This document shows positions 1 through 64,000 of a stretch of DNA of 64,000 bases, one piece after another. How positions within the stretch are numbered: position 1 is the first letter of the stretch; each line of letters begins with the position of its first letter. A model generated the notes under the pieces. That model had not been told where the DNA came from and ran no database searches. It saw only the letters and a list, made by a program, of their open reading frames with translations. This stretch comes from an uncultured virus (IMG/VR IMGVR_UViG_3300011006_000550). Lineage: Duplodnaviria > Heunggongvirae > Uroviricota > Caudoviricetes. A program made the translations under genes and the position numbers. The stretch lies in the IMG/VR virus record IMGVR_UViG_3300011006_000550; one strand, given 5' to 3'.

Positions 1-204
1 ATGGAGCAAATAAAAATCGTAAAATCTACAGATGTAACGCAAACTTTGTTGGCAATTCCCGTAAATCAGCCAACATTTTGTCCAAATCGGCTCATTGCAT
101 CGCAAGTTGTGCGCTCTACGGTCAGCCGTCTCAAATCACAGGAAAAGGGTGATTATGTGGTCGAAGTTCATGGTGATGGTGTACTTATAACACGAAAGTG
201 GTAG
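1..204 (+). CDS. small hypothetical protein, possibly a DNA-binding regulator
   Basis: 67-aa ORF at the window edge, first gene of the rightward arm; no diagnostic motif. Confidence 0.45.
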   Translation: MEQIKIVKSTDVTQTLLAIPVNQPTFCPNRLIASQVVRSTVSRLKSQEKGDYVVEVHGDGVLITRKW

Positions 205-260
205 TTATAAAACTAATCTTTACGTAAAAGGAACATTACAATTCACATAAAGATTTTATT

Positions 261-944
261 ATGAAACAGACAAACAATAATCAGACAGATTTCTTGCTCA
301 ATGCTTTTGAGCGTATCAACAAGTCTTCTCAAGAAGCCATTGACTTTATGCGTAACAAAAAGAATATGCAAGAAAAGGCAGGCCCACAGCCACAGGCTAT
401 TGACCTCGGCCTTCCTTCTGGTACACTTTGGGCTGACCGTAACGTTGGCGCAACATCACCAGAAGATGTTGGCTTGTATTTCTCTTGGGGTAATGTAGAA
501 GGTCATGCTTTTGGTACTGACTATGACTTCTACGGAGATTACGACAACACTCCTGGTTCAAAACTTCGTTCTGACATTGACGCAGAGCATGACGCAGCGA
601 CAGCCAATCTCGGTGAGCCATGGAGAATGCCAACAAAAGAAAATTTCGTTGAGCTTTACGAAAATTGTACGCATGAGTTCTGTTCTCTTAATTGCTATAG
701 AGGAATGAAGTTCACTTCTAAGATCAACGGCAACTCTATATTCTTCCCTTGCTCCGGCTACGGCCATGGCTCGTCTTGGAACCTCCGCGGCGGCAATGGC
801 CACTACTGGTCTGCATCGTTCTACTCGGCAGTCTACGCTCGGTACTTGGACTTCAACAGTGGCGGTGTCGGCCCGCAGGACATCAACTACCGGTACTACG
901 GCTTCGCGGTGCGCCCGGTTCAGACTTCTTTCGCCAAAAAGTAA
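261..944 (+). CDS. DGR target protein 1 (remote); DLGLPSG-type domain with C-terminal variable region, probably CLec-like
   Basis: DLGLPSGTLWADRNVGA...WRMPT...SIFFPCSG...GFAVRPV; 3' end matches the template repeat except at adenines. Confidence 0.9.
   Translation: MKQTNNNQTDFLLNAFERINKSSQEAIDFMRNKKNMQEKAGPQPQAIDLGLPSGTLWADRNVGATSPEDVGLYFSWGNVEGHAFGTDYDFYGDYDNTPGSKLRSDIDAEHDAATANLGEPWRMPTKENFVELYENCTHEFCSLNCYRGMKFTSKINGNSIFFPCSGYGHGSSWNLRGGNGHYWSASFYSAVYARYLDFNSGGVGPQDINYRYYGFAVRPVQTSFAKK
741..923 (+). repeat. DGR variable repeat VR1
   Basis: 183-bp ungapped match to the reverse complement of 21753-21935 with 13 mismatches, all at template A (8 T, 3 C, 2 G). Confidence 0.96.
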
Positions 945-950
945 CCCATT

Positions 951-999
951 CAAAGTCAGCCCCAAGCCACTCCCCAAGAGTGGCCCAAGGCTGACTTTG
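951..999 (+). promoter_or_regulatory. post-VR1 two-stem hairpin (candidate DGR target-recognition element)
   Basis: CAAAGTCAGCC-ccaa-GCCACTC-cccaa-GAGTGGC-ccaa-GGCTGACTTTG. Confidence 0.8.
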
Positions 1000-1016
1000 C
1001 AAAACAGCACCGAAAT

Positions 1017-1238
1017 ATGAAACTGTGCAAGGTAGATACTCACAGACTCTGGCTGAGTAACAGAGAAGCAGCCAAATATCTCGGAGTCAGCAAAGACTGG
1101 CTCAAGGATCGTCGTCTCGATGGCACACTGCATTACTCGAAGGTCGGAAACACAATCTTCTACATCAAGTCGGAGATTGATAATCTGATCAGAGAAGGTG
1201 CAGTGTCAGGAAAAGACTTATTCAAACATACATCATAA
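1017..1238 (+). CDS. excisionase-like helix-turn-helix protein
   Basis: WLSNREAAKYLGVSKDWL...YSKVGNTIFYIKSEID matches the MerR/Xis-type HTH pattern. Confidence 0.8.
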   Translation: MKLCKVDTHRLWLSNREAAKYLGVSKDWLKDRRLDGTLHYSKVGNTIFYIKSEIDNLIREGAVSGKDLFKHTS

Positions 1239-1344
1239 ACGAGGCCAAGAAATGTCGTGAGACATAGCCCTCAACCAATGACAAAGTAATAGTTCATAGG
1301 CTTGCAATGCCCGCTGAGACAGTTCGCATTGCTTTTTACAAAAT

Positions 1345-1530
1345 GGAAGAGTAGCTCAGTTGGTTAGAGCGCATGTTGATGGAAAGACGGGAGATCGACA
1401 ACTCCCCTGCGCGTAGGCATATCAGTCAGACCTACAAGCGGTAGTTGGCCTGAGATTGGTCTTGTGATAAGATAGAGGAGAAAATATTCCATCAATATGA
1501 GTGTCGCAGGTCCGAGTCCTGTCTCTTCCC
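1345..1530 (+). ncRNA. tRNA-like RNA with a ~100-nt insertion in place of the anticodon loop
   Basis: acceptor GGAAGAG/CTCTTCC, D arm GCTC-AGTTGGTTA-GAGC, T arm GCAGG-TCCGAGT-CCTGT, 13-bp stem CATGTTGATGGAA/TTCCATCAATATG enclosing 1385-1486. Confidence 0.75.
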
Positions 1531-1707
1531 CTCAACAAAAAGAGTTCTTTGACTTATTGATACAACAAAGATACGAAAGAAGTTAGGATGAAATTGATTC
1601 ATCAAGTTTTTAACCCAATATAAGCCCTGAAAAGGACAGGGCGGGGTGAAAGTCCCCACGAACGAGTTATACCAAATTGCAATACTGCCCCTCTTGTAGG
1701 GGCAATC

Positions 1708-1811
1708 GGGAACATAGCTCAGTGGTAGGAGCCGCAGGAAAAAGCTGTTGATGTTTGCCATATAAAACAAGATACCTGTGTGTGTCGGTGGTTCGATTCC
1801 ACCTGTTCCCT
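1708..1811 (+). ncRNA. tRNA-like RNA with an enlarged (~36 nt) anticodon loop
   Basis: acceptor GGGAACA/TGTTCCC, D arm GCTC-AGTGGTAG-GAGC, stem CGCAGG/CCTGTG, T arm GGTGG-TTCGATT-CCACC. Confidence 0.75.
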
Positions 1812-1830
1812 CTAAACCTAATTAAAGAAT

Positions 1831-2001
1831 ATGCAGATGGAGATCCCTATTTCAAAGACCAATTTTGAGAAGATGATGATTCTCATAGACAAAGCCTGTA
1901 CGATCATCAAGTCAGGCAATCCGAAGCCGAAGGAGTACAACGTGGCCCGCCAGCTATATCAAATCAAGAAGCAAATCGAGAAAAAGAATGGCAAAGGATG
2001 A
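1831..2001 (+). CDS. small hypothetical protein (56 aa; not in the ORF track)
   Basis: MQMEIPISKTNFEKMMILIDK...KKNGKG; AT-rich leader, overlaps the start of the next gene. Confidence 0.55.
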   Translation: MQMEIPISKTNFEKMMILIDKACTIIKSGNPKPKEYNVARQLYQIKKQIEKKNGKG

Positions 2002-2206
2002 AGCGCATTGTTGCATCGACTGTGCAAGGGCACAGATATTCCAGTATGACTTCGATCCGATTATTGCAGAGTGCTTCGATGGTCAGAGAAACGTAGCACG
2101 CTATCCTGTGCTCTGCAATAGCTTCAAAGGCTTGGAAACATTGGATAAGAAAGAAAAGAGATTCATACGCTGCATAGAGAATCGAAAGAAGAAAATCGGA
2201 TTTTAA
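1988..2206 (+). CDS. small Cys-rich hypothetical protein
   Basis: CxxC near the N-terminus; co-oriented in the operon. Confidence 0.55.
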   Translation: MAKDEAHCCIDCARAQIFQYDFDPIIAECFDGQRNVARYPVLCNSFKGLETLDKKEKRFIRCIENRKKKIGF

Positions 2207-2217
2207 CAAACAGATAT

Positions 2218-2973
2218 ATGTATGAATACGAAGAAACTTTATTCGGAGTGGATATGCGCCATCGGCCACCACTCACTATCATGCCAACAGAAGAGCATGG
2301 TTGGGGAGGCAGTCACGGAAGACTCGCCTATTCCCAGATGAATCGATCCCAAGAATGGAACTACAGCGAATACGCTGTGAGCACCATGGGACTGATGCCA
2401 AAGAATTACGTCATCGTCAATGCAAGCGAGGTGAACATTAATAGGGAATCAGCCTTGAAGGTCTGCAAGGGCCGTGTCGCTATCCCCGTTAAGGAGTTTG
2501 CCCGTCAGAAACGTCTCACTCTCAAAGAACAATGGGAGCTGATGAATCCGCAATGGGTAGGTACATTCTTTGGTAATCTTGGTGACGATCCATATAGGAG
2601 CCGGAGAAAGACGCTCGAAGATGCAATGTCCGAAGCCGTTGGTCAAAATCGCCTTGACGAGTTCATGAAACAGTTCTGGTCTGCAAAGCACGGACATAAG
2701 GCTGCAGTCGAACGACTTGAACGTAGGGCAACAGAACTCGAACGACGAGGCAAAGAACTCTACAGGGAATGTCTGAGGCTAAACAATCAGATCAGCAAGA
2801 TCGAGAGCGACATCAACAAAGGTCTGCTCGACTTCTATCATCTTCAAGGTCTCAATGCTCATGAGTATCTGAATGAGCTGAGAGCAAACAGACGTACTGT
2901 AAGATGGGAAAGTATTGAGGCTTCAAACAAGGCAAAACGAATTAGGGAATATCTTAACTCAATAACTTACTGA
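2218..2973 (+). CDS. hypothetical protein with C-terminal coiled coil
   Basis: 251-aa ORF tightly packed in the operon. Confidence 0.7.
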   Translation: MYEYEETLFGVDMRHRPPLTIMPTEEHGWGGSHGRLAYSQMNRSQEWNYSEYAVSTMGLMPKNYVIVNASEVNINRESALKVCKGRVAIPVKEFARQKRLTLKEQWELMNPQWVGTFFGNLGDDPYRSRRKTLEDAMSEAVGQNRLDEFMKQFWSAKHGHKAAVERLERRATELERRGKELYRECLRLNNQISKIESDINKGLLDFYHLQGLNAHEYLNELRANRRTVRWESIEASNKAKRIREYLNSITY

Positions 2974-2976
2974 GCT

Positions 2977-3690
2977 ATGCTTCTACCGACAATGACACAT
3001 GAGGAAGAGCGTTCTGAGATCCTGAAAGATCTGCCGAACGTTGAACGATGGGATCAGCATCGTTGGAAAGACTACCGCAGAATGTCTCTCAAGATGAAAG
3101 ACTTTCCTAAGTATGTCTTCACCGAGTATGTCAGTCCGAGGAAGAATCGTTGGCTTGTAAGCACTAAGTTTCGGGGAAAGGATGATTACTGCTCCACCTT
3201 TGGAGTGCTGCAGGTCCTGAATGGTTTGGTTTTGCACCAGGTGTTCTGTTCACTCTACGAAGATAAGTTCTCTACGGTTTGCACGTTCATTCCGCATTTC
3301 TTCGACAGATACCGCCAGTACAACAAGCTCGACATCAAGGGTATTCCACTGATAAAGCAGATGCTCAAAGATGACTGCTCTTTCAATCTTGATCGGACGC
3401 AGGAAATATCCGGGCGCAAGGAACTCGACAAAGAAAACAACGTCCACTGTTGCATGCGTCAGGGAGTCGGACTTGGATATGAACTGGGACACAGACACTA
3501 TCTGATAAAGACATTTGTGACATACGATATGGCGCGTGGCCGTCAGAAGAAAATCTTCGAGGCTACACGCGATGACTTTTCAAGGAAACTAACCGACAAG
3601 CCACAGCCAGTACCGAGGCTTGGCCAGTCGTCTTTCCTGCTCTCAGAAGAAGAAATAAAGAAAGCCATGAAGAAATATGGCAAATTATAA
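2977..3690 (+). CDS. hypothetical protein
   Basis: 237-aa ORF starting 3 bp after the previous stop. Confidence 0.7.
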   Translation: MLLPTMTHEEERSEILKDLPNVERWDQHRWKDYRRMSLKMKDFPKYVFTEYVSPRKNRWLVSTKFRGKDDYCSTFGVLQVLNGLVLHQVFCSLYEDKFSTVCTFIPHFFDRYRQYNKLDIKGIPLIKQMLKDDCSFNLDRTQEISGRKELDKENNVHCCMRQGVGLGYELGHRHYLIKTFVTYDMARGRQKKIFEATRDDFSRKLTDKPQPVPRLGQSSFLLSEEEIKKAMKKYGKL

Positions 3691-3716
3691 GTTTAACAAT
3701 TCTAATTCAACAGCTT

Positions 3717-4089
3717 ATGCAAAGAGTATTAGGACAGGACATCAAGGATTTGGAAGAGAGGAAAAATTTCCTCATTGACAATGCTGATGGTGTCGAAGAA
3801 ATGGACTACCACAAGTCCTATGAGTCTGAGGAATCAGATCTCTGATTTCAAGGAAGAAATCAACAAGGAACTAAAGCCTCTCAAGGAGGAAGTGAAGAAT
3901 CTCCGTGAAGATCTCAAGTCAAAGGGCCGAACGGTCCATGAGAAGGTCTATCGTTTCCTCGATGAACAGGAACGCATGGTTGGCTTCTACAACTCCGAGG
4001 GAATACTTGTTTCCTCACGTCCAGCACGTCGTGAAGAATTACAGAAGACTGTCTTCGCAGACTTGCGAAAAGAAGGTACTAACAATTAA
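3717..4089 (+). pseudogene. frameshifted or internally deleted phage gene (or assembly error)
   Basis: ATG at 3717 reads MQRVLGQDIKDLEERKNFLIDNADGVEEMDYHKSYESEE and stops at 3843-3845; the protein-like continuation QISDFKEEINKELKPLK...RPARREELQ is in another frame. Confidence 0.55.
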
Positions 4090-4100
4090 AATTCAAAAAC

Positions 4101-4850
4101 ATGGATCCAGAGAAACTGAACATTTTCTTCCCAGAAGGGAAAGACAAGGCAGAGTTAGTCATCCGTCAGGTGAATGACGAAGTAAAGAAAGAGCTTCCAA
4201 TCCTTGAGCCTGACAAAGTATCAATCAGTGGCAACATTACGGCCATCTTCGATTTCCTTGAGAAACGTTGGAATGCAGAAGACAAGCAGATCGACCACTG
4301 CCGTACCCACATTCTTGTTGATCGCGACAATCTCATGATGACTCTTATTGTCAATGAGACTGACTCACGCAACAAGAAGAATGTGGTCGGCACCATTCAG
4401 CTCTCTCGCCAGTACACTGCTTTTGGTGTCAATAAGAAGTTGTGGGAGTCAACTGAACTCGGAAACTTCTTCCGCATCAACCGCTCGTACTTCGAGAAGA
4501 AGGAAACTAATATGTCTCTTGTCAATCTGCTCAAGCGTTTCACAGCCAAGGTAAACACTGAGGTTGAGCGCGAAGAGAAGGATAACGGCTCGGTTACAGA
4601 CGTATATCGTAAGGTTGTCGATTCCAATCTTCCAGAGGCTTTCGCTGTTAGGATTCCTATCTTCAAAGGTTCTCAGCTGGAAGTATTCACTATCGAGATC
4701 ATTGCTCATGTCGAGGGAAAACATGCCGTGCTCGAACTGATTTCTCCTGATGCAGAGGCAATCGTTGAAGAAGTTCGCGACAAACTCATTGACGAACAGA
4801 TTGCAAAGATCCGAGAGCTGGCACCCGAGATCCCCATCATCGAGGTATGA
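4101..4850 (+). CDS. conserved hypothetical phage protein
   Basis: 249-aa ORF with good codon usage in the recombination operon. Confidence 0.75.
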   Translation: MDPEKLNIFFPEGKDKAELVIRQVNDEVKKELPILEPDKVSISGNITAIFDFLEKRWNAEDKQIDHCRTHILVDRDNLMMTLIVNETDSRNKKNVVGTIQLSRQYTAFGVNKKLWESTELGNFFRINRSYFEKKETNMSLVNLLKRFTAKVNTEVEREEKDNGSVTDVYRKVVDSNLPEAFAVRIPIFKGSQLEVFTIEIIAHVEGKHAVLELISPDAEAIVEEVRDKLIDEQIAKIRELAPEIPIIEV

Positions 4851-5023
4851 GAAGGGACGGCCAGTATTACTATGCCCCACATCGCAGTATGTGGGGCATT
4901 TGGAAACACCATGAAGACGGCAACGGCTGCAGTCATGGTGATTTCCTAAAAGATGTACCAACTAAAGAAGAAGCGTCCAAAGAGGTCTATCGCCTCAACG
5001 GATGGAAACCAAAAACAAATTAA
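4847..5023 (+). CDS. small hypothetical protein (58 aa; not in the ORF track)
   Basis: ATGA overlap with the upstream stop; MRRDGQYYYAPHRSMWGIW...EVYRLNGWKPKTN. Confidence 0.6.
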   Translation: MRRDGQYYYAPHRSMWGIWKHHEDGNGCSHGDFLKDVPTKEEASKEVYRLNGWKPKTN

Positions 5024-5026
5024 TGA

Positions 5027-5902
5027 ATGGATAACATTTTAGAAACATTGAAGACTGCTTCACATGAGCAGATTCCAGACATCGCACACGAGAAGTTTGT
5101 GGCTGTCTATTCGCAGAAGTTCGGTCCTGAGAAGGCCGAGGCATTCTTTGAAGAGCAGAAGAATCTCTTCATCAATGAGCTTGTATATGGATCATACAAG
5201 GATTTCTTGAAGCAAGCAGATGGAATGTCTATCTACTTTGCTTTCCTGTTCCTGGCTATCAACGGCCTGTCTCTCGAAAAAGGTACGACCACCACTTGTT
5301 ACCTTGAGTGCCGCCGCATCAAGATTGGCGAGGATCCGAATCGCAAGAATGCCAAAGGCTATCCCGAAGCGATCTATCAGTCTAACGCTGTCATCACCAT
5401 CACGGGCTACGGTGAAATTATCCTTCGTCAGCGGGCCAAGCAGATCCGCTCTGTTGACTCCCCGAAAGTCGTTTACGACTGCGACACGTTCCGCTATGGT
5501 GAGAACGATGGCCATCCTACGCTGACATGGGAGAAATGCCTACCACGTCCGCAAGGTTCAAGGATCGTCGCCTGTTATGTCCGCATCATCAAGAACGATG
5601 GTTCCGTTGACTATTTTGTTCTTGACACTGACGAGATCCAGCGTCTCAAGCAGTACTCAGGCAAATCCAACTGGGGCAAGGCGAATGCGCTCTACGGTAA
5701 GGAAGAGGATTGTTCCGATATTGATACGGGATTCCTCAAATCCAAGACCGTAAAGCACGCTTTCAAGGGTTATCCCAAACTCAGCATCGGTGCCGGAGGT
5801 GCCTTTGAGTCTGATAAGGACATCGATCAGACAGAGCCGATGCCCGAACAGCCGCAGGGTGTTCAGACTGAGACTGGCGATATTGATCCATTTAACAGTT
5901 AG
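5027..5902 (+). CDS. RecT/Redbeta-like single-strand annealing protein
   Basis: AINGLSL...GYGEI...IRSVDSPKVVYDCDTF...KTVKHAFK pattern with an acidic tail; exonuclease two genes downstream. Confidence 0.75.
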   Translation: MDNILETLKTASHEQIPDIAHEKFVAVYSQKFGPEKAEAFFEEQKNLFINELVYGSYKDFLKQADGMSIYFAFLFLAINGLSLEKGTTTTCYLECRRIKIGEDPNRKNAKGYPEAIYQSNAVITITGYGEIILRQRAKQIRSVDSPKVVYDCDTFRYGENDGHPTLTWEKCLPRPQGSRIVACYVRIIKNDGSVDYFVLDTDEIQRLKQYSGKSNWGKANALYGKEEDCSDIDTGFLKSKTVKHAFKGYPKLSIGAGGAFESDKDIDQTEPMPEQPQGVQTETGDIDPFNS

Positions 5903-5906
5903 TATC

Positions 5907-7112
5907 ATGGCAGAAAATCAATTACAGGTAATTGTTCAGCAATCTGCCGAGGTCACGAAAAATGTGGCCTCCATCAAGACGGACATCACCAACGCTATCC
6001 GCGAGAATAACACTTCTCTGCAGAACTGCATCAAGGCCGGTGAGGCCCTGCTTGCTCAGTCTGGTGAAATGTCCGACGAGCTTGATGCTCAGATTGCTTC
6101 TTTCATCAAGAAAGCATCTGTCACCCAAAAGGCAATGACAGAGCGACGAAAGGGTGTGACTCAGGTGTTCGACCTCGTAAAGTCTGGCTTCACGAAGATG
6201 GAGAATCTTCTTGATAAGAAGTCCGAGGAATCCATCATCTATAAGTTACAGAAGAAGCGCGACGAATACGCAGCCTATAAGCTCGAAATCCAGCGCAAGG
6301 AAGAAGAGAATCGCAAGCGACTGGCACGTATTGAGGCCGCTAAGACTCAGCTACACGACGATGTGATCTCTGTCTGCAATCAGATCGTGACAGAGAAGAC
6401 ATCACAGGCCCTCGACCAACTCAACGACAAATTCCGTCTTCTTACCATCGACAATGCAGAAGTCGTAAAGAAGGAGATTCAGGATTTTGAGACTAAGCTC
6501 GACCTCGCTCATATCCTCGCAGACCGTAAGCCGTCTGTCTCTCAGGAGGTATCGGCCGAAGACATTTCAGCTATCATGCGTGCCGCCTATAAGGAGTGTG
6601 CAGAAGGACTTATCAAGTCCTATGCCGACTCCGTTTCTCAGGCCAAGCAGGATATTCTTGATACCTTCGACTCTAAGATTGCAGAACTGCTGTCAATCAA
6701 GAATACAGCCGACGAAGAGGAGCGCAAGCGCAAGGAAGCTGAACTCAAAGCCGCCGAGGAAGCTGCTGAGAAAGAACGTCAGGCCAAGGCCGAGGAAGAA
6801 AAGAAGAAGCGAGAGGAAGAGGAACGTCTTCGCAAGGCGCAGTCTCAGTCTCAGTCGCTCTTTGACCAGACTCCAACAATTTCTGCACCTGTCAAGGCAA
6901 AGGTTTCACACCATATAGAGATTGATGATCCTAAAGGATATATCGCTATCATGCAGATGTGGTGGACTCATGAAGGTTCAACTTTGTCTATCGAAGACCT
7001 TGCTAAGAAACTTGGATTCATGGTGAAGGCTTGCGAAAAGTTAAAGAACAAGGAAGACGTTTCGGTTACTGATCCTAACGTCCACTATGTCGAAGACATT
7101 GTAGCTAAGTAG
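5907..7112 (+). CDS. coiled-coil protein of the recombination module
   Basis: likely start MAENQLQ at 5907; long E/K/A-rich heptads. Confidence 0.75.
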   Translation: MAENQLQVIVQQSAEVTKNVASIKTDITNAIRENNTSLQNCIKAGEALLAQSGEMSDELDAQIASFIKKASVTQKAMTERRKGVTQVFDLVKSGFTKMENLLDKKSEESIIYKLQKKRDEYAAYKLEIQRKEEENRKRLARIEAAKTQLHDDVISVCNQIVTEKTSQALDQLNDKFRLLTIDNAEVVKKEIQDFETKLDLAHILADRKPSVSQEVSAEDISAIMRAAYKECAEGLIKSYADSVSQAKQDILDTFDSKIAELLSIKNTADEEERKRKEAELKAAEEAAEKERQAKAEEEKKKREEEERLRKAQSQSQSLFDQTPTISAPVKAKVSHHIEIDDPKGYIAIMQMWWTHEGSTLSIEDLAKKLGFMVKACEKLKNKEDVSVTDPNVHYVEDIVAK

Positions 7113-7113
7113 T

Positions 7114-7779
7114 ATGGATCCGTATTACTCTCGAAGTGAGGTCAGCAACTCTGACCTTACTTCACTCAAACTACAGCTTCATCCTCAGTTGGATTTCGTC
7201 AAGCCGAAAGACAAGAAGAAAGCATTTCACCTTGGTACACTCGTTGATGGACTTGTCACTGAGCCTAAGAACTGCAACCATTTCCGCTATCTCGTTGGTG
7301 ACGAAAAGTACACCAAAGAGGAATGGGAGTGGGGAAAGAAACAGCTCGATAAGCTCCGCAAGGCTTCAACGAAAGACCAGTTCCTTGCTTTCGTCCTCGC
7401 TAATGCCGTTGGTCAGAAGGTCTTTTCAAATCCATGCCAGCACTTTGATGTGGGATGCTACAGCTTCTCTCTGCCCACCAGGTGTAAGTTCGACTGGCAC
7501 CTTGGCCTTTTCGGTGGCGATCTCAAGACGGTCACTGCCACCACGCAGGATCAGTTTGAGGCCGCAGTAGATTTCTTCGACTGGGACAGAAGCCGTGCAT
7601 TTTATATGGACCTCACTCATTCCCTTGATCCTCGTCTCGGGAATCAGGATTTCATATATGCCGTTTCAAAGACCACGAACAAAGTCTTCTTCAAGAAGAT
7701 TATCCGTGACGATGAAACCTACTTGAGAGGAAAAGAAAAGTATCTCGAATTAGCCTTCAAATATTGGCTATTCGTGTAG
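7114..7779 (+). CDS. PD-(D/E)XK exonuclease, RecE C-terminal/DUF3799-like
   Basis: YYSRSEVSNSDL...FHLGTLVD...RCKFDW...GGDLKT motifs; near the RecT-like gene. Confidence 0.75.
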   Translation: MDPYYSRSEVSNSDLTSLKLQLHPQLDFVKPKDKKKAFHLGTLVDGLVTEPKNCNHFRYLVGDEKYTKEEWEWGKKQLDKLRKASTKDQFLAFVLANAVGQKVFSNPCQHFDVGCYSFSLPTRCKFDWHLGLFGGDLKTVTATTQDQFEAAVDFFDWDRSRAFYMDLTHSLDPRLGNQDFIYAVSKTTNKVFFKKIIRDDETYLRGKEKYLELAFKYWLFV

Positions 7780-7831
7780 TCTCGTATGCTGCCGTGCTAC
7801 GGCAGCTCCTACAAACCAATTCTTATTTAAT

Positions 7832-9223
7832 ATGGCAAAATATAATCCTTACCCTTATCAAGAAGAAGGCATAGCCCAGACTCTTGAAATGAAACGTTGC
7901 ATCAATGGCGACGAAATGGGCTTGGGAAAGACAGGTCAGGCTATCGTATCTGTAGCCAGAGCGAAAGCAACACCGTGCCTGGTGATTTGTCCTGCCTCTC
8001 TCAAGATCAACTGGCAGCGCGAGGTCGAGAACTTTACAGATCTTCGCCCGCTGATTCTCACAGACTCTATCAAATCCACATTTCCCTATTTCATCGGCAC
8101 GATGAATCTCTACGACGTGGTAATCGTCAACTACGAATCTCTCAAGAAGTATTTCGTGGTCAAGGCTGAGAAGGGTGCCAAACTCAAAGACATCATCTTT
8201 CAAGATGTTATCAAGCAGTTCAAGTCTGTAATCATCGATGAATCTCACCGCTGCAAGAATCCCGCTACGGCAACTGCCCGCTTCTGCATGGGTATCTGTC
8301 AGGGGAAGGAGTTTATCAATATGCTCACGGGTACTCCAGTAGTCAACGACACAATGGATCTCGCCACGCAGCTCTGCATCCTCGGTAGGATAGGGGACTT
8401 CGGCGGTTTCAGTAATTTCGTCAATACCTACGGCGACGGAAAGCACCTCGAAGAGCTGAATGCAATCCTTCACAACACATGCTATTTCCGTCGAGGAAAG
8501 AAGGAAGTGCTCAAGGATCTGCCTGAACTCACCCGTTCAAAGGTTATCACAGAACTCTCCAACCAGGAGGAGTATGACCTTTGCGAGAACGATCTCCGTC
8601 AGTGGCTCAAAGATTATAAGGAACTCACCGATGCTGAGGCACGTCGCAAAATGCGTGTTGAGGCACTTGTAAGATTCATGAATCTGCGTAAGATCTCAGG
8701 TCAGGGAAAGGTTGAATCTGCAGTATCATTCATTCAAGATTCCAATGAGCCGGTTGTCGTGTTCGCAGAACACCATGACATTGTGGATGCCCTGCTTGAA
8801 AAGATACCTGATGCAGTATGTGTCACAGGCCGTCAGAATGCTGTGCAGAAACAAGCTGCTATCGACGCTTTTCAGGCGGGCCAGCGTCGCGTCATCATCT
8901 GCTCCATCAAGGCAGCGGGTGTTGGCCTCACGCTCACCGCATCATCAAATGTCATCTTCGTCAATCTTCCATGGACGTTTGCCGATCTGTCCCAGTGTGA
9001 GGCACGATGCCACCGCAACGGACAGAAGAATGCCGTCAACTCATGGATCCTGATTGGCAACCGAGGTGAAAAAGATACCATCGATACCTATCTCTATCAT
9101 CTGATAATGAAGAAGGGATCAATGGCCTCTAAGATTACGGGTGCCGTCGATGACGCTCTCAAAGACGAGAAGTATTTCGACGAACTCACAGACTTATTCT
9201 TAAATGGAATACAAGATGATTGA
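7832..9223 (+). CDS. SNF2-family helicase/ATPase
   Basis: DEMGLGKT (Walker A), IIDESH (DExH), LTGTP, GVGLTLT, QCEARCHRNGQ. Confidence 0.92.
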   Translation: MAKYNPYPYQEEGIAQTLEMKRCINGDEMGLGKTGQAIVSVARAKATPCLVICPASLKINWQREVENFTDLRPLILTDSIKSTFPYFIGTMNLYDVVIVNYESLKKYFVVKAEKGAKLKDIIFQDVIKQFKSVIIDESHRCKNPATATARFCMGICQGKEFINMLTGTPVVNDTMDLATQLCILGRIGDFGGFSNFVNTYGDGKHLEELNAILHNTCYFRRGKKEVLKDLPELTRSKVITELSNQEEYDLCENDLRQWLKDYKELTDAEARRKMRVEALVRFMNLRKISGQGKVESAVSFIQDSNEPVVVFAEHHDIVDALLEKIPDAVCVTGRQNAVQKQAAIDAFQAGQRRVIICSIKAAGVGLTLTASSNVIFVNLPWTFADLSQCEARCHRNGQKNAVNSWILIGNRGEKDTIDTYLYHLIMKKGSMASKITGAVDDALKDEKYFDELTDLFLNGIQDD

Positions 9224-9992
9224 ACTCGATAAAATCTATAATGAGGATTGTCTCGAAGGTATGCAGCGAATCCCCGACGATTCCGTTGATGCCATCATCT
9301 GCGATCTCCCTTATGGAGTACTGAATAATCAGAGCGAAGGAGGCTCTTGGGATTGTATCATTCCCTTTGAGCCGCTTTGGAAACAATACCTTCGTGTGGC
9401 AAAGGCCGATGCTCCTATCATCCTCTTTGCATCTGGCTTATTTACAGGCAAGCTGATGATGTCGCAGCCAAAGCTTTGGAGATATAACCTCGTCTGGGAT
9501 AAAGGACGCTCTACGGGCTTTCTAAATGCCAATCGCATGCCGTTGCGCAGTCACGAAGACATCTGTGTCTTCTATCGCAGACTGCCAAAGTACAATCCGC
9601 AGATGGAGGATCTGAATGGCCGTGAGCCGTCTCACCCGAACGGCAGCGGCCCTCACTCCGACACTAACCGTTGCTACGGCAATGTAAATCGCTTCGAGCG
9701 AAAAGTGCTGGATAAGAAGTTTCCCGGATCCATTATCAGCATCAAGGCAGTCCACTGCAACGAAGATCAGTTTCATCCTACACAGAAGCCAGTCGATCTG
9801 CTACGCTACCTTATCCTCACATATACCGAGGAGGGGGGGGTAATTTTGGATTCCTGCATGGGGTCAGGCACAACAGCCGTAGCAGCCATCAAGGAAAAAA
9901 GGCATTTCGTGGGATTCGAGTCCAACAAGGACTACTACGAAAAAGCTGTCCGTCGGGTTGAATTGGAAAGACAACATCAAACATTATTTTAA
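9204..9992 (+). CDS. N4-cytosine/N6-adenine DNA methyltransferase (beta class)
   Basis: DLPYG motif IV, HPTQKPVDL, DSCMGSGTT motif I. Confidence 0.92.
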   Translation: MEYKMIELDKIYNEDCLEGMQRIPDDSVDAIICDLPYGVLNNQSEGGSWDCIIPFEPLWKQYLRVAKADAPIILFASGLFTGKLMMSQPKLWRYNLVWDKGRSTGFLNANRMPLRSHEDICVFYRRLPKYNPQMEDLNGREPSHPNGSGPHSDTNRCYGNVNRFERKVLDKKFPGSIISIKAVHCNEDQFHPTQKPVDLLRYLILTYTEEGGVILDSCMGSGTTAVAAIKEKRHFVGFESNKDYYEKAVRRVELERQHQTLF

Positions 9993-10004
9993 AACATAAG
10001 TAAC

Positions 10005-10439
10005 ATGGAATTAACAGGTACTATTATCGCTGTTCTCCCTGCACAGTCAGGTGTATCACAGCGCACAGGTAATCCTTGGATGTCTCAGGAGTATGTCATT
10101 GAGGTGCCAGGGCAATACCCGAGAAAGTGTGTGTTCAGAATCTTCGGTGAAGATCGGATCAAACAGTTCAACATTCAGTCAGGCGAACAGAACGTTACCG
10201 TGCAGTTCGATATTGATGCCCATGAGTACAACGGACGTTGGTTCAATGAAGTCAGGGCCTACAATGTCATCCGTGCTGATCAGCAAGCAGCCGCTCCTGC
10301 TCCTGCAGCAACTCAGGCACCACAACAGGCCGATATGTTCGGAGGTCAGCAGCCGCAAGCCGCAGCTCCTGCTCCAGCTCAGAATCCCTTCCCGCCAGCA
10401 CAAGAGCAAGGTGACAATCCCGATGATCTGCCCTTTTAG
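10005..10439 (+). CDS. Bacteroidetes single-stranded DNA-binding-like protein (DUF3127-like)
   Basis: OB-fold-like N-terminus, Q/P/A linker, DDLPF acidic tail. Confidence 0.85.
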   Translation: MELTGTIIAVLPAQSGVSQRTGNPWMSQEYVIEVPGQYPRKCVFRIFGEDRIKQFNIQSGEQNVTVQFDIDAHEYNGRWFNEVRAYNVIRADQQAAAPAPAATQAPQQADMFGGQQPQAAAPAPAQNPFPPAQEQGDNPDDLPF

Positions 10440-10442
10440 CGT

Positions 10443-10880
10443 ATGAAGCTATTCCTACACAACACTCGCGAGGGTCTGAAACCGATGTACGATGAAGACT
10501 ACGACGAGAAGAAGAAGCTCAAGATCGGAGAGGTTTACGAGGCAGAGATCCGTCTGCCTCGCAACCTTCGTTTCCATCGTAAATACTGGGCTTTACTACG
10601 GTGTTCTTGGGAGTATCTGAATGAAAGGCAACAAGAGTTTTTCAAGAATGACATTGAGGTTTTCCGTAAGAGCCTCGAAGTCACCGCCGGATGGTGTGAG
10701 CCTCTGTACGACTTGGAAACTCAGACTTGGTACCATGCTCCGAAGTCTATCAGCTTCGAGAAGATGAAGGAAGAAGAGTTCTCTATATTATATAATAATG
10801 TACGCGATATTCTCTTCCGTGCCATCATTCCGAATATCTCACAAGAAGAGTTTGAACGAAATCTGAAAAACTTCCTATAA
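10443..10880 (+). CDS. DUF1367/NinB-like protein
   Basis: PRNLRFHRKYWALL...PKSISFEKMKEEEF. Confidence 0.7.
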   Translation: MKLFLHNTREGLKPMYDEDYDEKKKLKIGEVYEAEIRLPRNLRFHRKYWALLRCSWEYLNERQQEFFKNDIEVFRKSLEVTAGWCEPLYDLETQTWYHAPKSISFEKMKEEEFSILYNNVRDILFRAIIPNISQEEFERNLKNFL

Positions 10881-10886
10881 AAGAAT

Positions 10887-11744
10887 ATGTGCAAAGGATT
10901 CAAGCAAATCTCTAACGACTTCTTTGAAAGCGACTATTGGCGTCAATCCCGTACTTACAATGATTGCGAAGCTGTCCTGGATATTATCTATCAGGTCAGA
11001 TTTGAGGCATCTGAGCATTCTGCTCGTATCGGAGGTCGTGAAGTAACGTGGAGTCAGGCCGAGTGGCCTGCATCTGTTAGATTCCTTGCGGCACGTTGGC
11101 ATTGGACCGAGAAGAAAGTCAGAGTGTTTCTTTCTCAGCTTCGACGAAAGGACATCATTGAGACAGATGACTCTCAAGGTGTCAATATCATAAGGCTCAA
11201 AAAGTATCTTGTTTTACCTGACGAGGGCACAGCAAAGGGCACAGCAAACGAATTGATTATCAATGAGTTACAGGCTCTAAGGGCACAACTTGGGGCACAG
11301 CAAGACACTAAAGGGCACAGCAAGGGCACAAAAAATAATAATGGAGATAATAAAGATCGTGATTCTTCATTACATTCAGAATCACTCTTGTTCGATATTC
11401 CAGAAGAATTTCCATTTTCCGATTTTTGGGACTTGTATGATAAGAAAGTCGATAAACCCAAATGCCAAAAGAAATACGAAAAGATGTCTCTCAAAGACCG
11501 CAAGGCTATATTTGAATATTTGCCTAAGTACATACAATCTCAGCCCGATAAGCAATTCCGTAGGAATCCGCTTACGTTCCTGAATAATCGTACTTGGGAA
11601 AACGAAATTGTAATTGATAAACGACATGAAGCAACCTCAAAGTCTGTCAACGATAATGCGGAAAGAGTTGCCGACGGCAAAATTCACGAGCAGTCCCTCA
11701 GAATTATCAGCCGTCTCTCAGCAGAGAGCAGCGATAGTGATTAG
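10887..11744 (+). CDS. phage replication initiator protein
   Basis: N-terminal wHTH-like region, repeated AAGGGCACAG motifs (iteron-like) near 11225-11330, C-terminal FSDFWDLYDKKVDK...NPLTFLNNRTWENE. Confidence 0.75.
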   Translation: MCKGFKQISNDFFESDYWRQSRTYNDCEAVLDIIYQVRFEASEHSARIGGREVTWSQAEWPASVRFLAARWHWTEKKVRVFLSQLRRKDIIETDDSQGVNIIRLKKYLVLPDEGTAKGTANELIINELQALRAQLGAQQDTKGHSKGTKNNNGDNKDRDSSLHSESLLFDIPEEFPFSDFWDLYDKKVDKPKCQKKYEKMSLKDRKAIFEYLPKYIQSQPDKQFRRNPLTFLNNRTWENEIVIDKRHEATSKSVNDNAERVADGKIHEQSLRIISRLSAESSDSD

Positions 11745-12258
11745 CCGTTTTGGTGACTCACAGGCTTTCTTGGATAAGGTAAACCCATCAACACAGACTG
11801 CATTTGCATCAAACCCGTCAAAGGCAGTCATGGGCGATTATCCTACTCTTACAGATCTAAAATCTGCCTATGGTAAGAACTTCGCAGCAATATGGCTCGT
11901 TCCTCAGATAGATAATCTAACACTTTTCACAGGTGCTAAAAATATCACAGAACAACAGCATGAGGAATTGGCAAAGATTATTTCTACTGAATATGGGTAT
12001 CTGAAAGTTACTGAATTGCTTTTGTTCTTTCATAGGTTTAAGGCTGGTCATTATGGCCGTTTTTATGGTGCCGTTGATCCAATGGTTATCACATGTGCCC
12101 TGAAAGACTTCATCAAGGAACGCAATACGTTTATAGATCAATATGAACGTGATGCAAACAATCTTAAACGTGAACTTGATAAGAATGTGCCTACAATGTC
12201 TCACGAAGAATATCTGAAATTGAAACAACTTGAAAACAAAGAAGACAATGAAGATTAA
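11626..12258 (+). CDS. replication-associated protein (helicase loader-like position)
   Basis: overlaps the initiator gene; LKVTELLLFFHRFKAGHYGRFYGAVDP. Confidence 0.6.
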   Translation: MKQPQSLSTIMRKELPTAKFTSSPSELSAVSQQRAAIVISRFGDSQAFLDKVNPSTQTAFASNPSKAVMGDYPTLTDLKSAYGKNFAAIWLVPQIDNLTLFTGAKNITEQQHEELAKIISTEYGYLKVTELLLFFHRFKAGHYGRFYGAVDPMVITCALKDFIKERNTFIDQYERDANNLKRELDKNVPTMSHEEYLKLKQLENKEDNED

Positions 12259-12481
12259 AAATTTAGATGCGTTGAAAGAGCGCATAGAACACTACAAACA
12301 GATGTTCCCAAATACCTATACCACTCTTGAGGACATCTACGAGACGTTTGAGAATTATCCGTGCAATAGCTATTGTGGCATTTCTGTGAGTAACGAGGAA
12401 TGGCCAGACAAATGCTATACCTTTGATGTGTGTGCTGATAGTGATTATGATTGTGAATTTTTAGGTATGGGAAAGAGCTGA
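12230..12481 (+). CDS. hypothetical protein
   Basis: 83-aa co-oriented ORF. Confidence 0.55.
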   Translation: MKTKKTMKIKNLDALKERIEHYKQMFPNTYTTLEDIYETFENYPCNSYCGISVSNEEWPDKCYTFDVCADSDYDCEFLGMGKS

Positions 12482-12482
12482 T

Positions 12483-12617
12483 ATGAGAGCGAAACAGATT
12501 GATGATGCAGACAAGAAATCAATATCTCTTCTTTATCGGGTAGGTATTGATATAAAAACGATTGCACAGCTATTTGGAGTTTATCAACCTACTATCAGAA
12601 AAGTTTTATCACTATGA
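12483..12617 (+). CDS. small HTH protein (44 aa; not in the ORF track)
   Basis: LLYRVGIDIKTIAQLFGVYQPTIRKVL resembles a Hin-type HTH. Confidence 0.55.
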   Translation: MRAKQIDDADKKSISLLYRVGIDIKTIAQLFGVYQPTIRKVLSL

Positions 12618-12751
12618 GCAAAGAAGAATTAGATTGCTTGCGAATGCAGCTCAAAGTTCTCAAGTCCGTAGAGACTGAGTACAAAGGCCGTTCCATCGGT
12701 AACATAATTGATAATATCGAACAGAGAATAAAACATTATGAATCAAATTAA
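12614..12751 (+). CDS. small hypothetical protein (45 aa; not in the ORF track)
   Basis: ATGA coupling upstream; MSKEELDCLRMQLKVLKS... Confidence 0.5.
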   Translation: MSKEELDCLRMQLKVLKSVETEYKGRSIGNIIDNIEQRIKHYESN

Positions 12752-14375
12752 GTTACTCTATATCGACCTCTTTTGTGGTGCCGGAGGCACATCAACTGGA
12801 GTCGAATATGCACAACTTCACGGCGAGAAATGCGCCAAGGTGATTGCCTGTGTCAATCATGATCCGAACGCTATCCTCTCTCATGCAGCCAATCATCCTG
12901 ATACGCTGCATTTCACAGAGGATATTCGCACGCTGGATCTGACAGGACTCGTAGAGCATCTGCAAAAGATGAAGAGTCAGTACCCTGATGCCTTTGTCGT
13001 TTTATGGGCGAGCCTTGAATGCACCAATTTCAGCCGTGCAAAAGGTGGCCAGCCTCGCGACGCTGATTCTCGTACGTTGGCAGAGCATCTTTTCCGATAT
13101 ATAGAGGCCATCCGTCCCAACTGGATTCAGATAGAGAATGTCGAAGAGTTTATGATGTGGGGAGAGCTTGACGAAAACGGAAAGCCTGTTTCAAAGGATC
13201 AAGGCTCTGACTATCTCCGTTGGGTGCATAAGGTACAGAGTTACGGCTACGATTTCGACTGGCGTATTCTTAATGCAGCAGATTTCGGGGCCTATACTTC
13301 TCGTAAGCGTTTCTTCGGTCAGTTCGCACAAAAGGGATTCCCCATTGCTTTCCCCGTGCCTACCTATGCTAAAAATGGTGACGAAGGAGGATTATTCTCT
13401 TGCTATCACAAATGGAAGCCAGTACGTGAAGTCCTTGATTTTGCCGACGAGGGAGAATCAATCTTCGGACGCAAGAAACCTCTGTGTGAGAAAACACTTG
13501 AACGTATCTATGCAGGGCTGATCAAGTTCGTAGCTGGAATGTCTCAGAAAGACTTTGCCGCTTTCATCGTGAAATATAACTCCATGAACTCCAGCGGCCA
13601 CTATACAGCTCCGTCCATCGACGAGCCGTGTCCTACAGTAGCCTGTCAGAATCGTTTGGGTATCGCTCAGGTTTCTTTCCTGTCGAAACAGTTCTCAGGA
13701 AATCCAGGCGATAAGAATATATCAGTCGATGGCCCTGCAGGAACTATCACCACGAAAGATCATCATGCCCTCGTAGGTGCAGAATTTATGTCGCAGTACT
13801 ACGGTAACGGTTTCAACACCTCTGTAGAAGATCCAAGTCCTACGGTCACAACGAAAGATAGAATCTCGTTGGTACGTTGCTTCTTGGCTAATCAGTTCTC
13901 TGGCGGTGGCCAAATCAGCGACATCGAGAAGCCGGCACCAGCTATCCTGACGAATCCGAAGCAGAATCTCGTCAACTGCAAGGCTTTCCTCTCTAATCCC
14001 TATTCGTTCAAGAGCGACGGCGGTAGTGTTGACAAACCTTGCTTCACGCTCATAGCACGTATGGATAAGATGCCGCCTTACCTCATTTGCACAGAACAGG
14101 GCGAAGTCGGAATAGCGATCTTTGAAGATGACTCTCCTATGACTCGTAAGATCAAGGAATTTATGGCCATCTACAATATCGTTGACATTAAGATGCGTAT
14201 GCTCAAAGTCTCAGAACTCAAGAAGATTATGGGATTCCCTGAAGACTACGTTCTTATTGGTACTCAGTCAGAGCAGAAGAAATTTATCGGTAATGCCGTT
14301 GAAGTCAACATGAGCCGTGTCCTCTGCGAAGCCCTCTGTCAGAAACTCGAAAAACAAAATCGTATAGCAATATAA
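12738..14375 (+). CDS. C5-cytosine DNA methyltransferase
   Basis: DLFCGAGG motif I, SLECTNFS catalytic Cys, IENVEEF, SRKRFF, IGNAV; repeated PxPTxT units in the variable region. Confidence 0.92.
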   Translation: MNQIKLLYIDLFCGAGGTSTGVEYAQLHGEKCAKVIACVNHDPNAILSHAANHPDTLHFTEDIRTLDLTGLVEHLQKMKSQYPDAFVVLWASLECTNFSRAKGGQPRDADSRTLAEHLFRYIEAIRPNWIQIENVEEFMMWGELDENGKPVSKDQGSDYLRWVHKVQSYGYDFDWRILNAADFGAYTSRKRFFGQFAQKGFPIAFPVPTYAKNGDEGGLFSCYHKWKPVREVLDFADEGESIFGRKKPLCEKTLERIYAGLIKFVAGMSQKDFAAFIVKYNSMNSSGHYTAPSIDEPCPTVACQNRLGIAQVSFLSKQFSGNPGDKNISVDGPAGTITTKDHHALVGAEFMSQYYGNGFNTSVEDPSPTVTTKDRISLVRCFLANQFSGGGQISDIEKPAPAILTNPKQNLVNCKAFLSNPYSFKSDGGSVDKPCFTLIARMDKMPPYLICTEQGEVGIAIFEDDSPMTRKIKEFMAIYNIVDIKMRMLKVSELKKIMGFPEDYVLIGTQSEQKKFIGNAVEVNMSRVLCEALCQKLEKQNRIAI

Positions 14376-14403
14376 GTTTAGTATTCACTAAAAAATAAGT
14401 AAC

Positions 14404-15156
14404 ATGAGTAACAAAGAATTTAAGATGCAGCTCTTGAAAGAGTTTGGCATCAGTGATGACAAGAAAACAGTAGATTTCTGTCGTGAGGCTTACAAGTTCT
14501 TAATCGAAGACGATCCAGTCGCTTCCGTGCAAACACCTGTTATTAGCAGTCCTGCAGAAGTTATAGCCGTTGATCTCGGTTTGCCATCTGGCAAGCTCTG
14601 GGCTGATCGTAACATCGGTGCCAAGTCACCCGAAGACTATGGCGCATTCTTCTCATGGGGAAACGTTGAGCCACATTTCCCGAATAAGGAAAATATGGAT
14701 TGGGGCGACGATGACAAAGCCTTTGATTACAAGTTTAGTTCTGAGGAATACAAGAAGACACCTGGCTATAAGCTCGAAGGAAATATTGACGCAGAGCACG
14801 ACGCTGCAACCGTCAATCTCGGAGAGCCTTGGTGTATGCCTACAGAAGACGATTTCCAAGAACTCTATGATAATTGTGATTGGACTCGTAAGACCTTCAA
14901 CGGTGTCAATGGCTATCTCGTTACTTCTAAGATCAACGGCAACTCTATATTCTTCCCTTGCTCCGGCTACGGCTATGGCTCGTCTTGGTACAACCGCGGC
15001 GGCAATGGCGACTACTGGTCTGCGTCGTTCGACTCGGCGGTCGGCGCTCGGGGCTTGGGCTTCGGCAGTGGCGGTGTCGGCCCGCAGGGCAACGGCAACC
15101 GGTGCGGCGGCTTCGCGGTGCGCCCGGTTCAGACTTCTTTCAACCAAACCAAATAA
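14404..15156 (+). CDS. DGR target protein 2 (remote); paralogue of target 1
   Basis: DLGLPSGKLWADRNIGA...SIFFPCSG...GFAVRPVQ; 3' end matches the template repeat except at adenines. Confidence 0.9.
   Translation: MSNKEFKMQLLKEFGISDDKKTVDFCREAYKFLIEDDPVASVQTPVISSPAEVIAVDLGLPSGKLWADRNIGAKSPEDYGAFFSWGNVEPHFPNKENMDWGDDDKAFDYKFSSEEYKKTPGYKLEGNIDAEHDAATVNLGEPWCMPTEDDFQELYDNCDWTRKTFNGVNGYLVTSKINGNSIFFPCSGYGYGSSWYNRGGNGDYWSASFDSAVGARGLGFGSGGVGPQGNGNRCGGFAVRPVQTSFNQTK
14950..15132 (+). repeat. DGR variable repeat VR2
   Basis: 183-bp ungapped match to the template with 22 mismatches, all at template A (19 G, 3 T). Confidence 0.96.
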
Positions 15157-15166
15157 CCAGCCCGCA

Positions 15167-15211
15167 GACTCTGCCACAAGCCGCTCCACCAGAGCGGCAC
15201 AAGGCAGAGTC
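15167..15211 (+). promoter_or_regulatory. post-VR2 two-stem hairpin
   Basis: GACTCTGCC-acaa-GCCGCTC-cacca-GAGCGGC-acaa-GGCAGAGTC. Confidence 0.8.
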
Positions 15212-15234
15212 GTAGGCCAAACAGAATAATAATC

Positions 15235-15459
15235 ATGGCAAAAGTATCATTAGAAAGATTATCAAAAACATTCATTGAGACGGCAAAATCTCATGGAATC
15301 TCTGTCTCTCAGGCAAAGGAGGCCCTTGAAGAAGCAAAAAGAGATATGGATCGTCGCAAAGACGAAAAAGGCTATCAGTTCAAGGATTCTCTTATGATGG
15401 CGGCTCAGAGATTGGCGAATGGTTTAGTTGAATGTCAAATGACGTGTATCTGGTATTGA
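15235..15459 (+). CDS. hypothetical protein
   Basis: 74-aa ORF after an AT-rich leader. Confidence 0.6.
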   Translation: MAKVSLERLSKTFIETAKSHGISVSQAKEALEEAKRDMDRRKDEKGYQFKDSLMMAAQRLANGLVECQMTCIWY

Positions 15460-15462
15460 AGT

Positions 15463-15684
15463 ATGGCAAAGATTAAAGCAGATTTCTCGTCAATCATTAC
15501 GATGGCGGGGCCAGTGAAATTCTATAAGAATCCGTGTCCTCATGGCACGAAAGGTATGTTTAATAAGGTGGCGTATGTGGGATCATCCGACTGTCAGATG
15601 TGTCCCAACTTTGGAGATAAGAAACAGCATCTTATTGAGGGGACAGATCTTGTTACTGAGGTTGTAGATTGTAATCATGAATGA
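15463..15684 (+). CDS. small Cys-containing hypothetical protein
   Basis: CPH...CQMC; coupled to neighbours. Confidence 0.6.
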   Translation: MAKIKADFSSIITMAGPVKFYKNPCPHGTKGMFNKVAYVGSSDCQMCPNFGDKKQHLIEGTDLVTEVVDCNHE

Positions 15685-15908
15685 GTATGAAGTTCAATGT
15701 CGGTGACAAAATAAAAATCGTGAAGCCATTCATGCGAATGGGGCGCAATCACGTTGGATCTATTGGGAAAATAGTTGAACTTATGTATTATCGTCGCCCG
15801 TATATAGGCAGCGATCCTACTCATTACAATGTCAAATTCGACTGCTATAAACGGTGTCATATCTTTATGAGATCTGAATTGGAAGACAGTTGTGATAAAA
15901 TTGAATAG
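15681..15908 (+). CDS. hypothetical protein (SH3/KOW-like)
   Basis: MKFNVGDKIKIV start typical of small beta-barrel phage proteins. Confidence 0.55.
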   Translation: MSMKFNVGDKIKIVKPFMRMGRNHVGSIGKIVELMYYRRPYIGSDPTHYNVKFDCYKRCHIFMRSELEDSCDKIE

Positions 15909-16007
15909 CTATGATAAAGATAATTTTTGGAGTAATCATCGGCTTCGTTGCTACTTTGGTGCTGGAAGCCATTGCTATGTATGTAATATTTTTAAAGAGA
16001 TAAACAA

Positions 16008-16427
16008 ATGAGACCGACAAAAGAACAATTACAGAGTTGGGCCAGACGGATCCATGCAAATGCTACGGCACACGGCTGGCACGAAGAAGAGAAGCCAGGC
16101 TATCACTGGCTTGGAATGGTTATGACCGAGGTGGCAGAAGCTATTGAGGCTGACAGAAAAGGACGTAGATTCTCAGAAGAAGCAAAAGAGAAATATCTTG
16201 CCGTTACGACTGATAGTGAAGGTTATCATGTGACTGTTGCTATTATGAAAATGGCCTACGAGGATTTTATCAAAGGAACTGTTGAGGAAGAGTTTAGGCT
16301 GCCATGCTGCAACCTTCGATTTGACACTATTAATTGTTCTCTCGAAGAACTTAAAGATCACATTTTCCAATGTGGTCCGTATATTCCTAATGACGTAATT
16401 AAAAGATTCTCCCGTAGTCAAATATGA
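16008..16427 (+). CDS. MazG-like nucleotide pyrophosphohydrolase, apparently truncated or chimeric
   Basis: IHANATAHGW...MVMTEVAEAIEADRK...GTVEEEF, then the expected AD motif is missing. Confidence 0.55.
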   Translation: MRPTKEQLQSWARRIHANATAHGWHEEEKPGYHWLGMVMTEVAEAIEADRKGRRFSEEAKEKYLAVTTDSEGYHVTVAIMKMAYEDFIKGTVEEEFRLPCCNLRFDTINCSLEELKDHIFQCGPYIPNDVIKRFSRSQI

Positions 16428-16816
16428 TACAAGGATTCTCAGAACAAACAGAACCTCTGACTGAGTATGAAGAGCAGACTCTTCTGCCTCAGCTCGTCAG
16501 AGGTCTTCGGACCAAAGTAGGTAGGGCTATGTCCGTTACGAATAAGGCTATCGTACGTGGCATGAAAGCAAACCTGAATCTTAGTGTGTCTGAGCCTCGC
16601 GTGCGTAAGATTATCAATCATATCAGAAACAATGATCTTGTGCCGTGCCTCATAGCAACCTCTCAGGGATATTATATCGCTGAGTCAGAGCAGGAACTTA
16701 AGGAATACGAAGATTCTCTCTTGGGCCGTGAAGAGGCCATCCATTCCGTCCGTATGTCAATACAGCGGCAACGTATTAGGAAATATCATCATCAGCAACA
16801 AGAACTATTTCAATGA
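16424..16816 (+). CDS. putative winged-HTH DNA-binding protein
   Basis: VSEPRVRKIINHIR...LIATSQGYYIA. Confidence 0.65.
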   Translation: MIQGFSEQTEPLTEYEEQTLLPQLVRGLRTKVGRAMSVTNKAIVRGMKANLNLSVSEPRVRKIINHIRNNDLVPCLIATSQGYYIAESEQELKEYEDSLLGREEAIHSVRMSIQRQRIRKYHHQQQELFQ

Positions 16817-17241
16817 AAGAGAAAGTGAAAGTAGAGCCGGAGGTAGGCTTGATACCTCAGCCGAAAACCATGTACTGGTATGTCAGGTCTTGTATGCAGA
16901 CACACCGTTTCAAGGTCATGGAATGTGAATGGATCGGCGGTATGTCCGATCTGCTTCGTCTCGCAAAGGGCAATGTATGTCTCAAGAAAGAAGATGCAGA
17001 GTCTCTTTGCCATCAGCTCAACTGCCGTCTGGAAATGCTCACCAGAGCATGTGAAAACGCACATCAGAAGGAACAGCTTGAAGAGGAGAAAGCCCGTAAG
17101 AAGGCAGAGGCGGCAGAGCGAAAGCGTATCCGTGACTTAGAGAAGAAGAAACTCGATAAGGAGGCAAAGAAGAAAGCCATCCTTCAAGCTGAGTTTTCCA
17201 AGAAAAAGAAGAAAAGTCCACACCCGGATATTATTGTATAA
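16813..17241 (+). CDS. hypothetical protein with basic coiled-coil tail
   Basis: 142-aa ORF, ATGA-coupled. Confidence 0.65.
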   Translation: MKEKVKVEPEVGLIPQPKTMYWYVRSCMQTHRFKVMECEWIGGMSDLLRLAKGNVCLKKEDAESLCHQLNCRLEMLTRACENAHQKEQLEEEKARKKAEAAERKRIRDLEKKKLDKEAKKKAILQAEFSKKKKKSPHPDIIV

Positions 17242-17260
17242 CTAATTAAACTATTGTATC

Positions 17261-17467
17261 ATGGATCAAAAAGAGAAAGAAGAAAATGTGAAGAATGCAG
17301 TCCACACTCTTGTTGAGAAACTTGAGGAAGCTGCCAACATCGCACGTCGTAACTACGATGATGCAAAGGCATGTCTTGACGAGGAAGCCGCCAAGAAGTA
17401 CGAAAACCTGTCTATGAGCATCTGCTTCGACTTGCTCAAGGCATCAGAACTTGATGACACGCTCTGA
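17261..17467 (+). CDS. hypothetical protein
   Basis: 68-aa ORF. Confidence 0.6.
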   Translation: MDQKEKEENVKNAVHTLVEKLEEAANIARRNYDDAKACLDEEAAKKYENLSMSICFDLLKASELDDTL

Positions 17468-17469
17468 TT

Positions 17470-17778
17470 ATGGCTCTCGGAAAGAAACGGCCTGTAACTA
17501 AACAGAAGTTTCAGGTCAACAGGAACGTCATAGCCGCTATCGTCTCGGTCATCGTCATTGCCTGTCTGTATATGTGTTCCCATAAGAAGGAGAGCACAGT
17601 AACGGCAACACGGTTTCTCGACGACTACGGCCATCTGATGCGCATTGAGGAGAAAGACGGTGTAAAGAGTATCGTCGATGATCCTGAATGCGAGAAGTGT
17701 CAGCAGATCCTACACGGGGTGATGTTTAACGCTGTCGTTTGCGCCTTCGACTCTTTGGAGGTGCGCGTGGTCGATTGA
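17470..17778 (+). CDS. single-TM hypothetical protein
   Basis: hydrophobic VIAAIVSVIVIACLY; last gene of the rightward arm. Confidence 0.6.
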   Translation: MALGKKRPVTKQKFQVNRNVIAAIVSVIVIACLYMCSHKKESTVTATRFLDDYGHLMRIEEKDGVKSIVDDPECEKCQQILHGVMFNAVVCAFDSLEVRVVD

Positions 17779-17784
17779 ACAAAG

Positions 17785-17822
17785 AGGCGGTGCCTATCCA
17801 TCTTCGGACTGGCACCGCCTTT
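17785..17822. terminator. terminator-like hairpin between convergent arms
   Basis: AGGCGGTGCC...GGCACCGCCT inverted repeat at the convergence point. Confidence 0.65.
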
Positions 17823-17867
17823 GAAAAATTACCAACTATTCTAACCAAAAAATCCGTTTTGCACAGA

Positions 17868-18392
17868 CTACCGCTGTAGCCTTCCGATTATCATCCTAAT
17901 AACCATAAATACTAATATGAAAATAATCACACCTATTATCGCATCGGCAAAGAACGTGGAGATCCTTTGCTTGATGCTCTGCTTTTTCTCCACTTCCTTG
18001 ATCACGATCTTTGGAACTGAATCCGTTTTGATGAAGGTATCAGTCTTAACAGATTGCAGTTTTGAAAGCTCACGCTGTAGCTTATCGTTCTGGATAAGCC
18101 AGGCCCTTTCCATATTCTTCAACTGAACCCCGTACTTGGCCATCGTCGCAGAGTCAACCTCCTTGATCAGCGTTGTCTCATGGCTGATGACGGAATCCGT
18201 CTGATGAACTGAGTCCGTATGCCAGTGGTGCTCGGTATGCGTTTCCACCACCGGCACGTACTTTGTCTTGCAGCTCGTAAAGGCCGCAAGAATGAGCAAG
18301 GCGATAATGCCTAAGAAGCAGTAGAAGCAGATCTTCATCTGTGGTCCGCTTCTCTGCAGTTTCCTGTTGTAATAATCTCTGTCATCCCTCAT
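17868..18392 (-). CDS. putative unimolecular spanin (lipoprotein with C-terminal TM helix)
   Basis: lipobox-like LAAFTSC, C-terminal IIGVIIFILVFMVI; follows holin and lysin candidates. Confidence 0.6.
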   Translation of the reverse strand: MRDDRDYYNRKLQRSGPQMKICFYCFLGIIALLILAAFTSCKTKYVPVVETHTEHHWHTDSVHQTDSVISHETTLIKEVDSATMAKYGVQLKNMERAWLIQNDKLQRELSKLQSVKTDTFIKTDSVPKIVIKEVEKKQSIKQRISTFFADAIIGVIIFILVFMVIRMIIGRLQR

Positions 18393-18395
18393 AGC

Positions 18396-18854
18396 TTATT
18401 CTATTTTGATGAAGATTAAACCTTTCGCATCTTGTAACTTTGAGTACAGCTTGAGAAATGTCTGAGTAGAGTTGATCACTTTACCCACGACTTTGTTCTG
18501 ACCAACGAGGATGCAGCCGGAACTATCCGCTGCCGTGTTCCCGATGTGTATCAGGATCCCTTCAAAGCAAGGCACGTTCAACAGACGAGGCAGATAGCCG
18601 TTGCAGAAAGCGTACTGTGCCTTCTTCTTGAATCGCTCTGACTGCACACCCAGCGTCACCTGGTAGCGGCCCGTAGGAATGGCGGTCTCGTTCGGTATCT
18701 TCTTTCGTTTGTTGGCAGCGTAGGCATCGCCCTGCTTCATCCCTCTGTCACAGTCCTCGATGGTGTCACAGAAATACTCTCCGTCTATGTAAAGACGGCC
18801 AATAGTATATGTTTTCTTTCTTGCTATTCTTTTCAGATATAAATCCATATTCAA
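18396..18854 (-). CDS. DUF5675-like protein, putative endolysin
   Basis: YTIGRLYIDGEYFCDTIED...TAIPTGRY...GILIHIGNTAADSSGCILVG; lysis-cassette position. Confidence 0.7.
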   Translation of the reverse strand: MNMDLYLKRIARKKTYTIGRLYIDGEYFCDTIEDCDRGMKQGDAYAANKRKKIPNETAIPTGRYQVTLGVQSERFKKKAQYAFCNGYLPRLLNVPCFEGILIHIGNTAADSSGCILVGQNKVVGKVINSTQTFLKLYSKLQDAKGLIFIKIE

Positions 18855-19432
18855 TCCTCCATGTTTTGCTCTTCGTCGTAGATCTCAGGTCTGTGATGGT
18901 GATGGTGCCTTTCATGTCCCAAGTCTTCTACGGCTTCACCTATTTCGTTACTCTTTACCTTAATCAGCTTGCCTAAGAATCTGACAAATGCACGCCAGCC
19001 ATCATCCATGCTGATCTCAACACCAAGCTTCACGTAAGCGATGTGTCCGATGATAGAAGCAATCTCACAGCCACAGCCTATACCCAAGCCGATGGCGGCA
19101 GTCCATACATGCGAGCAAATATCCATCGGCTCCGTGATGGCAAGACCGATCAAGGCACCAACGACAAGGTACGTCAGGTAGTCAACAATCTTGTTGGCCG
19201 TCCTGCGTCCCGCTCTCGACTTGTGCCATTTCCACTTGTCTATGCCTATCTCGTTGCCTTCCTTCTTGGCTTTTTCGTAACGCATACTGCTTTCCGAGTA
19301 ACCCCACCAGAGATCGGCCAGTATCAGTGCAAACGAGCAGATGATCATATAACGAAGGTCATACACCACAGCCAGCAGCTCAGCACTGATACTGGCCCAC
19401 ACTATTCCTTTTGGTCCTACTGTTGAATCCAT
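18851..19432 (-). CDS. putative holin
   Basis: several TM segments; LILADLWWG...SRAGRRTANKIVDY holin-like pattern. Confidence 0.7.
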   Translation of the reverse strand: MDSTVGPKGIVWASISAELLAVVYDLRYMIICSFALILADLWWGYSESSMRYEKAKKEGNEIGIDKWKWHKSRAGRRTANKIVDYLTYLVVGALIGLAITEPMDICSHVWTAAIGLGIGCGCEIASIIGHIAYVKLGVEISMDDGWRAFVRFLGKLIKVKSNEIGEAVEDLGHERHHHHHRPEIYDEEQNMED

Positions 19433-19440
19433 ATATCCAA

Positions 19441-19947
19441 TCAGTTAAAGATTAAACTTCCAGTTAATGACAGCCAGCACAGGGCTTCGGCAATGAATAC
19501 GCCTTTACGATCAACGGCCTTTGCAAGCCATCCCTGCGGCTGAATGTACAGGCTTCCACACAGGAAAGCCATCACCATCCATACCGTAAGCCAAATGGGA
19601 TTAAGGATCAGCACGCACAGCTGCGAGAACACACCCGCCGTTATGCCGAGCACGTTGTGGGCTGTATTCTTCTCGTTTCTCACCAATGGCATTGCCCCAG
19701 TGAACAGGATCGCTGTTGCAAAGCCATGAGCCACAGCCCCATAATCTTCTGGCATGATGTCAAACAGGGCAGGGGTGAGCGTATAGGTAGCGGCCCATAC
19801 CCATATCGTCCACAGCCATTGGCTGCGTCGCGGCAGGTCATACACCATCGACGAGATGCTGATCGGCAATTCCCGCTTCCTCCAGATGGTTATCCCCGTA
19901 TAGAGGATAACCAGGAGGATGCTTACTATGAGTAATGCGGAAATCAT
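19441..19947 (-). CDS. multi-pass membrane protein
   Basis: about five hydrophobic segments. Confidence 0.7.
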   Translation of the reverse strand: MISALLIVSILLVILYTGITIWRKRELPISISSMVYDLPRRSQWLWTIWVWAATYTLTPALFDIMPEDYGAVAHGFATAILFTGAMPLVRNEKNTAHNVLGITAGVFSQLCVLILNPIWLTVWMVMAFLCGSLYIQPQGWLAKAVDRKGVFIAEALCWLSLTGSLIFN

Positions 19948-19952
19948 AGGGC

Positions 19953-20516
19953 TTACTCTTCTACTGCATCAGCACTCTCATTGTTCTCAGGAACAGGGAA
20001 AGCTGCCTGATACGGGGTGAAATTGATGGTGTCCTTTCTGATCCAGCCTGCTCCGAGACACGTCTCGATGTAGTCGCAGACAGCGTAGTAGAAGTTGTTC
20101 AGCTCGTCGAGTGTGGCGAATGTGCGGTACTTTGCGTTGCCTTCCACTTCACCTATCTTGAATTTCTTCGGTGTATAGTTCTCTTCGCCCTTCTTGTCGG
20201 CCAGTCGCTGTGCCTCAGAGAAGTTGCGCTGATTCTCAGCAGACAGCCAAACCTTGATGTTGTCGCCGTTGTCATCTTCCCACTCAAAGCCGCAGAGGAT
20301 CTTTTCGTCGGTCTGTGCGTCGATGTCGGCGATGATGGCCTTCTTCACGTCCTCGAAACTGATGGTAGAGTGCTGCTTCTTTGGCAGATAGACCTCGATC
20401 CATGTTGCCTTCTCATTGTCAACGGCTTCAAAACCGTAGCTGATGACGATACGTGTGCCCTCTGTACGTACGGGGGCGAACTCACTGATAAGTCCAAATA
20501 CTTTGTTCATAATCAC
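19953..20516 (-). CDS. tail-fibre-associated protein (DUF4376-like)
   Basis: IDAQTDEKILCGFEW...VWLSAENQRNF; follows the DGR/tail-fibre block. Confidence 0.55.
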   Translation of the reverse strand: MIMNKVFGLISEFAPVRTEGTRIVISYGFEAVDNEKATWIEVYLPKKQHSTISFEDVKKAIIADIDAQTDEKILCGFEWEDDNGDNIKVWLSAENQRNFSEAQRLADKKGEENYTPKKFKIGEVEGNAKYRTFATLDELNNFYYAVCDYIETCLGAGWIRKDTINFTPYQAAFPVPENNESADAVEE

Positions 20517-20530
20517 TAAATTTTAATTTG

Positions 20531-21715
20531 TTAATAATTGAATGAATGTCTCTCTGTTATCTTGGTCAGTCCGTCGTCGAAGACTCCGAGCCTGAGTATT
20601 TCCTTTCTCATGAACAGCTTGCGCCTGATATTGTACGATGCAGTATGCTGGAAGATTCCAAGATAGGAGTTGATGCTTCTCAGCACCTTCTTCGGCTTCG
20701 TGAAGTCGAGCAGCAACAGCTTCTTCATGATCCTCACAAGCGAGTGACGGCTGATGTATATGCGCCAGGGCTTGATATACGATCCAAGGAACTCTACACC
20801 GCGATGCACCTCCGAGATCGTCAGCTTTCCCTTGTGCAGTTCCAGGCCAAGCTCTTCTCTCAGGAACCGTTCTATCTCTGGTACCAGACTCAGAAGCCAG
20901 TCCTTGTCTGCCGACACTACGGCCCCATCGTCCACATAACGACCGTAGTACTTGCATTTCAGCACACGCTTCATAAACTGGTCGAAGGGATTCATATACA
21001 CGTTCGAGAACAGCTGACTCGTCAGGTTGCCTATCGGCAGTCCGAGACCTTCTATCAGGTGAAGCATCGACTTTGCTGGATCCAGCCCGTCCCAGTCTTC
21101 GGGATCCCCGCAGATGATACAATTCTCTTTCGGATCGAGCGTCACGATGATCTCCGTCAGGTAATACAGAAAGTCCATGTCGAGCCTGTCTCTCCACAGT
21201 GCAGGATGATCCTTGCTGATACGGTGTGTTGACATTTTTCTCAGCGATTCCAGAGCGATCTCCAGCAACCGTTTCCGTACGATGTGCATGAAGTAACCCC
21301 TGATGTCTAAGTGCATCACGTAGCATTTCCGCTGCCAGTTGTGCGATTCCTTCCTGCAGAAGTCTTCCAGTCGGTGTATGCCGTAGTGCGTGCCACGTCC
21401 CTTGATGCAGCTGTACGAGTCGATGATGAAGGTCCTCTCGTACAGGTCGTGCGTATAGTTGAAGTACAGATGATGCACTATCCTGTCCCTGAACATTGCA
21501 GCGAAGATCTCCCTCTTCTTGGGATAGTCCACGATGAAGCATTTCGACGGGAGAGGCTTGTAGCGGCGATAATACAAATCGTCGCATAGTTCGTCCATAT
21601 TCTTTTTCAGGTCTTTCGCCCATTGCTTCACGTATGAGCGATTGGCCTTGTGCTTCCGTGCGTCGTAGTAGGCAACATACAAGTCGAACAGAAGTCTCTC
21701 CCGTGTAAGAGTCAT
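20531..21715 (-). CDS. DGR reverse transcriptase
   Basis: KKREIFAAMFRDRIVHH, LDIRGYF, GLPIGNLTSQLFSNVY (DGR-type GxxxSQ), YGRYVDD; starts 37 bp downstream of the template repeat. Confidence 0.96.
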   Translation of the reverse strand: MTLTRERLLFDLYVAYYDARKHKANRSYVKQWAKDLKKNMDELCDDLYYRRYKPLPSKCFIVDYPKKREIFAAMFRDRIVHHLYFNYTHDLYERTFIIDSYSCIKGRGTHYGIHRLEDFCRKESHNWQRKCYVMHLDIRGYFMHIVRKRLLEIALESLRKMSTHRISKDHPALWRDRLDMDFLYYLTEIIVTLDPKENCIICGDPEDWDGLDPAKSMLHLIEGLGLPIGNLTSQLFSNVYMNPFDQFMKRVLKCKYYGRYVDDGAVVSADKDWLLSLVPEIERFLREELGLELHKGKLTISEVHRGVEFLGSYIKPWRIYISRHSLVRIMKKLLLLDFTKPKKVLRSINSYLGIFQHTASYNIRRKLFMRKEILRLGVFDDGLTKITERHSFNY

Positions 21716-21752
21716 GCTTCTCTGTATTTAAAAGGATGATTTCAGTTGAGTG

Positions 21753-21935
21753 CTGAACCGGGCGCACCGCGAAGCCGTTGTACCGGTTGTTGTTGTTCTG
21801 CGGGCCGACACCGCCACTGTTGAAGTTCAAGTTCCGAGCGTTGACTGCCGAGTTGAACGATGCAGACCAGTAGTTGCCATTGCCGCCGCGGTTGTTCCAA
21901 GACGAGCCATTGCCGTTGCCGGAGCAAGGGAAGAA
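21753..21935 (-). repeat. DGR template repeat (TR)
   Basis: 183 bp with 16 AAY codons and 39 adenines; non-A positions identical to VR1, VR2 and the visible ends of VR3. Confidence 0.96.
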
Positions 21936-22086
21936 GGCTTTTCGGTCGCCGCCTTTTACGACTGCCATAATGGGTTGCGCTGAGCAAGACAAAACAGCAT
22001 CTTTCATTTTTCCCGCATTTCGAGAATGCAGGACGGGCGACCTATGAACTTCTTTCTGAACCATCCTTATGGGTTTTACAAATTCA

Positions 22087-22641
22087 TTAAAACATAGCAG
22101 CTACTTGCTGTCTCAACTGGCGCATGAACTCGTAAGCCTCCATTGGAGATTTCGACTCAAGCGGGAACGAGATTATCCGTCCGAGAACGTCCGACATTCT
22201 CATCACTCTTGGAGCGGCATCAGACACCTCACGGTCTTCTCGCTTCGTCTTCTTCTGATCGTTCATCGGAAGCGATTCTTTCCATTCGTCAACCTGAGCG
22301 CGAACCTCGTCATACGTGGCTTCACCGAAGTCAACGTTTACAGTCACGTCGATCTGATTGTCACCGACGGGATTGAACGTCACCGTTCCATCGTTGGGAA
22401 CATACTTACCCAATGATGCAACGGGAAATCCCACCCATGCCTCAACGTAGTTATCCTTCAACCGCTTGGCCGACACGTTCAGCGGTTTATCCTTGGCAAG
22501 TCCGATAGGGAACTTTGTCAGGAGCCAGGCCGACCAGTCGTGAGCACGGTAGAAGTTGCCGTCAAGAAGCAGATGGACTATTCCGAACTGCTCTTTCGTT
22601 TCTCTGTTGCTTTCCAGCTGTGCAATTTCTGCTATTGTCAT
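22087..22641 (-). CDS. DGR accessory protein, MutS domain I-like (MSL type)
   Basis: HLLLDGNFYRAHDWSA...VGFPVASLGKY resembles the MutS-I G(D/N)FYE...GFP pattern; lies between target and TR. Confidence 0.7.
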   Translation of the reverse strand: MTIAEIAQLESNRETKEQFGIVHLLLDGNFYRAHDWSAWLLTKFPIGLAKDKPLNVSAKRLKDNYVEAWVGFPVASLGKYVPNDGTVTFNPVGDNQIDVTVNVDFGEATYDEVRAQVDEWKESLPMNDQKKTKREDREVSDAAPRVMRMSDVLGRIISFPLESKSPMEAYEFMRQLRQQVAAMF

Positions 22642-22677
22642 TTTTTCTCTCTTTAATTACTTTATTCCCTCTCAATG

Positions 22678-22727
22678 CGGAGTGTGCCTTGTGGCCGCTT
22701 GGGGAGCGGCCTTGGTGGCACACTCCG
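22678..22727 (-). promoter_or_regulatory. post-VR3 two-stem hairpin
   Basis: minus strand CGGAGTGTGCC-accaa-GGCCGCT-cccca-AGCGGCC-acaa-GGCACACTCCG. Confidence 0.8.
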
Positions 22728-22772
22728 AATGATTGGGTTGGTTTGTTCTCTCTTGTTTAGTCAAGAAAGAAG

Positions 22773-23841
22773 TTACTGAACCGGGCGCACCGCGAAGCCG
22801 TAGNNNNNNNNNNNNNNNNNNNNNNNNNNNNNNNNNNNNNNNNNNNNNNNNNNNNNNNNNNNNNNNNNNNNNNNNNNNNNNNNNNNNNNNNNAGCCGGAG
22901 CAAGGGAAGAAGAGAAGATTACCGTTGATCTTCGACTTCAAATACAAGCCTAATACGCCGTTTACCGTCACGCGCTTATCTGCTGTTGCAGAGTCTATGA
23001 CGGTGCCGTTAGCGTAGATGAAGTCGCAGTTATCAAACAGCTCTTGATACTCTGCCGTTGTCGGCATGCGCCAAGGAGCACCCAGATTCACACGGGCAGC
23101 GTCCTGAGAAGGAGCGAGGCTTGCCGTGATGCCACAGCCAGGAGTCTGACCGTAGATCGAATCGGGCTTATAGCCGTTCTCGGCCTGATTCTTCGAGTTG
23201 TCCCATGTACCGAAGTCGTGGTTGAAACTGCTATTGTCTTTCGGGTTGAACATCTGAGTGTTACCCCAAGAGACAAACGAGCACTCATACTGGAACTCCG
23301 AAGCTGCGAAGCCGTTGGCCTGAGTCACGTCGATATTCTTCTTTGCCCAGAGCAAACCAGAGGGCAGACCCATATCTACGTACAGGTCTTCCTGTGCTGA
23401 TGTCTTCTCCTGTCCGAGAATGCCGACGATGTTCCAGTTTGTGCCGTCGTACTGTAACTGTACTACGGTACGAGCCTTTACAACTCCGGCTTGCAGGGTG
23501 TTACCCAAGATCTTGATGGGCTTGGCACCCGTGCTGTTCACGTTCAGCTTTGCTCCTGCTACGGCAATGGCAGACGTAAACAGAATGCTCACAATGCCGT
23601 TTTTCAGAAGGATGAAGTCAGTGATGGCTACGGTCTTCGCCTGTGTCGTAGCTGCAGTTTCACACGTACCCATGCCGTTACCAGCCTTGGCCATGTCACG
23701 TACCAGCTGCTGAGCAGGGTATTTTCCTGCGGGCGTGCCGTCAGGACCGAAGATCATGACCGTCTGATTGGCTGCAGGAGCACTACTTGGCAATCCAGCC
23801 TGTACCGCTTTCAATACGTTTGCTGTTGAAATTGTGTCCAT
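22773..23841 (-). CDS. DGR target protein 3 (adjacent); tail-fibre/receptor-binding-like
   Basis: N-terminal fibre-like domain (AKLNVNSTGAKPI...YDGTNW), DMGLPSGLLWA domain; likely true end ...YGFAVRPVQ-TAA at 22773-22775; spans an N gap. Confidence 0.85.
22776..22911 (-). repeat. DGR variable repeat VR3 (interior unresolved; Ns at 22804-22892)
   Basis: both flanks match TR ends, each with an A>T change beside the gap. Confidence 0.9.
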
Positions 23842-23885
23842 GATTCTTTTTACTTTTTTTATTGTTAAAAACTAATGTTTCGCAC

Positions 23886-24455
23886 TTAGGATTCAGTCAC
23901 CACCGTCTTATCCATCAGCTTTGCCACTTCCGTAAGGAGCTGTTTCGGCGTGTAGGTAGTGCCGTTATAGGTAACGCCATCAACGAGTTCGCTAAAAGCA
24001 CCTTCGAGCGTGGTGATTCTCGCATTCAGACTCTTAATCCAATACTCTACGGAGGCATCGGTGAATAACTCCCAATCACTGTGGATGGTGGTATCGTCAA
24101 CGACGAATGCAATCCTTCCGTTCACGGTATGGGTCACGAAGGCCCCGTCCTGCACCGCCATCACAACAGGCGAATGGCTCGTCTGCCTCAATGAACGATA
24201 CAGCACACCGTTGATACCGATGACAGAGTTTTTCGCAAATGTACTCGACGGTGTGAGCGAGTTTACATCTACAGGAATGAGGGTTTCTAATTCTGTCAAT
24301 TCTGTCTTTGTGGCCAGATTCGCAAGGCACCATGTGTAGATGGGCTTGTAAATCTTCACAAGCAAAGCCAGCAATGAATTATGAAATGCCACATTACTCA
24401 TATTGCGTCTCTTTTTTGAAGTTAGAAATTGGCTGGCAGGACAGCCAAAAGACAT
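23886..24455 (-). CDS. tail-associated protein (true start probably MSNVAF)
   Basis: PVDVNSLTPSSTFAKNSVIGINGVLY is paralogous to the C-terminus of 26157-27038. Confidence 0.65.
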   Translation of the reverse strand: MSFGCPASQFLTSKKRRNMSNVAFHNSLLALLVKIYKPIYTWCLANLATKTELTELETLIPVDVNSLTPSSTFAKNSVIGINGVLYRSLRQTSHSPVVMAVQDGAFVTHTVNGRIAFVVDDTTIHSDWELFTDASVEYWIKSLNARITTLEGAFSELVDGVTYNGTTYTPKQLLTEVAKLMDKTVVTES

Positions 24456-24495
24456 TCAGGATATTCCTTTCTGTGTCCTGCCAGCCTCGGATGGT

Positions 24496-25542
24496 TTACT
24501 CGCCACCGTTCTGCTCCTCCTGGCTGTTAGAAGCGGGAGTGTTGGCAGCGGCTACGGCAGCCTCCCAGGCAGCTGTGCACTCTTCCTCGGTGATCTCGTC
24601 GAAATCAGCCTGATGCAGAGCTGTGCCGATAGCGGTAACGTCGGTGCTGTCCCAAGCCCAGTTGTCGTTGGACTTCTCGTAGGCAACGGTCTCAACGTTC
24701 TCGCAGTCGCTGTAGGTCAGGCACAGGCCAGCAGCGGTCTTGTAGCTCACACGGTAAGAATGCTTGCCAGTACCGTCAACCTTAACCACGATGTCACCAG
24801 CGCGGAGAGCCTCACACTGTGCGTTTGTCAGGGCCTTGATGTTGTTCACCTCGAGGATCAGAGAAGCAGCGTCGATCTGATTCTGGAGTTCCTGAGCGAG
24901 CTTGGCCTTGGTCAGAGTACCGTCAGCGATGTCGGCAGTAATGGTGTGAGTCTGAGGATCGATAGAAAGAGTAACCATCTTGCCAGTCTGTGTGCCGACA
25001 GTCAGGTACTCGATACAGCTGCTCATGTCAGCGTAACTGAATGAGGGCGAATCAGAAGCAGCGTTACTATTATACTTCATGTACACACCAGCACCAGTAA
25101 CACCCTGTGCGGAACCTACCTCGGTGGAGCCGTCGAAGTACTTGCCAGCGTCATCACCTGTACCCTCTACGATGGTCACAAGCTCGAACGTGCCGTTAAG
25201 AAGATCCTTCTCGATGTCGATGTCCATCGTCGTGGCACCTGCACCCGTACCTTTTGTGAATCGATAACTCTTGAGCTTACCCGTGTTGGGACTCGAAAGG
25301 ACCTCAAAGGTCACAACGTCACTGTTGGCTTTGGAAGCCAGTTCGATCAGCGCATCCTCAACGTTTGCGGTCTGATTAGAGAAAGCAGCATTGGTGAAAG
25401 CGATGTCACCAGCTGACAGAGCGTTTACCAAGCCTTCGGCATAACCCTTGGCTGTGTTCAAACTTGCTACGATAGTAGCGGCAATGAGATTCAGAGTGAA
25501 CTGGAGTCTCACCTTGGTCACGATTTTCTTTAAATTGATCAT
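24496..25542 (-). CDS. putative virion structural/tail-fibre protein
   Basis: 348 aa, A/G/T-rich, strong codon bias, tail module. Confidence 0.7.
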   Translation of the reverse strand: MINLKKIVTKVRLQFTLNLIAATIVASLNTAKGYAEGLVNALSAGDIAFTNAAFSNQTANVEDALIELASKANSDVVTFEVLSSPNTGKLKSYRFTKGTGAGATTMDIDIEKDLLNGTFELVTIVEGTGDDAGKYFDGSTEVGSAQGVTGAGVYMKYNSNAASDSPSFSYADMSSCIEYLTVGTQTGKMVTLSIDPQTHTITADIADGTLTKAKLAQELQNQIDAASLILEVNNIKALTNAQCEALRAGDIVVKVDGTGKHSYRVSYKTAAGLCLTYSDCENVETVAYEKSNDNWAWDSTDVTAIGTALHQADFDEITEEECTAAWEAAVAAANTPASNSQEEQNGGE

Positions 25543-25603
25543 AACTCTTTGATTTTAAATTGTTAATAAAAATTGATAACTATAACTGTGTTGAAACACA
25601 TTC

Positions 25604-25930
25604 TTATTCGTCGGGATCTCCACCACCTTCTGCAGAACCGCTTCCCGATCCCGCTTCTTGGGTAATGTCGATAGGAAGACCAGCCTGTCTCATAGCCTCT
25701 TTCCAACTATCCTCAAGCTCTTCTTCCGATACTACATTCTCGTCAGAGAGAACATCAAGCTGATCCTGAATACTTCTGTCGAGGTCTTCCTTCTTTACGC
25801 CCTCATCCTCGATCTCTGCTGTGCCTACGCTGTTGGGAGCGGGGCGCGTACCATCACCGCCACCTCCTGCAAATTCATGCTGCTGGCCGTCAACATCTTG
25901 GACTACGAGCTTGTTTAACACATGTGTCAT
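25604..25930 (-). CDS. acidic tail-module protein
   Basis: PAPNSVGTAEIEDEGVKKEDL repeat-like unit. Confidence 0.6.
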   Translation of the reverse strand: MTHVLNKLVVQDVDGQQHEFAGGGGDGTRPAPNSVGTAEIEDEGVKKEDLDRSIQDQLDVLSDENVVSEEELEDSWKEAMRQAGLPIDITQEAGSGSGSAEGGGDPDE

Positions 25931-25932
25931 AA

Positions 25933-26154
25933 CTACAAAATGATAATGATTGGTTGAACATTCTTCTTGTCTGCCTTGGCCTTGATGGCCGTCTTGGCAG
26001 TCAGCTTACTTGAATAGAACTTTTCCAGTCCGAGAGAGGGACAGCCTTTCTGCCAGAACTGCCAGAACCACAGAAACTTTCGTCTCTGTTCAATCAGGAA
26101 ACGCTTGGGAGCAACTTTCCTTACTCTGATGAAAATCTGCTTCTTTTTCTTCAT
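25933..26154 (-). CDS. small basic hypothetical protein
   Basis: 73 aa, fills the gap between genes exactly. Confidence 0.55.
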   Translation of the reverse strand: MKKKKQIFIRVRKVAPKRFLIEQRRKFLWFWQFWQKGCPSLGLEKFYSSKLTAKTAIKAKADKKNVQPIIIIL

Positions 26155-26156
26155 GA

Positions 26157-27038
26157 CTATAGTGAATTAATGATGGTCTCAAGTCTTGCAACCCTCTCTT
26201 CGAGCTGTTTGAATCTCAGATCGCACGATGCGTCTATCCACACTTCCCAGTCGGTGTTGAGGGTGTTCGTCACTCTCACGAAGCACGTATGGCCGAGAAT
26301 CGTCTGCACAACAAACTTCCCGTCATCGGCCATGAAGTTGAAGGGTAGGGTGTTCGTTTCCTTCTTTGCCTTATAGATCACGCCGTCAATGCAGATGATG
26401 GCATTCTTTACAAAGGTGGATGATGGCGAGAGCGTACTCTCATCGACTGGCAGAAGGGCATAGCCTCCTTCCTGAGATACACGGTCAGCGACGGCATCTT
26501 TAAGTGCCTGTTTCTCTGCCTCCGTCATCGATTCGTAATCCAGATCCTTTCCTGGATCTCCCTTCTCACCTTTCAGGTTTGCGGTCTTTGTTGAGCCGTT
26601 GCGGTCTGTCACAGAGATCGTCGTGCCGTTAAGCACGGCATCCACATTCTCTGCGCCCTGAATCTGATTCTTTGCGTAGTCGCCCTGTTGCTGAGCATAG
26701 TCACCCTTCTGCTGTGCGTAGTTGGCTTGCTGCTCTGCCAACCTCGCTTTCTCGTTGGCATATTCGGCCTTCTTGTTTGCCAACTCTGCCTTTTCATTGG
26801 CATTGTTGGCAGCGGCACCAGTGCGGTACACGTTCACGATGCAACGCCAATAGTCGTTACTCTTGGCAGAGCCATCGGCATTATAGCCCGGCAACGCATG
26901 ACCCTTGTTGTTGTCAACAAGCGAAAGCCATTCCGAGTTATACTGATCAAGACAGGTCCACATAGAACCGTAGTTCGTCGCAGAACTGTACGGGGCATCA
27001 GTAGGGTATGGTAATATTTGTCCGAAATCTATATCCAT
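26157..27038 (-). CDS. tail-fibre-like protein (coiled coil plus short collagen motif)
   Basis: ANEKA heptads, GEKGDPGKD. Confidence 0.7.
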   Translation of the reverse strand: MDIDFGQILPYPTDAPYSSATNYGSMWTCLDQYNSEWLSLVDNNKGHALPGYNADGSAKSNDYWRCIVNVYRTGAAANNANEKAELANKKAEYANEKARLAEQQANYAQQKGDYAQQQGDYAKNQIQGAENVDAVLNGTTISVTDRNGSTKTANLKGEKGDPGKDLDYESMTEAEKQALKDAVADRVSQEGGYALLPVDESTLSPSSTFVKNAIICIDGVIYKAKKETNTLPFNFMADDGKFVVQTILGHTCFVRVTNTLNTDWEVWIDASCDLRFKQLEERVARLETIINSL

Positions 27039-27053
27039 AATTCTCTGTGTTTA

Positions 27054-28037
27054 TTAGTCCGTATATGATGCTTTCAGCCGTCCTCTCTCCAGTCGGGCGT
27101 TTACCCTGTCGTTGTTGTTCTTTACGACGTGGATCCTGCCCGTCTTCGGATTGGTGTAGAAGCGGTAGGCTATCAAGCCGCCAAGCCAGTAGGTGCCGGT
27201 GTCTTCCCATTGGCCAGTGCGCTGATTCAGCTTTTCCCACTTGCCAGTCTCGAGATTCTGTCGCCAAGTGCCGTTAAGGCGTACTTCCTCGTTGGCCTGT
27301 CGTTGTGTCTCGTTGGCTTTGCGCGTCCTTTCCTCGGCCTCACGCACTAACTCATTGGCTATGCGCTCAAGCTCTGCACGCTGGCGGGCTGTCTCTTTGG
27401 CCGTCCAGTCGGCCCAGTCGGCCTGTACGCCCTGCCAGAACAGATTCCAGTTGGGAACTACGCCGTTGGTGTACCAGTCGGTCCAAGCTTGCTGTCGCTG
27501 TGCATACCAGGTGTTCCAGCTGCTCTTGGTCGATGGGTACCAGTCATTCCAGTCGGCCTTGCTTGCCGAAAGCCAGTTCTCTGCATTCTGTTTGAATGGT
27601 GAGTACCAGGCATTAACGGTGTCATAGATGGTCTGCGCTCTCGCTCCCTGCTGCTCAGCTGTGTTTCCCTGACTTTTTACTCTCTGATACAGGTCGTTAT
27701 ATCCTGTAATGGCATTGTCAACGCGATCGCCCTGAGTCTTTGCATACGAGCCTTGGCGTTCTGCTTCGGCAGCGGCATTCTCACAACGGATGCGAAGCTC
27801 CTCATTCAGTCCGGAAAGTCCTTCAACGAGCGAGGACGGCTTTACGTTGTCAACACGGCGCAGACCCTGATACACGTAAGTAGCAAGCAGGCCCATGTGA
27901 CGTGCCGAGTCGTAGTTTACAAGCTGAATGTCGCTGGCTTCCCTCATGATAGAGGCGAAATAGTCCAGTACGTCTTGCTTGTGCTCGGCAAGCCACTGCC
28001 ACATGATACCTGATGTAGTGTTATCAAATTCTGCCAT
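27054..28037 (-). CDS. tail-fibre-like coiled-coil protein with WxxW repeats
   Basis: WNDWY...WNTWY...WTDWY periodicity and RxxAE heptads. Confidence 0.7.
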   Translation of the reverse strand: MAEFDNTTSGIMWQWLAEHKQDVLDYFASIMREASDIQLVNYDSARHMGLLATYVYQGLRRVDNVKPSSLVEGLSGLNEELRIRCENAAAEAERQGSYAKTQGDRVDNAITGYNDLYQRVKSQGNTAEQQGARAQTIYDTVNAWYSPFKQNAENWLSASKADWNDWYPSTKSSWNTWYAQRQQAWTDWYTNGVVPNWNLFWQGVQADWADWTAKETARQRAELERIANELVREAEERTRKANETQRQANEEVRLNGTWRQNLETGKWEKLNQRTGQWEDTGTYWLGGLIAYRFYTNPKTGRIHVVKNNNDRVNARLERGRLKASYTD

Positions 28038-28056
28038 AGTCGCTCAGTCTTTGATG

Positions 28057-28380
28057 TTACTCTGCGGTTGCTTCTTCTGATGCTTCTGCTACTTCTGCAG
28101 GAACGAGTTGCAGCATGATTGATGCGATGGTCTCAATGACCTCACGCTTGTCATTACGGCTCAGGTCATCGGCATTCACATTCACGAACATGCGTCCGTT
28201 CACCTCGTCAAACACATAGCGGCCAATGTCCTTACCGCTTTTCTGCACGTTGCCCTCTACGGTGTAGGTGTCGTTTCTCACGTCGCGCGAAGAGGTCACG
28301 CTGATGCCGTTGTTCAGCTCCACAGGCTCATAGTCCTTGTGTGCGCTCTGGGTGGTTTCTACCAATTCAATCTCTTTCAT
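28057..28380 (-). CDS. hypothetical tail-module protein
   Basis: 107-aa ORF. Confidence 0.65.
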   Translation of the reverse strand: MKEIELVETTQSAHKDYEPVELNNGISVTSSRDVRNDTYTVEGNVQKSGKDIGRYVFDEVNGRMFVNVNADDLSRNDKREVIETIASIMLQLVPAEVAEASEEATAE

Positions 28381-28406
28381 AATCAGTAAATTTTAATGGG
28401 TTATAC

Positions 28407-28712
28407 TTATTTCAGCAATTCGTCAAGCTGTGGATTCACACTAAGGAGCACGAAGGGCACAAAGCTGTCGTTAATGAAGTCGCGGATGCTCTTGATGTCC
28501 TCTTCGGTCAGCTCCACCTCCTCGTGATGGTAGATCTTCTGGCCAAGCTCGCTGAAATGAACGTCCTTACCATTGTAGAACATTCCGTTTCCAAGCACCT
28601 TGGCGAAGTCATACTCTTTCTTCACGTTCTTTCCGTCAACCTTCTCCTGAATGGCGTAATGATTTCCGTTGATGTCTTTTACGACGATTTTTGAAAAGTC
28701 AATTTTCTTCAT
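28407..28712 (-). CDS. hypothetical tail-module protein
   Basis: 101-aa ORF. Confidence 0.65.
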   Translation of the reverse strand: MKKIDFSKIVVKDINGNHYAIQEKVDGKNVKKEYDFAKVLGNGMFYNGKDVHFSELGQKIYHHEEVELTEEDIKSIRDFINDSFVPFVLLSVNPQLDELLK

Positions 28713-28713
28713 T

Positions 28714-29073
28714 TTATTTCTGTTTTATAGTGAATATGTATCTTGCAAACGCATAGTGCTTGCGCACGTCGTTGTAGAAAACTTCATCCTGATGCTCGTA
28801 AGCCTCCTGTTCGAAGCTGATGCTCATATAGGCACGGTCACGGTCGAACTTGCAGAAGAAGAGCTTGATCAGCCATTCCAGCCCGTAAAGGATGAAGAAA
28901 AACAGGAACGCACATTCGGCCTGTTGCAAGGCATGTGTCGTTTCGTGACGCTCAACCTTGGCAGTGAAGATGTTCTTACATTCTCTGCGAACGAGGATAA
29001 ACGGCCAGATCGTCATTGCCGTGAATCCTTTTGTCGGGATATGTTTTGTATAAATCTTTTTCATAATTACCAT
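28714..29073 (-). CDS. HExxH-motif putative metallopeptidase-like protein
   Basis: RHETTHALQQ and ISFEQEAY. Confidence 0.6.
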   Translation of the reverse strand: MVIMKKIYTKHIPTKGFTAMTIWPFILVRRECKNIFTAKVERHETTHALQQAECAFLFFFILYGLEWLIKLFFCKFDRDRAYMSISFEQEAYEHQDEVFYNDVRKHYAFARYIFTIKQK

Positions 29074-32000
29074 CCTTTTACTTTTAAATATCCGTCATCG
29101 ACATAGACAGCACCATTGCTGAGTTTGTTATAAACTGTTGTATCACTCTTCTTCGGCCAATAATTTCCCTCAATAGTTGCGTAATCTTCTCTCGGGTAGG
29201 CTATCATGCGAATGATATGATAAGCACCAGTAGTACCAGCTGACTCTGCAAGCACCTCCGCAAAGTCTGATCCGCTCATAATGCGAACTAACGAATCTTG
29301 ATAGTTAGAGGCTTTTGACTTCAGGTACATGGCAGGAACGGAGTTGCCGTTATATTGGTAGAATCCTAAATACAACGTCTCGTATGTGCCATCCTTACCG
29401 ATAAGCCTTGCACCCGTCGAAGTCGGCTCAATGTACATCTTCTTTGTTCCATTGCCAAATACGACGGTATCGTCAAACTCTCCGTGGAACTTACCACCGA
29501 TCTTCAGGTTTCCGTTGCTGTCAAGGTGGAATATCTCATCACCGTCTGGATTGTTCACGGTCCAGTCAAATGTCGTAAATTTGATATTATCGGCATCAAC
29601 CTCGAACGTTGACAGCTTATCAGTGACATATAATCCTATTTTCCCTTTCGATGTTACATTTCCACTCGGATCAAACGATGCAGCAACGGCACTCCATTTG
29701 TTTTTATTCTGCGAAATCCATGTGGCAGAAGCAGATTGTTCCTCGTCTATGTCTTCTGCATAATCTTCAAGATCGTCAAGCCAATCTTGTAAATTTTTTA
29801 TTGCATTATCAGCAGCCGTCTTGTTGCTTGTAACCGTATTCGAGATATTGGTAACGTCAATTTTAAGTTGTGCATACCCTTTTATGGTACCATCCGCATT
29901 GAACTGAGCAGCCATCAGACTTAATAGACGGTCATTCTGATATACCCAAGTGGCCTTATAGACATTCTCCAAGTCTTGCCTATCCTCAATCTCTTCATTG
30001 AGGTTGTCAGTCAACGTCTTGAATGCTGCATCGGCAGCGGCTTTATTGTTAGTTACGGTGGTGGAGATTTCATCTACCTGAATCTTCAAGTCTGCATAGC
30101 CCTTGATGGTACCATCAGCATTGAACTGAGCAGCCATCAATGCAAGAAGACTGTCATTCTGATATACCCAAGTGGCGTAATACAAATCCTCAAAGTCCTC
30201 ACGATTACCTATTTCTGCATCAAGAGCGTCCTGTAAATTCTTAAAGGCTTTGTCTGCTGCATCCTTATTGTCTGTAACGGTAGTCCTGATATTGTCAAAC
30301 TCAATGTTTATCTCTGCTACGGCCTCATTCAGATCTGCCGTCTGCTTCTTAGCTTGCAGAAGGATATGTCTTGAAGTCTGCTCAAACAGCGTCATGTACG
30401 TCTCTTGGTTGTTCACAATCGGATCCGTTCTGAGGGCAACCAGACGAATATAGCACTCACCAGTATAGCTGACAATGATTCTTCCTTCTTTGCCAGTGTA
30501 GGCCCAGGGATCTTCACTGGAGTCTTTCGACTGCACCAGTTCCCACTCTCTCGAGGCATTCAGCGTCTTGCTCCACGAAGTGATAGCCGTGCCGTTGCTA
30601 CGCATGAAGGTGACAGTCAGCGTACCAGAAGAAATAGGAATCATTCTGACACCCATATAGAGTCTGTCCTCTACGTCCTTGGTCTTAGTGTAATCATCAT
30701 TCTCCTCGTTGTCAGAAACGTTTTCCTTATGCGTGGTGTTCGCTTTGATGTCGCTGAAATTCTGATATACACCCATGCCAAGCAGATGCAGCACTTTGAT
30801 GCCTCCGTAATCGGTGACTTCGGCCGTAAGTCTGTTCTGATAGGCAAGCATGGCACCGTTCACCATAAGCGGGCTACCGTCGCCGGAATTGATGGTCTGC
30901 TGAGACACACCCGCAGGGGCCTGATCGCCATTAGTGGCGCATACCGTCCACGACTCAAGGCCACGTGCGAAGAAACCGTTCTTGAGGAAGTTATCTTCAT
31001 CAACGATGTTATAGGTGGTCTCCGTATAGACAGACTTCATCCGCTCCTTTGTTATCTCAAGGCTGGAGTTGTAGCTCTCTCCAGTCTGGCGATTGAAAAT
31101 CTTACCGACGGCATAGAGGTTTGGTAGATAGGCACCATATTCTTCGAGCCATCCGAAAAGATCTGTTCTCTGTCCTTGGAGATTGCCGAGTCTGAGCTTC
31201 AGGGCATTGTTCGGGTCGGTCTTCATGCCGTAGTACACATCTTGGTATGGCGTGTTGGGGCCTACGGTAATAATCTGCATCAATCCTTTACGCTCAGGAT
31301 CAGTCTCGTTGTCTAAACGTACAAACGTGTCTTTTTTAGCAATGACAGATGCAGGAGTGCCATTCTCAATAGAGGTGGTGAAGTTCTTGAACGTGATCCA
31401 ATCCAGGCGGTCCCCGTTCTCGTCTTTCATGCCACCAGTACCAGAGTCGGTAACGATCAGTTCATAGCTCTTGGTGATATAGCCGTCACCACCGCTGACA
31501 ACATCATTTCCTGCCAAGTATTGCTGACATTTGATATAGTCACCCTGCTTGAAAGGCACGGCCTTGATTCTCTCGCACTCAGTAGAGAGCCAGACCTTAC
31601 CTGTGGCGGGGTCATAATGATGCACCTCCATCATGGCAGCGAAGACGTAGTTGTCAAACTCGCCTCGCAGCTGAGAGACGATCATTTCATATACGCGAAG
31701 TGTCTCTCTTACGGTGATGCTGTCAATTTCAAGTGTATAATAGTCTTCTTCCACACCAGCGGCATTGATGCGGGTCTTCTTCTGAATGGCCCAGCCCTTA
31801 CCGCCGAGGAAAGCACTGATGAACTCGATACTCGATAGGTTACCTCCGAAAGTAGAGTCATTCACCACAAACAGCTCCTGCAGCTTTGCAAGGCCCCTTG
31901 TGATAAGTGTCTCTATCTCTACATGGCCCTCTGGCGTGATGATACCGCCCTCTACACCCTCAGCATATTTGCCGATAAGGATATTGCCGAGCGTCTGCAA

Positions 32001-34628
32001 GCCCACTTGGAAGATGGTCTGATTCGTCACCTCTCCGATGTGGGCCGTCTGTGTGTAGATCTCCTTGGCACGAAGCAGATGGCGAACGGTGGCATAGTCA
32101 ATCTCCATCAGCCAGTCATCAACGAGGTTTTTCCAGATGGAGAATCCCTTACCGTCGTTGTGTTCCTCTACGACAACGCCGTTTTCGTCCTCTACCTCCT
32201 CTCTGGTCCACTCGCCAAGCTGGAACTCAGGTGACTGCACCATCAAGTCGGCAACGATACCACCAAAGAACTTGATTAGATAGATGGTCTCGTCTTCACG
32301 GATCTTTGATAGGTAATTGGCATTGCCGATCTGCTTGATAAGACGTGCGATCTCGTCTGCTGACAGGATCTCGCCGAGGCCACTCATGCCACCCATGATG
32401 TCTATTGCACGCTGAACGTCAGACACGTCTTTGTCATCACGAAGAACTACGTCATAGGTTGGGATGCCATTATTGCCGTTTTCCTTAATGGTGATATTGT
32501 CAATGTAGGTGGTGAGATCCATTTCGAGATCTTCATCCTCTACATGGATGCACATACCGGCCATCAGCGTATCATGGAGGCTGATAATAGTGCCGTTGCT
32601 CGCCTTGGCCTCATCATCCTGATTGGCCATAAATATCTCGTCAACCTTCGGCAGATAGGTGATCTTAGGCTCGTCTATGTTGTCAAGTACCCTGCACGAC
32701 TTGATAAGAAGTTGTGCAGCAGCAGCCTCTACATACGAGGATGGCATCTGCAAGCCTGTGACGACGAACGTATCACCACTGAGCACTTGGCTGTAACGGG
32801 AGGTGTTATTCTCGAAATATGGAAAGTAACGGCCGAGAGAGCTGTCCTGATCACGCTCAAGTTTCAGCGTCCAGCTGCCACCTTCGAGTTTCGGCATCTG
32901 CTGTAACTTGAACTTTCGGCCAGTACAGAAGCCGCTCTTCATTTCGATGTATATCTCTTCCTGCTTGCTGTCCCAAGCCTCTTTCCAGTCAAGAACGTCG
33001 CTGGCAGCCACCTTGATAGTGAAAGAGGTGTCTGCTTTCTCGCTGAGATAGCCGTTATCCTTGATGTCTGAGCCAGACACGACTATGCCCGCACCAGTAC
33101 CTTCGATACTTGGCATGATCTCAGGACGGTCATCGCTGCTGCCGTCGAAATAGATAGAACCTTCCTTCTCGCCAATGGTTGATGCTTTCTTCGACTTGAT
33201 CCAAGGCGACATCACCTCATGCGAGAAGTCATACATCGACAGATAGGTGTTGGCCGTTTCCTGTGAGATAGATGCAGAACGGATTGAGCCGTTGGCCACC
33301 CGTGTCACCCAGTCATGAAGACTGAGATCGGGGAAGCCTGGCAGCATCAGATTGCCGATGGAGAGCAGCTGAGGGTATCTTTCCTGATTCGTGTAGCTGA
33401 TATGATCCTGCGGCCAGATGTTCTTATCATAGCCCGCTGTAAACACCACATGCTTGCCGACTGCGATATTCCTGATATACGCAATCAGTTTGTTCATATC
33501 AGGCTCGTCAGATTCATCGTCACCTTCCCTGTGCTCTACATACAGTCTGAGCATCGGCCAAGGATCGGTAGAAACGTTCTCTACCTTCGTGATGATCTCC
33601 ACACCGTCAATGCTTGTCTTCGTAGTCCAGCCCACCTGATAGGCAGCATTGTTTGGCCCCATGTTCCTCACGTTGAAGAGTCCAGCCACATAGTGAATAT
33701 CAAGGGTGAACTCTGCATAGTGGTATCTGTCCGCATCTTGGGAGTGAATATCGGTGATCACACCGTAGAACTGCTTATGCAGATTGGCGTAGTAGTTCGT
33801 GGGGAGATTTTGGGCAGAGCCGTAGGCATAGAGCTTTGTCACGACGGTCTGATTGTCATCGCAATTCTCGCCGATCTCAGACAAGCCGTTACCCTTACCG
33901 TATTTGAAGACGTTGCTTGCGCCGATGGCAGGGGCACCGATGATGATCACACGGTTTCTGACAACGAAGCTCAGGCCGAAGTTCTTGTATGATAAAGCAA
34001 GGATATTTCGGCAACTCTGATTGTCAACGCTGATGTTGATGTCTCTGTTTCCTTCCGTCTTGTTAGTATCGACCTGTGAAATGCTCTTGCCGGGATGATA
34101 GTACTGCAGCCAAGCACTGTCAGGCACATGGCTGTTTATTCTCTGGCGTGTACGTGTGTAGTTTGGTGTAAGCACAGTCCATAGAGAGCCTGTGGCACGG
34201 TCAAGGTTTGCCTGTAGTCTGTCTGCAAGATCTTCTACCGATGCAGCAAAGAAGGCAAACTTTCCCTGTGAGGAATAGACATTCGTGTTTGATTGAGAGT
34301 TCCAGTTTAGCACGTAGTCCTTGAATGCAATGTCATTCAGCTCACGGGCCAGAGAATAGAGTTTGATGTTCTCATATACAAAGGCTTCACCGTAGCTGTT
34401 CTTGCGTGCTTTCTTGATCTTGTTCGGATTATAGTCAATCACGAACTGCTCACCCCTGTATGTCAGGTAGTCGCCGAAATGGAACTTGATGGGGGTAGGG
34501 GATTTGACAGTAAGGGTAACATATTCATCTTCCATCCATTCGCCGCGATATTCAAGCTCATGGACGGTGGCTACAGGCTGTCTGTCTGGGTCTGTGTTCT
34601 TTCTGAATATGTTCCACGTATTACTCAT
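29067..34628 (-). CDS. large tail tip / host-specificity protein
   Basis: 1853 aa downstream of tape measure and distal tail genes; VVTKLYAYGS hub-like motif; ~74-aa internal repeats. Confidence 0.8.
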   Translation of the reverse strand: MSNTWNIFRKNTDPDRQPVATVHELEYRGEWMEDEYVTLTVKSPTPIKFHFGDYLTYRGEQFVIDYNPNKIKKARKNSYGEAFVYENIKLYSLARELNDIAFKDYVLNWNSQSNTNVYSSQGKFAFFAASVEDLADRLQANLDRATGSLWTVLTPNYTRTRQRINSHVPDSAWLQYYHPGKSISQVDTNKTEGNRDINISVDNQSCRNILALSYKNFGLSFVVRNRVIIIGAPAIGASNVFKYGKGNGLSEIGENCDDNQTVVTKLYAYGSAQNLPTNYYANLHKQFYGVITDIHSQDADRYHYAEFTLDIHYVAGLFNVRNMGPNNAAYQVGWTTKTSIDGVEIITKVENVSTDPWPMLRLYVEHREGDDESDEPDMNKLIAYIRNIAVGKHVVFTAGYDKNIWPQDHISYTNQERYPQLLSIGNLMLPGFPDLSLHDWVTRVANGSIRSASISQETANTYLSMYDFSHEVMSPWIKSKKASTIGEKEGSIYFDGSSDDRPEIMPSIEGTGAGIVVSGSDIKDNGYLSEKADTSFTIKVAASDVLDWKEAWDSKQEEIYIEMKSGFCTGRKFKLQQMPKLEGGSWTLKLERDQDSSLGRYFPYFENNTSRYSQVLSGDTFVVTGLQMPSSYVEAAAAQLLIKSCRVLDNIDEPKITYLPKVDEIFMANQDDEAKASNGTIISLHDTLMAGMCIHVEDEDLEMDLTTYIDNITIKENGNNGIPTYDVVLRDDKDVSDVQRAIDIMGGMSGLGEILSADEIARLIKQIGNANYLSKIREDETIYLIKFFGGIVADLMVQSPEFQLGEWTREEVEDENGVVVEEHNDGKGFSIWKNLVDDWLMEIDYATVRHLLRAKEIYTQTAHIGEVTNQTIFQVGLQTLGNILIGKYAEGVEGGIITPEGHVEIETLITRGLAKLQELFVVNDSTFGGNLSSIEFISAFLGGKGWAIQKKTRINAAGVEEDYYTLEIDSITVRETLRVYEMIVSQLRGEFDNYVFAAMMEVHHYDPATGKVWLSTECERIKAVPFKQGDYIKCQQYLAGNDVVSGGDGYITKSYELIVTDSGTGGMKDENGDRLDWITFKNFTTSIENGTPASVIAKKDTFVRLDNETDPERKGLMQIITVGPNTPYQDVYYGMKTDPNNALKLRLGNLQGQRTDLFGWLEEYGAYLPNLYAVGKIFNRQTGESYNSSLEITKERMKSVYTETTYNIVDEDNFLKNGFFARGLESWTVCATNGDQAPAGVSQQTINSGDGSPLMVNGAMLAYQNRLTAEVTDYGGIKVLHLLGMGVYQNFSDIKANTTHKENVSDNEENDDYTKTKDVEDRLYMGVRMIPISSGTLTVTFMRSNGTAITSWSKTLNASREWELVQSKDSSEDPWAYTGKEGRIIVSYTGECYIRLVALRTDPIVNNQETYMTLFEQTSRHILLQAKKQTADLNEAVAEINIEFDNIRTTVTDNKDAADKAFKNLQDALDAEIGNREDFEDLYYATWVYQNDSLLALMAAQFNADGTIKGYADLKIQVDEISTTVTNNKAAADAAFKTLTDNLNEEIEDRQDLENVYKATWVYQNDRLLSLMAAQFNADGTIKGYAQLKIDVTNISNTVTSNKTAADNAIKNLQDWLDDLEDYAEDIDEEQSASATWISQNKNKWSAVAASFDPSGNVTSKGKIGLYVTDKLSTFEVDADNIKFTTFDWTVNNPDGDEIFHLDSNGNLKIGGKFHGEFDDTVVFGNGTKKMYIEPTSTGARLIGKDGTYETLYLGFYQYNGNSVPAMYLKSKASNYQDSLVRIMSGSDFAEVLAESAGTTGAYHIIRMIAYPREDYATIEGNYWPKKSDTTVYNKLSNGAVYVDDGYLKVKGW

Positions 34629-35110
34629 GTTGTCAGTGTGCCATTAGTCATTTTGATGTCAGTCATCGGATCGGCCACGTTCAGCGTAACCTCGAAAATC
34701 AGGAACTCATCTTCGTCATCGGTTTTCCACTTGGCGTCATCTGAAATGGATTCAAGGCGCACATTCTGACGGCCAATCCTCGTGTATGAGGAATACATCA
34801 TCATGTGCCCCGATGATCTCAGGTATTCAAGGAACTCACCAACCTTTACGCGCACATCGTTGATTGTTGACGTTTTCTTGCAGCCAAACTCAACCTTCAT
34901 CGTGTATGCCTCTAAGTAAAGGCCATTAGACGAGATATATTCGTCATCCCCGTGTTCGTCGTACCACGAACGCTTAGGAGGTGCCTTTACCTTGTCGAAG
35001 ATCTTGAATGGAATTTCCTTGCAATATACACCCCAGGAGCCAACAGACTCTTTGGTAGGGTTTGACCCACTGCCCATCTTCTGCAAGAAAAAGTTCTGCC
35101 ACTTCTCCAT
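34625..35110 (-). CDS. putative distal tail protein
   Basis: position between tape measure and tail tip; SWYDEHGDDEY. Confidence 0.6.
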   Translation of the reverse strand: MEKWQNFFLQKMGSGSNPTKESVGSWGVYCKEIPFKIFDKVKAPPKRSWYDEHGDDEYISSNGLYLEAYTMKVEFGCKKTSTINDVRVKVGEFLEYLRSSGHMMMYSSYTRIGRQNVRLESISDDAKWKTDDEDEFLIFEVTLNVADPMTDIKMTNGTLTT

Positions 35111-35148
35111 AGATGTATAGTATTTATTTGTTATCCTGAATTTTCACC

Positions 35149-35177
35149 GCAAAGATACGAATAAATTCTGTATAAAA
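35149..35177 (-). promoter_or_regulatory. leftward promoter with Bacteroidetes -7 box and phage-specific upstream motif
   Basis: minus strand TTTTATACA-gaa-TTTATTC-g-TATCTTTGC; same layout at 48520-48548. Confidence 0.6.
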
Positions 35178-35229
35178 ATACAAATGCTATGAATATTTAT
35201 TCATTTTAACAGAAATTTTTGTATATCCC

Positions 35230-35260
35230 TTGCGAAAATTGGGCAAAAATTGTATATTTG
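35230..35260 (+). promoter_or_regulatory. Bacteroidetes sigma-A-type promoter
   Basis: TTGC (35230) then 19 bp then TATATTTG (35253-35260). Confidence 0.6.
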
Positions 35261-35282
35261 CAACGTTAAATTGCATAAAGAT

Positions 35283-35771
35283 ATGAAGAGATTTTTGTTT
35301 TTTGTCCTACTGTTTGTGTCGCTTGGGATCTATGCCAAAGAGTATAGTCTTTCATGCAAAGTGAACGGTGTGAATATCGATGGGCCGTATTATGAGAATG
35401 ATTCGGTTCGGTTCGATTTTGAGTACCGTGCCTATTCGCCACATTTCCTAAATGTCAGAATCAAAAACAAGATGCAGAAGAGGATAACTATAGAGTGGGA
35501 GAATGCCCGTTTGGGCGATTCTCAAATCTGCTTCGGATCAGACAATGTGTTTTCATACAATAATCACAAGCCCGAAGAAGTGATTCATGCAGGATCACAA
35601 TCAGAAAAGGAGATTGGCGAACGCGAGGATCCTGAATACAGGTCCTTAGTGTTCTATGAGAGTTCCATCAAGAAGTATGGCCGTTCCGTCGTTTCCGTGA
35701 TCATTCCTGTACGCTATCCGTCTGGAAGGGTCGAAGACACAGAGATATACCTTATTCTTGAATATAAATAA
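35283..35771 (+). CDS. exported protein; moron-like insertion
   Basis: signal peptide MKRFLFFVLLFVSLGIYA; opposite strand inside the tail operon with its own promoter and terminator. Confidence 0.75.
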   Translation: MKRFLFFVLLFVSLGIYAKEYSLSCKVNGVNIDGPYYENDSVRFDFEYRAYSPHFLNVRIKNKMQKRITIEWENARLGDSQICFGSDNVFSYNNHKPEEVIHAGSQSEKEIGEREDPEYRSLVFYESSIKKYGRSVVSVIIPVRYPSGRVEDTEIYLILEYK

Positions 35772-35797
35772 GGCGGGAAATTACTCCCGCCTTTTTT
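35770..35797. terminator. intrinsic terminator, probably bidirectional
   Basis: AAGGCGGGA-aattac-TCCCGCCTT-TTTT between convergent genes. Confidence 0.75.
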
Positions 35798-38700
35798 ACA
35801 TCTTTGCCTTGATATATGTTCCGTCAGGTGTCACCCTGTGCAGTATGTCGTATATCTGAGAGACAAATTCCACGTTCCGTTTTGTGTTTTCAGCGATGCT
35901 CTGTAACTGAGCCAGCTGTGAGCGTGCTATGACAGGCATTTCGGTTTGAGCCTTAACGGCTATCAGAATCTCGTTGATGGTGATCCTGTTCACGCTTACG
36001 TCGGCTCTGATGGAGTTGACATAGCCAGCCAGTATGTCGGCAGTCTGTTCGCTGACACTCTTTATCGTGTTCGACGCTGTTGATGAACTTCCACCGTCCC
36101 CTGTAATGTCATAGCCCTCATATTGGAAAGCTTCTGCCAGTATCGTTGCAAGCTGCTGTAATGTCGGAGTAAGCTGCTCAAAGGTTGTACCTATCTGTCC
36201 TGCAATGTTGGCCACACCAAGCATCATGGCACCTTCATCTATCAGTCCGAAGCTGTACGCCTCGTAGATGTCATTCAGTGGCTCTGTGAATTTATCCATG
36301 AGGTTGATCTTCAAGAAAGCCTTTACAGCATCCTTGGCAATGTCAGCGAATGTGTCTGAGGCATATTCGTAGAAACTATCCATCATGTTCTTGCCACTAC
36401 TCAGCCAGTCCCAAAGGGAATCGGTCATGTTATCCACCAATGGCGAGAACTGCTGGCTCACGTATTCATGCGCCTTATCCTGGATCTCCTCTATCTGTTC
36501 TGTCAGCTCAACAAGCCTTTCAAGAGTCTCACGGGTCTCTCCTGCAAGGGTAACGTCACGCTCAAGAATGTTCTTGGCAATATCAAGGTCAAGAAGCTTA
36601 TACCCATGGAAATCCTTACCGAAAAGTTCCTTGCCGTATTCCTCACGCACCCATTCCTCAAGGTTCTGTGTCTTCTCACCTCGCCAGAAGCTTGCATGAT
36701 GATGCTGAATACGCATGTTCTGACGGGCAGAGGTGTAGCCCTCACGGTATATGATGGATTCTGCGGCACTCTGCATGGCCTGACCCAAAGCTGCACCGGC
36801 TCCTGTTGCTACGGCTGCACCGACGGCTGTTGCTGCCACACCACCGATGACATTGGCAATGGCCGTTCCTGCAGCAACACCAAGCGGGCCACCAGATCCC
36901 CACGTCACAATGGTTATGACAGCTCCGACGATGGCACCGATAATGGCACCAGCCCATTTGCTGAGTCCTGAACGTGACTCTTGGTATATGACCTGTTCTG
37001 CAAGGGCCGTGTTTGTATAGTTCTCAAGGAGCTTTCCTTGGAGATAACCGCCGTTTCTGATGTCTGTCAGATCGTTCTTATAGAGCCAGTCCTTTTCCTT
37101 CTGCGCCCGTTTGATAACAGCAAGCGCATAGTCATCAATGGCTTCCCTGGCCTCGTTTATCTCACGCTGCTTTTGGGCATAATGCTCATACAGGCTTTCT
37201 GTGCTCGGCAGGATCTCATGCAGCTTTTTGTTCATGTCAATCATGGCAGAGAACACGGCCACGACTGCACTGGCCTTGCTGGCGAATCCTGCAATGCCCT
37301 TGGCATCCATGTTGACGTTCGAAATGGCATCAAAGCTCTTACCGAATCCTTCAAACATGGCACCAAAGCCATTCAGCACGTCACCAAACGTACCGCCTAC
37401 AGAGTTTCCAAGTTGTGCGAAAGTGTTTCCAAGCGAGGTGATATTGCTTGCAAGGCCCTTGATGGCTTTCTGCAGGGAAGTCATAGCCTTGTGCATCTGG
37501 GTTTGCTGCTTTCTGATTGCTTTGTCAAGATCTTCCTCACTGTTGAATTCGTCGCGATAATAACCTCTCCTTACACCTTCACGCTTTGATTCAAGAGAGG
37601 AAATATTGCCCGCTGCTTCATTATAGCTTTTCAGTGCATCGGCGATAGCATGAATGGGATCGAGGATGGCCGTTTGGTTGGTCATCTTCTCCAATGCCTC
37701 ATGCAGTGCCTTGACCTCATTCACATTCAGCTCAGTGGTCTTTTCAAACTCCTGCATGGCCTTGATCATCTTCTTGAGTTTGTTCAAAGGAATATGGTCA
37801 AGATTACCGAAGACCTCACCCCAGTCGTTTTCTTCCTTGAATTTCTCCCATTTGATCTTGCTGATCTCCTTGGCAGCATTCTCGGTGGCATTGGCTGTCA
37901 GGCGGTTGCGCTCATCCTCTGTACGTGCAAGCTTCTCGATAGCCTCTATCTGCTTTTCGAGCTTACGATTCACGTCTTCTATCTTGTCATCGTAGTTTTT
38001 GGCACCCTTATATGCTTCCTCGTACAGATCAAGCTGTTCCTTCCTGAGCATCTGCTGGTTTTTCTGCCAGGCTTCCCACAGTTTGAAGATCTCGTTGTTC
38101 TCACCGAAGATCTTTGCGTCGGCTTCCTTTAAGTTGAACACGTCCGATGCGGTAAGGGCATAGTTCGTCTTACCGAGGGCTTTGCTCATCTGGTCCGTCA
38201 GCCAGTCGGCATACGATGAGTTTTGTGTGACACCTGCAATGCGGGCTGCAAGTTCGGTGTCGCCTGTAAGGTCAACCCATTTCTGATAGGTCTGGTAGTT
38301 CTCAGACATCACAGACATCATGCGCTGCAATTCTGAGACGGCATCCTTCACATTCTCCTTGAACACACGGAGATCTTCTGCACCTTGCTTGGCTCCGAGT
38401 TCATCCACGAACTTTCCCCTGTCACCCTTCCTTCCGAGTGCCTTGATGGCCTCGTTAAGACTGGCATTATAGTTATTGGGATTCGTGAAGTAACCAAACA
38501 GGGCATTGAAGTTATTATCCTTACGGAGCTTTCTCTCTGCATCCGATCTGGTCATGTATTGCTCCAACTGTTGCAACTCCTGACGGTATTTCTCCAAGAG
38601 GGAGATACGGGCCTTCCAGCGGTCAAGCTCTGCATCTTTCTTGCTGCCACCACCGCCTTTCTCCTTCGGATCATCGAGGCCGACGGCACGACGCTCTGCA

Positions 38701-41700
38701 AGCTTGTTGCCGATCTCCGTTTCAAGGTCTTTCACCTGATCTGCGGTACCACTGAGCTTTTCGAGCTTCTTCTTCGTACCCTGCAATTTCAAGATCTCCT
38801 GTGAGGATTCCTTATCGTAGGTGTCGATGTCCTTGAAGATGTTGGCCACCTGTGCCTTGGTGTACACACTGTTTCCAATGCGCACGTTACCTTTGTCCTT
38901 AAGCGCACCTCCGGCACCGAAGCGGTTCCAGATATAACTTGAGAAGCTGCTGAGCTGTGTCTTGTCAACTGTCAGATCACCAACAATCTTGATGTGGAAC
39001 ACCTGAGAGGCAAGTTCCTCTGCGAGTTTGTTCTTGGCCTCGGTGGATCCAGTCTGAATAGCCTTGACATATTCCCTTGTGAGTGTTTCAAGCGACTGCT
39101 TCTGCTGAGGGGTAAGATGTTCAAAGTCCTCAATTCCTCTGCTACGTGCAAGGGCTTTCAGCTCGTCGGCCATCTTCGGTATGCTCTCATTTGAAATGTC
39201 ATCCCATTTGTTTTTGACATCAACGAGCTTATTGAAGTATGCGTTAAGGGCAGAAATAGCAGGGGCAGAGAGACCACCATAGATATTCTTACGATTAACA
39301 AACAGTTCATCGTAGAGTTTCTTTTGGCCGATCTTCTCAATCTGTTCATACAAGTTAAGGCCCTCCATAGATTTCTTCAATTCCTCGTTGTCACCGATGA
39401 TCGAATTAATCGCTCTCTTATAGGTCTCGCTGTATCTCTCAATGAGGCTACGGGTCTTGAACATGGCATTGATGGAATCATCATAGTCTTTCATGTAATC
39501 CTCAATGTCACTCTTGTCAATACCCTTTTCAAACAGGGCTTTCCCCTCGGCATTACCCAATTCGGAAAGCGTCTTCTGATAATCCTCGGCACCTTCCTTG
39601 AGCACTCTCAGACGTTCATTCACGTCATCCATGTGTTCACGGCTCTTGGCCACGATGGCCTCACCAGTACTGCCAAGGGAGATAAGAGCTTGCTCCAGGA
39701 CTTCTATCTTCTTCTCTGTCGATCCGTCGGCATCCATCGAATCAAGTGTCTTGGCAAGGCTGTTTGCGCCCTGCTGTGCATGGCTCATCATGGCATCGCC
39801 TTTCTGGGCAAGCTCTTCCCGCTTCTGTTCAAGATAGGAATATGCGGACATCGCGGCACCGATACCAGTCATGATAATGCCAGTCCATCCACCCATGAAG
39901 CCCTTGAAACCCTGCCAGCCCTTGCTCAACAATCCTTGCTGATTCTGTAAGGCGAGAATGTTTCCGTTGGCAATCTGCTTTCTCTGTTCTCTGGTGTAGC
40001 CCTGCATCTGCAGGAGTTTATAGAAGTGGGCCTTTTCAAGTTTCCCTTCCTGCATCAGCTGATAAGCCTTTAAGGTGGAGATCTGTTTCTCCACGCCAAG
40101 AAGGTAATACTCCTGACTTCTGAGTTTCCCCTTTGAGTTGACAAGTGCCTGTTCCTCGGCATTCAGCTGACGGCCATAGAGGACACGCTCACGCTCAAGA
40201 CGTGCAATCTCCTGCTCCATGGCTTTCTCCATGCGAAGAATGGCCGTGTTGCCGTTTCTCTCATTGAGCTTGTTTCTCGCTGAGTTGAAGATAGAGGTAC
40301 CAATCCTCGTTGCACCAATCATAGCCAGCATCGGCGTAAGGGTGTCGAAGGCAGAGGCAAGCGATACGGTGAGTTCAAGGAGCATCTTCAAGGCTGCTCC
40401 GGCAGGACTGGCACCACTGGCAATGTTACCAAGGGTGATCTGCCACTGGTCTTGAAGCTTCTGCCATTTTCCGTATAGCGTATCAGCAAGCTCAGCCTGC
40501 ATGTTATAGAACTGACCGCCCTGATTCGTCATATCCCAGAGCACTTCCTTCACCATTTCAAACGGAACGGCACGCTTAGAGATAAGGGCAAACACATCGG
40601 CCGTCGTTGTCAGTTTGCCGTTCATTTCGGTGAACTTGTTGGCAAGGGCCTGTACCATAGGAATACCAGCCTCAGTGAACTGACGCAATTCCTGACCTCT
40701 CAGTACTGCAGCACTTCTCACCTGGCCATAGGCAAGGATCAAACGGTTCATATCAACACCGAGACCTGATGACATATCAGCAAGTCGTTTGGTGGTGTCG
40801 TACAATTCACTTGCAGGAATCTGATAGGCTGACAACTGCTTTGCATAGGCTGTCAGTTCCATGAATGTTTTCGGTGATTCAATGGCAAGCTCCTGTAACT
40901 GTCCGAAAAGAACATTGGCCTCCTGTACGTCACCAAGGATATTCCGCAAGGCTACATGCTGCACCTCAAATTGGCCTCCAATGGTGATGATTGATTTCAG
41001 AATACGCTCAAGGCCGTACAGTCCTGTATAGTTGGCAAGCTGCTGTTGGAACTGGATCGTAATGCCAGCGGCCTTGCTGCCAGCCTCGGCTATGCGGTGA
41101 TAGGAGGAGATAAGCCCTTGGTTCACATGACTGAGCATCTGAACGGCTTCAGCAGCTTTCCTCGCGGATGCGGCTTTCTTTTCCTTGGCCTCTGCATCCT
41201 GACGCTCACGCTCCTTGCCTTGCGCCAGCAGCTCGTTATATCTGCGCTGTATGGCTTCAAGTCTCGAAGAAACAACCTCACGGGTGAGGGTAGGAGAAGA
41301 AATCTTGCCACTGGCCAAATCCTTTTCCTCGTTTTTGACTTCATCCATGAGATTCTTGATGTCCTGGAGTTTCTTGGTCAAGGCAGAATATTCCACGTTC
41401 TGATTTCTCAGGCTGGCGATCTTTCTCTGACTCTCAGTATCAAGCATGGACCGCTCGATCTGCTTCTGCTGTGTCAGGTTGTCGAGGATCTTCTTGCCTT
41501 GCTGTTCCTGAATGTCATCAGCGGCCTTTCTCAGTTTCTCCTTCTTTTCAAGTTCCTCGTTCACCTCCTTAACGGCTTTCAGTTCAAGTTCCTCCTCGTA
41601 CTGCTTGGCCTCCCTGACAATCTTCTCAAAAGGGCTGGCGGTAGAGTTCATTTTTTCCCACTGCTGGTTGAAGGCTTCAAGTTCGGCCAAGGTCTTCTTC

Positions 41701-42365
41701 GATTCATCCTCAAAGAATTTCTTGGTCTCTATCAGACTGTTGATCTCGTCGGCTATCTTCTGTGCCTCCTTGTCATCAAGAATGCTCTGGTACTCCTTTG
41801 CCTCACGCACGATGCGGTCTCTCTCAGAATATGGCGATCCTGAGTTCATCTTCTCCCATTGCTCGTTGAATTTATCAAGGTCGGCCATAGCCTTGTTTGA
41901 CATGGAATCGAAGAAACGGCTGTTGGCTGCGGCAGCTTTCTCGGCATTTGACAGATACCTACTGACGCTTGTATTAAGGAGTTTGAAACCCTCCGAGAGT
42001 TCAAGCACCTTTACAAGATCCTTCTCAGCCCATTTGCTCGGATCCTTCTCAAGTTGCTCGCGCACCGTCTTGAAATGACCGTATGTTTCCTCAACTTTCT
42101 TTTGAAGATCTTCAAGCGTTCTGAGTTCATCCTTGTTGGCAATGTTCGGTTTCAGACTGCTGATTCTTTTAAGGGTGGACTCAAGGCTGTCAAATACCTC
42201 TTCCAACCTTGAAGCATTCTGAAAACCTTCCTTAAACGGCATATCTTTCGATGCCGCTATAAGCGCACGTTGCAGCTCTGTGGCCTGTGCCGTCGCCTTT
42301 TCAAGCTGCTGGAGTACATCACCACGAACACCCCAGTCAAACCATAACTTATCTGAATCAGCCAT
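35796..42365 (-). CDS. tail tape measure protein
   Basis: 2189 aa, helical; tape-measure domain AKQLSAY...LADMSSGLGVDMNRLILAYGQV...ELRQFTEAGIP. Confidence 0.93.
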   Translation of the reverse strand: MADSDKLWFDWGVRGDVLQQLEKATAQATELQRALIAASKDMPFKEGFQNASRLEEVFDSLESTLKRISSLKPNIANKDELRTLEDLQKKVEETYGHFKTVREQLEKDPSKWAEKDLVKVLELSEGFKLLNTSVSRYLSNAEKAAAANSRFFDSMSNKAMADLDKFNEQWEKMNSGSPYSERDRIVREAKEYQSILDDKEAQKIADEINSLIETKKFFEDESKKTLAELEAFNQQWEKMNSTASPFEKIVREAKQYEEELELKAVKEVNEELEKKEKLRKAADDIQEQQGKKILDNLTQQKQIERSMLDTESQRKIASLRNQNVEYSALTKKLQDIKNLMDEVKNEEKDLASGKISSPTLTREVVSSRLEAIQRRYNELLAQGKERERQDAEAKEKKAASARKAAEAVQMLSHVNQGLISSYHRIAEAGSKAAGITIQFQQQLANYTGLYGLERILKSIITIGGQFEVQHVALRNILGDVQEANVLFGQLQELAIESPKTFMELTAYAKQLSAYQIPASELYDTTKRLADMSSGLGVDMNRLILAYGQVRSAAVLRGQELRQFTEAGIPMVQALANKFTEMNGKLTTTADVFALISKRAVPFEMVKEVLWDMTNQGGQFYNMQAELADTLYGKWQKLQDQWQITLGNIASGASPAGAALKMLLELTVSLASAFDTLTPMLAMIGATRIGTSIFNSARNKLNERNGNTAILRMEKAMEQEIARLERERVLYGRQLNAEEQALVNSKGKLRSQEYYLLGVEKQISTLKAYQLMQEGKLEKAHFYKLLQMQGYTREQRKQIANGNILALQNQQGLLSKGWQGFKGFMGGWTGIIMTGIGAAMSAYSYLEQKREELAQKGDAMMSHAQQGANSLAKTLDSMDADGSTEKKIEVLEQALISLGSTGEAIVAKSREHMDDVNERLRVLKEGAEDYQKTLSELGNAEGKALFEKGIDKSDIEDYMKDYDDSINAMFKTRSLIERYSETYKRAINSIIGDNEELKKSMEGLNLYEQIEKIGQKKLYDELFVNRKNIYGGLSAPAISALNAYFNKLVDVKNKWDDISNESIPKMADELKALARSRGIEDFEHLTPQQKQSLETLTREYVKAIQTGSTEAKNKLAEELASQVFHIKIVGDLTVDKTQLSSFSSYIWNRFGAGGALKDKGNVRIGNSVYTKAQVANIFKDIDTYDKESSQEILKLQGTKKKLEKLSGTADQVKDLETEIGNKLAERRAVGLDDPKEKGGGGSKKDAELDRWKARISLLEKYRQELQQLEQYMTRSDAERKLRKDNNFNALFGYFTNPNNYNASLNEAIKALGRKGDRGKFVDELGAKQGAEDLRVFKENVKDAVSELQRMMSVMSENYQTYQKWVDLTGDTELAARIAGVTQNSSYADWLTDQMSKALGKTNYALTASDVFNLKEADAKIFGENNEIFKLWEAWQKNQQMLRKEQLDLYEEAYKGAKNYDDKIEDVNRKLEKQIEAIEKLARTEDERNRLTANATENAAKEISKIKWEKFKEENDWGEVFGNLDHIPLNKLKKMIKAMQEFEKTTELNVNEVKALHEALEKMTNQTAILDPIHAIADALKSYNEAAGNISSLESKREGVRRGYYRDEFNSEEDLDKAIRKQQTQMHKAMTSLQKAIKGLASNITSLGNTFAQLGNSVGGTFGDVLNGFGAMFEGFGKSFDAISNVNMDAKGIAGFASKASAVVAVFSAMIDMNKKLHEILPSTESLYEHYAQKQREINEAREAIDDYALAVIKRAQKEKDWLYKNDLTDIRNGGYLQGKLLENYTNTALAEQVIYQESRSGLSKWAGAIIGAIVGAVITIVTWGSGGPLGVAAGTAIANVIGGVAATAVGAAVATGAGAALGQAMQSAAESIIYREGYTSARQNMRIQHHHASFWRGEKTQNLEEWVREEYGKELFGKDFHGYKLLDLDIAKNILERDVTLAGETRETLERLVELTEQIEEIQDKAHEYVSQQFSPLVDNMTDSLWDWLSSGKNMMDSFYEYASDTFADIAKDAVKAFLKINLMDKFTEPLNDIYEAYSFGLIDEGAMMLGVANIAGQIGTTFEQLTPTLQQLATILAEAFQYEGYDITGDGGSSSTASNTIKSVSEQTADILAGYVNSIRADVSVNRITINEILIAVKAQTEMPVIARSQLAQLQSIAENTKRNVEFVSQIYDILHRVTPDGTYIKAKM

Positions 42366-42380
42366 ATATGTATCTTGTTT

Positions 42381-42796
42381 TTATTCTACTTTTCCGTTCA
42401 TGAAGTCATTCAGGGAGAATGTCTTGCCGACATAGCTCTTGCCCTGACGGTCTTTGTTCCATGCCTCTACGAGTGCCTTCATTTCGTTCTCTTCCTCCTT
42501 GGTGGCGATCATTGACTTCTTACCGCCCTTCTTCTTATTGTTACCATAGTCCAGTACTGGGCCGTCCATGGCCATAAGGTCAATCTGCGTTGCAGTATAT
42601 CCCCACCAGTAATCGAAAGCACGAATGCCAAATCTGCGCTCAAAGAGCCAAGGCATTTTCTCGCTCAGATTGTAAGCTGCACCCCATCGGGTTCGGCTGG
42701 GCCAGCTTCGTGTCGAGCTATCGTCATCAGAGTGTCCATCATTCCTGTCGCTAATATGGTAGCTATCATCAATGGCTCCGATTGAATTTTTTTTTT
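42381..42796 (-). CDS. tail assembly chaperone, -1 frameshift extension (gpGT-like)
   Basis: -1 frame is open from the A10 run at 42787-42796 into ORF 42381-42656. Confidence 0.75.
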
Positions 42797-43120
42797 AACA
42801 CAGTCAAGCACTTTGGCTATCTCCACCTGTTCAATGTTCTTGATGTAGTATAGCCAACGCCAATAGATCCAGTACCACGACCAAAGGAGAAACCAAGTCA
42901 GAAGACCGCTTTTCCTGTTTAGGAGAATACAGGCACACGCCTTGGTGTTTTTCTTCCAAGGATCCTCGTCTTTTTTCAGCATGATATGTGAGAATTTTCT
43001 GGTCGTGCCGTTATGAAGCCAGCCGATACGATAACGTCTGCCTCTCACTGTCACCTTCTCTGGTTCTGCCTCTAATAGCTCGTCGAGCCGTCTCTGTATA
43101 TCTATCTTTGGTTGTTCCAT
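42665..43120 (-). CDS. tail assembly chaperone (gpG-like)
   Basis: between major tail and tape measure genes; contains the slippery A10. Confidence 0.75.
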   Translation of the reverse strand: MEQPKIDIQRRLDELLEAEPEKVTVRGRRYRIGWLHNGTTRKFSHIMLKKDEDPWKKNTKACACILLNRKSGLLTWFLLWSWYWIYWRWLYYIKNIEQVEIAKVLDCVKKKIQSEPLMIATILATGMMDTLMTIARHEAGPAEPDGVQLTI

Positions 43121-43292
43121 TCTTTATTTGCAAACTAAATCCATAAAAGAAATAACTATCTGATAATCAGTGTGTTATTATTTTCTCTTATTTCCAAAAA
43201 TTAAATTCCTTCTTTTTTTTGCCACCTCTGAAAAGAAAGAAGGGGCGAAGCGGAATGCCCGCCCGCCCCTCGGTTCTTAGTTCTTCTCAGAC

Positions 43293-43862
43293 TTATGAGG
43301 TCTTCTTCTTCAGGAAGATGACATCGGGGTTGGTGCCGTCAGTCTCGATAGAGCCGTTGAAGTCAACTGCAATCACACCCTTTGCGTCGCTGTCAAGCAC
43401 AAGGCTTGCAAACAGGGCAGTGTTGTTGATGACCATGATACGGTCCTTAGAGCTGTTGACGATCAGCCAGGTACCTGTAACCTTCTTGTTCTGGAGAACA
43501 ACGGCAAGACCTTCGTAGTTGACGCTGTTGACGCTGCCGGTGATCTCCGACACGGCATCTTCACCAAAGGCCAGCTTGAGAATGTCCTCAGAGATAGAGG
43601 GCACACGGAAGCCAAGGTCAATGTCGCCAGGCTCGCTATCCGTAATCCAGGCACCAGACAGGCCGATGACCTTATACTCTTCTACCTCGGCCTCACCCTG
43701 CTCGAAATTCAGGGAGTCAACCTTACACGGAACGTCCAGCTCAGGCGTGCAAGTGAAAGTCTTAACACCGCCCTGACCGGAAGTGATGTTCAGCGCAGCA
43801 CTCTGATAGAGCAAAGAGCTGGGGCCGCTGAATTTGTCTGCTAACTGAGCTTTTGTCTTCAT
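43293..43862 (-). CDS. major tail tube protein
   Basis: 189 aa, beta-rich, strong codon bias, canonical position; GC-rich hairpin plus T-run downstream (~43230-43270). Confidence 0.75.
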   Translation of the reverse strand: MKTKAQLADKFSGPSSLLYQSAALNITSGQGGVKTFTCTPELDVPCKVDSLNFEQGEAEVEEYKVIGLSGAWITDSEPGDIDLGFRVPSISEDILKLAFGEDAVSEITGSVNSVNYEGLAVVLQNKKVTGTWLIVNSSKDRIMVINNTALFASLVLDSDAKGVIAVDFNGSIETDGTNPDVIFLKKKTS

Positions 43863-43895
43863 ATTCGCAAATTTTTAATTGTTAATACTGTTAAT

Positions 43896-44318
43896 TCAAA
43901 CCATTGTGGTGAACTTAGCTTGTATTCGGGTATAGTGGTAGCCGTTACCGTCACTGGAGGCAGGAATGACCGTTCGGGGATAGTCAATCTTGAATGAGTC
44001 TTCACGGACTATTGGGAACAGGCCGAAGAGTGATTGCCTCAGTTCCTTCATGGCGGGTTGGTTGAACTCCTTCGGACTCTTATTCGTCTTGCGGTCTGCA
44101 ACAAAGATCTCGAAGACTACGGTGACATCAAGCCACCAGTCATCGTTTTCTCCAAGTGTCCTGTTTGACGTGGAGTAAGGCAGTGAGACAACAATGAACT
44201 TCGTCAGCTTAGGATCGGTAGCGTTAGGACGCTCCTGAAGGAAAGTATTCTCGCAGACCTTCCTTGCTTCCATATCCATTGCCTCAAGTATATCCTCTGG
44301 AGTAATCATAGCTATCAA
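43896..44318 (-). CDS. putative tail terminator/completion protein
   Basis: size and position. Confidence 0.55.
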   Translation of the reverse strand: MIAMITPEDILEAMDMEARKVCENTFLQERPNATDPKLTKFIVVSLPYSTSNRTLGENDDWWLDVTVVFEIFVADRKTNKSPKEFNQPAMKELRQSLFGLFPIVREDSFKIDYPRTVIPASSDGNGYHYTRIQAKFTTMV

Positions 44319-44857
44319 AAATTCAAATCTGAAATATCACCGCCTCTTGCTGCAAGTTCATCCCGTAACTGGCTCAGAACGTTCACCTTACCCTTTGCTT
44401 CGAGGTACTTGGCATAGTCAACGATAGAGACAATGCGATAGGAAAATCCCTTTTTCCTCGGAGGGTTGCTGTTGAGCCATTTTAACACTTCCACGTCGGC
44501 CCAGATGTTCTTGTTACCTACCCAGTCTGTCTTGGGTAACGGCTCCAAGAGAATGTTGCCGTTGTAGGTGAAAGGCTCGGCAAACACATCGCCTTTCTTC
44601 AAGGTGGTCCTCACAGGACGCTTGCCAGTGATCTCTATGCTACCGTGAGCTTCAAGACACTTGCCATCCTTGTAAAGAGCGACACCGAGAGAGTTGACGA
44701 GGTTACCAGTCAGGGAACGGAACCCGCTCAATTCCTGGAAAGCCAGCTGCAGCAGACTGTCAAGGCTCTCGCGAAGCTTCACCTCGGCCTTCTGCTCTGC
44801 ACGTTTCTTCACATTGTCGAAGACGTGCTGAAACTGGATCTTCCCACTACTGGCCAT
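44315..44857 (-). CDS. neck protein (HK97 gp10-like)
   Basis: TGNLVNS...DYAKYLE motifs. Confidence 0.6.
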   Translation of the reverse strand: MASSGKIQFQHVFDNVKKRAEQKAEVKLRESLDSLLQLAFQELSGFRSLTGNLVNSLGVALYKDGKCLEAHGSIEITGKRPVRTTLKKGDVFAEPFTYNGNILLEPLPKTDWVGNKNIWADVEVLKWLNSNPPRKKGFSYRIVSIVDYAKYLEAKGKVNVLSQLRDELAARGGDISDLNF

Positions 44858-45218
44858 CTATACCTTCATCGTTAAGGTTTCTGTTGTGCTCACCGTAGAT
44901 CACGCTACGGTTGTTGTCTGGCTCGAAGTCTTTTACTTCCCATTCCTCTTTGATACTGCCTTTGACAACTTTCACTATATCGCCTGACATCGGGATCTTC
45001 TCGCCCCATTCGTCATAGCGGACTGGGATGGATGCCTTACGCTTGTTGGTGTCAACTTTCCTGTCACCAGTCGTTGTCGTTTCAGTATAGCTGCGGCCGA
45101 CACCCTCATAGATGATTTCCTCTGTTGCAGATCCTTTTGAGAACCTGTCAGGGTACGTCATCCGCACAATACGTATTGTGTGAGGGTATCTCGGATTATC
45201 GACCTTATTCTTCCTCAT
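44847..45218 (-). CDS. putative head closure protein
   Basis: RYPHTIRI start, size and position. Confidence 0.55.
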   Translation of the reverse strand: MRKNKVDNPRYPHTIRIVRMTYPDRFSKGSATEEIIYEGVGRSYTETTTTGDRKVDTNKRKASIPVRYDEWGEKIPMSGDIVKVVKGSIKEEWEVKDFEPDNNRSVIYGEHNRNLNDEGIDGQ

Positions 45219-45655
45219 AGCACATCTACAATGTGTGGAAGCGGGATCCCTGCCTCGTCGTAGTCGCAGGGTGTTATCCCGAAGCTCTCTATAGCAACGC
45301 TGACAGAGTCATCGTAATCGAACTCTTCATCATACTTTTCGTAGATCGCCTTTGCATACTTGAGCATTCGGTCTTTGTCATCATCCGATAGTGTATAGCC
45401 GCCCTCGGAATGGCTCCAGCCATTATCAGAGTCCGAAGTGGAATTGATCTTGCTTGGTCCCATGCAGATCCATACGTAGATGTCTGCTTTCAGAAGTTCC
45501 TTGTCTTTCTTCTCAAGTTCCTCGTAAAGCTTTGAAGCCTCTATCTTACGCTCACCGAGAACATAGTCAACTCCCTCCTGTGGGATGGCAAAGTTCACAC
45601 AGCCGAAGACATAATCCTCAGCCGTGCGAACGTTATTTTCAGATCCACTTGGCAT
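45215..45655 (-). CDS. putative head-tail adaptor
   Basis: directly downstream of the capsid gene. Confidence 0.55.
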   Translation of the reverse strand: MPSGSENNVRTAEDYVFGCVNFAIPQEGVDYVLGERKIEASKLYEELEKKDKELLKADIYVWICMGPSKINSTSDSDNGWSHSEGGYTLSDDDKDRMLKYAKAIYEKYDEEFDYDDSVSVAIESFGITPCDYDEAGIPLPHIVDVL

Positions 45656-45667
45656 AGCACAAACAGA

Positions 45668-47068
45668 TTAAGATTTCACGTAGTACGTCACACCAGCCTG
45701 TGGAGTGGTGTCGTTTGTCAGTACGTACGAGCTACCTTCCTTCACGTACCAGCTCTGCTGAGCAGGATTCATGCCTGTTGGATCATCTACTGGAGTGTAG
45801 GTTGCCACAATCTCCTGCTGGCCGTTCTGGTCGTCGCCCTGACCTTCCTGAGAAGCGGTCTCGACCTCCATGATGTTGAGGTAGTAGAACCAGCGGGTCT
45901 GGTTGGGAACACACAGAACCTGAGCCTCAGACTTGGTCTTGATGGTCATGTACTCACCGTTGAGAATCTCACGGATCAGCGTACGGCCACCGTCGAACAG
46001 GGCAGAACGGGTGTTCGCGCTGTCGATCCAGACGTGCTTACCAGCCTGAACGTCACCGATGTCACCATCAGGAACGTAAACCAGCACACCCTCCTTGAAA
46101 GCTTGGATATTGTGATATGCAGCCTTCTTGGTCTTCGGGTGCATGAACTCTACGGAACCTACGCTGTCAATGACCTCGATACGTCCGAGTTTGTTCTGGA
46201 TATAACGCCAGATAAGATCGTCATCCTGAGTGTAAGACCACGCAAGGCGCAGGGTGTCCTTGGTGATGTCAGGACGCATGGCAACGGCAAACAGCTCACG
46301 CCAGTACTCCATGGCCAACAGATCCTTCTTGGTCTTCTTCGAGCACTCCCAGTGTCCGGCAGGCATGAAGTCGAACTCCTCGGCATCATCCTTGATCTTC
46401 ACGGCCACGTTGACAGGATTGATGCTCTTGCCAACGGCATCGTTCTGCACGATGGTGCCGTCTGCCTTCTTGGTGAACCAGATGGAGGTGTGGATATTCT
46501 TGGCGGGAACACCGAAGTCAATCTCCAGAGCAAGACCGTAGGGGTTGTTCTCGGAGTTGATGATCAGCTTACCCTGATTACCGACGATCTGGTGACGCTG
46601 GAACTGGACGGTGTTGAAGTTACCACCGATCAGAGAGTCTGAGGCAGTAAAGAACAGATCCATCACTGCGTCAACGATGTCCTGGCGCATACCACCGAGC
46701 TCGTCAATGAGCATCATCTTGTCACGGATCTTCTTGCGGTCAAGATAAACCTCGTGCTTGAAGATGGGAAGCTCACCGCTCTTGAGCATGATACCATCGG
46801 TGCTCTTTGTGGGACCATCAGAATCGTAGTCCACGTAAGCAGCCATCGTGTAAGGACGGATGGTAGCCTCGATCTGCTCGTAGGTCGGGTGCATCGTAAT
46901 GTCGGGATTGAGAGGGAAGCCCATCTGAGCGTATGTCTTCTCGGCATTCCACTTCTCAGCGAGCATGTCCTGCAGATAGAGGTCAAGACTGGCTACGCCA
47001 TTCTCAACATAACCCATTGAAGCAAGACCAGCTCCAATAAAATCGTAAAATTGTGCGTCTCGTATCAT
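45668..47068 (-). CDS. major capsid protein with C-terminal appended domain
   Basis: 466 aa, strong codon bias, follows scaffold and decoration genes; lambda gpE-like IDFGVPA motif. Confidence 0.8.
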   Translation of the reverse strand: MIRDAQFYDFIGAGLASMGYVENGVASLDLYLQDMLAEKWNAEKTYAQMGFPLNPDITMHPTYEQIEATIRPYTMAAYVDYDSDGPTKSTDGIMLKSGELPIFKHEVYLDRKKIRDKMMLIDELGGMRQDIVDAVMDLFFTASDSLIGGNFNTVQFQRHQIVGNQGKLIINSENNPYGLALEIDFGVPAKNIHTSIWFTKKADGTIVQNDAVGKSINPVNVAVKIKDDAEEFDFMPAGHWECSKKTKKDLLAMEYWRELFAVAMRPDITKDTLRLAWSYTQDDDLIWRYIQNKLGRIEVIDSVGSVEFMHPKTKKAAYHNIQAFKEGVLVYVPDGDIGDVQAGKHVWIDSANTRSALFDGGRTLIREILNGEYMTIKTKSEAQVLCVPNQTRWFYYLNIMEVETASQEGQGDDQNGQQEIVATYTPVDDPTGMNPAQQSWYVKEGSSYVLTNDTTPQAGVTYYVKS

Positions 47069-47094
47069 AATTGTAATTTTTAATAGTTCAACAA

Positions 47095-47532
47095 TTAGTC
47101 CTCAATGCCGAAAGCGGCCTTTGAGTCAGCGCGAAGACGCTCGAATCGTATCATCGGCAGCTGTGCCTCCACGCTTGCGGGAACATCAGTTGCGTCACCC
47201 CAGAGTTTACCTGCAATGACGATTCCGACAGAAGCAAAAATGCAGTTGCTCGGAACACGTACGTCATGGCGGGTCAGTCCGTTCACGGTCGCAAGTTTCT
47301 CAGCACTGTCGGTACCGTGAATAACTTCGGCGAAATCGCTTTCGTTATCAAAGTGTACCATCGTGCCAGCGGGCAGAACGTCACCCTCATGCAAACCGGC
47401 TTGCTCCAAGTTGATCTTACGACCAAAATGGATCATCTTGTCAACATCAATCCAGCACTCGTTGTTGCCGAAAGCCTCACCGCGAGAGCCGCCCATGGTG
47501 TTGTCAGTACCTCTTGTATAACCAGGTTTCAT
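47095..47532 (-). CDS. head decoration protein
   Basis: VLPAGT motif; between scaffold and capsid genes. Confidence 0.6.
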   Translation of the reverse strand: MKPGYTRGTDNTMGGSRGEAFGNNECWIDVDKMIHFGRKINLEQAGLHEGDVLPAGTMVHFDNESDFAEVIHGTDSAEKLATVNGLTRHDVRVPSNCIFASVGIVIAGKLWGDATDVPASVEAQLPMIRFERLRADSKAAFGIED

Positions 47533-47606
47533 AATCGTGTATTAAAAATGTTATCCTGAAAACTTGATTGCCGTGATACCGTCACGGCTCGTCACACTAT
47601 CGAAGA

Positions 47607-48311
47607 TTATTTCTTCTCTTCTTCGACCTTCGGGAGTTTGCCACGAGCACGGAGCTTTGCCTTATAGGCTTCACGCTTGGCAAGAGCGGCTTTGTCAGTA
47701 GTGTCACCGCCAGGCTGCTGCTTGTGCGGCTTCTCGTACTTGATGCCAGCCTTTTTCAGTTCCTCGAAATAGTCTTTCTCGGCCTGATCGGCAAGCTGGG
47801 CCACGTCGTGCGTCTCGCCCTCATTGAGAGTAGGGAGCTTCATTCGGCCAAAGACCTGATCGGCAAAGTAATTCTTCACGTCGATCTTCGACTCCTTGAA
47901 CTTCGCGTTGAACTTGCTACGTACCTCGGCAATGATTTTGTCGTCGGCCTCCTTCTGGTCTTTTTGCTTGAGACTCTTTTTCAGTTCGTCGATTTCGTCC
48001 CGCATAGCTTTGATCTTCGGGTCGTCTTCGTCTTCCTCAACCTTTGGAGGGGTCTTGGGAGGAACCTGTGGCGTAGGATGCTTTTTCTTCCAGTCTGTAA
48101 TCTGGTTGCCTGCTTCCTTAGCAACGTTGCCGTTCATTCGGAGCAGACGCTGGGCAATCCGTTTGCAACATGCTTCGTCAAAATGAGAATCGTCGGTGAT
48201 TCCTTCAAGTTCTGCATCCAACTCTGCGTTAATGGTCTCTTCGCTTAGCACTGTGATGCGTGATTCGCCATACTGTGCCTCTACTAATGGTCTGAGTGAT
48301 TCTCTGTCCAT
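47607..48311 (-). CDS. capsid scaffolding protein
   Basis: charged, helical, Pro-rich linker; first gene of the head operon. Confidence 0.6.
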   Translation of the reverse strand: MDRESLRPLVEAQYGESRITVLSEETINAELDAELEGITDDSHFDEACCKRIAQRLLRMNGNVAKEAGNQITDWKKKHPTPQVPPKTPPKVEEDEDDPKIKAMRDEIDELKKSLKQKDQKEADDKIIAEVRSKFNAKFKESKIDVKNYFADQVFGRMKLPTLNEGETHDVAQLADQAEKDYFEELKKAGIKYEKPHKQQPGGDTTDKAALAKREAYKAKLRARGKLPKVEEEKK

Positions 48312-48361
48312 GATGTTCTAATTTCTAAGTTAATATTGATGATTTCAATGTTATCCTTTAG

Positions 48362-48434
48362 TGGCGGGAAGCGGACTCGAACCGCTGACCTCAAGGCTAT
48401 GATCCTCGCAAGCTACCAACTGCTCCATCCCGCG
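48362..48434 (-). tRNA. tRNA-Met(CAT), initiator-like
   Basis: CGCGGGA/TCCCGCC acceptor with unpaired C1, anticodon loop AT-CAT-AG, T arm AGCGG-TTCGAGT-CCGCT; no encoded CCA. Confidence 0.85.
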
Positions 48435-48519
48435 ATATTGCGCCCCACACTTGGGGCTAAAATTTAATGAAAGGAGGGCCTTCACAGGCGTTATTTTTGA
48501 ATAAATATACTAATTTTCT

Positions 48520-48570
48520 GCAAAAATATGAATAAAAAATGTATAAAACAAATATTTTTGCGTATTTTTG
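48520..48570. promoter_or_regulatory. divergent promoters for the head-tail operon and the terminase operon
   Basis: TATTTTTG -7 boxes on minus (48521-48528) and plus (48563-48570) strands. Confidence 0.55.
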
Positions 48571-48579
48571 CACAAAAAT

Positions 48580-50283
48580 ATGAATATAATGGAGAAGTTT
48601 TCAGGATTAAAAATGCCCGATGGTGAGCCAATTCTGACTCAGGAATATATCAACTCCCTCCAACAGCAGGCTATAGCAAAAAAACTAAGGAATGCTTACG
48701 TGCCGCAAGCTGGAGGTCAGGAGAATATGCTCGCTATTGACGTGGATATTCTGATATGCGGAGGAAGCCGTGGAGGATCGAAGTCTTTCTCCCTTCTCAT
48801 GGAAGCCCTCAAGGACATTCTCAACCCCGATTTCCATGCTGCCGTGTTCCGAAACAACAAGAAGGCGATGGAGAAACTGATACGAGACTCCCGCAAGCTC
48901 TATTCTCAGTTCGGCACCTACAACAAGTCGCAGTCGGATATGACCTGGAACTTCACGGCTGGAGGTACGCTTGGCTTCTACTATCATGATGACTCCGACG
49001 ATGATTTCAAGGAGCGTTTTCAGGGACAGGAATATGCCTATATCGCCATCGACGAGATCACGCATATCTCTTATAAGAAGTTCAAATACCTCACCACCTG
49101 TAACCGTAATGCCTACGGCATTAGAAACAGATTCTGGGGAACGTGTAACCCTGATCCGCGTTCTTGGGTTAGACAGTTCGTTGACTGGTGGATCGACAAA
49201 GACGGATATATCGATCCCGCAAAAGACGGTAAGGTACGCTATTGCTTCATGAAGGGTGAGCGCATCAATCAGATTGTCTGGGGTGACAGCAGACATGAGG
49301 TTTACCTCAAATGTAAAGACGATATTGATGAACTCTGGAAGCCTGAGTTTGATGCCCTCGGACTCGATAAGGAGGAGACGATGGTAATGTCTGTGGCCTT
49401 TGTCCGTGCAGACCTCGCACAGAACCCAATGCTGCTTCTTTCTGACCCGTCCTATCTGTCACGACTGGCTCAGCAGGACAAAGGCCAAGTTCTACGCGAC
49501 CTCAAGGCAAACTGGAATGCCTCGGAGGCTGGCGACGATATGATCTCATACGACGAGCTGGAATCGATATTCTCAAATCCGGCTCAGTATGGTGACGGCA
49601 AGCGACGGTGTACGGCCGATATTGCACTTGAAGGTGGTGATAACCTCGTCATGTACCTGTGGATCGGATGGCATGTGGCAGACTTCTGCTGCATCAACGT
49701 AAATTCCAAGACCGCTGTGTCGGTCATCAGAAGGAAACTAAGGGAGTGGGGAGTGGCAGAAGAGGATTTCTGCTATGACTATCAGGGTATCGGACAGCTT
49801 GTGAAGGGATTCTTCCCAGAGGCCATACCGTTTAACAACCAGTCCGCTCCCATCGCAGAAGACGATGATGACTACGAGGGCGTGAAGTATCTCTATAAGG
49901 ACCTCAAATCGCAATGCGCGTACATTATTTATCGTAAACTCAAGGAAATGGGACTCTCATTCGAGGAGAATCTTCTCGATACGAAAGTCTCAGGAAACGG
50001 CTACGAGGATATTCTCTTTAGGGACGTTCTGCAGAAGGAACGTATGTCGCTCAGACGCGATCCAGATACGAAAGACAAGGGCTTCTGTCTTATGCCCAAG
50101 AAGAAGTCGAAACTGATTGTAGGACACTCACCTGACTGGTGGGAATCTCTGTATTTCCGTGCTTACTTTGACATTGCCCAGCCCGTTCAGCTCAACATTG
50201 AGAATGACTGGATGCTTGGTGCCGAAATGGATATGGATATGGTCGAAGACGATGATTTTGATTATGAAATGGATTTTAATTAG
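48580..50283 (+). CDS. terminase large subunit
   Basis: GGSRGGSKS Walker A, YIAIDE Walker B, GTCNP, DIALEGGD nuclease motif, SPDWWES. Confidence 0.92.
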   Translation: MNIMEKFSGLKMPDGEPILTQEYINSLQQQAIAKKLRNAYVPQAGGQENMLAIDVDILICGGSRGGSKSFSLLMEALKDILNPDFHAAVFRNNKKAMEKLIRDSRKLYSQFGTYNKSQSDMTWNFTAGGTLGFYYHDDSDDDFKERFQGQEYAYIAIDEITHISYKKFKYLTTCNRNAYGIRNRFWGTCNPDPRSWVRQFVDWWIDKDGYIDPAKDGKVRYCFMKGERINQIVWGDSRHEVYLKCKDDIDELWKPEFDALGLDKEETMVMSVAFVRADLAQNPMLLLSDPSYLSRLAQQDKGQVLRDLKANWNASEAGDDMISYDELESIFSNPAQYGDGKRRCTADIALEGGDNLVMYLWIGWHVADFCCINVNSKTAVSVIRRKLREWGVAEEDFCYDYQGIGQLVKGFFPEAIPFNNQSAPIAEDDDDYEGVKYLYKDLKSQCAYIIYRKLKEMGLSFEENLLDTKVSGNGYEDILFRDVLQKERMSLRRDPDTKDKGFCLMPKKKSKLIVGHSPDWWESLYFRAYFDIAQPVQLNIENDWMLGAEMDMDMVEDDDFDYEMDFN

Positions 50284-50291
50284 TATAGTGT

Positions 50292-51962
50292 ATGACAAAA
50301 AGCTTAGATTTTAAAGAAATCCTTGTGCGCAATCCTGTATACAAGGTGTTGCCAAGCGACTCAAATCTGAAATTTGAGACGTATCAAGGTGTTGACATGT
50401 CGGAGCCTGACGATCCGCTGAAGCTGCAAGTTTATACGCAGTCGCAGATGCTTCGTGAGTATTATCCTTCAGGTCACAATATCAATAATCCGATTCTGTA
50501 CCCTGACGTGTGGAAGAAGGCACCAGTGCCGGGAAAGCCTAACAAGGCACGCTATTTCCGTCAGCCTATCACGCGCGTCTCTCTTGCTTTCCAGCGTATC
50601 ATCAAGATCAAGGCCAACGTCCACATCTGCGGAAACGATGCTCAATTTGAGCTTGCATCACCCGAGAGAGACGAGAAGAAGACGCTGAAAGATACATTGT
50701 CACTGCTTGAGTTCAAAGAGGGCTGGCTCACGATGGGAATGGAAGAGCGTCTGTATGATGCTGTCGATTCCATCCATACCGTATCTGATGCGGCCATCGT
50801 AGGTTACTTCGATGATGAAGGGGAACCACAGGCGAGGGTATTCTCTTTCATCAACGGCGATAAGCTCTATCCGCATTACGATTCCATCACTGGCAAGATG
50901 AAGCTCTTCGCCCGCAAGTACCGTGATCTTGATGAAGACGGAAAGAGCACGACCGAGTGGGTAGAGGTGTGGGATAACAAGTATCTCTACCGTTACAAGC
51001 GCGACATCAACAGCAACGAACTCATTGAGAAATTCAAGGGCTTCTTCGGACTTGGTGGATTCAAGATGGTTGGTGAGCCAGTAGAACACGGATTCCCGTT
51101 TATTCCCGTAGCCTATCATGTGAACACCGAAGGTCCTGTGTGGGCTTTCTCTCAGGACACCATCGAGAAATACGAGGAGGCAATGTCTTACTTCTTCGAG
51201 AACAACAAGGCATACGCTTTCCCGATCTTCTATGCCAAGGGAAAGGGCGTGAAGATTCAGGGCAATATGAACGGTGCCGTCAAGGCCGTTGCCATCACGG
51301 ACCCGAAGGGAGAGGCTGGCTTCTTGAATCAGGCCGATGTCTCTGCATCCTACAACACCTTGCTCACGAAGCTCTACGATCTGATTTACGAGCAGTCCTT
51401 TGCCGTCAAGCCGCCCGAATTGAAGTCCGGCGATCTGCCAGGCGTAGCCGTCAAGCTGCTTTTCAGCCCTGCAATAGAACTGGCCATCGGTGGCGTTGCC
51501 CACTATCAGGACTTCCTTGAGCAGTGTGTCCGCATTGTCAAATACGGATGGGGATATAAGATCAACAAGGCCGCTACGCTTATGACATTGCCTATCAAGT
51601 CATGGTTTGAGCCGTATATCCATCAGAATGATTCAGAGCTGATGCAGAACCTCCGCATCGGTGTGCAGGATGGGTTTATCTCCAAGCAGACGGCATCTGA
51701 GCGTGCATCGAAGTACACCAAGAATGACGAGACAGACCGCATCCTCAAGGAATACAAGCAGATGCAGGAACTTGACCTTCTCTTTGAGACCAAGAAGAAG
51801 AAGGCCGAGGTCGAAGCAGAGATTGAAAAAGAGAAAGCCATTGCCAAGGTCAATCCGAAGCAGGGTAATGTCCGCACAGGAAACGGTCGCAACCGCACCA
51901 CCGACGAAAACGGTAACCACCCTGGCGAAAACAACTGGGATGATTGGGACAAAAATCACTAA
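50292..51962 (+). CDS. portal protein (SPP1-like)
   Basis: 556 aa after TerL; HGFPFIPVAY, GVAVKLLF, GFISKQTA. Confidence 0.82.
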   Translation: MTKSLDFKEILVRNPVYKVLPSDSNLKFETYQGVDMSEPDDPLKLQVYTQSQMLREYYPSGHNINNPILYPDVWKKAPVPGKPNKARYFRQPITRVSLAFQRIIKIKANVHICGNDAQFELASPERDEKKTLKDTLSLLEFKEGWLTMGMEERLYDAVDSIHTVSDAAIVGYFDDEGEPQARVFSFINGDKLYPHYDSITGKMKLFARKYRDLDEDGKSTTEWVEVWDNKYLYRYKRDINSNELIEKFKGFFGLGGFKMVGEPVEHGFPFIPVAYHVNTEGPVWAFSQDTIEKYEEAMSYFFENNKAYAFPIFYAKGKGVKIQGNMNGAVKAVAITDPKGEAGFLNQADVSASYNTLLTKLYDLIYEQSFAVKPPELKSGDLPGVAVKLLFSPAIELAIGGVAHYQDFLEQCVRIVKYGWGYKINKAATLMTLPIKSWFEPYIHQNDSELMQNLRIGVQDGFISKQTASERASKYTKNDETDRILKEYKQMQELDLLFETKKKKAEVEAEIEKEKAIAKVNPKQGNVRTGNGRNRTTDENGNHPGENNWDDWDKNH

Positions 51963-51965
51963 GCT

Positions 51966-52517
51966 ATGGATATAAACGTATCATCAAAACTTAATAAGAT
52001 AGCCCGTAACTACAAACTGACTCCTGAACAGCTTGCATTTGCCGATCTCGTTACGCAGGGATGGCCGGAGGAGGATGCTTGGGCTGTGGCTATCAGAACA
52101 GGCACAACGACATGGAACCGCACGGCATTGAAGGCCGAGGTGGCGAAGTTGCTGGCATCGGAACAGGTGCAACTACGCATTTCCGAAAACAAGGAGGTGC
52201 TGCGACAATCACAGATAGAGAAGATACAACAGGACATGAAAGACAATGCAGACGAACTTCTTGAACTGGCAACGAACAAGGAGAAGAAACTCATTGAACT
52301 GCAGTCCATCCTCAAAGACCTCAAACCCGGTTCCACCGAGTACAACAAGGTCAATGACCAGATCATCAATATCTCACGAATGAAGCAGAACGAAGTCAAG
52401 ACGGATGACAAGACCATACACTATTATCTTCCTGTGTCATATCCGAAGGGCTGTCAGGACTGCCTTTATTCACGTTGCGACCAGTGCAAATACAAGAAGG
52501 AATCGGAAAACAAATAA
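51966..52517 (+). CDS. putative terminase small subunit
   Basis: LTPEQLAFADLV...EDAWAVA...AKLL...VQLRI TerS-like N-terminal helices; CxxC...CxxC tail. Confidence 0.5.
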   Translation: MDINVSSKLNKIARNYKLTPEQLAFADLVTQGWPEEDAWAVAIRTGTTTWNRTALKAEVAKLLASEQVQLRISENKEVLRQSQIEKIQQDMKDNADELLELATNKEKKLIELQSILKDLKPGSTEYNKVNDQIINISRMKQNEVKTDDKTIHYYLPVSYPKGCQDCLYSRCDQCKYKKESENK

Positions 52518-52547
52518 CTTCAACGCTATCTTTGTCATATCAATATG

Positions 52548-52579
52548 AGGGGAACCACTCGCGAGAACAGTTCCCCTTT
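52548..52579. terminator. terminator-like hairpin between convergent blocks
   Basis: AGGGGAAC...GTTCCCCT. Confidence 0.55.
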
Positions 52580-52581
52580 GA

Positions 52582-52998
52582 TTATATACTTATTTCTTCA
52601 AACCGCCATTGACTACGGCCCTTTCTGTTATGTTTGCGGATAATGTGTTTCATCAGTTTTCGCCTTAAAGGATAGTCGTGCTGTCTCTGCGTGATAAAGC
52701 TCTTGACCTCAAGCATCACATATTCATTTGTCTCACAGTCAAAATAGATGAAGTCTGGAGTATATCGGGCCTCACGCTCTTCAATGACCTTTTTTTCTAT
52801 CCGCTTAACCTTTGTCTTGAGTTGCTTTTCTACAACAACAGTCTCAGCCAGTTCGGGGATGATTAGAAAATGATTATTGCTTCTGTGAAGACCACGTATA
52901 AGCCCAGCATCCTCTAATACGCCATACTTCTGTTCAACCACTTTCTCTATCTTAGAGTCGTAGCTTCCTTGCTTTTGGGCACCAAATTTATTTGTCAT
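52582..52998 (-). CDS. DUF1064-like PD-(D/E)XK endonuclease
   Basis: NKFGA...YDSKIE...YTPDFIY...LEVKS. Confidence 0.7.
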   Translation of the reverse strand: MTNKFGAQKQGSYDSKIEKVVEQKYGVLEDAGLIRGLHRSNNHFLIIPELAETVVVEKQLKTKVKRIEKKVIEEREARYTPDFIYFDCETNEYVMLEVKSFITQRQHDYPLRRKLMKHIIRKHNRKGRSQWRFEEISI

Positions 52999-53195
52999 AG
53001 AAGTTTCTTTCTAAGTTTGGTAATGGTTTCACAGATTTTCCCCAACTGCTCTGATACCATTGTATCATTGCACACGGGGACGAAGTTAGGCATTTCCGTT
53101 CCGTTCTCGATGGCACAGCAGATATTGTCAATGGTGTCACAAACTCTGGTATGGTCCTCGATAATCTCAATGACATTCTTCTCAATTTCCATCGC
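52995..53195 (-). CDS. hypothetical protein
   Basis: approximate start at the A(A)MEIEKNVIE region; coupled to neighbours. Confidence 0.45.
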   Translation of the reverse strand, partial: AMEIEKNVIEIIEDHTRVCDTIDNICCAIENGTEMPNFVPVCNDTMVSEQLGKICETITKLRKKLL

Positions 53196-53772
53196 TGCCT
53201 CCCTTCTCTTCCTGTTGTGAATCGGCAACCGTCTTCGACATGTCAACGATAATTGCCTTGGATTCCTCTTTGGCTTTCAATTCTTCGAGAATCTTGTCAT
53301 CCTCGGCCTTCTCCTCTGGGGTCTCTGCATTTTTTCTCAATGCAGTCTGACGTTCTATCAAGGCTTTCAGGGCGTTGCCTTTGTCGGCATAGTAGATACT
53401 GTCACCCTGTACTGTGGTGTCTGTCATCCACATACCGAACAGGTGGGCAAAGTCGGCGATGCTCTCATACTCAGGCTTGCGTTTCTCCTGAGCCGCAAGC
53501 AGGGCCAGAGGCAGAACACGGTCTATATAGAGATAGACACCAGTGTTACAGCAGAACTCAACACTCCAGATCTGACTGATGGCCTCCACTTTGATATAGG
53601 GCAGACCGCTACGTGTCAGCTGTTTCTTTACTTCGGGGTGAATGTCCTTGTCTTCACGGATAGACTTCAACTGTTTCTTCGTCAGCGTCTTCGTGTACTT
53701 GAGGACGGTGTAGTTCCCCACCTGAATCTTTTTGCCAAAAGGCAATACCAGAATTTCTTGTTTCTCTTCCAT
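53182..53772 (-). CDS. hypothetical protein
   Basis: 196-aa ORF. Confidence 0.7.
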   Translation of the reverse strand: MEEKQEILVLPFGKKIQVGNYTVLKYTKTLTKKQLKSIREDKDIHPEVKKQLTRSGLPYIKVEAISQIWSVEFCCNTGVYLYIDRVLPLALLAAQEKRKPEYESIADFAHLFGMWMTDTTVQGDSIYYADKGNALKALIERQTALRKNAETPEEKAEDDKILEELKAKEESKAIIVDMSKTVADSQQEEKGGSDGN

Positions 53773-53773
53773 G

Positions 53774-55297
53774 TTAATCGTCTTCTTTTATGAATGTTCC
53801 TTTTTCTTCCTTGTATTCAATCTCCATGTCGGCAGTACGGATGACGAAGGGCTGACTGAGCCTGTCCTCGTTACAGCCGTAGATGATATAGCGGTAGCCC
53901 TCCTTGAAGTGCTTCTTGCCGAAACCGAACCTTCCCATCGTTTGGCCGAAGAGTTGTCTTGACGGCATATCGACATCGTTATCCTTGCAGAACTGCTCGA
54001 GACTCTTATACAGATCCTGTGTGGCGATGGTAACGGATTCCTCATGCAAGGCACCTGGCTCTTTGCGCATACGGTATGAGTTGATCCATGCAAGCACGGG
54101 ATTCATCTGTAACTGCGCAAGAAGGATCTGTCTTCTGTTACCCTCAGACGAAGGGAACACAAATTTTCTACGCTTCAACTCCCTGCAGCCTCTCAGGATC
54201 CAGTTGAAGATACCCGGGTATTCTTCAACAAGCTCCCGTGACAAAGCAGGATTCTGTCTGTCCTTGGGTATCGTGATCTCAAAGGTGATGAATTGCAGCC
54301 TGCGGATGAAGCCAAGACTCTGATCGTCGGAGTAGGGCAGCTCGTTCAAGTTGAAGATAAGGAACGGGATATTATAATTCTCCTTCACGTCCTCACCCAG
54401 TTTCCTGTCCGTGACACTCTCACCGCTCACGATTCTCTTGAATACACCAGTGCGCTTTCTGCCAAACGTCCGTTGGTCCGAGTCCGAAGACCAATTAAAG
54501 ATAGCCTCACGCAGCAGCCTACGCGCACGCATACCCTCGTCACCCGTTGCCGTCAAATCATCATAGTCAAGGCCAGAGATCCTTTCCTTGCCGAAGATGC
54601 CGATGGCAGTATCATAGATCGTGCTCTTGCCGTTAGCACCGGCACCAAGAAGGATAAGGCACAGCTCTATCTTCGAGGCGTTCTTACCCTCATAGGAGTT
54701 ATAGACAGTACCACGCTCCATCAGTCCCAGACCAAGGAACATCTGCAGGATCAGGCGTGAGTTCTTATCCGGCAGAACCTCATGCAGAAAATTGTTCCAC
54801 TTGTTACACTTCGCATTCTCCTTATACTCGTAGGGATGATAATATGTAACATGGAACTCTGGGCTGAAAGGAAACAGCATGTACTTTCTCAGGTCCAGCA
54901 CACCGTTCTTGAAGGCAATGAGATCATGCCTCGGCAACAGAGGGTTATAGTAGCGGATGATGTCGATGAAGTACTTCTTGCATATTCCCTTATCACCGAT
55001 CATAGGCACCACCCTCAGATGCTCAAGCAACAGGTCATAGGCTGTGATAATCAGTTCCTCACGGATGGCAACATATATCTTATCGTCATAGAGGTAGAAG
55101 CTGCCATCATAGAACTTGATGTCACAATCCTTTGCAAGCATCCTGATCTTCTCGATGAAGTCAAGTTTCAGATTCTGGAACTGCTCGGAGGTCCTGTAAC
55201 CCCAGCGGCCCTTGAACTTCTCGAAATTGAAGTCACCATTGGAGCAGAGCCTCAGCAGCCCGCCGTAGATCTTATCAATAACTGTACTGTCTCTCAT
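53774..55297 (-). CDS. P4/D5-family primase-associated SF3 helicase
   Basis: IAFKNGVLDL (D5 N-terminal), GAGANGKST Walker A, KRIVSGE, IRRLQFITF. Confidence 0.88.
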   Translation of the reverse strand: MRDSTVIDKIYGGLLRLCSNGDFNFEKFKGRWGYRTSEQFQNLKLDFIEKIRMLAKDCDIKFYDGSFYLYDDKIYVAIREELIITAYDLLLEHLRVVPMIGDKGICKKYFIDIIRYYNPLLPRHDLIAFKNGVLDLRKYMLFPFSPEFHVTYYHPYEYKENAKCNKWNNFLHEVLPDKNSRLILQMFLGLGLMERGTVYNSYEGKNASKIELCLILLGAGANGKSTIYDTAIGIFGKERISGLDYDDLTATGDEGMRARRLLREAIFNWSSDSDQRTFGRKRTGVFKRIVSGESVTDRKLGEDVKENYNIPFLIFNLNELPYSDDQSLGFIRRLQFITFEITIPKDRQNPALSRELVEEYPGIFNWILRGCRELKRRKFVFPSSEGNRRQILLAQLQMNPVLAWINSYRMRKEPGALHEESVTIATQDLYKSLEQFCKDNDVDMPSRQLFGQTMGRFGFGKKHFKEGYRYIIYGCNEDRLSQPFVIRTADMEIEYKEEKGTFIKEDD

Positions 55298-55754
55298 TTA
55301 TTTTCTGTGTTACATTTTTCCACAACTTACCATTTTTGATTCTTCTTATGATAGTTGGATCAACTGAGTATTTTCGAGCCAATGACCTATTAGAAGATTT
55401 CTTATCATTATAGATGGAAATGACTATTTGTTCTGTCAATTTACTCCTGCCATTATTCTCCCCTATGGCAGATCTACCACGAATGACCCTGTCATGTACA
55501 TTATCGGAGTGGGTGCCAACACAAAGATGATTCGGATTGATACACTCTGGATTGTCGCAATTATGTCTTATGACATATCCTACAGGTATTTCCCCATTAA
55601 ATGCCATATAAACAAGTCTGCTTAACGCAACAACATGTCCTTCGACTTTTATTACAGGGTAACCGCGATCCTTTGCTTTGTGAGAGGTACATAACCAACA
55701 ACCTCTATCTGTTTCCTTGTAACTGATCTTTCTTCCTTTAATCGTCAAATCCAT
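55275..55754 (-). CDS. HNH homing endonuclease
   Basis: CWL...RHNCDNPECINPNHL...N; GENNGRSKLTE plus HTH tail. Confidence 0.88.
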   Translation of the reverse strand: MDLTIKGRKISYKETDRGCWLCTSHKAKDRGYPVIKVEGHVVALSRLVYMAFNGEIPVGYVIRHNCDNPECINPNHLCVGTHSDNVHDRVIRGRSAIGENNGRSKLTEQIVISIYNDKKSSNRSLARKYSVDPTIIRRIKNGKLWKNVTQKINERQYSY

Positions 55755-55771
55755 ATCTTTTGTTTTAATGT

Positions 55772-55856
55772 AGGGGAGGCAAGGATCGAACTTGCAACCT
55801 AACGTTCACGACGTTGCTCTACCAGTGTCAGACTACCGACTTATAGCTACTCCCCG
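55772..55856 (-). ncRNA. atypical tRNA-like RNA (possible His-GTG) with a hairpin inserted in the D loop
   Basis: GGGGAG/CTCCCC acceptor, T arm GCAAG-TTCGATC-CTTGC, AACG-TCGTGAA-CGTT anticodon arm, GTCGG-tagt-CTGAC in the D loop. Confidence 0.65.
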
Positions 55857-55863
55857 TACCGTT

Positions 55864-56151
55864 TTAATATTTCTTGAAAAGGAAACTCCTAAACTCAACA
55901 TCCTTCATGTTTGTGAGATCCGAAATGAGGAATGCCTGACCTATCAACAGAAAGATGTTGATACCAGGCACAAACGCTAATGGAAATGTTACGATGAGTT
56001 TCCACAGCGGGAACTTCACCTTATCGCCCTTATTCCAAGTACCATCCCAGCTTTTGTTATCTTTCGTATGATAGGAACGGAAGAAGATCACCCACCACAG
56101 ATACAATGTGATGAAGATAATCAGATAGTAGAACAGAATGGCCCAGATCAT
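55864..56151 (-). CDS. membrane protein (2 TM)
   Basis: two hydrophobic segments. Confidence 0.65.
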   Translation of the reverse strand: MIWAILFYYLIIFITLYLWWVIFFRSYHTKDNKSWDGTWNKGDKVKFPLWKLIVTFPLAFVPGINIFLLIGQAFLISDLTNMKDVEFRSFLFKKY

Positions 56152-56978
56152 TTCCCAATCACTTTTGAAACGTCAAGAATCTGGCCGTTGCCTCCCATGA
56201 TGACAGGCACCTTGCCATCCCATTTCTCAATGAAGTCCTCTTGGATGATCATCGGACTCAGAGAAGCCGCAATAGTCCTATTATAGTAAGCCTCAGCATC
56301 GGCCTTGATCTTCATGGCCTTAGCATTACCCTCTGCCTTTGCAACGGCAATCTTCGCGTTAGCCTCAGCCTCCTTTACCTCGTTCTCAGCCTTCAAGGCA
56401 CTCTGAATGGCAGCGTTCTTGGCATCGATCATAGATGTCAGAGACGCAGGAGGCGTGATCTTACTTGTGAACTCCTCAACGATGAAGCCCTCAGCCATCA
56501 GCGATTTCTCAAGACGTGCCCTAACGTCTCTCTCGAAGTTCGCACGGTTAGACATGAGTGAGTCAGACGTATAGCTGTTGGCGCACGTTCTGTATGCCTC
56601 GTAGATACAGGTCTTGATGTACCCGTCTTCAAGCTCCTTGATGTCAACACGGTATTTCACGTAGATGTCGCAAGCCTTCTCGGGATTGATACGATAAGCA
56701 ATGGTAGGATCCATTTCAAACAGAGAGGCATCCTTGGCATTCACCTTGATAGTCTCATACTGCTTGCGCTGAGTGAATGTAGGATAGGTGAACACGGACG
56801 TTGAAAACGGGTTATAGAACACCCAGCCCTTACATGTTCCCTCAACAGCTCCGTAGTCCTGAGTGTCAGAACTCCACTTGTGGAACTTAACACCAACCTC
56901 ACCACCGTCAACGACGGTACACGATGTGAAACTCAATGAGGCGACAACCGCCATCATCATAAAAATCAATTTCTTCAT
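56148..56978 (-). CDS. SPFH/band 7 (prohibitin-like) lipoprotein
   Basis: SFTSC lipobox, VDGGEVGVK, AEANAKIAVAKAEGNA coiled coil, IEKWDG. Confidence 0.88.
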   Translation of the reverse strand: MKKLIFMMMAVVASLSFTSCTVVDGGEVGVKFHKWSSDTQDYGAVEGTCKGWVFYNPFSTSVFTYPTFTQRKQYETIKVNAKDASLFEMDPTIAYRINPEKACDIYVKYRVDIKELEDGYIKTCIYEAYRTCANSYTSDSLMSNRANFERDVRARLEKSLMAEGFIVEEFTSKITPPASLTSMIDAKNAAIQSALKAENEVKEAEANAKIAVAKAEGNAKAMKIKADAEAYYNRTIAASLSPMIIQEDFIEKWDGKVPVIMGGNGQILDVSKVIGK

Positions 56979-57011
56979 GTTTTTAAATTTTAATTAGTAA
57001 ATATGGTATAA

Positions 57012-57743
57012 TCACCAGTTGAAAACTCTCGCCCAGAAACCACGATTGTTAAGACGCTCTACTTCATCCTTGCCCTCCTGCCATCCAGTCTCGGCAATGC
57101 TGAGCTTATCTCTCAGACGCTTAAGTTCATCCTCCATCAGCTTGTTTGACTGATTCAACGTGGTATTCTTCTCACGCAGATCACGATTGTCACCCTCCAG
57201 ACGCTTCAACTCGGCAGCATACTTCTCGTTGCAAGCCTTCACGTCAGACAGATGATCTTTCAGCTCCACCTTCTCCTTGCAAATCTGGTCGTTGACTTCA
57301 TCAAGAAGACGAACCTTTGCCTCCAAGACACGCACCTGAGAAAGTGTAGGACGTACACGCTTCTTTACCACCTTGAACGGCAGAGGACCCTTGGTGTTCT
57401 TACGAGCCTGAACATTCTCCGTCTCTATACCCTTATAGTTCTCATCCGCCTTGATGGTACATGTCTTTGCATCATACACAAGACCATTGGCCTTTAACGT
57501 ATCGAAGAAAATCTTCTTCTCCTTCTCGGTAGCATGACGCGCAAAACGCATATCAGTACCCGAAGGAGCATCCGATTCACAATACATCGTCAGACCACAG
57601 TAGAACACACCTTCACTACCCTCTGGCACGGTACTACCAGAAAAACGCTCTCCAGTCAGAATACGGATATTACCATAACCGCTGACAATCACATCACCTT
57701 TCTTGAAAATCCTGTCTTTGCCTATCATAAGTCGGCCCTCCAC
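57012..57743 (-). CDS. coiled-coil hypothetical protein
   Basis: long heptads ending RGFWARVFNW. Confidence 0.7.
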   Translation of the reverse strand: MEGRLMIGKDRIFKKGDVIVSGYGNIRILTGERFSGSTVPEGSEGVFYCGLTMYCESDAPSGTDMRFARHATEKEKKIFFDTLKANGLVYDAKTCTIKADENYKGIETENVQARKNTKGPLPFKVVKKRVRPTLSQVRVLEAKVRLLDEVNDQICKEKVELKDHLSDVKACNEKYAAELKRLEGDNRDLREKNTTLNQSNKLMEDELKRLRDKLSIAETGWQEGKDEVERLNNRGFWARVFNW

Positions 57744-57946
57744 ATTTTATTTTTAACTTCTTCGTAATCTTCTACCACGTCTATGCTATGGCCACTGTAT
57801 TCAATAGTGGTGAAGCGAGGCTTAACGCCCCAGGACAGATGAGTCTCTGGATTAGCATAGACCGCTTCAATAGAGTCAGTCCTGATCGACAGCTTTTCAC
57901 CATCGCTCAGAGCAGTCACTTCAATGAATCCCGCCAGATCAACCAT
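57725..57946 (-). CDS. small hypothetical protein
   Basis: 73 aa; IEAV...T.IEY...IDVVEDYEEV pattern. Confidence 0.6.
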   Translation of the reverse strand: MVDLAGFIEVTALSDGEKLSIRTDSIEAVYANPETHLSWGVKPRFTTIEYSGHSIDVVEDYEEVKNKMWRADL

Positions 57947-58574
57947 TCTTCAATAACTCAATGGCTTTCTCCAGAGCCTCATTGACCACATCAGCACGCA
58001 GACAACGCTCGAACTTACGGCCCTTAGCCACCTTCTCACGCTCTGCCCTGTAACTCTCCAGCAGCTTGATACAACGCTCCTTCGTCATCTTCGACTCAGG
58101 CACAAGAGTATCTATGTGCAAAGGAGCAACACGCATGAAGTCACGCACTCGAAGATCATCAACGGCCATACGAATACCCTTCATGCAATCCGTCAGCTTC
58201 TTGCACGTTTCCTCAGAAATACCAAACTTGATGTCGATAGGATTAACATACCGCTTGCCGTCCATACCATACATACTACCGTCGGCAAACCTGAAATACA
58301 TGCCGGTACCAGTAGCAGTAATCTCTACCTGATGCGATACCTTGATCCTGTTTAGATACGTGTCTTCCACCTCATGAAGCATACACTCAGGAAAACACAG
58401 AATGAAATCCTCGCCCTTATAGCGAACGTAAACCTCATAACCGTAACCAAGGAACTTCTCGATCCTTCCTACAGCATGAGTCAGATTCAATACAACTAAC
58501 TTGTCAGGCATCTGAACCTTAGCCTCGTCTGCATTGAAACCGCAAAGATCACCTTTCCTAAATTTCGGGTCCAT
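57939..58574 (-). CDS. hypothetical protein
   Basis: 211 aa, first gene of the leftward block; TATCTTTG box on the minus strand at 58757-58764. Confidence 0.7.
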   Translation of the reverse strand: MDPKFRKGDLCGFNADEAKVQMPDKLVVLNLTHAVGRIEKFLGYGYEVYVRYKGEDFILCFPECMLHEVEDTYLNRIKVSHQVEITATGTGMYFRFADGSMYGMDGKRYVNPIDIKFGISEETCKKLTDCMKGIRMAVDDLRVRDFMRVAPLHIDTLVPESKMTKERCIKLLESYRAEREKVAKGRKFERCLRADVVNEALEKAIELLKNG

Positions 58575-59540
58575 CTTTGGTTAGTGAACGAACTTGAACG
58601 ATATTTATAGACCTTTTCAGAACTTCTGTCACCAGTAAACCCCTGATAACCAGCAAATTCCGCCACACAAAACAACGAAATTCACGATTTCTGGATTTCC
58701 TGGCCCCAAGACGTTACAATCTATAGTACCTATCTATATCTAACCAAATTGCGATGCAAAGATACAACTTTTCATTAATATCATTCACTATTTATACAAA
58801 AAGTGCATATTTATTAGGATTTTTTAATGAACGATATTTTTTCTACACTCTGAGATCGTTAAGAATGATGAACGATTTCGTGACATCTGACGAATTGTTA
58901 AAACGGCCCAAAAATTCAGGAAAAAAATAATTTTGAGGCGACCGCCGCCACAAATCTCGTGCCAAAAAAGGGGGTGTAGGGGGTATTTTAAGGGTATTAA
59001 AGAGTATTTAACACTCTCTGCAAAAATTCATTAAAATTTGCTGAAATAGCCCTATTTTACACATATTTAACACTATTCCCGATATTATACCTAATAATGT
59101 AGGCTGGTTATTTAATATTTTTTAACTTTATTTCTTTGGTTTAACAAATTTTTAGGATTCGCGCCACCATGTCATGGTAATTTATTTTTACGCCACATTG
59201 TCATAAGATTTTTCTTTACATTATGATTGATTTATATCAAGTATGATTATACATTTATGCAATAACCTTCTGGAAACGCCTTTAAACAGGGGATTTCATA
59301 AAATTGAATATGCAATAATTTTGCGTTCCGAAATAAAGATTCTTTACACTTGAAATGTCAATATTTAATCATTATTTAACCTATAATAACATTGTCGGAT
59401 TGTGCGCCCACACATCACGATTTTGTAAACATAATTTAACTAACATGGTCGTAACATTAAGTAATATTTAGTTGTGTGCCTACACAGGCCCTTTGGGAAT
59501 GCCTTTGTACAGGGCATTATTTTGTAAATATATTTCACTA

Positions 59541-59571
59541 TTGCAAGTATGGAATTTATTTCGTAACTTTG
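59541..59571 (+). promoter_or_regulatory. Bacteroidetes sigma-A-type promoter
   Basis: TTGC (59541) then 19 bp then TAACTTTG (59564-59571). Confidence 0.65.
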
Positions 59572-59653
59572 TACTATAAGAAATGAATATTTAACCACTG
59601 CCAAACGGGGAAACGCAGCGCACCACAAAGGAGCGGAACAGCCCGAAAGATTT

Positions 59654-60268
59654 ATGTGTACATTAAACGAGACCTTAAAGAAGGTAGGAGAAAACGCCAA
59701 AGGTAGTGTCAAGGTAGAGAAAATGAAGGCCGAAATTGCCAAGGTTGCAGCCAGGTATTACGCACCTTATCGCCACGCTCTTATTAGTGAGTTGTTCAAG
59801 GGTGCCAGTGAGGACGAACTTAAGGCAGAACTTGCAGCCTTTGACGCTGACACCAAGAACGGCACACAGTTAGTTATCATCGCAGCCGACACCAAGGTGA
59901 ACGCAAACGGACAACTCACAGATGATGAGGGGAACATTCTCGAAAATGCAGTATCTTTCGCCACCGTGATTTCTACCAACAAAGACGGTGAAATCACAAA
60001 GGAGCGTCAAGTGTTCCGTGTTCCCTACATCGCAGACACCGACCAGCGTAACAACCGTATTGTTGCCTACTGGGTGCGTTTCCGTGAGACGCGCGAGGAG
60101 TCATTTGCTGCAGCCCGTGCCGCCAAGGTTGACTCTATTAAGAAGGAGTTGCAGCCGTTGTCCGTTCAGGTTGAAACATTCACCAAGTACAACGTGCCCG
60201 TACCCGCTGAACTTTCAGAGAAGGTGGATGCTCTCAAGGCTGAACTTTCAAAACTGGGTGCGGAATAA
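59654..60268 (+). CDS. hypothetical protein, probably highly expressed early gene
   Basis: 204 aa, strong codon bias, own promoter and terminator. Confidence 0.8.
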   Translation: MCTLNETLKKVGENAKGSVKVEKMKAEIAKVAARYYAPYRHALISELFKGASEDELKAELAAFDADTKNGTQLVIIAADTKVNANGQLTDDEGNILENAVSFATVISTNKDGEITKERQVFRVPYIADTDQRNNRIVAYWVRFRETREESFAAARAAKVDSIKKELQPLSVQVETFTKYNVPVPAELSEKVDALKAELSKLGAE

Positions 60269-60295
60269 ACGCAGACGGAAACAGACGGAAAAGAC

Positions 60296-60326
60296 GAAGG
60301 TAGGGAAATTCCTACCTTCTCTTTTT
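60296..60326 (+). terminator. intrinsic terminator
   Basis: GAAGGTAGG-gaaatt-CCTACCTTC-tcTTTTT. Confidence 0.75.
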
Positions 60327-60353
60327 GTGCCCTGTCTTTCCAGGCCCTAAGAA

Positions 60354-60413
60354 ATCCCCTGACGAGTCTTTGAGAATTAAGACGAAACCACAGATCTGTT
60401 CTGTGGTCGGGAT
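60354..60413 (+). ncRNA. hammerhead ribozyme (type I topology)
   Basis: ATCCC-CTGACGA-GTCTT-tgagaatt-AAGAC-GAAA-CCACAGA-tctgt-TCTGTGG-TC-GGGAT: full core, three perfect stems, GUC site. Confidence 0.9.
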
Positions 60414-60470
60414 AATCCTTTTGTGTTTTTCCTCAGTGTATTGTCCGGCTGAGCGAACGGACTGAACGAT

Positions 60471-60839
60471 TTGAACGAACGAACGATGAATAAGAGTGAA
60501 CGATTGATGAACGAGCGAATGATGTTTGTCACAAGACGTGGCCAGTCTGCTGAGATTCAGAGAAAGAACTGGCTGAGAAGACTTAGAACAAAGAGGTCTG
60601 CCGATCCCGAAGGATGGGTGACTGCAAAATTTGTTGGTCAGATGGGATTTACAAACTTTAATTTTTGTGCACATTCATGGAGAGCTATCAAGATGGAAGC
60701 CAAAATTATCGCTTCACTTCAACATGAGCCTATCGAAGTTTTGGATGCAAATACACTGATTCCATTATTCATATGTCTTCCTTGCTTTGATTCGCGTGAA
60801 GATATTATTTCATACACAGAACGTGCATTTCAGAATTAA
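60471..60839 (+). CDS. hypothetical protein (true start probably MMFVTRR)
   Basis: ORF between ribozyme and structured region; its first codons derive from GAACGA repeats. Confidence 0.5.
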   Translation: MNERTMNKSERLMNERMMFVTRRGQSAEIQRKNWLRRLRTKRSADPEGWVTAKFVGQMGFTNFNFCAHSWRAIKMEAKIIASLQHEPIEVLDANTLIPLFICLPCFDSREDIISYTERAFQN

Positions 60840-61500
60840 GTACGATAACACAGAGCACAGGCGCAAGCCTGTAATGTGGCTCACCTCATGGTGAACGGTT
60901 GCAAGCCCGTGCAAACAACATTCAAACGGTGAAAATGTAACGTGGAGGGGCGCAAGCCATAGCCACTACCGCACAGAGAAACCGAGCGACAACGAGCGTT
61001 TTGAACGACTTCCAGCTAATTACTTGATTTTTGTCGCCAGTGGGAGTATTGCAGCCGACCGGCGGGGTGAAACTAAAGTCCCGCAAGCCCCGCAAGGGAC
61101 GAGTGACTGTTACAAATCATATTCTTAGATTATTTCTCCCGTGAGGGAGTACGATAATAACGGATAGCTACTGTCCGAGAGCGACTTGAGCAATCAAGTA
61201 CGATGAACGAGTGAGTTTATCGTGGTGGTTCCCGCCAAGAGTACGAAAGCACATTTAATCACTTTAGGATGCTACGCAGTATGCAGGGCTTTGATGGTCA
61301 GGCAGCTGGCAATGAAAGACATTAAGGGTGCAAGACCCATAGCATAAAGAACGGTTTGACAGTACGATTCATAAAACTGCCACACGGAACGGTTGCAAGT
61401 AAAGAGGCCCGAAAGGGGACTTGCAGGAGAGAACGAGTACGATAACAAAAACGAAGTTCCGGAGACTACGGGAGAGAGCAGGGAAACCTGCTCTCTCTTA
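60840..61500 (+). ncRNA. putative large structured non-coding RNA or RNA cluster
   Basis: no credible ORF; many GNRA-capped hairpins on the + strand; repeated AGTACGAT. Confidence 0.6.
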
Positions 61501-61529
61501 CTTTCAACCAATTAAAAACAAGTACGATT

Positions 61530-61739
61530 ATGATTAAGAGAATTGCTTTGCATCTTATCGCCCTGGTGGTACTGATGCCGTGTATGTTGGTGTTTAATAT
61601 CAGCGAGAAGTTATGGGTAAATATCCTTGGACTGATTTATTGTTGCTATTTGTACATCATCCTGAACGAGAGCGATGCAGCCAAGCGTTTTGTTCGTCGT
61701 TACTACCATGAGATCCTCCGTTTGCAGAACATGTTGTAG
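61530..61739 (+). CDS. small membrane protein
   Basis: two hydrophobic segments; ends TAG. Confidence 0.65.
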   Translation: MIKRIALHLIALVVLMPCMLVFNISEKLWVNILGLIYCCYLYIILNESDAAKRFVRRYYHEILRLQNML

Positions 61740-61796
61740 TTTCTCTGATTTTTGTGGCAGAAGGCTGCAAAAATCGCTCACTTTCAACCACTAAAA

Positions 61797-61904
61797 ATGA
61801 ACAATATGTATTACGTAGAGATTGACAACGGAGAGAGATTCTATTTTGGCGACGATTTCAACGCTGCCGCAGTGTTCAACCATGCCGTGAATGACAGGCA
61901 TTAG
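61797..61904 (+). CDS. 35-aa peptide (not in the ORF track)
   Basis: MNNMYYVEIDNGERFYFGDDFNAAAVFNHAVNDRH; stop lies in the conserved intergenic element. Confidence 0.55.
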   Translation: MNNMYYVEIDNGERFYFGDDFNAAAVFNHAVNDRH

Positions 61905-61954
61905 TCTTCTTTCGGCCATTGTATGGCCGAGCTATTAACCAAAGTACGATTATT

Positions 61955-62158
61955 ATGACAGACAGAAAATTTGAGCATCTTACTGATGTGGTTGATTTCT
62001 TCAGTTGGAAGCAGTTCGACGAGAAAGAGAGGTTTTCTTTGAGTGAGGACCAGCGAAGACAGCTTACCGAGGTACGCGACGAACTCGAAGACTATTCGAG
62101 GTCTGGCGATGCGGTTGCAGATCTTTGGCTTGAATGTGCGAACGAGTTGCTGAATTAG
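61955..62158 (+). CDS. small acidic hypothetical protein
   Basis: start MTDRKF just after the element; ends TAG. Confidence 0.65.
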   Translation: MTDRKFEHLTDVVDFFSWKQFDEKERFSLSEDQRRQLTEVRDELEDYSRSGDAVADLWLECANELLN

Positions 62159-62204
62159 TCTCTTGGAGCCTGTTGGCTCCGCTTATAACCAAAACTTACA
62201 TGAT

Positions 62205-62465
62205 ATGAAAAGAAATGCTTTACTTAGGACGAGTGCTATCTTCAAGTGTATTGTCACATTCAAGAACGGCACTCACGCAGTTATCAGAATGACCATTGAC
62301 ATGGTAGCGAAAATCACGTATGAGTTCAGGGAGTTTCAGCGTAACATCTTCTCAGAGACATGGCTTCTCTGGGTGAGCGCAACGGAGATTCTTAACATCA
62401 CAGAGATTCGTTCTTGCAAGTTCATCAACGAAAACACTGGTGTTGAGTTCCTTACGATTGATTAG
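62205..62465 (+). CDS. small hypothetical protein
   Basis: start MKRNALL just after the element; ends TAG. Confidence 0.65.
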   Translation: MKRNALLRTSAIFKCIVTFKNGTHAVIRMTIDMVAKITYEFREFQRNIFSETWLLWVSATEILNITEIRSCKFINENTGVEFLTID

Positions 62466-62514
62466 TCTTTTGGGAATCTTGCATGATTCCCGCTATTCAC
62501 CAATATTCAAGAGT

Positions 62515-62940
62515 ATGTTACAATCAGAGTTTTACGACAGGACGCACGTTACTCTCTCAGCAGAGCAGTACGGCGAGGTAGAGAACATCTACAACAGGTG
62601 TCAGATGGATAAGGACGAGTTCTGCAGGCTGTGGCTTGAGAATCGTGACAACAAAATCATCAAAGAACTGATGGACCACATCATGAACACCGAAAAGAAG
62701 TTGTATTTTGCAAAGGAAAAAGCTGCCAAATGCGACAAAGCGATTAATGACGAGCGCGAAAAATGTAAGGAGCACATTGAGAGCCTTGGGCGCAAGGTCG
62801 TTGCGAACATCGACGATGAAACAAAGTTATACGATGCCATTGAAGAGGAGTTCACGCTTGATTTCATCATCAAGGTCAAGTTGCAGGAAAACATGGATCT
62901 CGATCTGCACGAACGGCAGCACCTCATTGAGAAACTTTAG
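62515..62940 (+). CDS. hypothetical protein
   Basis: start MLQSEFYDRT...MDKDEFCRLW; ends TAG. Confidence 0.7.
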   Translation: MLQSEFYDRTHVTLSAEQYGEVENIYNRCQMDKDEFCRLWLENRDNKIIKELMDHIMNTEKKLYFAKEKAAKCDKAINDEREKCKEHIESLGRKVVANIDDETKLYDAIEEEFTLDFIIKVKLQENMDLDLHERQHLIEKL

Positions 62941-62984
62941 TCTTCGCAGCCGAACGGCTGCACTACAACCAAACTATCAGAATT

Positions 62985-63281
62985 ATGAAATATATGGCAA
63001 CGTTTGATGCTTGGAAGTTGGGAACTTTCGACATCATTTTGGAAAAGTACGATGCAGATTGCTGTTCTCACCCAGGCCCGTGTGACTTGGATTGTGAGCG
63101 AACGATTAATCTTGATTATGTCAAAGAACAACTCAAGGAAATCACCTCTGAGCAGATCCGTCAGGTCTTGATAGACTATGGCCTTGAAGATGCCGACGAG
63201 AAAGACCGCAAGCAACTTGAGACGTATATTGTCTGGCTTGCAGCGGGTGACATCATAGACGGGAACTGTACTGAATGTTAG
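62985..63281 (+). CDS. small acidic hypothetical protein
   Basis: CSHPGPCD...WLAAGDI; ends TAG. Confidence 0.7.
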   Translation: MKYMATFDAWKLGTFDIILEKYDADCCSHPGPCDLDCERTINLDYVKEQLKEITSEQIRQVLIDYGLEDADEKDRKQLETYIVWLAAGDIIDGNCTEC

Positions 63282-63343
63282 TCTCTATCGGGCAGTGCCC
63301 GACTATAAACCAATTTAACTTATTATTAGAGGAGATATAGTTT

Positions 63344-63796
63344 ATGAAAGAAACATTTTGCCCTTACTGTGGTTCTGAGAATATTACTATTCAGGCTACA
63401 GACCTTTTAGAGTGTAATGATTGTAAAGAGTTGTTTACTCATGAAGATGTAGAACATAATATTCTTCGTGATAAAATCAGCAGCATCTGCTCTGCTTTCG
63501 AGGCAACTGAGGATAATCCCATTAACTGTATCAGGGAGGATGCTATGGAACTCCACATAGAAGGCATTACAGAAGCAGCACAGGGACTTTCTGAATCAGA
63601 GAAGCCACAGGTAAGCACTGTTTTCCATGATCCGGAAGGAATCGTGTGGATTACCTTTTTAGAATATCCTTTTGGGGGGTCGCCTTGTAACAGTGAACCA
63701 ATGGAACTTGATAGTATTTCTATCAATGATTCTCTGAAAGAAATTCTGTCGTGGCTTGAAGAAAACCTGAGTGTCAACGCTCTTGGAAGATGTTAG
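63344..63796 (+). CDS. zinc-ribbon-containing acidic protein
   Basis: CPYCGS...ECNDC; ends TAG. Confidence 0.7.
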   Translation: MKETFCPYCGSENITIQATDLLECNDCKELFTHEDVEHNILRDKISSICSAFEATEDNPINCIREDAMELHIEGITEAAQGLSESEKPQVSTVFHDPEGIVWITFLEYPFGGSPCNSEPMELDSISINDSLKEILSWLEENLSVNALGRC

Positions 63797-63841
63797 TCTC
63801 TATCGGGCATTCGCCCGAACTATTCACCAATATTTTTGATT

Positions 63842-64000
63842 ATGGAATTTGTTCACACAGAAATCAAGGAGCATCCTCTACGAGATTGTTTAATGTTGTG
63901 GATTCCAGAGCTTCCTTTTGTGCCTCCTTTGTTTGGAACAAAGAAGGAATTAGAAGAAGCGAGAGTATTTGCAGAACAAAAAGCAGAGGATTATCTTAAA
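63842..64000 (+). CDS. hypothetical protein, runs off the window
   Basis: ATG after the last element; MEFVHTEIKEHPLRDCLMLWIPELP... open to the window end. Confidence 0.55.
   Translation, partial: MEFVHTEIKEHPLRDCLMLWIPELPFVPPLFGTKKELEEARVFAEQKAEDYLK

Follow-up and report, generated by a model that had tools for sequence, protein, structure and literature searches.

A DGR with one tail-module target and two probable remote targets in a putative Quimby-like phage

The stretch of DNA analysed here (the window) comprises 64,000 nucleotides from an uncultured virus (IMGVR_UViG_3300011006_000550) and carries a DGR cassette on the minus strand in the order target, accessory gene, template repeat (TR) and reverse transcriptase (RT). 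The RT (20531-21715) is a 394 amino acid protein that matches Pfam RVT_1 (E 2e-12) and PHROG 1423 'Reverse transcriptase' (E 5.7e-85), and contains IGNLTSQ (residue 228) and YVDD (residue 260); the [ILV]GxxxSQ motif is a mark of DGR RTs. The TR (21753-21935) is 183 nt long, is separated by 37 nt from the RT start downstream of it and contains 39 adenines, and AAC and AAT together account for 16 of its 61 codons. The accessory gene (22087-22641), located between VR3 and the TR, encodes an acidic protein of 184 amino acids (pI 5.17) which has no sequence match in Pfam, PHROG, NCBIfam or PDB, and which has an orthologue with 50% identity in the same slot of a related phage (G006). Its size, its pI and the absence of a family or PDB match led to the rejection of Avd, which is small and basic, as a candidate; the Avd of Bordetella phage BPP-1, for comparison, is a basic protein of 128 amino acids (PMC5758913). 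According to the same survey Avd is present in 74% of DGRs, and an acidic class termed 'CH1' is found in DGRs that lack it; the accessory protein resembles CH1 in size, charge and position alone.

Three variable repeats match the TR: VR1 (741-923) and VR2 (14950-15132) on the plus strand, and VR3 (22776-22911) on the minus strand. The coordinates given for all four repeats in the original prediction check out, as does its claim that mismatches occur at template adenines only, with 13/13 in VR1 and 22/22 in VR2; for 39 adenines in 183 nt the probability of all mismatches falling on TR adenines by chance is 1.9e-9 and 1.7e-15, respectively. A to G changes account for 19 of the 22 substitutions in VR2 and 2 of the 13 in VR1 (Fisher p 5e-5). 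VR3, as had been proposed, matches the TR at both of its ends, around an N gap, with 100% identity over 18 nt on the 5' side and 26 nt on the 3' side, and no further TR-like copies are present in the 64-kb window of the 107,944-bp contig. Related phages show a similar pattern, with TR-VR mismatches at TR adenines of 23/23 (G002), 17/17 (G003), 18/19 (G004), 15/16 and 16/16 (G006), 14/14 and 18/19 (G009), and 21/24 and 16/20 (G005).

The TR and all VRs agree fully over their final 24 nt, and beyond this stretch the VRs have ACTTCTTTC in common while the TR diverges. Each VR is thus marked by a GC-rich 3' end, GGCTTCGCGGTGCGCCCGGTTCAG, with ACTTCTTTC immediately behind it, and by a two-tier hairpin that lies 25-50 nt past the VR end. 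The hairpins are located at 951-999 on the plus strand for VR1 (-20 kcal/mol, z -7.25), at 15167-15211 on the plus strand for VR2 (-20.4 kcal/mol, z -6.99) and at 22679-22726 on the minus strand for VR3 (z -9.7, with -25.2 kcal/mol for the DNA fold of 22679-22775), and 0/200 shuffles were as good in each case. Downstream of the TR a hairpin is absent (DNA fold, z +1.1), and across six phages the two-tier structure accompanies 10/11 VRs compared to 0/6 TRs. The hairpin stems are GC-rich and their sequences differ between sites, both in the window and in its relatives, which fits the finding that the target-site stem is needed as a structure and not as a sequence (Guo et al. 2011, PMC3240598). 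BPP-1 (mtd-avd-TR-brt) has the same cassette order, adenine-only mutagenesis and a GC-rich VR 3' end with a downstream hairpin where structure counts (PMC3240598), but it has a single, adjacent target, and the hairpins of the window differ in being two-tiered and 25-50 nt away from the VR end. The prediction of a single DGR with three targets is borne out by the TR-VR matches, the hairpins, the RT motifs and the cassette order, and targets 1, 2 and 3 are almost certainly all true DGR targets.

Target 3 (22773-23841, minus strand) is the RT-adjacent, tail-module target and consists of an N-terminal domain of about 150 amino acids followed by a predicted lectin-fold domain that shares 39% identity with that of target 2. 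The gene is interrupted by an assembly gap of 89 N (22804-22892), because of which VR3 is readable at its ends only. As written VR3 measures 136 nt against 183 nt for the TR, and since the shortfall of 47 nt is no multiple of 3, the N run must be a gap of arbitrary size, which also makes the ORF call at 22672-23841 an artefact. The true stop is most likely the TAA at 22773-22775, giving a protein of about 371 amino acids; the orthologue in G006 has 372. Proteins of the target 3 type, with 134-187 amino acids ahead of a DLGLPSG motif, are the usual RT-adjacent targets in related viral contigs. A second record (G001), which is 99.96-100% identical across positions 1-48467 of the window, shares this layout, has runs of N at VR1 and VR3, and does not differ from the window in VR2. 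For VR1, diversification is indicated by the TR-VR pattern, the hairpin and the gap in G001, a near-identical VR1 orthologue being absent.

Target 1 (261-944, plus strand, 227 amino acids) and target 2 (14404-15156, plus strand, 250 amino acids) are predicted to share one architecture, in which a two-helix N-terminus is connected by a linker to a lectin-fold domain. The predicted helices span residues 5-21 and 23-36 in target 1 (model pLDDT 52.6) and residues 3-14 and 20-35 in target 2, where a disordered linker (36-54) leads into the lectin-fold domain (55-245; model pLDDT 68, with the VR stretch below 50). The lectin domains of the two targets are 64% identical, and the nearest database relative of target 1 shares only 65% identity with it. 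The N-termini, which the original prediction described as short and unrelated, are both segments of about 35 amino acids and turn out to be homologous, since their family profiles align with a probability of 97.4% (hhalign, E 1.5e-11). Among 30 sequences, 17 positions in the first 35 residues of this handle are at least 90% conserved and the linker behind it is unconserved. A search of 1.84 billion representatives turned up the handle on no other architecture; non-repeat matches are proteins of 47-270 amino acids that match at the N-terminus, and high-scoring long matches were discarded as repeat artefacts contributing about 9 bits per repeat. A conserved N-terminal handle with a flexible linker would also be expected of a virion-docking module, an observation that speaks against an intracellular role.

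The fold of the C-terminal domain is supported by weak matches. The best VIA-align matches of the target 2 model are Mtd of BPP-1 (1yu0, Z 4.8), TaqVP (5vf4, Z 4.5) and TvpA (2y3c, Z 4.2), with Lcl-C also among the top matches and CTLD/FGE folds following, all at Z 4.8 or below; Foldseek returned no match for this model at E 1e-3 or better. Target 1 matches Pfam Lcl_C (DUF1566) with E 3.9e-4 and 21.1 bits, under the gathering cut-off of 34.9, target 2 has no Pfam match at E 1 or better, and a homologue (P0121) matches Fib_succ_major with 19.1 bits against a cut-off of 33.9. In agreement with the original prediction, a sequence check found neither a signal peptide nor a membrane segment in targets 1 and 2 (Kyte-Doolittle maxima over a 15 amino acid window of 0.41 and 1.48, respectively), and neither protein has a fibre-type N-terminal domain.

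Pfam and PHROG annotation places VR1 and VR2, as had been claimed, at remote, opposite-strand sites in the early, replication and methylase arm. Target 2 begins 28 nt behind the end of a gene for a C5 cytosine DNA methyltransferase (12738-14375, plus strand, Pfam DNA_methylase E 8.9e-31), and a gene for an N6/N4 DNA methyltransferase lies further upstream (9204-9992, plus strand, Pfam N6_N4_Mtase E 3.9e-26). Target 1 is followed by an HTH_17 or excisionase-like gene (1017-1238, plus strand, Pfam E 5.9e-9); in G006 the slot upstream of the HTH_17 gene is occupied by a KilA-N/ANT antirepressor, which is preceded by CI-like repressor and integrase-like genes. Full-length target 2 homologues share the strand of their neighbouring genes in 7/7 viral-contig loci. 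Their neighbours are homologues of early-arm genes of the window in six of these, and in three (L039, L040, L045) the gene directly follows a C5 methylase; tail or head genes flank none of the seven, one of which has neighbours without identification. In the wider family, 7 of 16 other small lectin-fold loci lie amid replication or nucleotide-metabolism genes, and one protein has 12 amino acids before its lectin-fold domain and is therefore without an anchor. Five to six of the 16 loci lie behind tail-fibre genes (directly so in L090, L102 and L103) or near tail genes (L080, L115), so that small size in itself leaves a virion role possible.

Proteins of the target 2 type are shown by near-identical orthologues to be diversified in nature, as judged from their sequences: among six proteins of at least 91% identity, 17/21 adenine-codon columns vary, compared to 2/40 other VR codons and 12/189 columns outside the VR. 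In G006, a complete genome of 75,595 bp with terminal repeats, the target 2 orthologue follows a C5 methylase and carries 16 mismatches, all at A. In the complete 135 kb genome of G009 a target 2-type VR with a window-type hairpin lies 49 kb from the TR (18 mismatches at A and one at C), and the distance from TR to target 2 in the two complete relatives is 7 kb and 49 kb. The repressor and integrase genes of relatives suggest that the phage is temperate. The host would belong to the Bacteroidales, and is probably a Prevotella, going by the names of relatives alone, which include a Prevotella communis protein (60%), Bacteroidales MAGs and Lak Prevotella phages (36%).

By pairwise protein similarity the phage appears to be Quimby-like. 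In Quimbyvirus/LoVEphage, temperate phages of Bacteroidales that include the isolates BI-TP1 and PV4-TP1 (Benler et al. 2021, PMC8008677; PMC12629997), one TR-RT unit likewise has a tail-module target next to it and a distant, opposite-strand small target that lies among methyltransferase genes and is described as presumably non-structural. Structural, terminase-portal and primase modules are collinear between the window and isolates of the LoVEphage species, with matches for 19 of the 84 ORFs of the window and pairwise identities of 49% for TerL, 41% for the portal, 26% for the MCP and 33% for the primase; the median Quimby-like genome size is 75.2 kb, close to the 75.6 kb of G006. In BI-TP1 the remote VR (62600-62706) forms the C-terminal end of gp84, a protein of 194 amino acids encoded on the opposite strand, and mismatches fall on TR adenines in 12/12 cases at the remote VR and 20/22 at the adjacent one. 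The window differs in having two remote targets where Quimbyvirus has one, and these belong to another lectin-fold subfamily than that of BI-TP1 (gp84 against target 2, BLASTP E 0.086), target 2 having no tblastn-type match in BI-TP1. The RT of the window is a single ORF, whereas the Quimbyvirus RT is reported to be divided among three frames (PMC8008677), and the window stems from an animal gut, in contrast to the human gut phages. A 2025 Nature paper (PMC12629997) describes a further four prophage species in which a distal VR lies close to counter-defence genes.

Non-adjacent targets have also been recorded more widely. Wu et al. (2018) found them in 45/372 DGRs, with 'many examples' noted for phage-associated DGRs at distances of up to 50 kb, which were presumed to belong to the same prophage, although the survey text does not describe their nature and phage position (PMC5758913). 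The DGRs of tentaclins, in which an N-terminal lectin domain is followed by Ig-like domains, resemble that of the window in that one TR serves two differently built lectin-fold targets in gut phages; both targets, however, lie inside the DGR cassette and are interpreted as receptor-binding proteins (Baykov et al. 2023, PMC10743442). A precedent for intracellular lectin-fold targets is provided by cellular DGRs acting on cytoplasmic proteins of conflict or signalling, but these are described as bacterial genes with fusions to NTPases, kinases or comparable domains, whereas those of the window are small and stand-alone (PMC10907252, PMC7517822). Phage DGR targets of experimentally known function are receptor-binding proteins, that of BPP-1 being the only one studied by experiment (PMC8008677), which also weighs against an intracellular reading.

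A working DGR in a temperate, Quimby-like phage of Bacteroidales from the animal gut would explain these features. The TR-RT unit, together with the acidic, non-Avd accessory protein, would produce adenine-mutagenised cDNA that replaces the flagged VRs at all three sites. Target 3 would be the usual tail-module protein, and targets 1 and 2 would be small soluble paralogues, each with a lectin-fold domain in which the DGR alters the C-terminal face. Target 1 would stand at the start of the early arm, adjoining the lysogeny-control region, and target 2 in one apparent transcription unit with the C5 methylase. The location of the two genes, conserved in the case of target 2, and the missing export signals suggest that both may be non-virion proteins, made with replication and counter-defence genes, which would engage variable molecules of the host during infection, within the cell, a reading to which we give about an even chance.

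Targets 1 and 2 might instead be accessory adhesins of the virion that are encoded outside the structural module and dock on the fibre, baseplate or capsid via the two-helix handle. Such a role would agree with the conservation of the handle ahead of an unconserved linker, with its presence in both target families, with the fact that targets 1, 2 and 3 have related lectin domains, with the tail-fibre and tail gene neighbours of five loci in the wider family, and with the receptor-binding function of the BPP-1 target. The small proteins encoded next to tail genes, however, carry other N-termini, the target 2 family has early-arm neighbours in six of seven loci and flanking tail or head genes in none, target 2 follows closely upon the methylase gene, and the handle has no match on another architecture among the 1.84 billion representatives. 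Virion attachment is possible, though rather doubtful.

It is unlikely that VR1, VR2 or both are frozen in this strain as past retrohoming products kept for a fixed binding function. VR2 is letter-identical in the window and G001 and gapless in both assemblies, each of which has a gap at VR3 and one of which also has a gap at VR1, and its A to G bias sets it apart from VR1; the two records may however come from one sample, in which case an identical VR2 says little. In addition, 3/3 VRs retain intact IMH-like ends, the ACTTCTTTC motif and a hairpin, non-adenine divergence, of which an abandoned VR would accumulate some, is zero, and target 2 orthologues at 91-93% identity are hypervariable in adenine codons. 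An action outside the cell after lysis or on the lysogen surface, for instance as decoys, exclusion factors or soluble proteins that bind glycans, is suggested by the weak matches to Fib_succ_major and Lcl_C lectin-like domains, by the name of the Prevotella communis relative ('fibrobacter succinogenes major paralogous domain-containing protein') and by the presumed temperate lifestyle. This is improbable, as both proteins lack a signal peptide, a lipobox-type hydrophobic start and a membrane segment, and as the benefit of a released protein is untied from the genome encoding the variant, so that selection could hardly favour diversification. That the layout is an assembly artefact of four near-identical 183-bp repeats is scarcely credible, even though scaffold gaps fall exactly at VRs and Logan contigs break within the TR (joint 923/20000), given that order and flanks agree between the window and G001, that the complete genomes of G006 and G009 have a like remote target in syntenic context, and that each VR closes an intact gene in frame and is accompanied by a hairpin unique to it.

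A remote target in the methylase arm is thus a layout already known, to which this phage adds one more remote target. That targets 1 and 2 may act as intracellular binders is plausible and has a place in the existing literature; if they were carried on the virion, the phage would display three independently diversified binding heads.

Targets 1, 2 and 3 are well supported as genuine targets of a single DGR. The 183-nt template repeat (TR, 21753-21935, minus strand) gives ungapped alignments with the variable repeats VR1 (741-923) and VR2 (14950-15132), both on the plus strand, which lie in target 1 (261-944) and target 2 (14404-15156). All 13 mismatches between VR1 and the TR and all 22 between VR2 and the TR fall at TR adenines, of which there are 39, and such adenine-only patterns would arise by chance with probabilities of 1.9e-9 (VR1) and 1.7e-15 (VR2). 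VR3 (22776-22911, minus strand), located in the RT-adjacent target 3 (22773-23841), agrees with the TR along 18 nt at its start and 26 nt at its end and is interrupted by a run of 89 N at 22804-22892; as written it is 47 nt shorter than the TR, which implies that the 89 N stand for a scaffold gap whose length is arbitrary. An end of the target-3 ORF at 22672 was rejected as an artefact of this gap. With a full-length VR3, target 3 would end at the TAA codon at 22773-22775 and comprise about 371 aa, and its orthologue in the related viral record G006 has 372 aa. No further TR-like copies occur in the 64-kb window. The repeat coordinates, the adenine-only mismatches and the single DGR with three targets that made up the original prediction are thereby borne out, with VR3 being readable at its ends only. 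The changes in VR2 are strongly biased, with 19 of 22 being A to G and six AAC codons becoming GGC (p 4e-7 in a binomial test against 1/3; p 5e-5 in a Fisher test against VR1 with 2/13), a bias that is not seen in the remote VRs of G006 and of a second related record, G009, nor in near-identical target-2 orthologues.

The reverse transcriptase (RT) is encoded at 20531-21715 on the minus strand (Pfam RVT_1, E 2e-12; PHROG 1423, E 5.7e-85) and carries the IGNLTSQ and YVDD motifs, and the TR is situated upstream with 37 nt between its end and the RT start. A gene between VR3 and the TR codes for an acidic protein of 184 aa (pI 5.17) that has no family match and no PDB sequence match. It differs from Avd, which is basic and has 128 aa, and in its length, charge and position it is similar to the 'CH1' accessory proteins that Wu et al. 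describe from DGRs lacking avd (PMC5758913). When read in the VR frame, the TR contains no stop and continues in phase into the RT gene, giving a 513-aa ORF at 20523-22064 (minus strand); in G001, G002, G003, G004 and G006 the equivalent ORFs span 503-581 aa, and this common frame may be only an inherited fixed TR-RT spacer.

The target sites are marked by clear structural signals. The last 24 nt are identical in the TR and all VRs (GGCTTCGCGGTGCGCCCGGTTCAG) and are followed in the three VRs by a common ACTTCTTTC, at which point the TR diverges. Behind each VR lies a two-tier hairpin, in which an outer stem of 9-11 bp is separated by an internal loop from a 7-bp inner stem that is closed by a 5-nt loop. 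Folded as DNA, the hairpins reach -20 to -25 kcal/mol (z -7.0 to -9.7), with none of 200 shuffles folding as well, while in the same test the stretch behind the TR does not fold (z +1.1). Across the window and G002, G003, G005, G006 and G009, a two-tier hairpin is found within 110 nt of 10 of 11 VRs and of none of six TRs, the sole exception among the VRs being an internal one in G005. Stem sequences differ among the three sites of the window, which fits what is reported for BPP-1, where a hairpin or cruciform downstream of the VR is needed and the structure of the stem matters rather than its sequence (PMC3240598).

The closest record, the IMG/VR provirus G001, is 99.96-100% identical to window positions 1-48467 and outside the repeats differs solely by a 9-bp indel (3834-3842, within the ORF 3775-4089), with no other change over window 903-22803. 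Its VR1 and VR3 are interrupted by N gaps and its VR2 is identical to that of the window, and it constitutes weak independent support since it may come from the same sample. Assembly gaps coincide exactly with VRs, at VR3 in both assemblies and at VR1 in G001 (window 22804-22892; G001 loci L004 1308-1320 and L003 1529-1547), and affect VR2 in neither; this is consistent with population heterogeneity or repeat-induced breaks, and Benler et al. remark that contig assemblies break at VRs (PMC8008677).

Nine viral contigs code for an RT that is 69-88% identical to that of the window, and five of these records were searched for TR-like DNA. G006 (75,595 bp, with terminal repeats) is syntenic with the window and has, in addition to the adjacent target, a target-2 orthologue directly after the C5 methylase with 16 mismatches that are all at adenines and 69% identity that includes the N-terminus. 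No target-1 orthologue is present in G006, its slot being taken by a KilA-N/ANT antirepressor that is preceded by CI-like repressor and integrase-like genes. Just before this integrase/repressor region of G006 are the genes for an ArdC-like anti-restriction protein, which has a metallopeptidase domain, and for a RadC-like protein (L034 15745-16659 and 16717-17415); in the window's phage the matching part falls outside the window. G009 (135 kb, complete), found via target 2, has a target-2-type VR located 49 kb from the TR with the same hairpin and mismatches at 18 A and 1 C. Only the adjacent target is seen in G003 (109.8 kb), G004 (74.1 kb) and the fragment G002, and the fragment G005 has two tandem targets. 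Of the three-target layout sought in relatives, the remote target 2 thus recurs in G006 and G009 and target 1 is missing from G006, which implies that target number varies among close relatives, as noted in general by Wu et al. (PMC5758913). Megablast of window 1-24000 against GenBank phages gave no match. Elsewhere in the window there are a match to the type-P5 twister ribozyme (60849-60910, plus; Rfam 43.5 bits, with the gathering score at 37.6, E 9.6e-6), a tRNA-Met (CAT) between the head module and the terminase gene (48361-48434, minus) and a second Rfam tRNA match of 104 nt (1708-1811, plus) not called by ARAGORN; an NDM identity for the ORF 24496-25542 was discarded as noise (NCBIfam 15.7 bits against a cut-off of 580).

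Target 1 (227 aa) and target 2 (250 aa) share 64% identity across the whole lectin-type domain. Target 3, which is placed in the tail module, has a roughly 150-aa N-terminal domain before its lectin-type domain and is 39% identical to target 2. The structural model of target 2 (30-sequence alignment, pLDDT 68) shows helices at residues 3-14 and 20-35, a disordered linker (36-54) and the domain (55-245). Among 48,161 PDB representatives the domain is closest to three variable proteins of DGRs, Mtd (Z 4.8), TaqVP (4.5) and TvpA (4.2), and to the C-terminal domain of Lcl (4.3), followed by CTLD and FGE-type folds, all with low Z, and Foldseek found no PDB match for the model at E 1e-3 or better. 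The model of target 1 is poor (pLDDT 52.6) and also begins with two helices. The N-termini of targets 1 and 2, which had been thought unrelated, are in fact related: profiles restricted to the N-terminal parts and built from 8 target-1-type sequences and 27 of 30 target-2-type rows match over 28 columns with 97.4% probability (E 1.5e-11), and the family alignments have a motif in common (FLLDxFERFGK..ALDFVR versus KMQLLKEFGI...VDFCREAY). Pfam gave nothing at E 5 or better for the two N-termini alone, and the ESM Atlas gave no usable match for residues 1-55 of target 2. A resemblance of the target-2 N-terminus to HTH/transposase proteins, which emerged from a phmmer search of 1.84 billion representatives, was rejected as unsupported, the top long matches (1,000-2,122 aa, 4-11 stretches, about 9 bits per repeat) being repeat proteins or concatenated IS1595 transposase fragments.

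Relatives of the remote targets are numerous, with 3,779 proteins for target 2 and an overlapping set of 7,862 for target 1 at E 1e-5 or better; the best 120 of the 3,779 are mostly 230-270 aa long and cover 94-100% of the query. Five of these 120 are 91-93% identical to target 2, and among these five together with target 2 variable columns make up 17 of 21 adenine-codon positions, 2 of 40 others in the VR and 12 of 189 outside it. In a 12-sequence target-1 family the corresponding figures are 17/21, 8/40 and 25/121, a pattern that is only suggestive because of the divergence of the family, whose nearest member is 65% identical to target 1; a scan of genome contigs with this family returned relatives at 30-42% identity only. 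Assembled Logan contigs of the runs X3, X4, X18 and X5 were placed on window 1-20000, a stretch that excludes the TR and VR3. Contigs pile up on VR1 to a depth of 1441-3267 against about 540-640 nearby, and both this excess and the other letters at 783/784 are indistinguishable from misplaced TR or VR3 contigs. Contigs of the RNA library X18 fall on early-arm genes and are not evidence of target 1 or 2 transcription. Over the same stretch, X3 (the probable source sample) has a major contig set at a word depth of about 515-560 and a minor, slightly different set at about 90-105, and two related strains appear to coexist in it.

The remote location of targets 1 and 2, on the strand opposite to the TR and within the early, replication and methylase arm, was predicted correctly. 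Full-length target-2 homologues lie on the strand of their neighbours at all seven viral-contig loci, and in six of these the neighbours are homologues of early-arm genes of the window (SSB, NinB, replication initiator, C5 methylase, exonuclease, pyrophosphatase); at three loci the homologue directly follows the C5 methylase, and in the window target 2 starts 28 nt after the methylase gene. A strict Bacteroides-type promoter pattern occurs twice in the window (0.77 expected), and neither occurrence is close to target 1 or target 2. The 79 lectin-type loci of a wider set divide into 39 of large type (114 aa or more before the domain, or an extension behind it), 27 small genes (at most 91 aa before the domain and 305 aa in total) and 13 without the motif or with odd ORFs. 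An RT is found within flanks of roughly 6 kb at 24 of the 39 large-type loci and 4 of the 27 small-gene loci, figures that are rough because the flanks are often cut by contig ends. Neighbours are annotated at 16 of the 27 small-gene loci, where seven have replication or nucleotide-metabolism genes, five to six adjoin tail-fibre, tail, tape-measure or terminase genes and three have neighbours with no assigned function. The N-termini of the small-gene proteins differ, with that of L054 amounting to only 12 aa before the domain. Small lectin-fold genes among replication and nucleotide-metabolism genes of other large phages were seen at L054, L104, L107, L108, L110, L117 and L119, and a DGR RT was not detected in five records with such genes, one of which is complete (101.6 kb).

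A comparable arrangement exists in BI-TP1, an isolate of the LoVEphage species (Quimby-like phages of Bacteroidales). The TerL of the window is 49% identical to that of LoVEphage-species isolates, and 19 of 84 window ORFs match BI-TP1, collinear through the structural module. BI-TP1 has a TR, its adjacent VR lies in gp12, a tail protein of Mtd_N type, and its remote VR forms the C-terminal end of gp84 (194 aa), encoded on the opposite strand; mismatches lie at TR adenines in 12 of 12 and 20 of 22 cases for the remote and adjacent VR, respectively. The gp84 protein has no sequence similarity to target 2 (E 0.086), and target 2 has no match in BI-TP1. Among the 372 DGRs of Wu et al. (PMC5758913), 45 had non-adjacent targets, and prophages provided 'many examples' of these. 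A role in phage-host conflict has been proposed by Benler et al. (PMC8008677). The interpretation originally put forward, that targets 1 and 2 are intracellular binders, is supported in part and has already been published for related phages. What is added here is the third target, a large family with an N-terminal handle (the two-helix segment of about 35 aa) that is undescribed in the literature searched, and clear target-site hairpins. The open-access literature searched does not describe the target-2 family, its handle or a three-target Quimby-like phage, examples of which may be listed in the supplements of PMC5758913, PMC8008677 and PMC12629997.

That targets 1 and 2 are non-virion proteins made together with counter-defence genes is a reading for which the case is evenly poised. 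It is favoured by their conserved early-arm placement, the 28-nt gap behind the methylase, the lack of export signals (as predicted, there is no obvious signal peptide, nor any hydrophobic segment), the existence, in replication modules, of relatives that have no anchor, and the independent analogue in Quimbyvirus. A serious but less probable rival holds that both are accessory adhesins docked on the virion; the conserved design of handle plus linker would suit docking, and small relatives adjoin fibre genes in other phages. A bolder version of the non-virion reading, which we consider unlikely, is that the DGR programmes targets 1 and 2 as a pair of cytoplasmic 'antibody-like' binders, which would provide adaptive counter-immunity besides adaptive adsorption. 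Both would be made early, along with the methylases; variable host defence proteins would be captured or sensed by their rewritten lectin faces, and the handle would link this binding to an effect. The small remote target of Quimbyvirus, which is unrelated, might then do the same job, and the small lectin-fold replication-module genes of DGR-less phages might do it in a fixed form.

Remote and apparently non-structural DGR targets of gut phages are already known, and to these the present locus adds a second, sequence-unrelated and large family of remote targets, a conserved N-terminal handle, a fixed slot behind the C5 methylase and a case of two remote copies served by one TR. The question of their function is testable since cultured relatives with an analogous gene are available (BI-TP1, PV4-TP1 and LoVEphage isolates). 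If targets 1 and 2 act inside the cell, DGRs would tune both adsorption and intracellular phage-host conflict; if they are parts of the virion, adhesins can be encoded deep in early operons.

Follow-up and report, generated by a model that had tools for sequence, protein, structure and literature searches.

A type I hammerhead ribozyme from an Rfam-invisible phage subfamily, paired with a twister-P5 ribozyme at a small gene of a gut phage

The phage window and its two-ribozyme cassette

The window, by which we mean the whole 64-kb stretch of DNA that was analysed, is, judged on its sequence, a tailed phage or prophage, and the host of the hammerhead locus is here called a siphovirus-like gut phage. 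Besides the packaging, head and tape-measure genes of Table 1, PHROG matches in the window include a primase-helicase and methyltransferases. Public runs that contain parts of the hammerhead region are labelled as bovine or other animal gut. The nearest record to the window (G001) has nothing that matches positions 52000-64000. Gene starts in the window lack Shine-Dalgarno words and lie within A/T-rich leaders. An ordinary tRNA-Met (CAU) gene is situated between the head genes and the terminase (48361-48434, minus strand), and a tRNA-like match was found at 1708-1811 on the plus strand (Rfam tRNA, 42.3 bits); the latter has good acceptor, D and T arms and about 42 extra nt replacing the normal anticodon arm, and it receives no ARAGORN call.

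A rightward operon contains the hammerhead; its genes are small and of unknown function, and it begins at 59654, 3' of a divergent intergenic region. Between the 204-codon ORF at the start of this operon and the ribozyme lies a terminator-like hairpin, of which the hairpin proper covers 60296-60319 with 10 pairs and carries the tail TCTTTTTGTG. No promoter was found in the interval from this hairpin to the ribozyme with a sigma-70-type scan, the model of which does not cover Bacteroidota promoters and which gave 12 matches in the region as compared to 11.6 by chance. In the leader that would start the 3' cleavage product, GUCCG (60443-60447) pairs with CGGAC (60458-60462), followed by a GAACGA run that extends up to the start codon.

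Between the two ribozymes lies a 117-codon ORF with no Pfam or PHROG family. A search of 5.8 billion proteins returned one near-identical cluster, and the protein patterns of the ORF matched only a window-like contig among viral contigs. Related loci, which were found by DNA similarity together with two short patterns, fall into four lineages: the window type (also IMG/VR contig L021/L121), G002 (L108/L124), L130 and L133. A further candidate, L129, was rejected as a relative, because it is an unrelated chance match to a 17-nt pattern. Homologues of the 117-codon ORF are present in G002 (43% identity, E 7e-19) and in L133 (48%, E 5e-29), and their occurrence in two other phages indicates that the ORF is real. 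Its N-terminus (60486-60590, plus strand) is rich in arginine and lysine and includes one tryptophan (RRGQSAEIQRKNWLRRLRTKR); we take this stretch, by resemblance, to recall arginine-rich RNA-binding peptides.

Ten nt past the stop codon of this ORF, and about 460 nt from the hammerhead, begins a twister ribozyme of type P5. The initial annotation of the locus had recognised the hammerhead but missed this second element, which makes the locus a two-ribozyme cassette. The match covers the full length of the Rfam model and possesses the conserved UAAUG, GC and CAAGCCCG segments. Its cut presumably falls between U60872 and A60873, within the conserved UAA, and the RNA predicted between the two cuts would be 464 nt long, with the 77-nt leader in front of the ORF and the initial 24 nt of the twister behind it.

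Table 1. Features of the window discussed in the text
Feature	Position	Strand	Basis or remark
Tape-measure protein	35796-42365	-	PHROG match
Major head protein	45668-47068	-	PHROG match
Large terminase	48568-50283		PHROG match
Portal	50292-51962		PHROG match
204-codon ORF	59654-60268	+	5' of the terminator-like hairpin
Terminator-like hairpin GAAGGTAGGG/CCTACCTTC with T-run	60296-60329	+	consensus scan; terminator function putative
A-rich 5' flank of stem I (AAGAA)	60349-60353	+	A60352 lies 7 nt before CUGA
Type I hammerhead ribozyme	60354-60413	+	sequence, fold, descriptor scan, model R1, covariation
Leader of the predicted 3' cleavage product, 77 nt	60409-60485	+	three-way alignment A5; also in L133
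117-codon ORF, arginine-rich N-terminus, bracketed by two ribozymes	60486-60839	+	homologues in G002, L133
Twister ribozyme, type P5	60849-60910	+	Rfam RF02684; scores 43.5 bits, gathering score 37.6
ORF-poor structured RNA region	60873-61515	+	fold z -3.87; synteny in G002, L130, L133
Hydrophobic ORF, 69 codons	61530-61739	+	after the non-coding region; AGTACGATT directly before ATG

The hammerhead and its subfamily

The hammerhead consists of three helices. In stem I, AUCCC (60354-60358) pairs with GGGAU (60409-60413); in stem II, GUCUU (60366-60370) pairs with AAGAC (60379-60383) around the loop UGAGAAUU (60371-60378); and in stem III, ACCACAGA (60387-60394) pairs with UCUGUGGU (60400-60407) around the loop UCUGU. 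The open stem is stem I, and the ribozyme is therefore of type I. Its core is made up of CUGACGA (60359-60365), GAA (60384-60386) and C17 (60408). The consensus of hammerhead cores is C3 U4 G5 A6 N7 G8 A9, G12 A13 A14 and a non-G at position 17; every one of these residues is present at the site, and the consensus as used here agrees with the Rfam consensus lines. The closing pairs are likewise canonical, with G60366-C60383 (G10.1-C11.1) in stem II and A60387-U60407 (A15.1-U16.1) in stem III.

Folding of 60350-60418 to minimum free energy (MFE) gives precisely this three-helix junction (-21.6 kcal/mol, z -3.0), and one of 200 shuffles equalled it. When both strands of the window were scanned with a descriptor, this was the one hammerhead site found. 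Among 200 Markov-shuffled windows, two had a match with loose stems (I at least 4, II at least 3 and III at least 4 pairs), and none at the observed stem lengths. The complete core and three stems described by the initial annotation are thus borne out by sequence, fold and shuffles. Its predicted cleavage after C60408 stands as well, the predicted scissile bond being that between 60408 and 60409, and so does its placement of the ribozyme about 30 bp past a terminator, the terminator-like hairpin being found 25-35 nt upstream.

Comparison by Infernal with the Rfam hammerhead models, which had been named as a check on the identification, gave scores below the curated cut-offs. At gathering thresholds, Rfam 15 makes no hammerhead call at 60354-60413; in E-value mode, the best match is to RAGATH-1-hammerhead (RF03152) with 29.3 bits against a cut-off of 56.3, and there is a partial match to Hammerhead_3 (RF00008) with 17.5 bits against 48.5. 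RAGATH-1 itself is marked by an upstream hairpin, a UAUAAAAU linker and a minimal stem II; membership in it was rejected on this score and because the hairpin insert of the model is empty here and stem II differs. The window hammerhead resembles RAGATH-1 in being type I, in the A-rich stretch 5' of stem I, and in its phage or gut context. It differs from the RAGATH-1 model in having no upstream hairpin (0 nt as opposed to 13) and, instead of a minimal stem II, a 5-bp helix with a conserved 8-nt loop.

Scores below the Rfam gathering thresholds are what one would expect if the motif only resembled a hammerhead, through decay or by chance, and did not cleave. We give this explanation hardly any credence. 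All core positions are canonical and none of 200 random windows equalled the site. The relative G002 keeps the site with a compensated stem III, and a covariance model (R1), constructed on 20 hammerheads from other phages with the window left out, matches the hammerhead independently with 65.9 bits (E 1.3e-19), which is the sole R1 match in the 64 kb. Moreover, at 20 other loci of the subfamily the hammerhead likewise escapes Rfam at gathering thresholds (0/20 detected), from which it follows that the miss is a gap in the Rfam models and not a defect of the window site.

The subfamily to which these hammerheads belong is widespread. In a blastn search against GenBank phages, the first 37 nt of the element were 94.6% identical in the crAss-like phages NC_055902 and NC_055903, which have the same stems I and II, and wholly different stems III that are still paired. 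A pattern that fixes only CCCUGAYGAGUCUU-N8-AAGACGAAAC was found in at least 118 viral stretches of IMG/VR, with crAss-like phages among the carriers, and in 41 stretches of species-representative bacterial genomes. Nearly all of the latter are gut Bacillota (Lachnospiraceae, Oscillospiraceae, Erysipelotrichales, Bacilli), to which one Bacteroides MAG is added. Routine annotation counts too few phage ribozymes, since the subfamily, invisible at Rfam thresholds, is present in at least 118 viral contigs. Some of the records are titled as cultured strains, namely Acetatifactor muris DSM 23669, Parablautia muri D42-62 and Lacrimispora xylanisolvens ASCUSBR21, which makes the mapping of 5'-OH ends and tests with core mutants feasible. 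A 30-nt DNA string of the subfamily consensus is absent from the literature text and from 11 supplementary files of Perreault 2011, which is not evidence of absence, since those files probably hold gapped RNA letters.

The loci examined contained 122 matches to the pattern. Among these, 88 distinct sequences can be read as complete type I hammerheads; the parse fails for four matches, which represent three distinct sequences, and the remainder are duplicates. The search with R1 yielded 101 matches from 91 sources, or 99 distinct rows. In these rows 97.8% of the cells pair and 11 of the 16 pairs are changed on both sides (332 cells), in an alignment that was fitted to R1, includes the 20 seed sequences and consists of related rows. 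None of 500 shuffles reaches the observed covariation, and partners slid out of register pair in 32-47%. The covariation is strong in stems I and III. The assertion that the site carries the hammerhead consensus accordingly holds at every position, and the site is a member of a large covarying phage subfamily. On the strength of sequence, fold and covariation we regard 60354-60413 as a genuine hammerhead of a widespread phage subfamily that escapes Rfam, and its cleavage as predicted.

Members of the subfamily share more than the core. Loop II is nearly fixed, with UGAAAAUU in 58 of the 88 members and UGAGAAUU in another 12, and an unpaired A is found 7 nt before CUGA in 86/88 (A60352 in the window). 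The nearly fixed loop II and the flanking A suggest a tertiary contact between the stem I flank and loop II, of the kind that hammerheads need to cleave fast at cellular Mg. Two or three copies of the hammerhead occur in L066, L013, L046, L023 and L093.

The position of the hammerhead relative to genes is also characteristic. An upstream ORF of at least 40 codons ends no more than 25 nt before CUGA in 38 of the 84 loci that have sufficient upstream sequence, most commonly at 6-7 nt. On the downstream side, the first ORF of at least 30 codons has a median start 39 nt past the cut among the 88 distinct members, by a naive ORF call; it starts within 60 nt of the cut in 70 of 87, and 52 of those 70 possess a Shine-Dalgarno-like word. 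Taken together, the upstream ORF ends and downstream ORF starts define the usual place of the subfamily as the junction of two cistrons. At six loci the stop codon of the upstream ORF is the UGA inside the CUGA box, so that the stop codon overlaps the catalytic core.

Related lineages and the exchange of ribozyme class

All four lineages keep the same order of terminator-like hairpin, ribozyme, leader, gene or genes, twister-P5 and structured non-coding RNA. One or two ORFs are bracketed. A long stretch poor in ORFs follows, with a small hydrophobic ORF after it; ORFs like the 69-codon ORF of the window were read by eye at the equivalent place in G002, L130 and L133. A hairpin lies 3' of the upstream gene in 4/4 lineages, the same one in the window, G002 and L130 (alignment A5) and a different one in L133. 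The leader is conserved in 4/4 lineages with its GAACGA run to AUGAA, and it is kept even before an unrelated ORF in L130. Its hairpin remains paired in three lineages despite double changes (GUCCG/CGGAC, GGCCG/CGGCC and GGGC/GCCC). The twister-P5 of the relatives scores 45.3 bits in G002, 43.0 in L130 and 46.3 in L133, with P1 stems that have changed and still pair.

The first ribozyme, in contrast, belongs to different classes. In G002 it is a hammerhead (R1, 60.7 bits) with the stem I of the window and a stem III that is different yet paired. At the same position, L130 possesses a twister-P1 (2440-2503, minus strand; 53.6 bits, E 5e-11) and L133 likewise (1053-1112, plus strand; 57.7 bits, E 1.4e-11). 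Both twister-P1 matches cover the full model length and score below the Rfam gathering score of 67.2, and R1 finds no hammerhead in L130 or L133. The twister-P1 of L133 precedes the 48%-identical homologue of the 117-codon ORF, that of L130 two ORFs unrelated to those of the window.

Nature thus offers a comparison, with a hammerhead in two lineages and twister-P1 in two at the same position, which argues that it is the cut itself that has been kept. Two unrelated ribozyme folds at one orthologous position, before the same leader, are the best evidence from this comparison that cleavage there is the selected function, and the sequences suggest that selection at the first ribozyme position acts on cleavage and not on the shape of the RNA or the sequence of its end. 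Of a type I hammerhead, 5 nt stay on the message after the cut; of a twister-P1, almost the whole ribozyme does. The exact 5' end of the message would, given the exchange of classes, not be critical.

The near-identical core of 32-37 bp could also be read on the DNA level, as a homology patch at module borders that serves the exchange of cassettes. The 94.6% identity over 37 bp to two crAss-like phages that are otherwise unlike the region would fit such a role, as would the fact that the bracketed genes and the ribozyme class differ between relatives. The covariation of stems I and III and the strict conservation of the catalytic residues point to selection on RNA, however; 37 bp are short for homologous exchange, and the swap of class cannot arise from homology at that ribozyme. 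We therefore judge a DNA patch to be highly improbable and return to selection for cleavage.

The region behind the twister (60873-61515) contains many GNRA-capped hairpins and AGUACGA words; a strong hairpin (61470-61498) closes it off ahead of the ORF at 61530. The window holds 14 copies of GTACGAT where 4.45 are expected, a number that none of 100 shuffles reaches, and six of these copies are in this region, all on the plus strand. The bin 60001-62000 contains 18 words that read [G/U]AACGA or GUACGA, as opposed to 0-5 in any other 2-kb bin. A block of 170 nt (61100-61275) is 85% identical to G002, in which it is duplicated. RNAalifold, with only four sequences, gave 38 pairs, three of them compensated, and a search of 60873-61515 in Rfam returned no family at E<=10. 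The region is a candidate for a new phage non-coding RNA, the 5' end of which would be set by the predicted twister cut. The relatives have more AGUACGA copies, some of which are in the loop of the P1 stem of the twister.

A more far-reaching reading, which we consider doubtful, makes the hammerhead an interchangeable part of a module composed of the hairpin, any self-cleaving ribozyme, a fixed GAACGA-rich leader, one or more exchangeable genes and twister-P5. This module would release a new class of structured RNA of about 640-1000 nt with AGUACGA words, to which the arginine-rich protein may bind, and the ribozymes would determine how much message there is relative to regulatory RNA once the hairpin has been read through.

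Predicted processing and comparison with known systems

In the reading we prefer, an active type I hammerhead and the twister-P5 probably free a single-gene message from a longer transcript by means of their predicted cleavage. Transcripts that pass the hairpin at 60296-60329 would take up the hammerhead fold and self-cleave after C60408. The upstream piece would keep the whole ribozyme and end in a 2',3'-cyclic phosphate, and the downstream piece would begin with 5'-OH-GGGAU, the 5-bp stem I releasing easily. A cut by the twister-P5 between 60872 and 60873 would then yield the 464-nt single-gene message with the leader and the 117-codon ORF, no longer coupled to the upstream gene or to the structured RNA behind the twister. 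RNA of the upstream gene would end at the terminator or at the ribozyme, and each piece could have a stability or translation of its own without recourse to host RNases.

Since the upstream hairpin is conserved and no promoter was found before the ribozyme, the ribozyme presumably acts on read-through transcripts; cleavage in vivo, read-through of the hairpin and a benefit to the phage are all what we infer. A 5'-OH on the RNA starting at G60409, as the initial annotation proposed, is a supported prediction: it would follow from hammerhead chemistry, and it fits the position of the subfamily just before a gene start.

Several observations weigh against release of a single-gene message by the two ribozymes. 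The T-run hairpin upstream may stop most transcription, the scores of the Rfam hammerhead models and of both twister-P1 matches stay sub-threshold, and the leader is longer, with its 77 nt, than the subfamily median and is devoid of a Shine-Dalgarno word. RNA data came from four public runs in the form of Logan contigs, which cannot show RNA ends. Most contigs of these runs that match the region represent the conserved core (60352-60388) inside contigs of other elements. Three contigs of read length, which come from two RNA libraries with possible carry-over of DNA, derive from the locus: 60437-60587 (X3), and 60524-60674 and 60838-60988 (X2). The last of these, 151 nt in length, spans the twister site uncut.

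The 5'-OH itself might be the object of selection, in that it shields the message from host RNases or sensors that depend on the 5' end, or marks it for a phage kinase or ligase, with the separation of cistrons being secondary. Both ribozyme classes at the position leave a 5'-OH, and the 3' products tend to begin with a hairpin: the released stem I strand is part of a 5'-terminal hairpin in 40 of 88 members as compared to 24.6 expected from shuffles, and the mean energy of this hairpin in the subfamily is -5.06 versus -3.02 kcal/mol in shuffled sequences. On the other side, the hairpin of the window itself is weak (-3.4 versus -3.3 for shuffles), no gene for an RNA kinase or ligase was noticed in the scanned subset of window ORFs, and nothing in these data separates such a role from plain processing. 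We regard selection for the 5'-OH as unlikely.

Very unlikely, in our estimation, is that a host ligase of the RtcB type joins the 5'-OH and the 2',3'-cyclic phosphate of the 464-nt RNA to form a circular mRNA. The chemistry of the ends would be suitable, in line with established ribozyme chemistry, and the MFE fold of the 464-nt piece pairs nt 12-15 with 443-446, which brings the ends near to each other. Complementarity of the ends is nevertheless at the level of chance (duplex -18.5 versus -15.9 +/- 3.5 kcal/mol in shuffled sequences, 111 of 500 shuffles being equal), and no back-joined contig was found in the RNA runs, the cover of which is thin. The corresponding piece of L130, moreover, has two other ORFs, and its twister-P1 leaves a different 5' end. 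Processing of a longer transcript into a single-gene message thus remains our preferred explanation.

Clustered hammerheads are known to flank one gene or a short block of genes in prophages, and some cleave in vitro and in E. coli (Perreault 2011, PMC3088659). Reviews continue to treat what ribozymes do in the DNA of phages and bacteria as an open question, with the processing of polycistronic RNA proposed and unproven (PMC6765202; PMC6155905). That such ribozymes occur near small phage genes with unsettled roles, as had been stated for this locus at the outset, agrees with these three sources. Like the prophage hammerheads of Perreault 2011 (PMC3088659), the ribozymes of the window lie between small non-conserved phage genes on one transcript, for which processing to gene length was proposed. 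Unlike the cases described there, the window pairs a hammerhead with a twister-P5, its first ribozyme follows a terminator-like hairpin and not directly a stop codon, and its second ribozyme heads a structured non-coding RNA of about 640 nt and not a gene. The gene cassette with two ribozymes is an already published layout, to which the orthologous swap of class and the repeat-rich RNA are added here.

Twister ribozymes, and the ribozyme-associated gene neighbourhoods that served to find pistol, hatchet and twister-sister, were reportedly described in Roth 2014 and Weinberg 2015. The window resembles these neighbourhoods in that a twister lies near a hammerhead by small phage genes and that different ribozyme classes occur at equivalent positions; it differs from them in that the exchange of classes is visible at a single orthologous position, before homologous genes and an unchanged leader. 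A resemblance also exists to the hammerheads in RNA genomes of eukaryotic viruses, in which a type I ribozyme lies just 5' of an ORF and the cut leaves a short leader, although those belong to RNA genomes of eukaryotic viruses and not to a DNA phage. The paper on them sets the hammerheads of DNA phages aside as already described.

Other RNAs typical of ribozyme neighbourhoods occur close to members of the subfamily. Within 1.5 kb of the hammerhead at 20 other loci, Rfam finds one pistol (L024, 1833-1900, minus strand), one twister-P5 (L062, 2475-2525, minus strand) and one RAGATH-16 (L032, 126-197, plus strand), all above their thresholds. In NC_055902 (L001, 1951-1981, plus strand), a second hammerhead-like core (CUGAUGAG) with a very short stem II, CGAAAC and an A-rich flank is located about 400 nt past the first hammerhead; this second core runs off the first base of the record.

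Follow-up and report, generated by a model that had tools for sequence, protein, structure and literature searches.

The region 60849-61497 of the window (the whole stretch of 64,000 nucleotides that was analysed) appears from its sequence to encode one processed RNA, in which a type-P5 twister ribozyme is predicted to form the 5' end and a perfect hairpin closes the 3' end (Table 1). At least 11 members with a conserved multi-hairpin fold and strong covariation were recognised in gut phages, and they make up a family of large structured phage RNAs that is new and set apart from the Rfam models. The initial annotation had proposed a structured, strand-specific non-coding RNA at this place, which is borne out by covariation in relatives and by a contig from an RNA library; its overall reading is supported in part, both the twister and a hammerhead-like ribozyme upstream having been overlooked. 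The claim that the RNA could not be assigned to a known class holds for the body, which has no Rfam match, and fails for the first 62 nt, which are the twister.

Table 1. Features of the RNA locus and its surroundings, in order of position in the window.
Feature	Positions	Strand	Basis or context
Intrinsic-terminator-like hairpin with T run	60289-60326	+	Arms 60289-60304 and 60311-60326 (inverted repeat I9)
Hammerhead-like ribozyme, type I, resembling the RAGATH-1 form	60342-60413	+	Rfam models below cut-off; core recognised by eye
Basic ORF, 122 aa	60471-60839	+	Between the two ribozymes, after a GAACGA-rich leader
AGTACGA copy	60839-60845	+	Just 5' of the twister
Type-P5 twister ribozyme	60849-60910	+	Rfam RF02684, 43.5 bits (cut-off 37.6)
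Structured non-coding RNA body, ~625 nt	60873-61497	+	Predicted twister cut to end of 3' hairpin
Most conserved core	61112-61267	+	Hairpins 61136, 61184, CGGA...UCCG and GGUGG-UUC-CCGCC; hairpins covary
AGTACGA copy	61148-61154	+	Immediately 3' of hairpin 61136
AGTACGA copy	61197-61203	+	AGU closes hairpin 61184; ACGAU pairs with downstream AUCGU
AGTACGA copy, AGTACGAA variant	61240-61246	+	3 nt past the GGUGG hairpin
AGTACGA copy	61361-61367	+	Loop of the UGACAG...CUGCCA hairpin
Long-range helix CGGAAC/GUUCCG	61383-61464	+	Encloses the TGCAAG...CTTGCA hairpin (tip CCC-GAAA-GGG) and site 61436
AGTACGA copy	61436-61442	+	Linker within the long-range helix
3' terminal hairpin GAGAGAGCAGG-GAAA-CCUGCUCUCUC	61472-61497	+	Perfect 11-nt arms (I25); covariation
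AGTACGA copy	61521-61527	+	Directly 5' of ATG 61530, membrane-protein gene
Two-helix membrane-protein gene, 69 aa	61530-61739	+	ORF list; comparison with second clade
AGTACGA copy	61943-61949	+	5 nt before ATG 61955
AGTACGA copy	63046-63052	+	Within a 98-aa ORF

The fold is supported by comparison with 10 relatives, all from viral and metagenome contigs, in two alignments (A1 and A2). In the alignment of the 11 sequences (A2), 32 of the 85 predicted pairs show compensatory changes. In a separate count, both partners differ in 50 of 186 pairs, compared with 20.3 in shuffles and 6-15 when the partners were slid. All six hairpins described previously are present, and four of them (60857, 61136, 61184 and 61472) keep their pairing through both-side changes in relatives; at 61408 it is the enclosing TGCAAG/CTTGCA stem that covaries, and at 61089 a C.A mismatch at the stem base becomes U.G in two relatives. 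Both-side variation was also found in five of six pairs of the long-range helix (A2 columns 466-471 with 543-548) and in four of six pairs of its inner hairpin (columns 475-480 with 507-512). The terminal hairpin is terminator-like with a weak U tract. Protein coding is not a credible account of this region, as had been noted earlier: the longest plus-strand ORF in 60911-61529 has 41 aa, a 79-aa ORF on the minus strand starts with TTG, and close relatives differ by insertions and deletions of 1-2 nt across the RNA region. In the metatranscriptome run X21, a 604-nt contig spans 60898-61476 at a depth of 14.5, compared with 2.5-4.7 for neighbouring contigs; contigs of RNA libraries do not show RNA ends, and neither the uncovered stretches in runs X20-X22 nor the small shares of those runs count as evidence in any direction.

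The twister lies immediately 5' of the RNA in all 10 members that reach that far. Its P1 is the ACAGGC-GCAA-GCCTGT hairpin at 60857, and P1, P2, P3 and P4 are all present. Besides the window, six relatives (L245, L246, L045, L260, L284 and L266) score at or above the RF02684 cut-off, with 39.7-46.9 bits, and the twisters of L252 and L268 fall below it. In an alignment of eight twister sequences (A3), both partners change in 10 of 21 pairs (three of five in P1, four of four in P3 and three of three in P4) and 95.2% of cells are paired, compared with 22-38% with the partners slid; P2 is invariant yet paired. The two putative pseudoknots, which we take to be G7-C8-A9/U86-G87-C88 and G43-C44/G91-C92 of A3, could pair in all eight sequences but never vary. 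The UAA cut site is present, and cleavage is predicted between U60872 and A60873. The window copy has no structural difference from a type-P5 twister; what is new is that it caps a structured RNA of 0.6 kb at the 5' end and that, in four relatives, its P1 loop hosts AGUACGA.

A second ribozyme is found further upstream in nine of the 10 members that reach that far, four of them hammerhead-like and five twister-P1-like. Hammerheads are defined by three stems around a CUGANGA...GAAA core and an NUH cut triplet. The candidate in the window has an intact core (CUGACGAG...CGAAAC...GUC) and stems I-III, and presumably cuts 3' of C60408, following the NUH rule; its scores are below the gathering score in both models, with 29.3 bits for RAGATH-1-hammerhead (RF03152, cut-off 56.3) and 19.6 bits for Hammerhead_1 (RF00163, cut-off 34). 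It is conserved in L245, L246 and L260, with a core identical in four relatives and a different stem III in L260. Twister-P1-like ribozymes (47-58 bits, cut-off 67.2) were observed in L045, L252, L284, L266, L268 and L291, the last having this single ribozyme only. The upstream slot can evidently be filled by either ribozyme class. In the window it begins 16 nt after the terminator-like hairpin that closes an upstream 204-aa gene, and the cargo between the two ribozymes varies: the 122-aa ORF of the window has no Pfam or PHROG match, and relatives carry other ORFs at this place. Since the ribozymes flank a variable ORF cassette, the cassette would be cut free on both sides by the predicted cleavages. 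To our knowledge, it has been unclear ever since twister and hammerhead ribozymes were discovered what they do for phages; at this locus they may be given a readable job, in which the twister sets the 5' end of a large RNA and the second ribozyme frees a swappable ORF cassette.

RAGATH RNAs were reportedly defined by Weinberg and colleagues in 2015 through their adjacency to twister and hammerhead ribozymes. A twister with a hammerhead-like ribozyme 440 nt upstream constitutes this classic neighbourhood: both ribozymes lie within 500 nt in a phage accessory-gene region, beside a structured RNA. The locus differs from that setting in its hammerhead, which is below both Rfam cut-offs, and in its RNA body, which matches none of the RAGATH models in Rfam; the main text of a 2017 paper on 224 candidate RNAs does not contain the term "RAGATH". 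The RNA resembles GOLLD and ROOL in being phage-borne, several hundred nucleotides long and rich in hairpins, whereas positions 60911-61500 match no Rfam family at the gathering score, GOLLD and ROOL included, and even at E up to 10 yield only chance-level MIR535 and PrrB_RsmZ matches. We know of no GOLLD or ROOL RNA that is ribozyme-capped or bears a repeated motif of 7-12 nt.

Such a motif is the second hallmark of the locus. The eight one-strand copies of AGTACGA that had been reported in 60839-61949 were all recovered, with about 0.04 expected on one strand of 1.1 kb, seven of them with the text AGTACGAT and one with AGTACGAA, and the copies at 61521 and 61943 do stand before start codons. 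The whole window holds 15 copies on both strands against 4.56 expected, a number reached in none of 100 shuffles, and the processed RNA (60873-61497) holds five against 0.058 expected, with at most two in 1000 mononucleotide shuffles. Every member of the family carries 4-13 copies per RNA, where 0.04-0.09 are expected; across relatives, individual sites appear and vanish by point changes and the total number is maintained. The three core sites (61148, 61197 and 61240) are retained in 10 of 11 members, L291 being without the first part, and site 61436 is present in four of 11 (the window, L245, L266 and L291). The loop of the terminal hairpin holds the motif in L045, L260, L284 and L291. The clusters span 0.5-3 kb and are irregularly spaced (43-125 nt), and the motif is asymmetric and always oriented with transcription; in five related genomes it occupies one strand of a 0.5-2-kb stretch, with few scattered copies besides. 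The extended consensus is AGTACGATAATTG. A literature text search for the motif returned primer lists only, and self-pairing through its GUAC palindrome would give only 4 bp.

The motif is also found in a second clade of phages without the RNA, where it lies in frame inside the same two-helix membrane-protein gene that follows the RNA in the window. Among the loci compared, this membrane protein is the only protein common to both motif-bearing clades, and in six of 11 relatives of the RNA a motif stands directly before its ATG. In 28 membrane-protein genes, picked for at least two motifs each, Ser-Thr at the motif sites is written AGTACG in 81 of 81 cases, about one-third of which are independent because of that choice, whereas a control Ser-Thr pair uses six different codon pairs. 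The codon choice at motif Ser-Thr pairs thus points to selection on the nucleotides. At gene junctions of the second clade, a hairpin followed by the motif, a leader of about 25 nt and ATG is a recurrent order. A motif so strictly conserved, and forced into a coding frame in sister phages, offers an experimental handle.

Our best reading, which we hold tentatively and with slightly less than even confidence, is that a sequence-specific protein recognises the RNA, which would act as a stable decoy or as a regulator. This reading keeps to the proposals of the initial annotation, a protein sponge that also regulates translation or an array processed at the motif. A 5'-OH end and a 3' hairpin would give a long-lived RNA that serves as a multi-site platform for such a protein, either a binder or an endoribonuclease, and the same protein would act on the membrane-protein mRNA through the motif, at the start codon in six of 11 members or in frame in the second clade. 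The RNA may then titrate or concentrate the protein, in the manner of CsrB with CsrA or of the trp leader with TRAP. By analogy with CsrB/RsmZ and TRAP, many short motifs lie on one RNA and also at the start codons of targets. CsrB/RsmZ sponges carry repeated GGA motifs in hairpin loops, to which CsrA/RsmA binds; the differences are that the motif is AGUACGA rather than GGA or GAG/UAG and that its spacing is irregular, and PrrB_RsmZ scores only 14.7 bits on the RNA body (E 1.8, cut-off 44). A protein platform is supported by the motif count, the covariation, the interchangeable upstream ribozyme and the codon selection, as well as by the RNA contig, the membrane protein common to both clades and the motif in hairpin loops. 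Several observations weaken it. No motif-binding protein was found among neighbouring proteins with Pfam and PHROG; the predicted unpaired probability of the motif (0.39) is at background (0.40; permutation p 0.69), with no raised accessibility; and site 61197 is built into two helices. In addition, the conserved stretch around the motif in the second clade has 12-13 nt, a length typical of DNA sites and long for a site on single-stranded RNA, which counts against a platform of RNA. As the motif lies inside coding sequence of the sister clade and its accessibility is not raised, explanations at the level of DNA and of CRISPR repeats, neither of which the initial annotation considered, are live.

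The first of these, which we consider unlikely, is an array of stoperator-like operators, at which a phage repressor would bind an asymmetric site of 12-13 bp on double-stranded DNA. In the prophage, an orientation-dependent block of transcription would then keep the membrane-protein gene and those around it silent, and the RNA would merely tolerate the sites. The asymmetry and constant co-orientation of the motif, its position in short intergenic spaces by start codons and sometimes in ORFs, and the extension of the consensus to AGTACGATAATTG all fit this account, as do the missing accessibility signal in the RNA and an RNA structure that adapts around site 61197. The phages with AGTACGA arrays also look temperate: the nearest record (G001) is classed as a provirus, and one second-clade array sits in a 4-Mb chromosome contig (G354). 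A precedent is mycobacteriophage L5, which has more than 20 asymmetric 13-mers oriented with transcription, and the stoperators of Cluster A mycobacteriophages are described as asymmetric, transcription-oriented sites of 12-13 nt in short intergenic spaces near gene starts (PMC9283540). Stoperators are spread genome-wide and bound by the immunity repressor, whereas the sites here are clustered within 0.5-3 kb, apart from a few scattered copies, and are embedded in a conserved RNA. Three of them belong to the RNA's best-conserved core in 10 of 11 members, copy number tracks the RNA in every member, and no repressor gene was recognised among the window proteins. If the partner were a repressor, stoperator-type silencing would be extended to phages of Bacteroidota.

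An alternative that we regard as improbable starts from the observation that the motif is the reverse complement of a conserved block in the type I-B CRISPR repeats of Prevotella-type bacteria. The RNA would be an antisense decoy whose many AGUACGAU copies base-pair with host repeats at their conserved 5' block, tying up pre-crRNA or the crRNA 3' handle; one host pre-crRNA may hold dozens to more than 100 such repeats. A many-copy RNA of this kind would disturb crRNA maturation or Cascade and blunt CRISPR immunity by complementarity, not mimicry, and would thus be an RNA anti-CRISPR of the antisense type. In the bacterial genomes scanned, there are CRISPR arrays of period 63-68 with a 29-33-nt repeat containing AGTACGATTA, of which 22 were extracted, mostly from Bacteroidota/Ignavibacteriota, together with three of a 36-nt repeat family; the carriers include a Prevotella MAG (goat omasum), a Prevotellaceae MAG, a Bacteroidaceae MAG (buffalo rumen) and Phocaeicola. 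In all five genomes checked, the array has cas6 and cas3 no more than about 15 kb away, and judging from the way the cas operon runs, the crRNA strand carries the reverse complement of the motif. This strand call agrees with an AT-rich flank with a shared TGTCGA-like element on the cas side in 11 of the 13 arrays listed, and with decayed repeats at the far end in two. Within the repeat, conservation is highest in the matched block, and both partners have many copies. However, perfect complementarity extends over 8 nt only, and at position 9 the repeats have T where 88% of 180 phage sites have A. No full-length repeat unit occurs in the window (no match to a 25-nt pattern with up to three mismatches), none of the four genomes that carry a second-clade array has such a CRISPR array, and 525 spacers gave only chance matches of 14-19 nt to the phage loci. 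Arrays with the extended phage consensus were not found in 401 genomes of that family. Since thousands of repeat families are known, any 8-mer is expected to match some of them, and within the host clade we estimate the chance of a match at about 1-2%. RNA anti-CRISPRs (Racrs; PMC10651486), solitary repeat units, are likewise phage non-coding RNAs with sequence related to host CRISPR repeats, but they are sense mimics of the whole repeat, compared with 8-10 nt of antisense in many copies and no whole repeat here. If the host repeat were the partner, the RNA would represent an anti-CRISPR of a new kind, in the form of an RNA stabilised by a ribozyme.

Little credence is given to a pure processing signal, where a host or phage endoribonuclease cuts at or beside AGUACGA and the RNA is a precursor chopped into hairpins; upstream fragments would end in protective hairpins and downstream messages would gain short leaders, as with T4 RegB at GGAG. 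The recurrent gene junctions of the second clade and the direct joining of hairpins by the motif in the RNA core suit such a role, whereas the RNA-library contig spans five motif sites uncut, contigs showing no ends either way. A replication origin, packaging site or Chi-like site was judged unlikely in view of the unphased spacing, a motif too long for Chi, and the location of the sites, with the terminase and primase genes about 10 kb and about 5 kb away, respectively.

The phage itself is long-tailed and not crAss-like. Its window proteins include a tape measure, major head protein, portal, terminase, D5-type primase, RecT and two DNA methylases. A crAss-like identity with virion RNA polymerase promoters was rejected: the match that had suggested it is confined to 37 nt within the core of the hammerhead, and none of the window proteins was recognised as a phage RNA polymerase. 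With this identity dropped, phi14:2, in which early long non-coding RNAs exist, serves as an analogy only. Searches of GenBank phages gave no DNA or protein relatives of the RNA region, which is also absent from the nearest record, and neighbouring proteins received no helpful assignment from Pfam, PHROG or Atlas. A 15-mer scan of viral contigs for relatives returned chance matches for the most part. One more copy of the motif lies just beyond the window end, in the identical contig L001.

The large structured RNA proposed in the initial annotation is borne out by comparison among homologs: in an alignment of 11 sequences, 32 of the 85 pairs called by RNAalifold retain pairing through changes on both sides. 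An alignment of six full-length sequences gave both-side changes in 50 of 186 pairs, compared with 20.3 in shuffles (0/500 reached 50) and 6-15 with slid partners, counts that are biased towards this structure because it was derived from the same alignment. The helices that stand out most clearly are the long-range CGGAAC/GUUCCG, turned into UCCCAC/GUGGGA in relatives, the TGCAAG/CTTGCA hairpin inside it, the hairpins at 61136 and at 61184, another of 12 bp that is variable, and the 3' terminal hairpin. All six hairpins listed originally are present in the sequence, and the reported absence of a credible ORF holds for 60911-61529, across which close relatives are separated by 1-2-nt indels. 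In addition, an RNA library (run X21) contains the RNA as a 604-nt contig that covers 60898-61476, is 90-95% alike and has a depth of 14.5 (neighbours, 2.5-4.7). The contig falls short of the predicted ends by ~25 nt on the 5' side and ~21 nt on the 3' side, which hints only weakly at the RNA ends since contigs cannot prove ends.

Comparison with Rfam divided the original claim of novelty: the first hairpin proved to be P1 of a known twister, whereas the RNA body belongs to no Rfam family. Rfam offers no equivalent of the body or of its motif system, and none was found in print, in literature that did not extend to the RAGATH source paper; overlap of the RNA body with an unpublished RAGATH candidate is possible. 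The twister itself is an ordinary representative of its family. In an alignment of eight relatives, 95.2% of cells are paired, compared with 22-38% when partners are slid, and P1, P3 and P4 keep pairing despite changes on both sides. The hammerhead-like element upstream is a probable member of its known family and, as a terminator-like hairpin precedes it closely, the downstream unit probably arises by read-through and is subsequently released by cleavage.

Words conserved in the RNA served as exact-match queries in the search for relatives, and matches came from two collections: six viral contigs (L045, L260, L284, L266, L268 and L291) and four metagenome contigs (L245, L246, L252 and L251, the last with its 5' end cut off). 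Nothing similar to the RNA region was found in GenBank phages. The common plan runs from an upstream gene and terminator through ribozyme 1, variable small ORFs and twister-P5 to an RNA of 0.6-1.0 kb, a GAGAGAG...CUCUCUC hairpin and the first downstream gene. In run X4, one DNA relative leaves out window 60484-60838, 61045-61137, 61382-61462 and 61502-61766, stretches that include the membrane-protein gene and the inter-ribozyme ORF; between this relative and the window, cargo is swapped and the ribozymes and RNA core are retained. GAACGA repeats, which come after ribozyme 1 in every relative, crowd both the leader of the ORF that follows the hammerhead and its opening codons (60440-60520), where they read in frame as Asn-Glu-Arg; GAACGAT is one base away from the motif core.

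Coordinates of features in the window and distribution of the ribozymes among related loci (L-numbers)
Feature	Window coordinates	Loci	Remarks
Terminator-like hairpin	60289-60326	window	16 nt before hammerhead
Hammerhead-like element	60342-60413	window	upstream of twister; catalytic core intact; scores below Rfam cut-offs
Type-P5 twister ribozyme	60849-60910	window	Rfam 43.5 bits (cut-off 37.6)
Predicted twister cut site	U60872/A60873	window	
RNA body	60873-61497	window	
AGTACGA, main nine copies (+)	60839, 61148, 61197, 61240, 61361, 61436, 61521, 61943, 63046	window	
AGTACGA, scattered (+)	17397	window	
Membrane-protein ORF	61530-61739	window	
Connectors	61740-61800, 61905-61955, 62158-62205, 62465-62515	window	
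Connectors (continued)	62940-62985, 63281-63344, 63796-63842	window	
tRNA (+)	1708-1811	window	Rfam 42.3 bits; 42-nt insertion in anticodon arm; not called by ARAGORN
tRNA, anticodon CAT (-)	48361-48434	window	adjoins terminase gene
Ribozyme 1, hammerhead-like		window, L245, L246, L260	
Ribozyme 1, twister-P1-like		L045, L252, L284, L266, L268	47-58 bits, below cut-off of 67.2
Single ribozyme, twister-P1-like		L291	no ORFs
Twister-P5, at or above cut-off		7 loci	
Twister-P5, below cut-off		L252, L268	

The eight AGTACGA positions annotated initially were all recovered on the + strand, and a motif scan added a ninth on that strand, at 63046. Both strands of the window hold 15 copies against 4.56 expected, a total that none of 100 shuffles reached; the six scattered copies comprise one on the + strand and five on the - strand. 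Five related genomes (68-90 kb) have the motif concentrated on a single strand over 0.5-2 kb, with a few scattered copies besides. Members of the RNA family carry 4-13 copies in 494-968 nt (0.04-0.09 expected). Sites 61148, 61197 and 61240 are retained in 10 of 11 relatives, and the remaining sites are gained or lost through point changes, as where the window has AGAGCGA and L260, L284 and L268 have AGTACGA. L045, L260, L284 and L268 have the motif in the loop of twister P1; L045, L260, L284 and L291 have it in the loop of the terminal hairpin; and in 6 of 11 relatives it directly precedes the downstream ATG. L260 (reverse strand, ~1150-1340 of the oriented locus) carries two tandem copies of the core module, in which three hairpins alternate with two motifs, and this raises the motif count in the RNA to 13.

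A scan of viral contigs for two AGTACGAT copies 35-65 nt apart revealed a second clade, with 33 loci carrying at least four same-strand copies; neither the RNA nor either of the ribozymes was seen in any of the 19 second-clade loci scanned. Here 5-9 copies of AGTACGATAATTG lie in and around the gene for a 77-aa two-helix membrane protein homologous to the window's membrane-protein ORF, the only protein common to both clades among the loci compared. The motif is translated as Ser-Thr-Ile-Ile at three places in this gene, and Ser-Thr pairs at motif sites use AGTACG in 81 of 81 cases, compared with six codon pairs at a control Ser-Thr pair, a result that is partly circular because the genes were chosen for at least two motifs. 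A second-clade array with its membrane-protein gene also occurs at 915422-915571 of a 4-Mb chromosome contig (C1) in a genome of the Prevotella family (G354), and its position inside the chromosome contig points to a prophage and to host range.

Together, these comparisons show that selection acts on the nucleotide sequence, copy number and strand of the motif, and that it is tied to the membrane-protein gene and, in the window's clade, to a stable RNA. We tentatively favor the reading that a sequence-specific protein recognises the motif on RNA, for which the large RNA would act as a decoy or platform. Single-sequence partition-function folding gave an unpaired probability of 0.39 for the motif against a background of 0.40 (p 0.69), one site is incorporated into two helices, and the consensus is 12-13 nt long, all of which count against recognition on RNA. 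The same three points favor an orientation-dependent operator array at the DNA level, as do the apparently temperate phages; such an array, which would be analogous to the mycobacteriophage stoperator sites described in PMC9283540, seems rather unlikely.

Scanning bacterial genomes for three spaced motif copies also matched long regular CRISPR arrays. Twenty-two of these, mostly of Bacteroidota and Ignavibacteriota origin and with ruminant Prevotella-type MAGs among their sources, share a repeat family of 29-33 nt containing AGTACGATTA; three further arrays form a 36-nt repeat family. All five genomes checked have cas6 and cas3 next to the array. From the way the cas operon runs, the crRNA strand carries the motif's reverse complement; the same strand is indicated by an AT-rich flank on the cas side, with a TGTCGA-like element in common, in 11 of 13 arrays compared, and by decayed far-end repeats in loci L296 and L350. 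This assignment agrees with the rule that such repeats end in ATTGAAAY. Judged from sequence, the motif in the phage RNA is thus antisense to the block that is best conserved in the type I-B repeat of the likely hosts. A functional link between the two, the boldest reading, is nevertheless improbable, as the perfect match spans only 8 nt with position 9 differing systematically, the window holds no whole repeat unit, no spacer matches the phage loci compared, and 0 of 4 genomes with a second-clade element carry an array of the AGTACGATTA kind. Vicingaceae and Lutibacter genomes (L366, L367 and L368) have a CRISPR repeat of another kind, 36 nt long and separated by 30-nt spacers, which also holds AGTACGAT near one end and has an anti-repeat-like stretch in its flank; this system probably belongs to type II and has no connection with the phage.

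Elsewhere in the window, accessory genes are joined by a standard connector, which runs from the gene end TAGTCT through a variable hairpin, a CTATTAACCAA-like word and a 10-30-nt leader to the next ATG. The + strand tRNA may be intron-bearing or disrupted. It is a matter of speculation that the CAT tRNA is of the Ile-2 type reading AUA, a codon within the in-frame motif of the sister phages.
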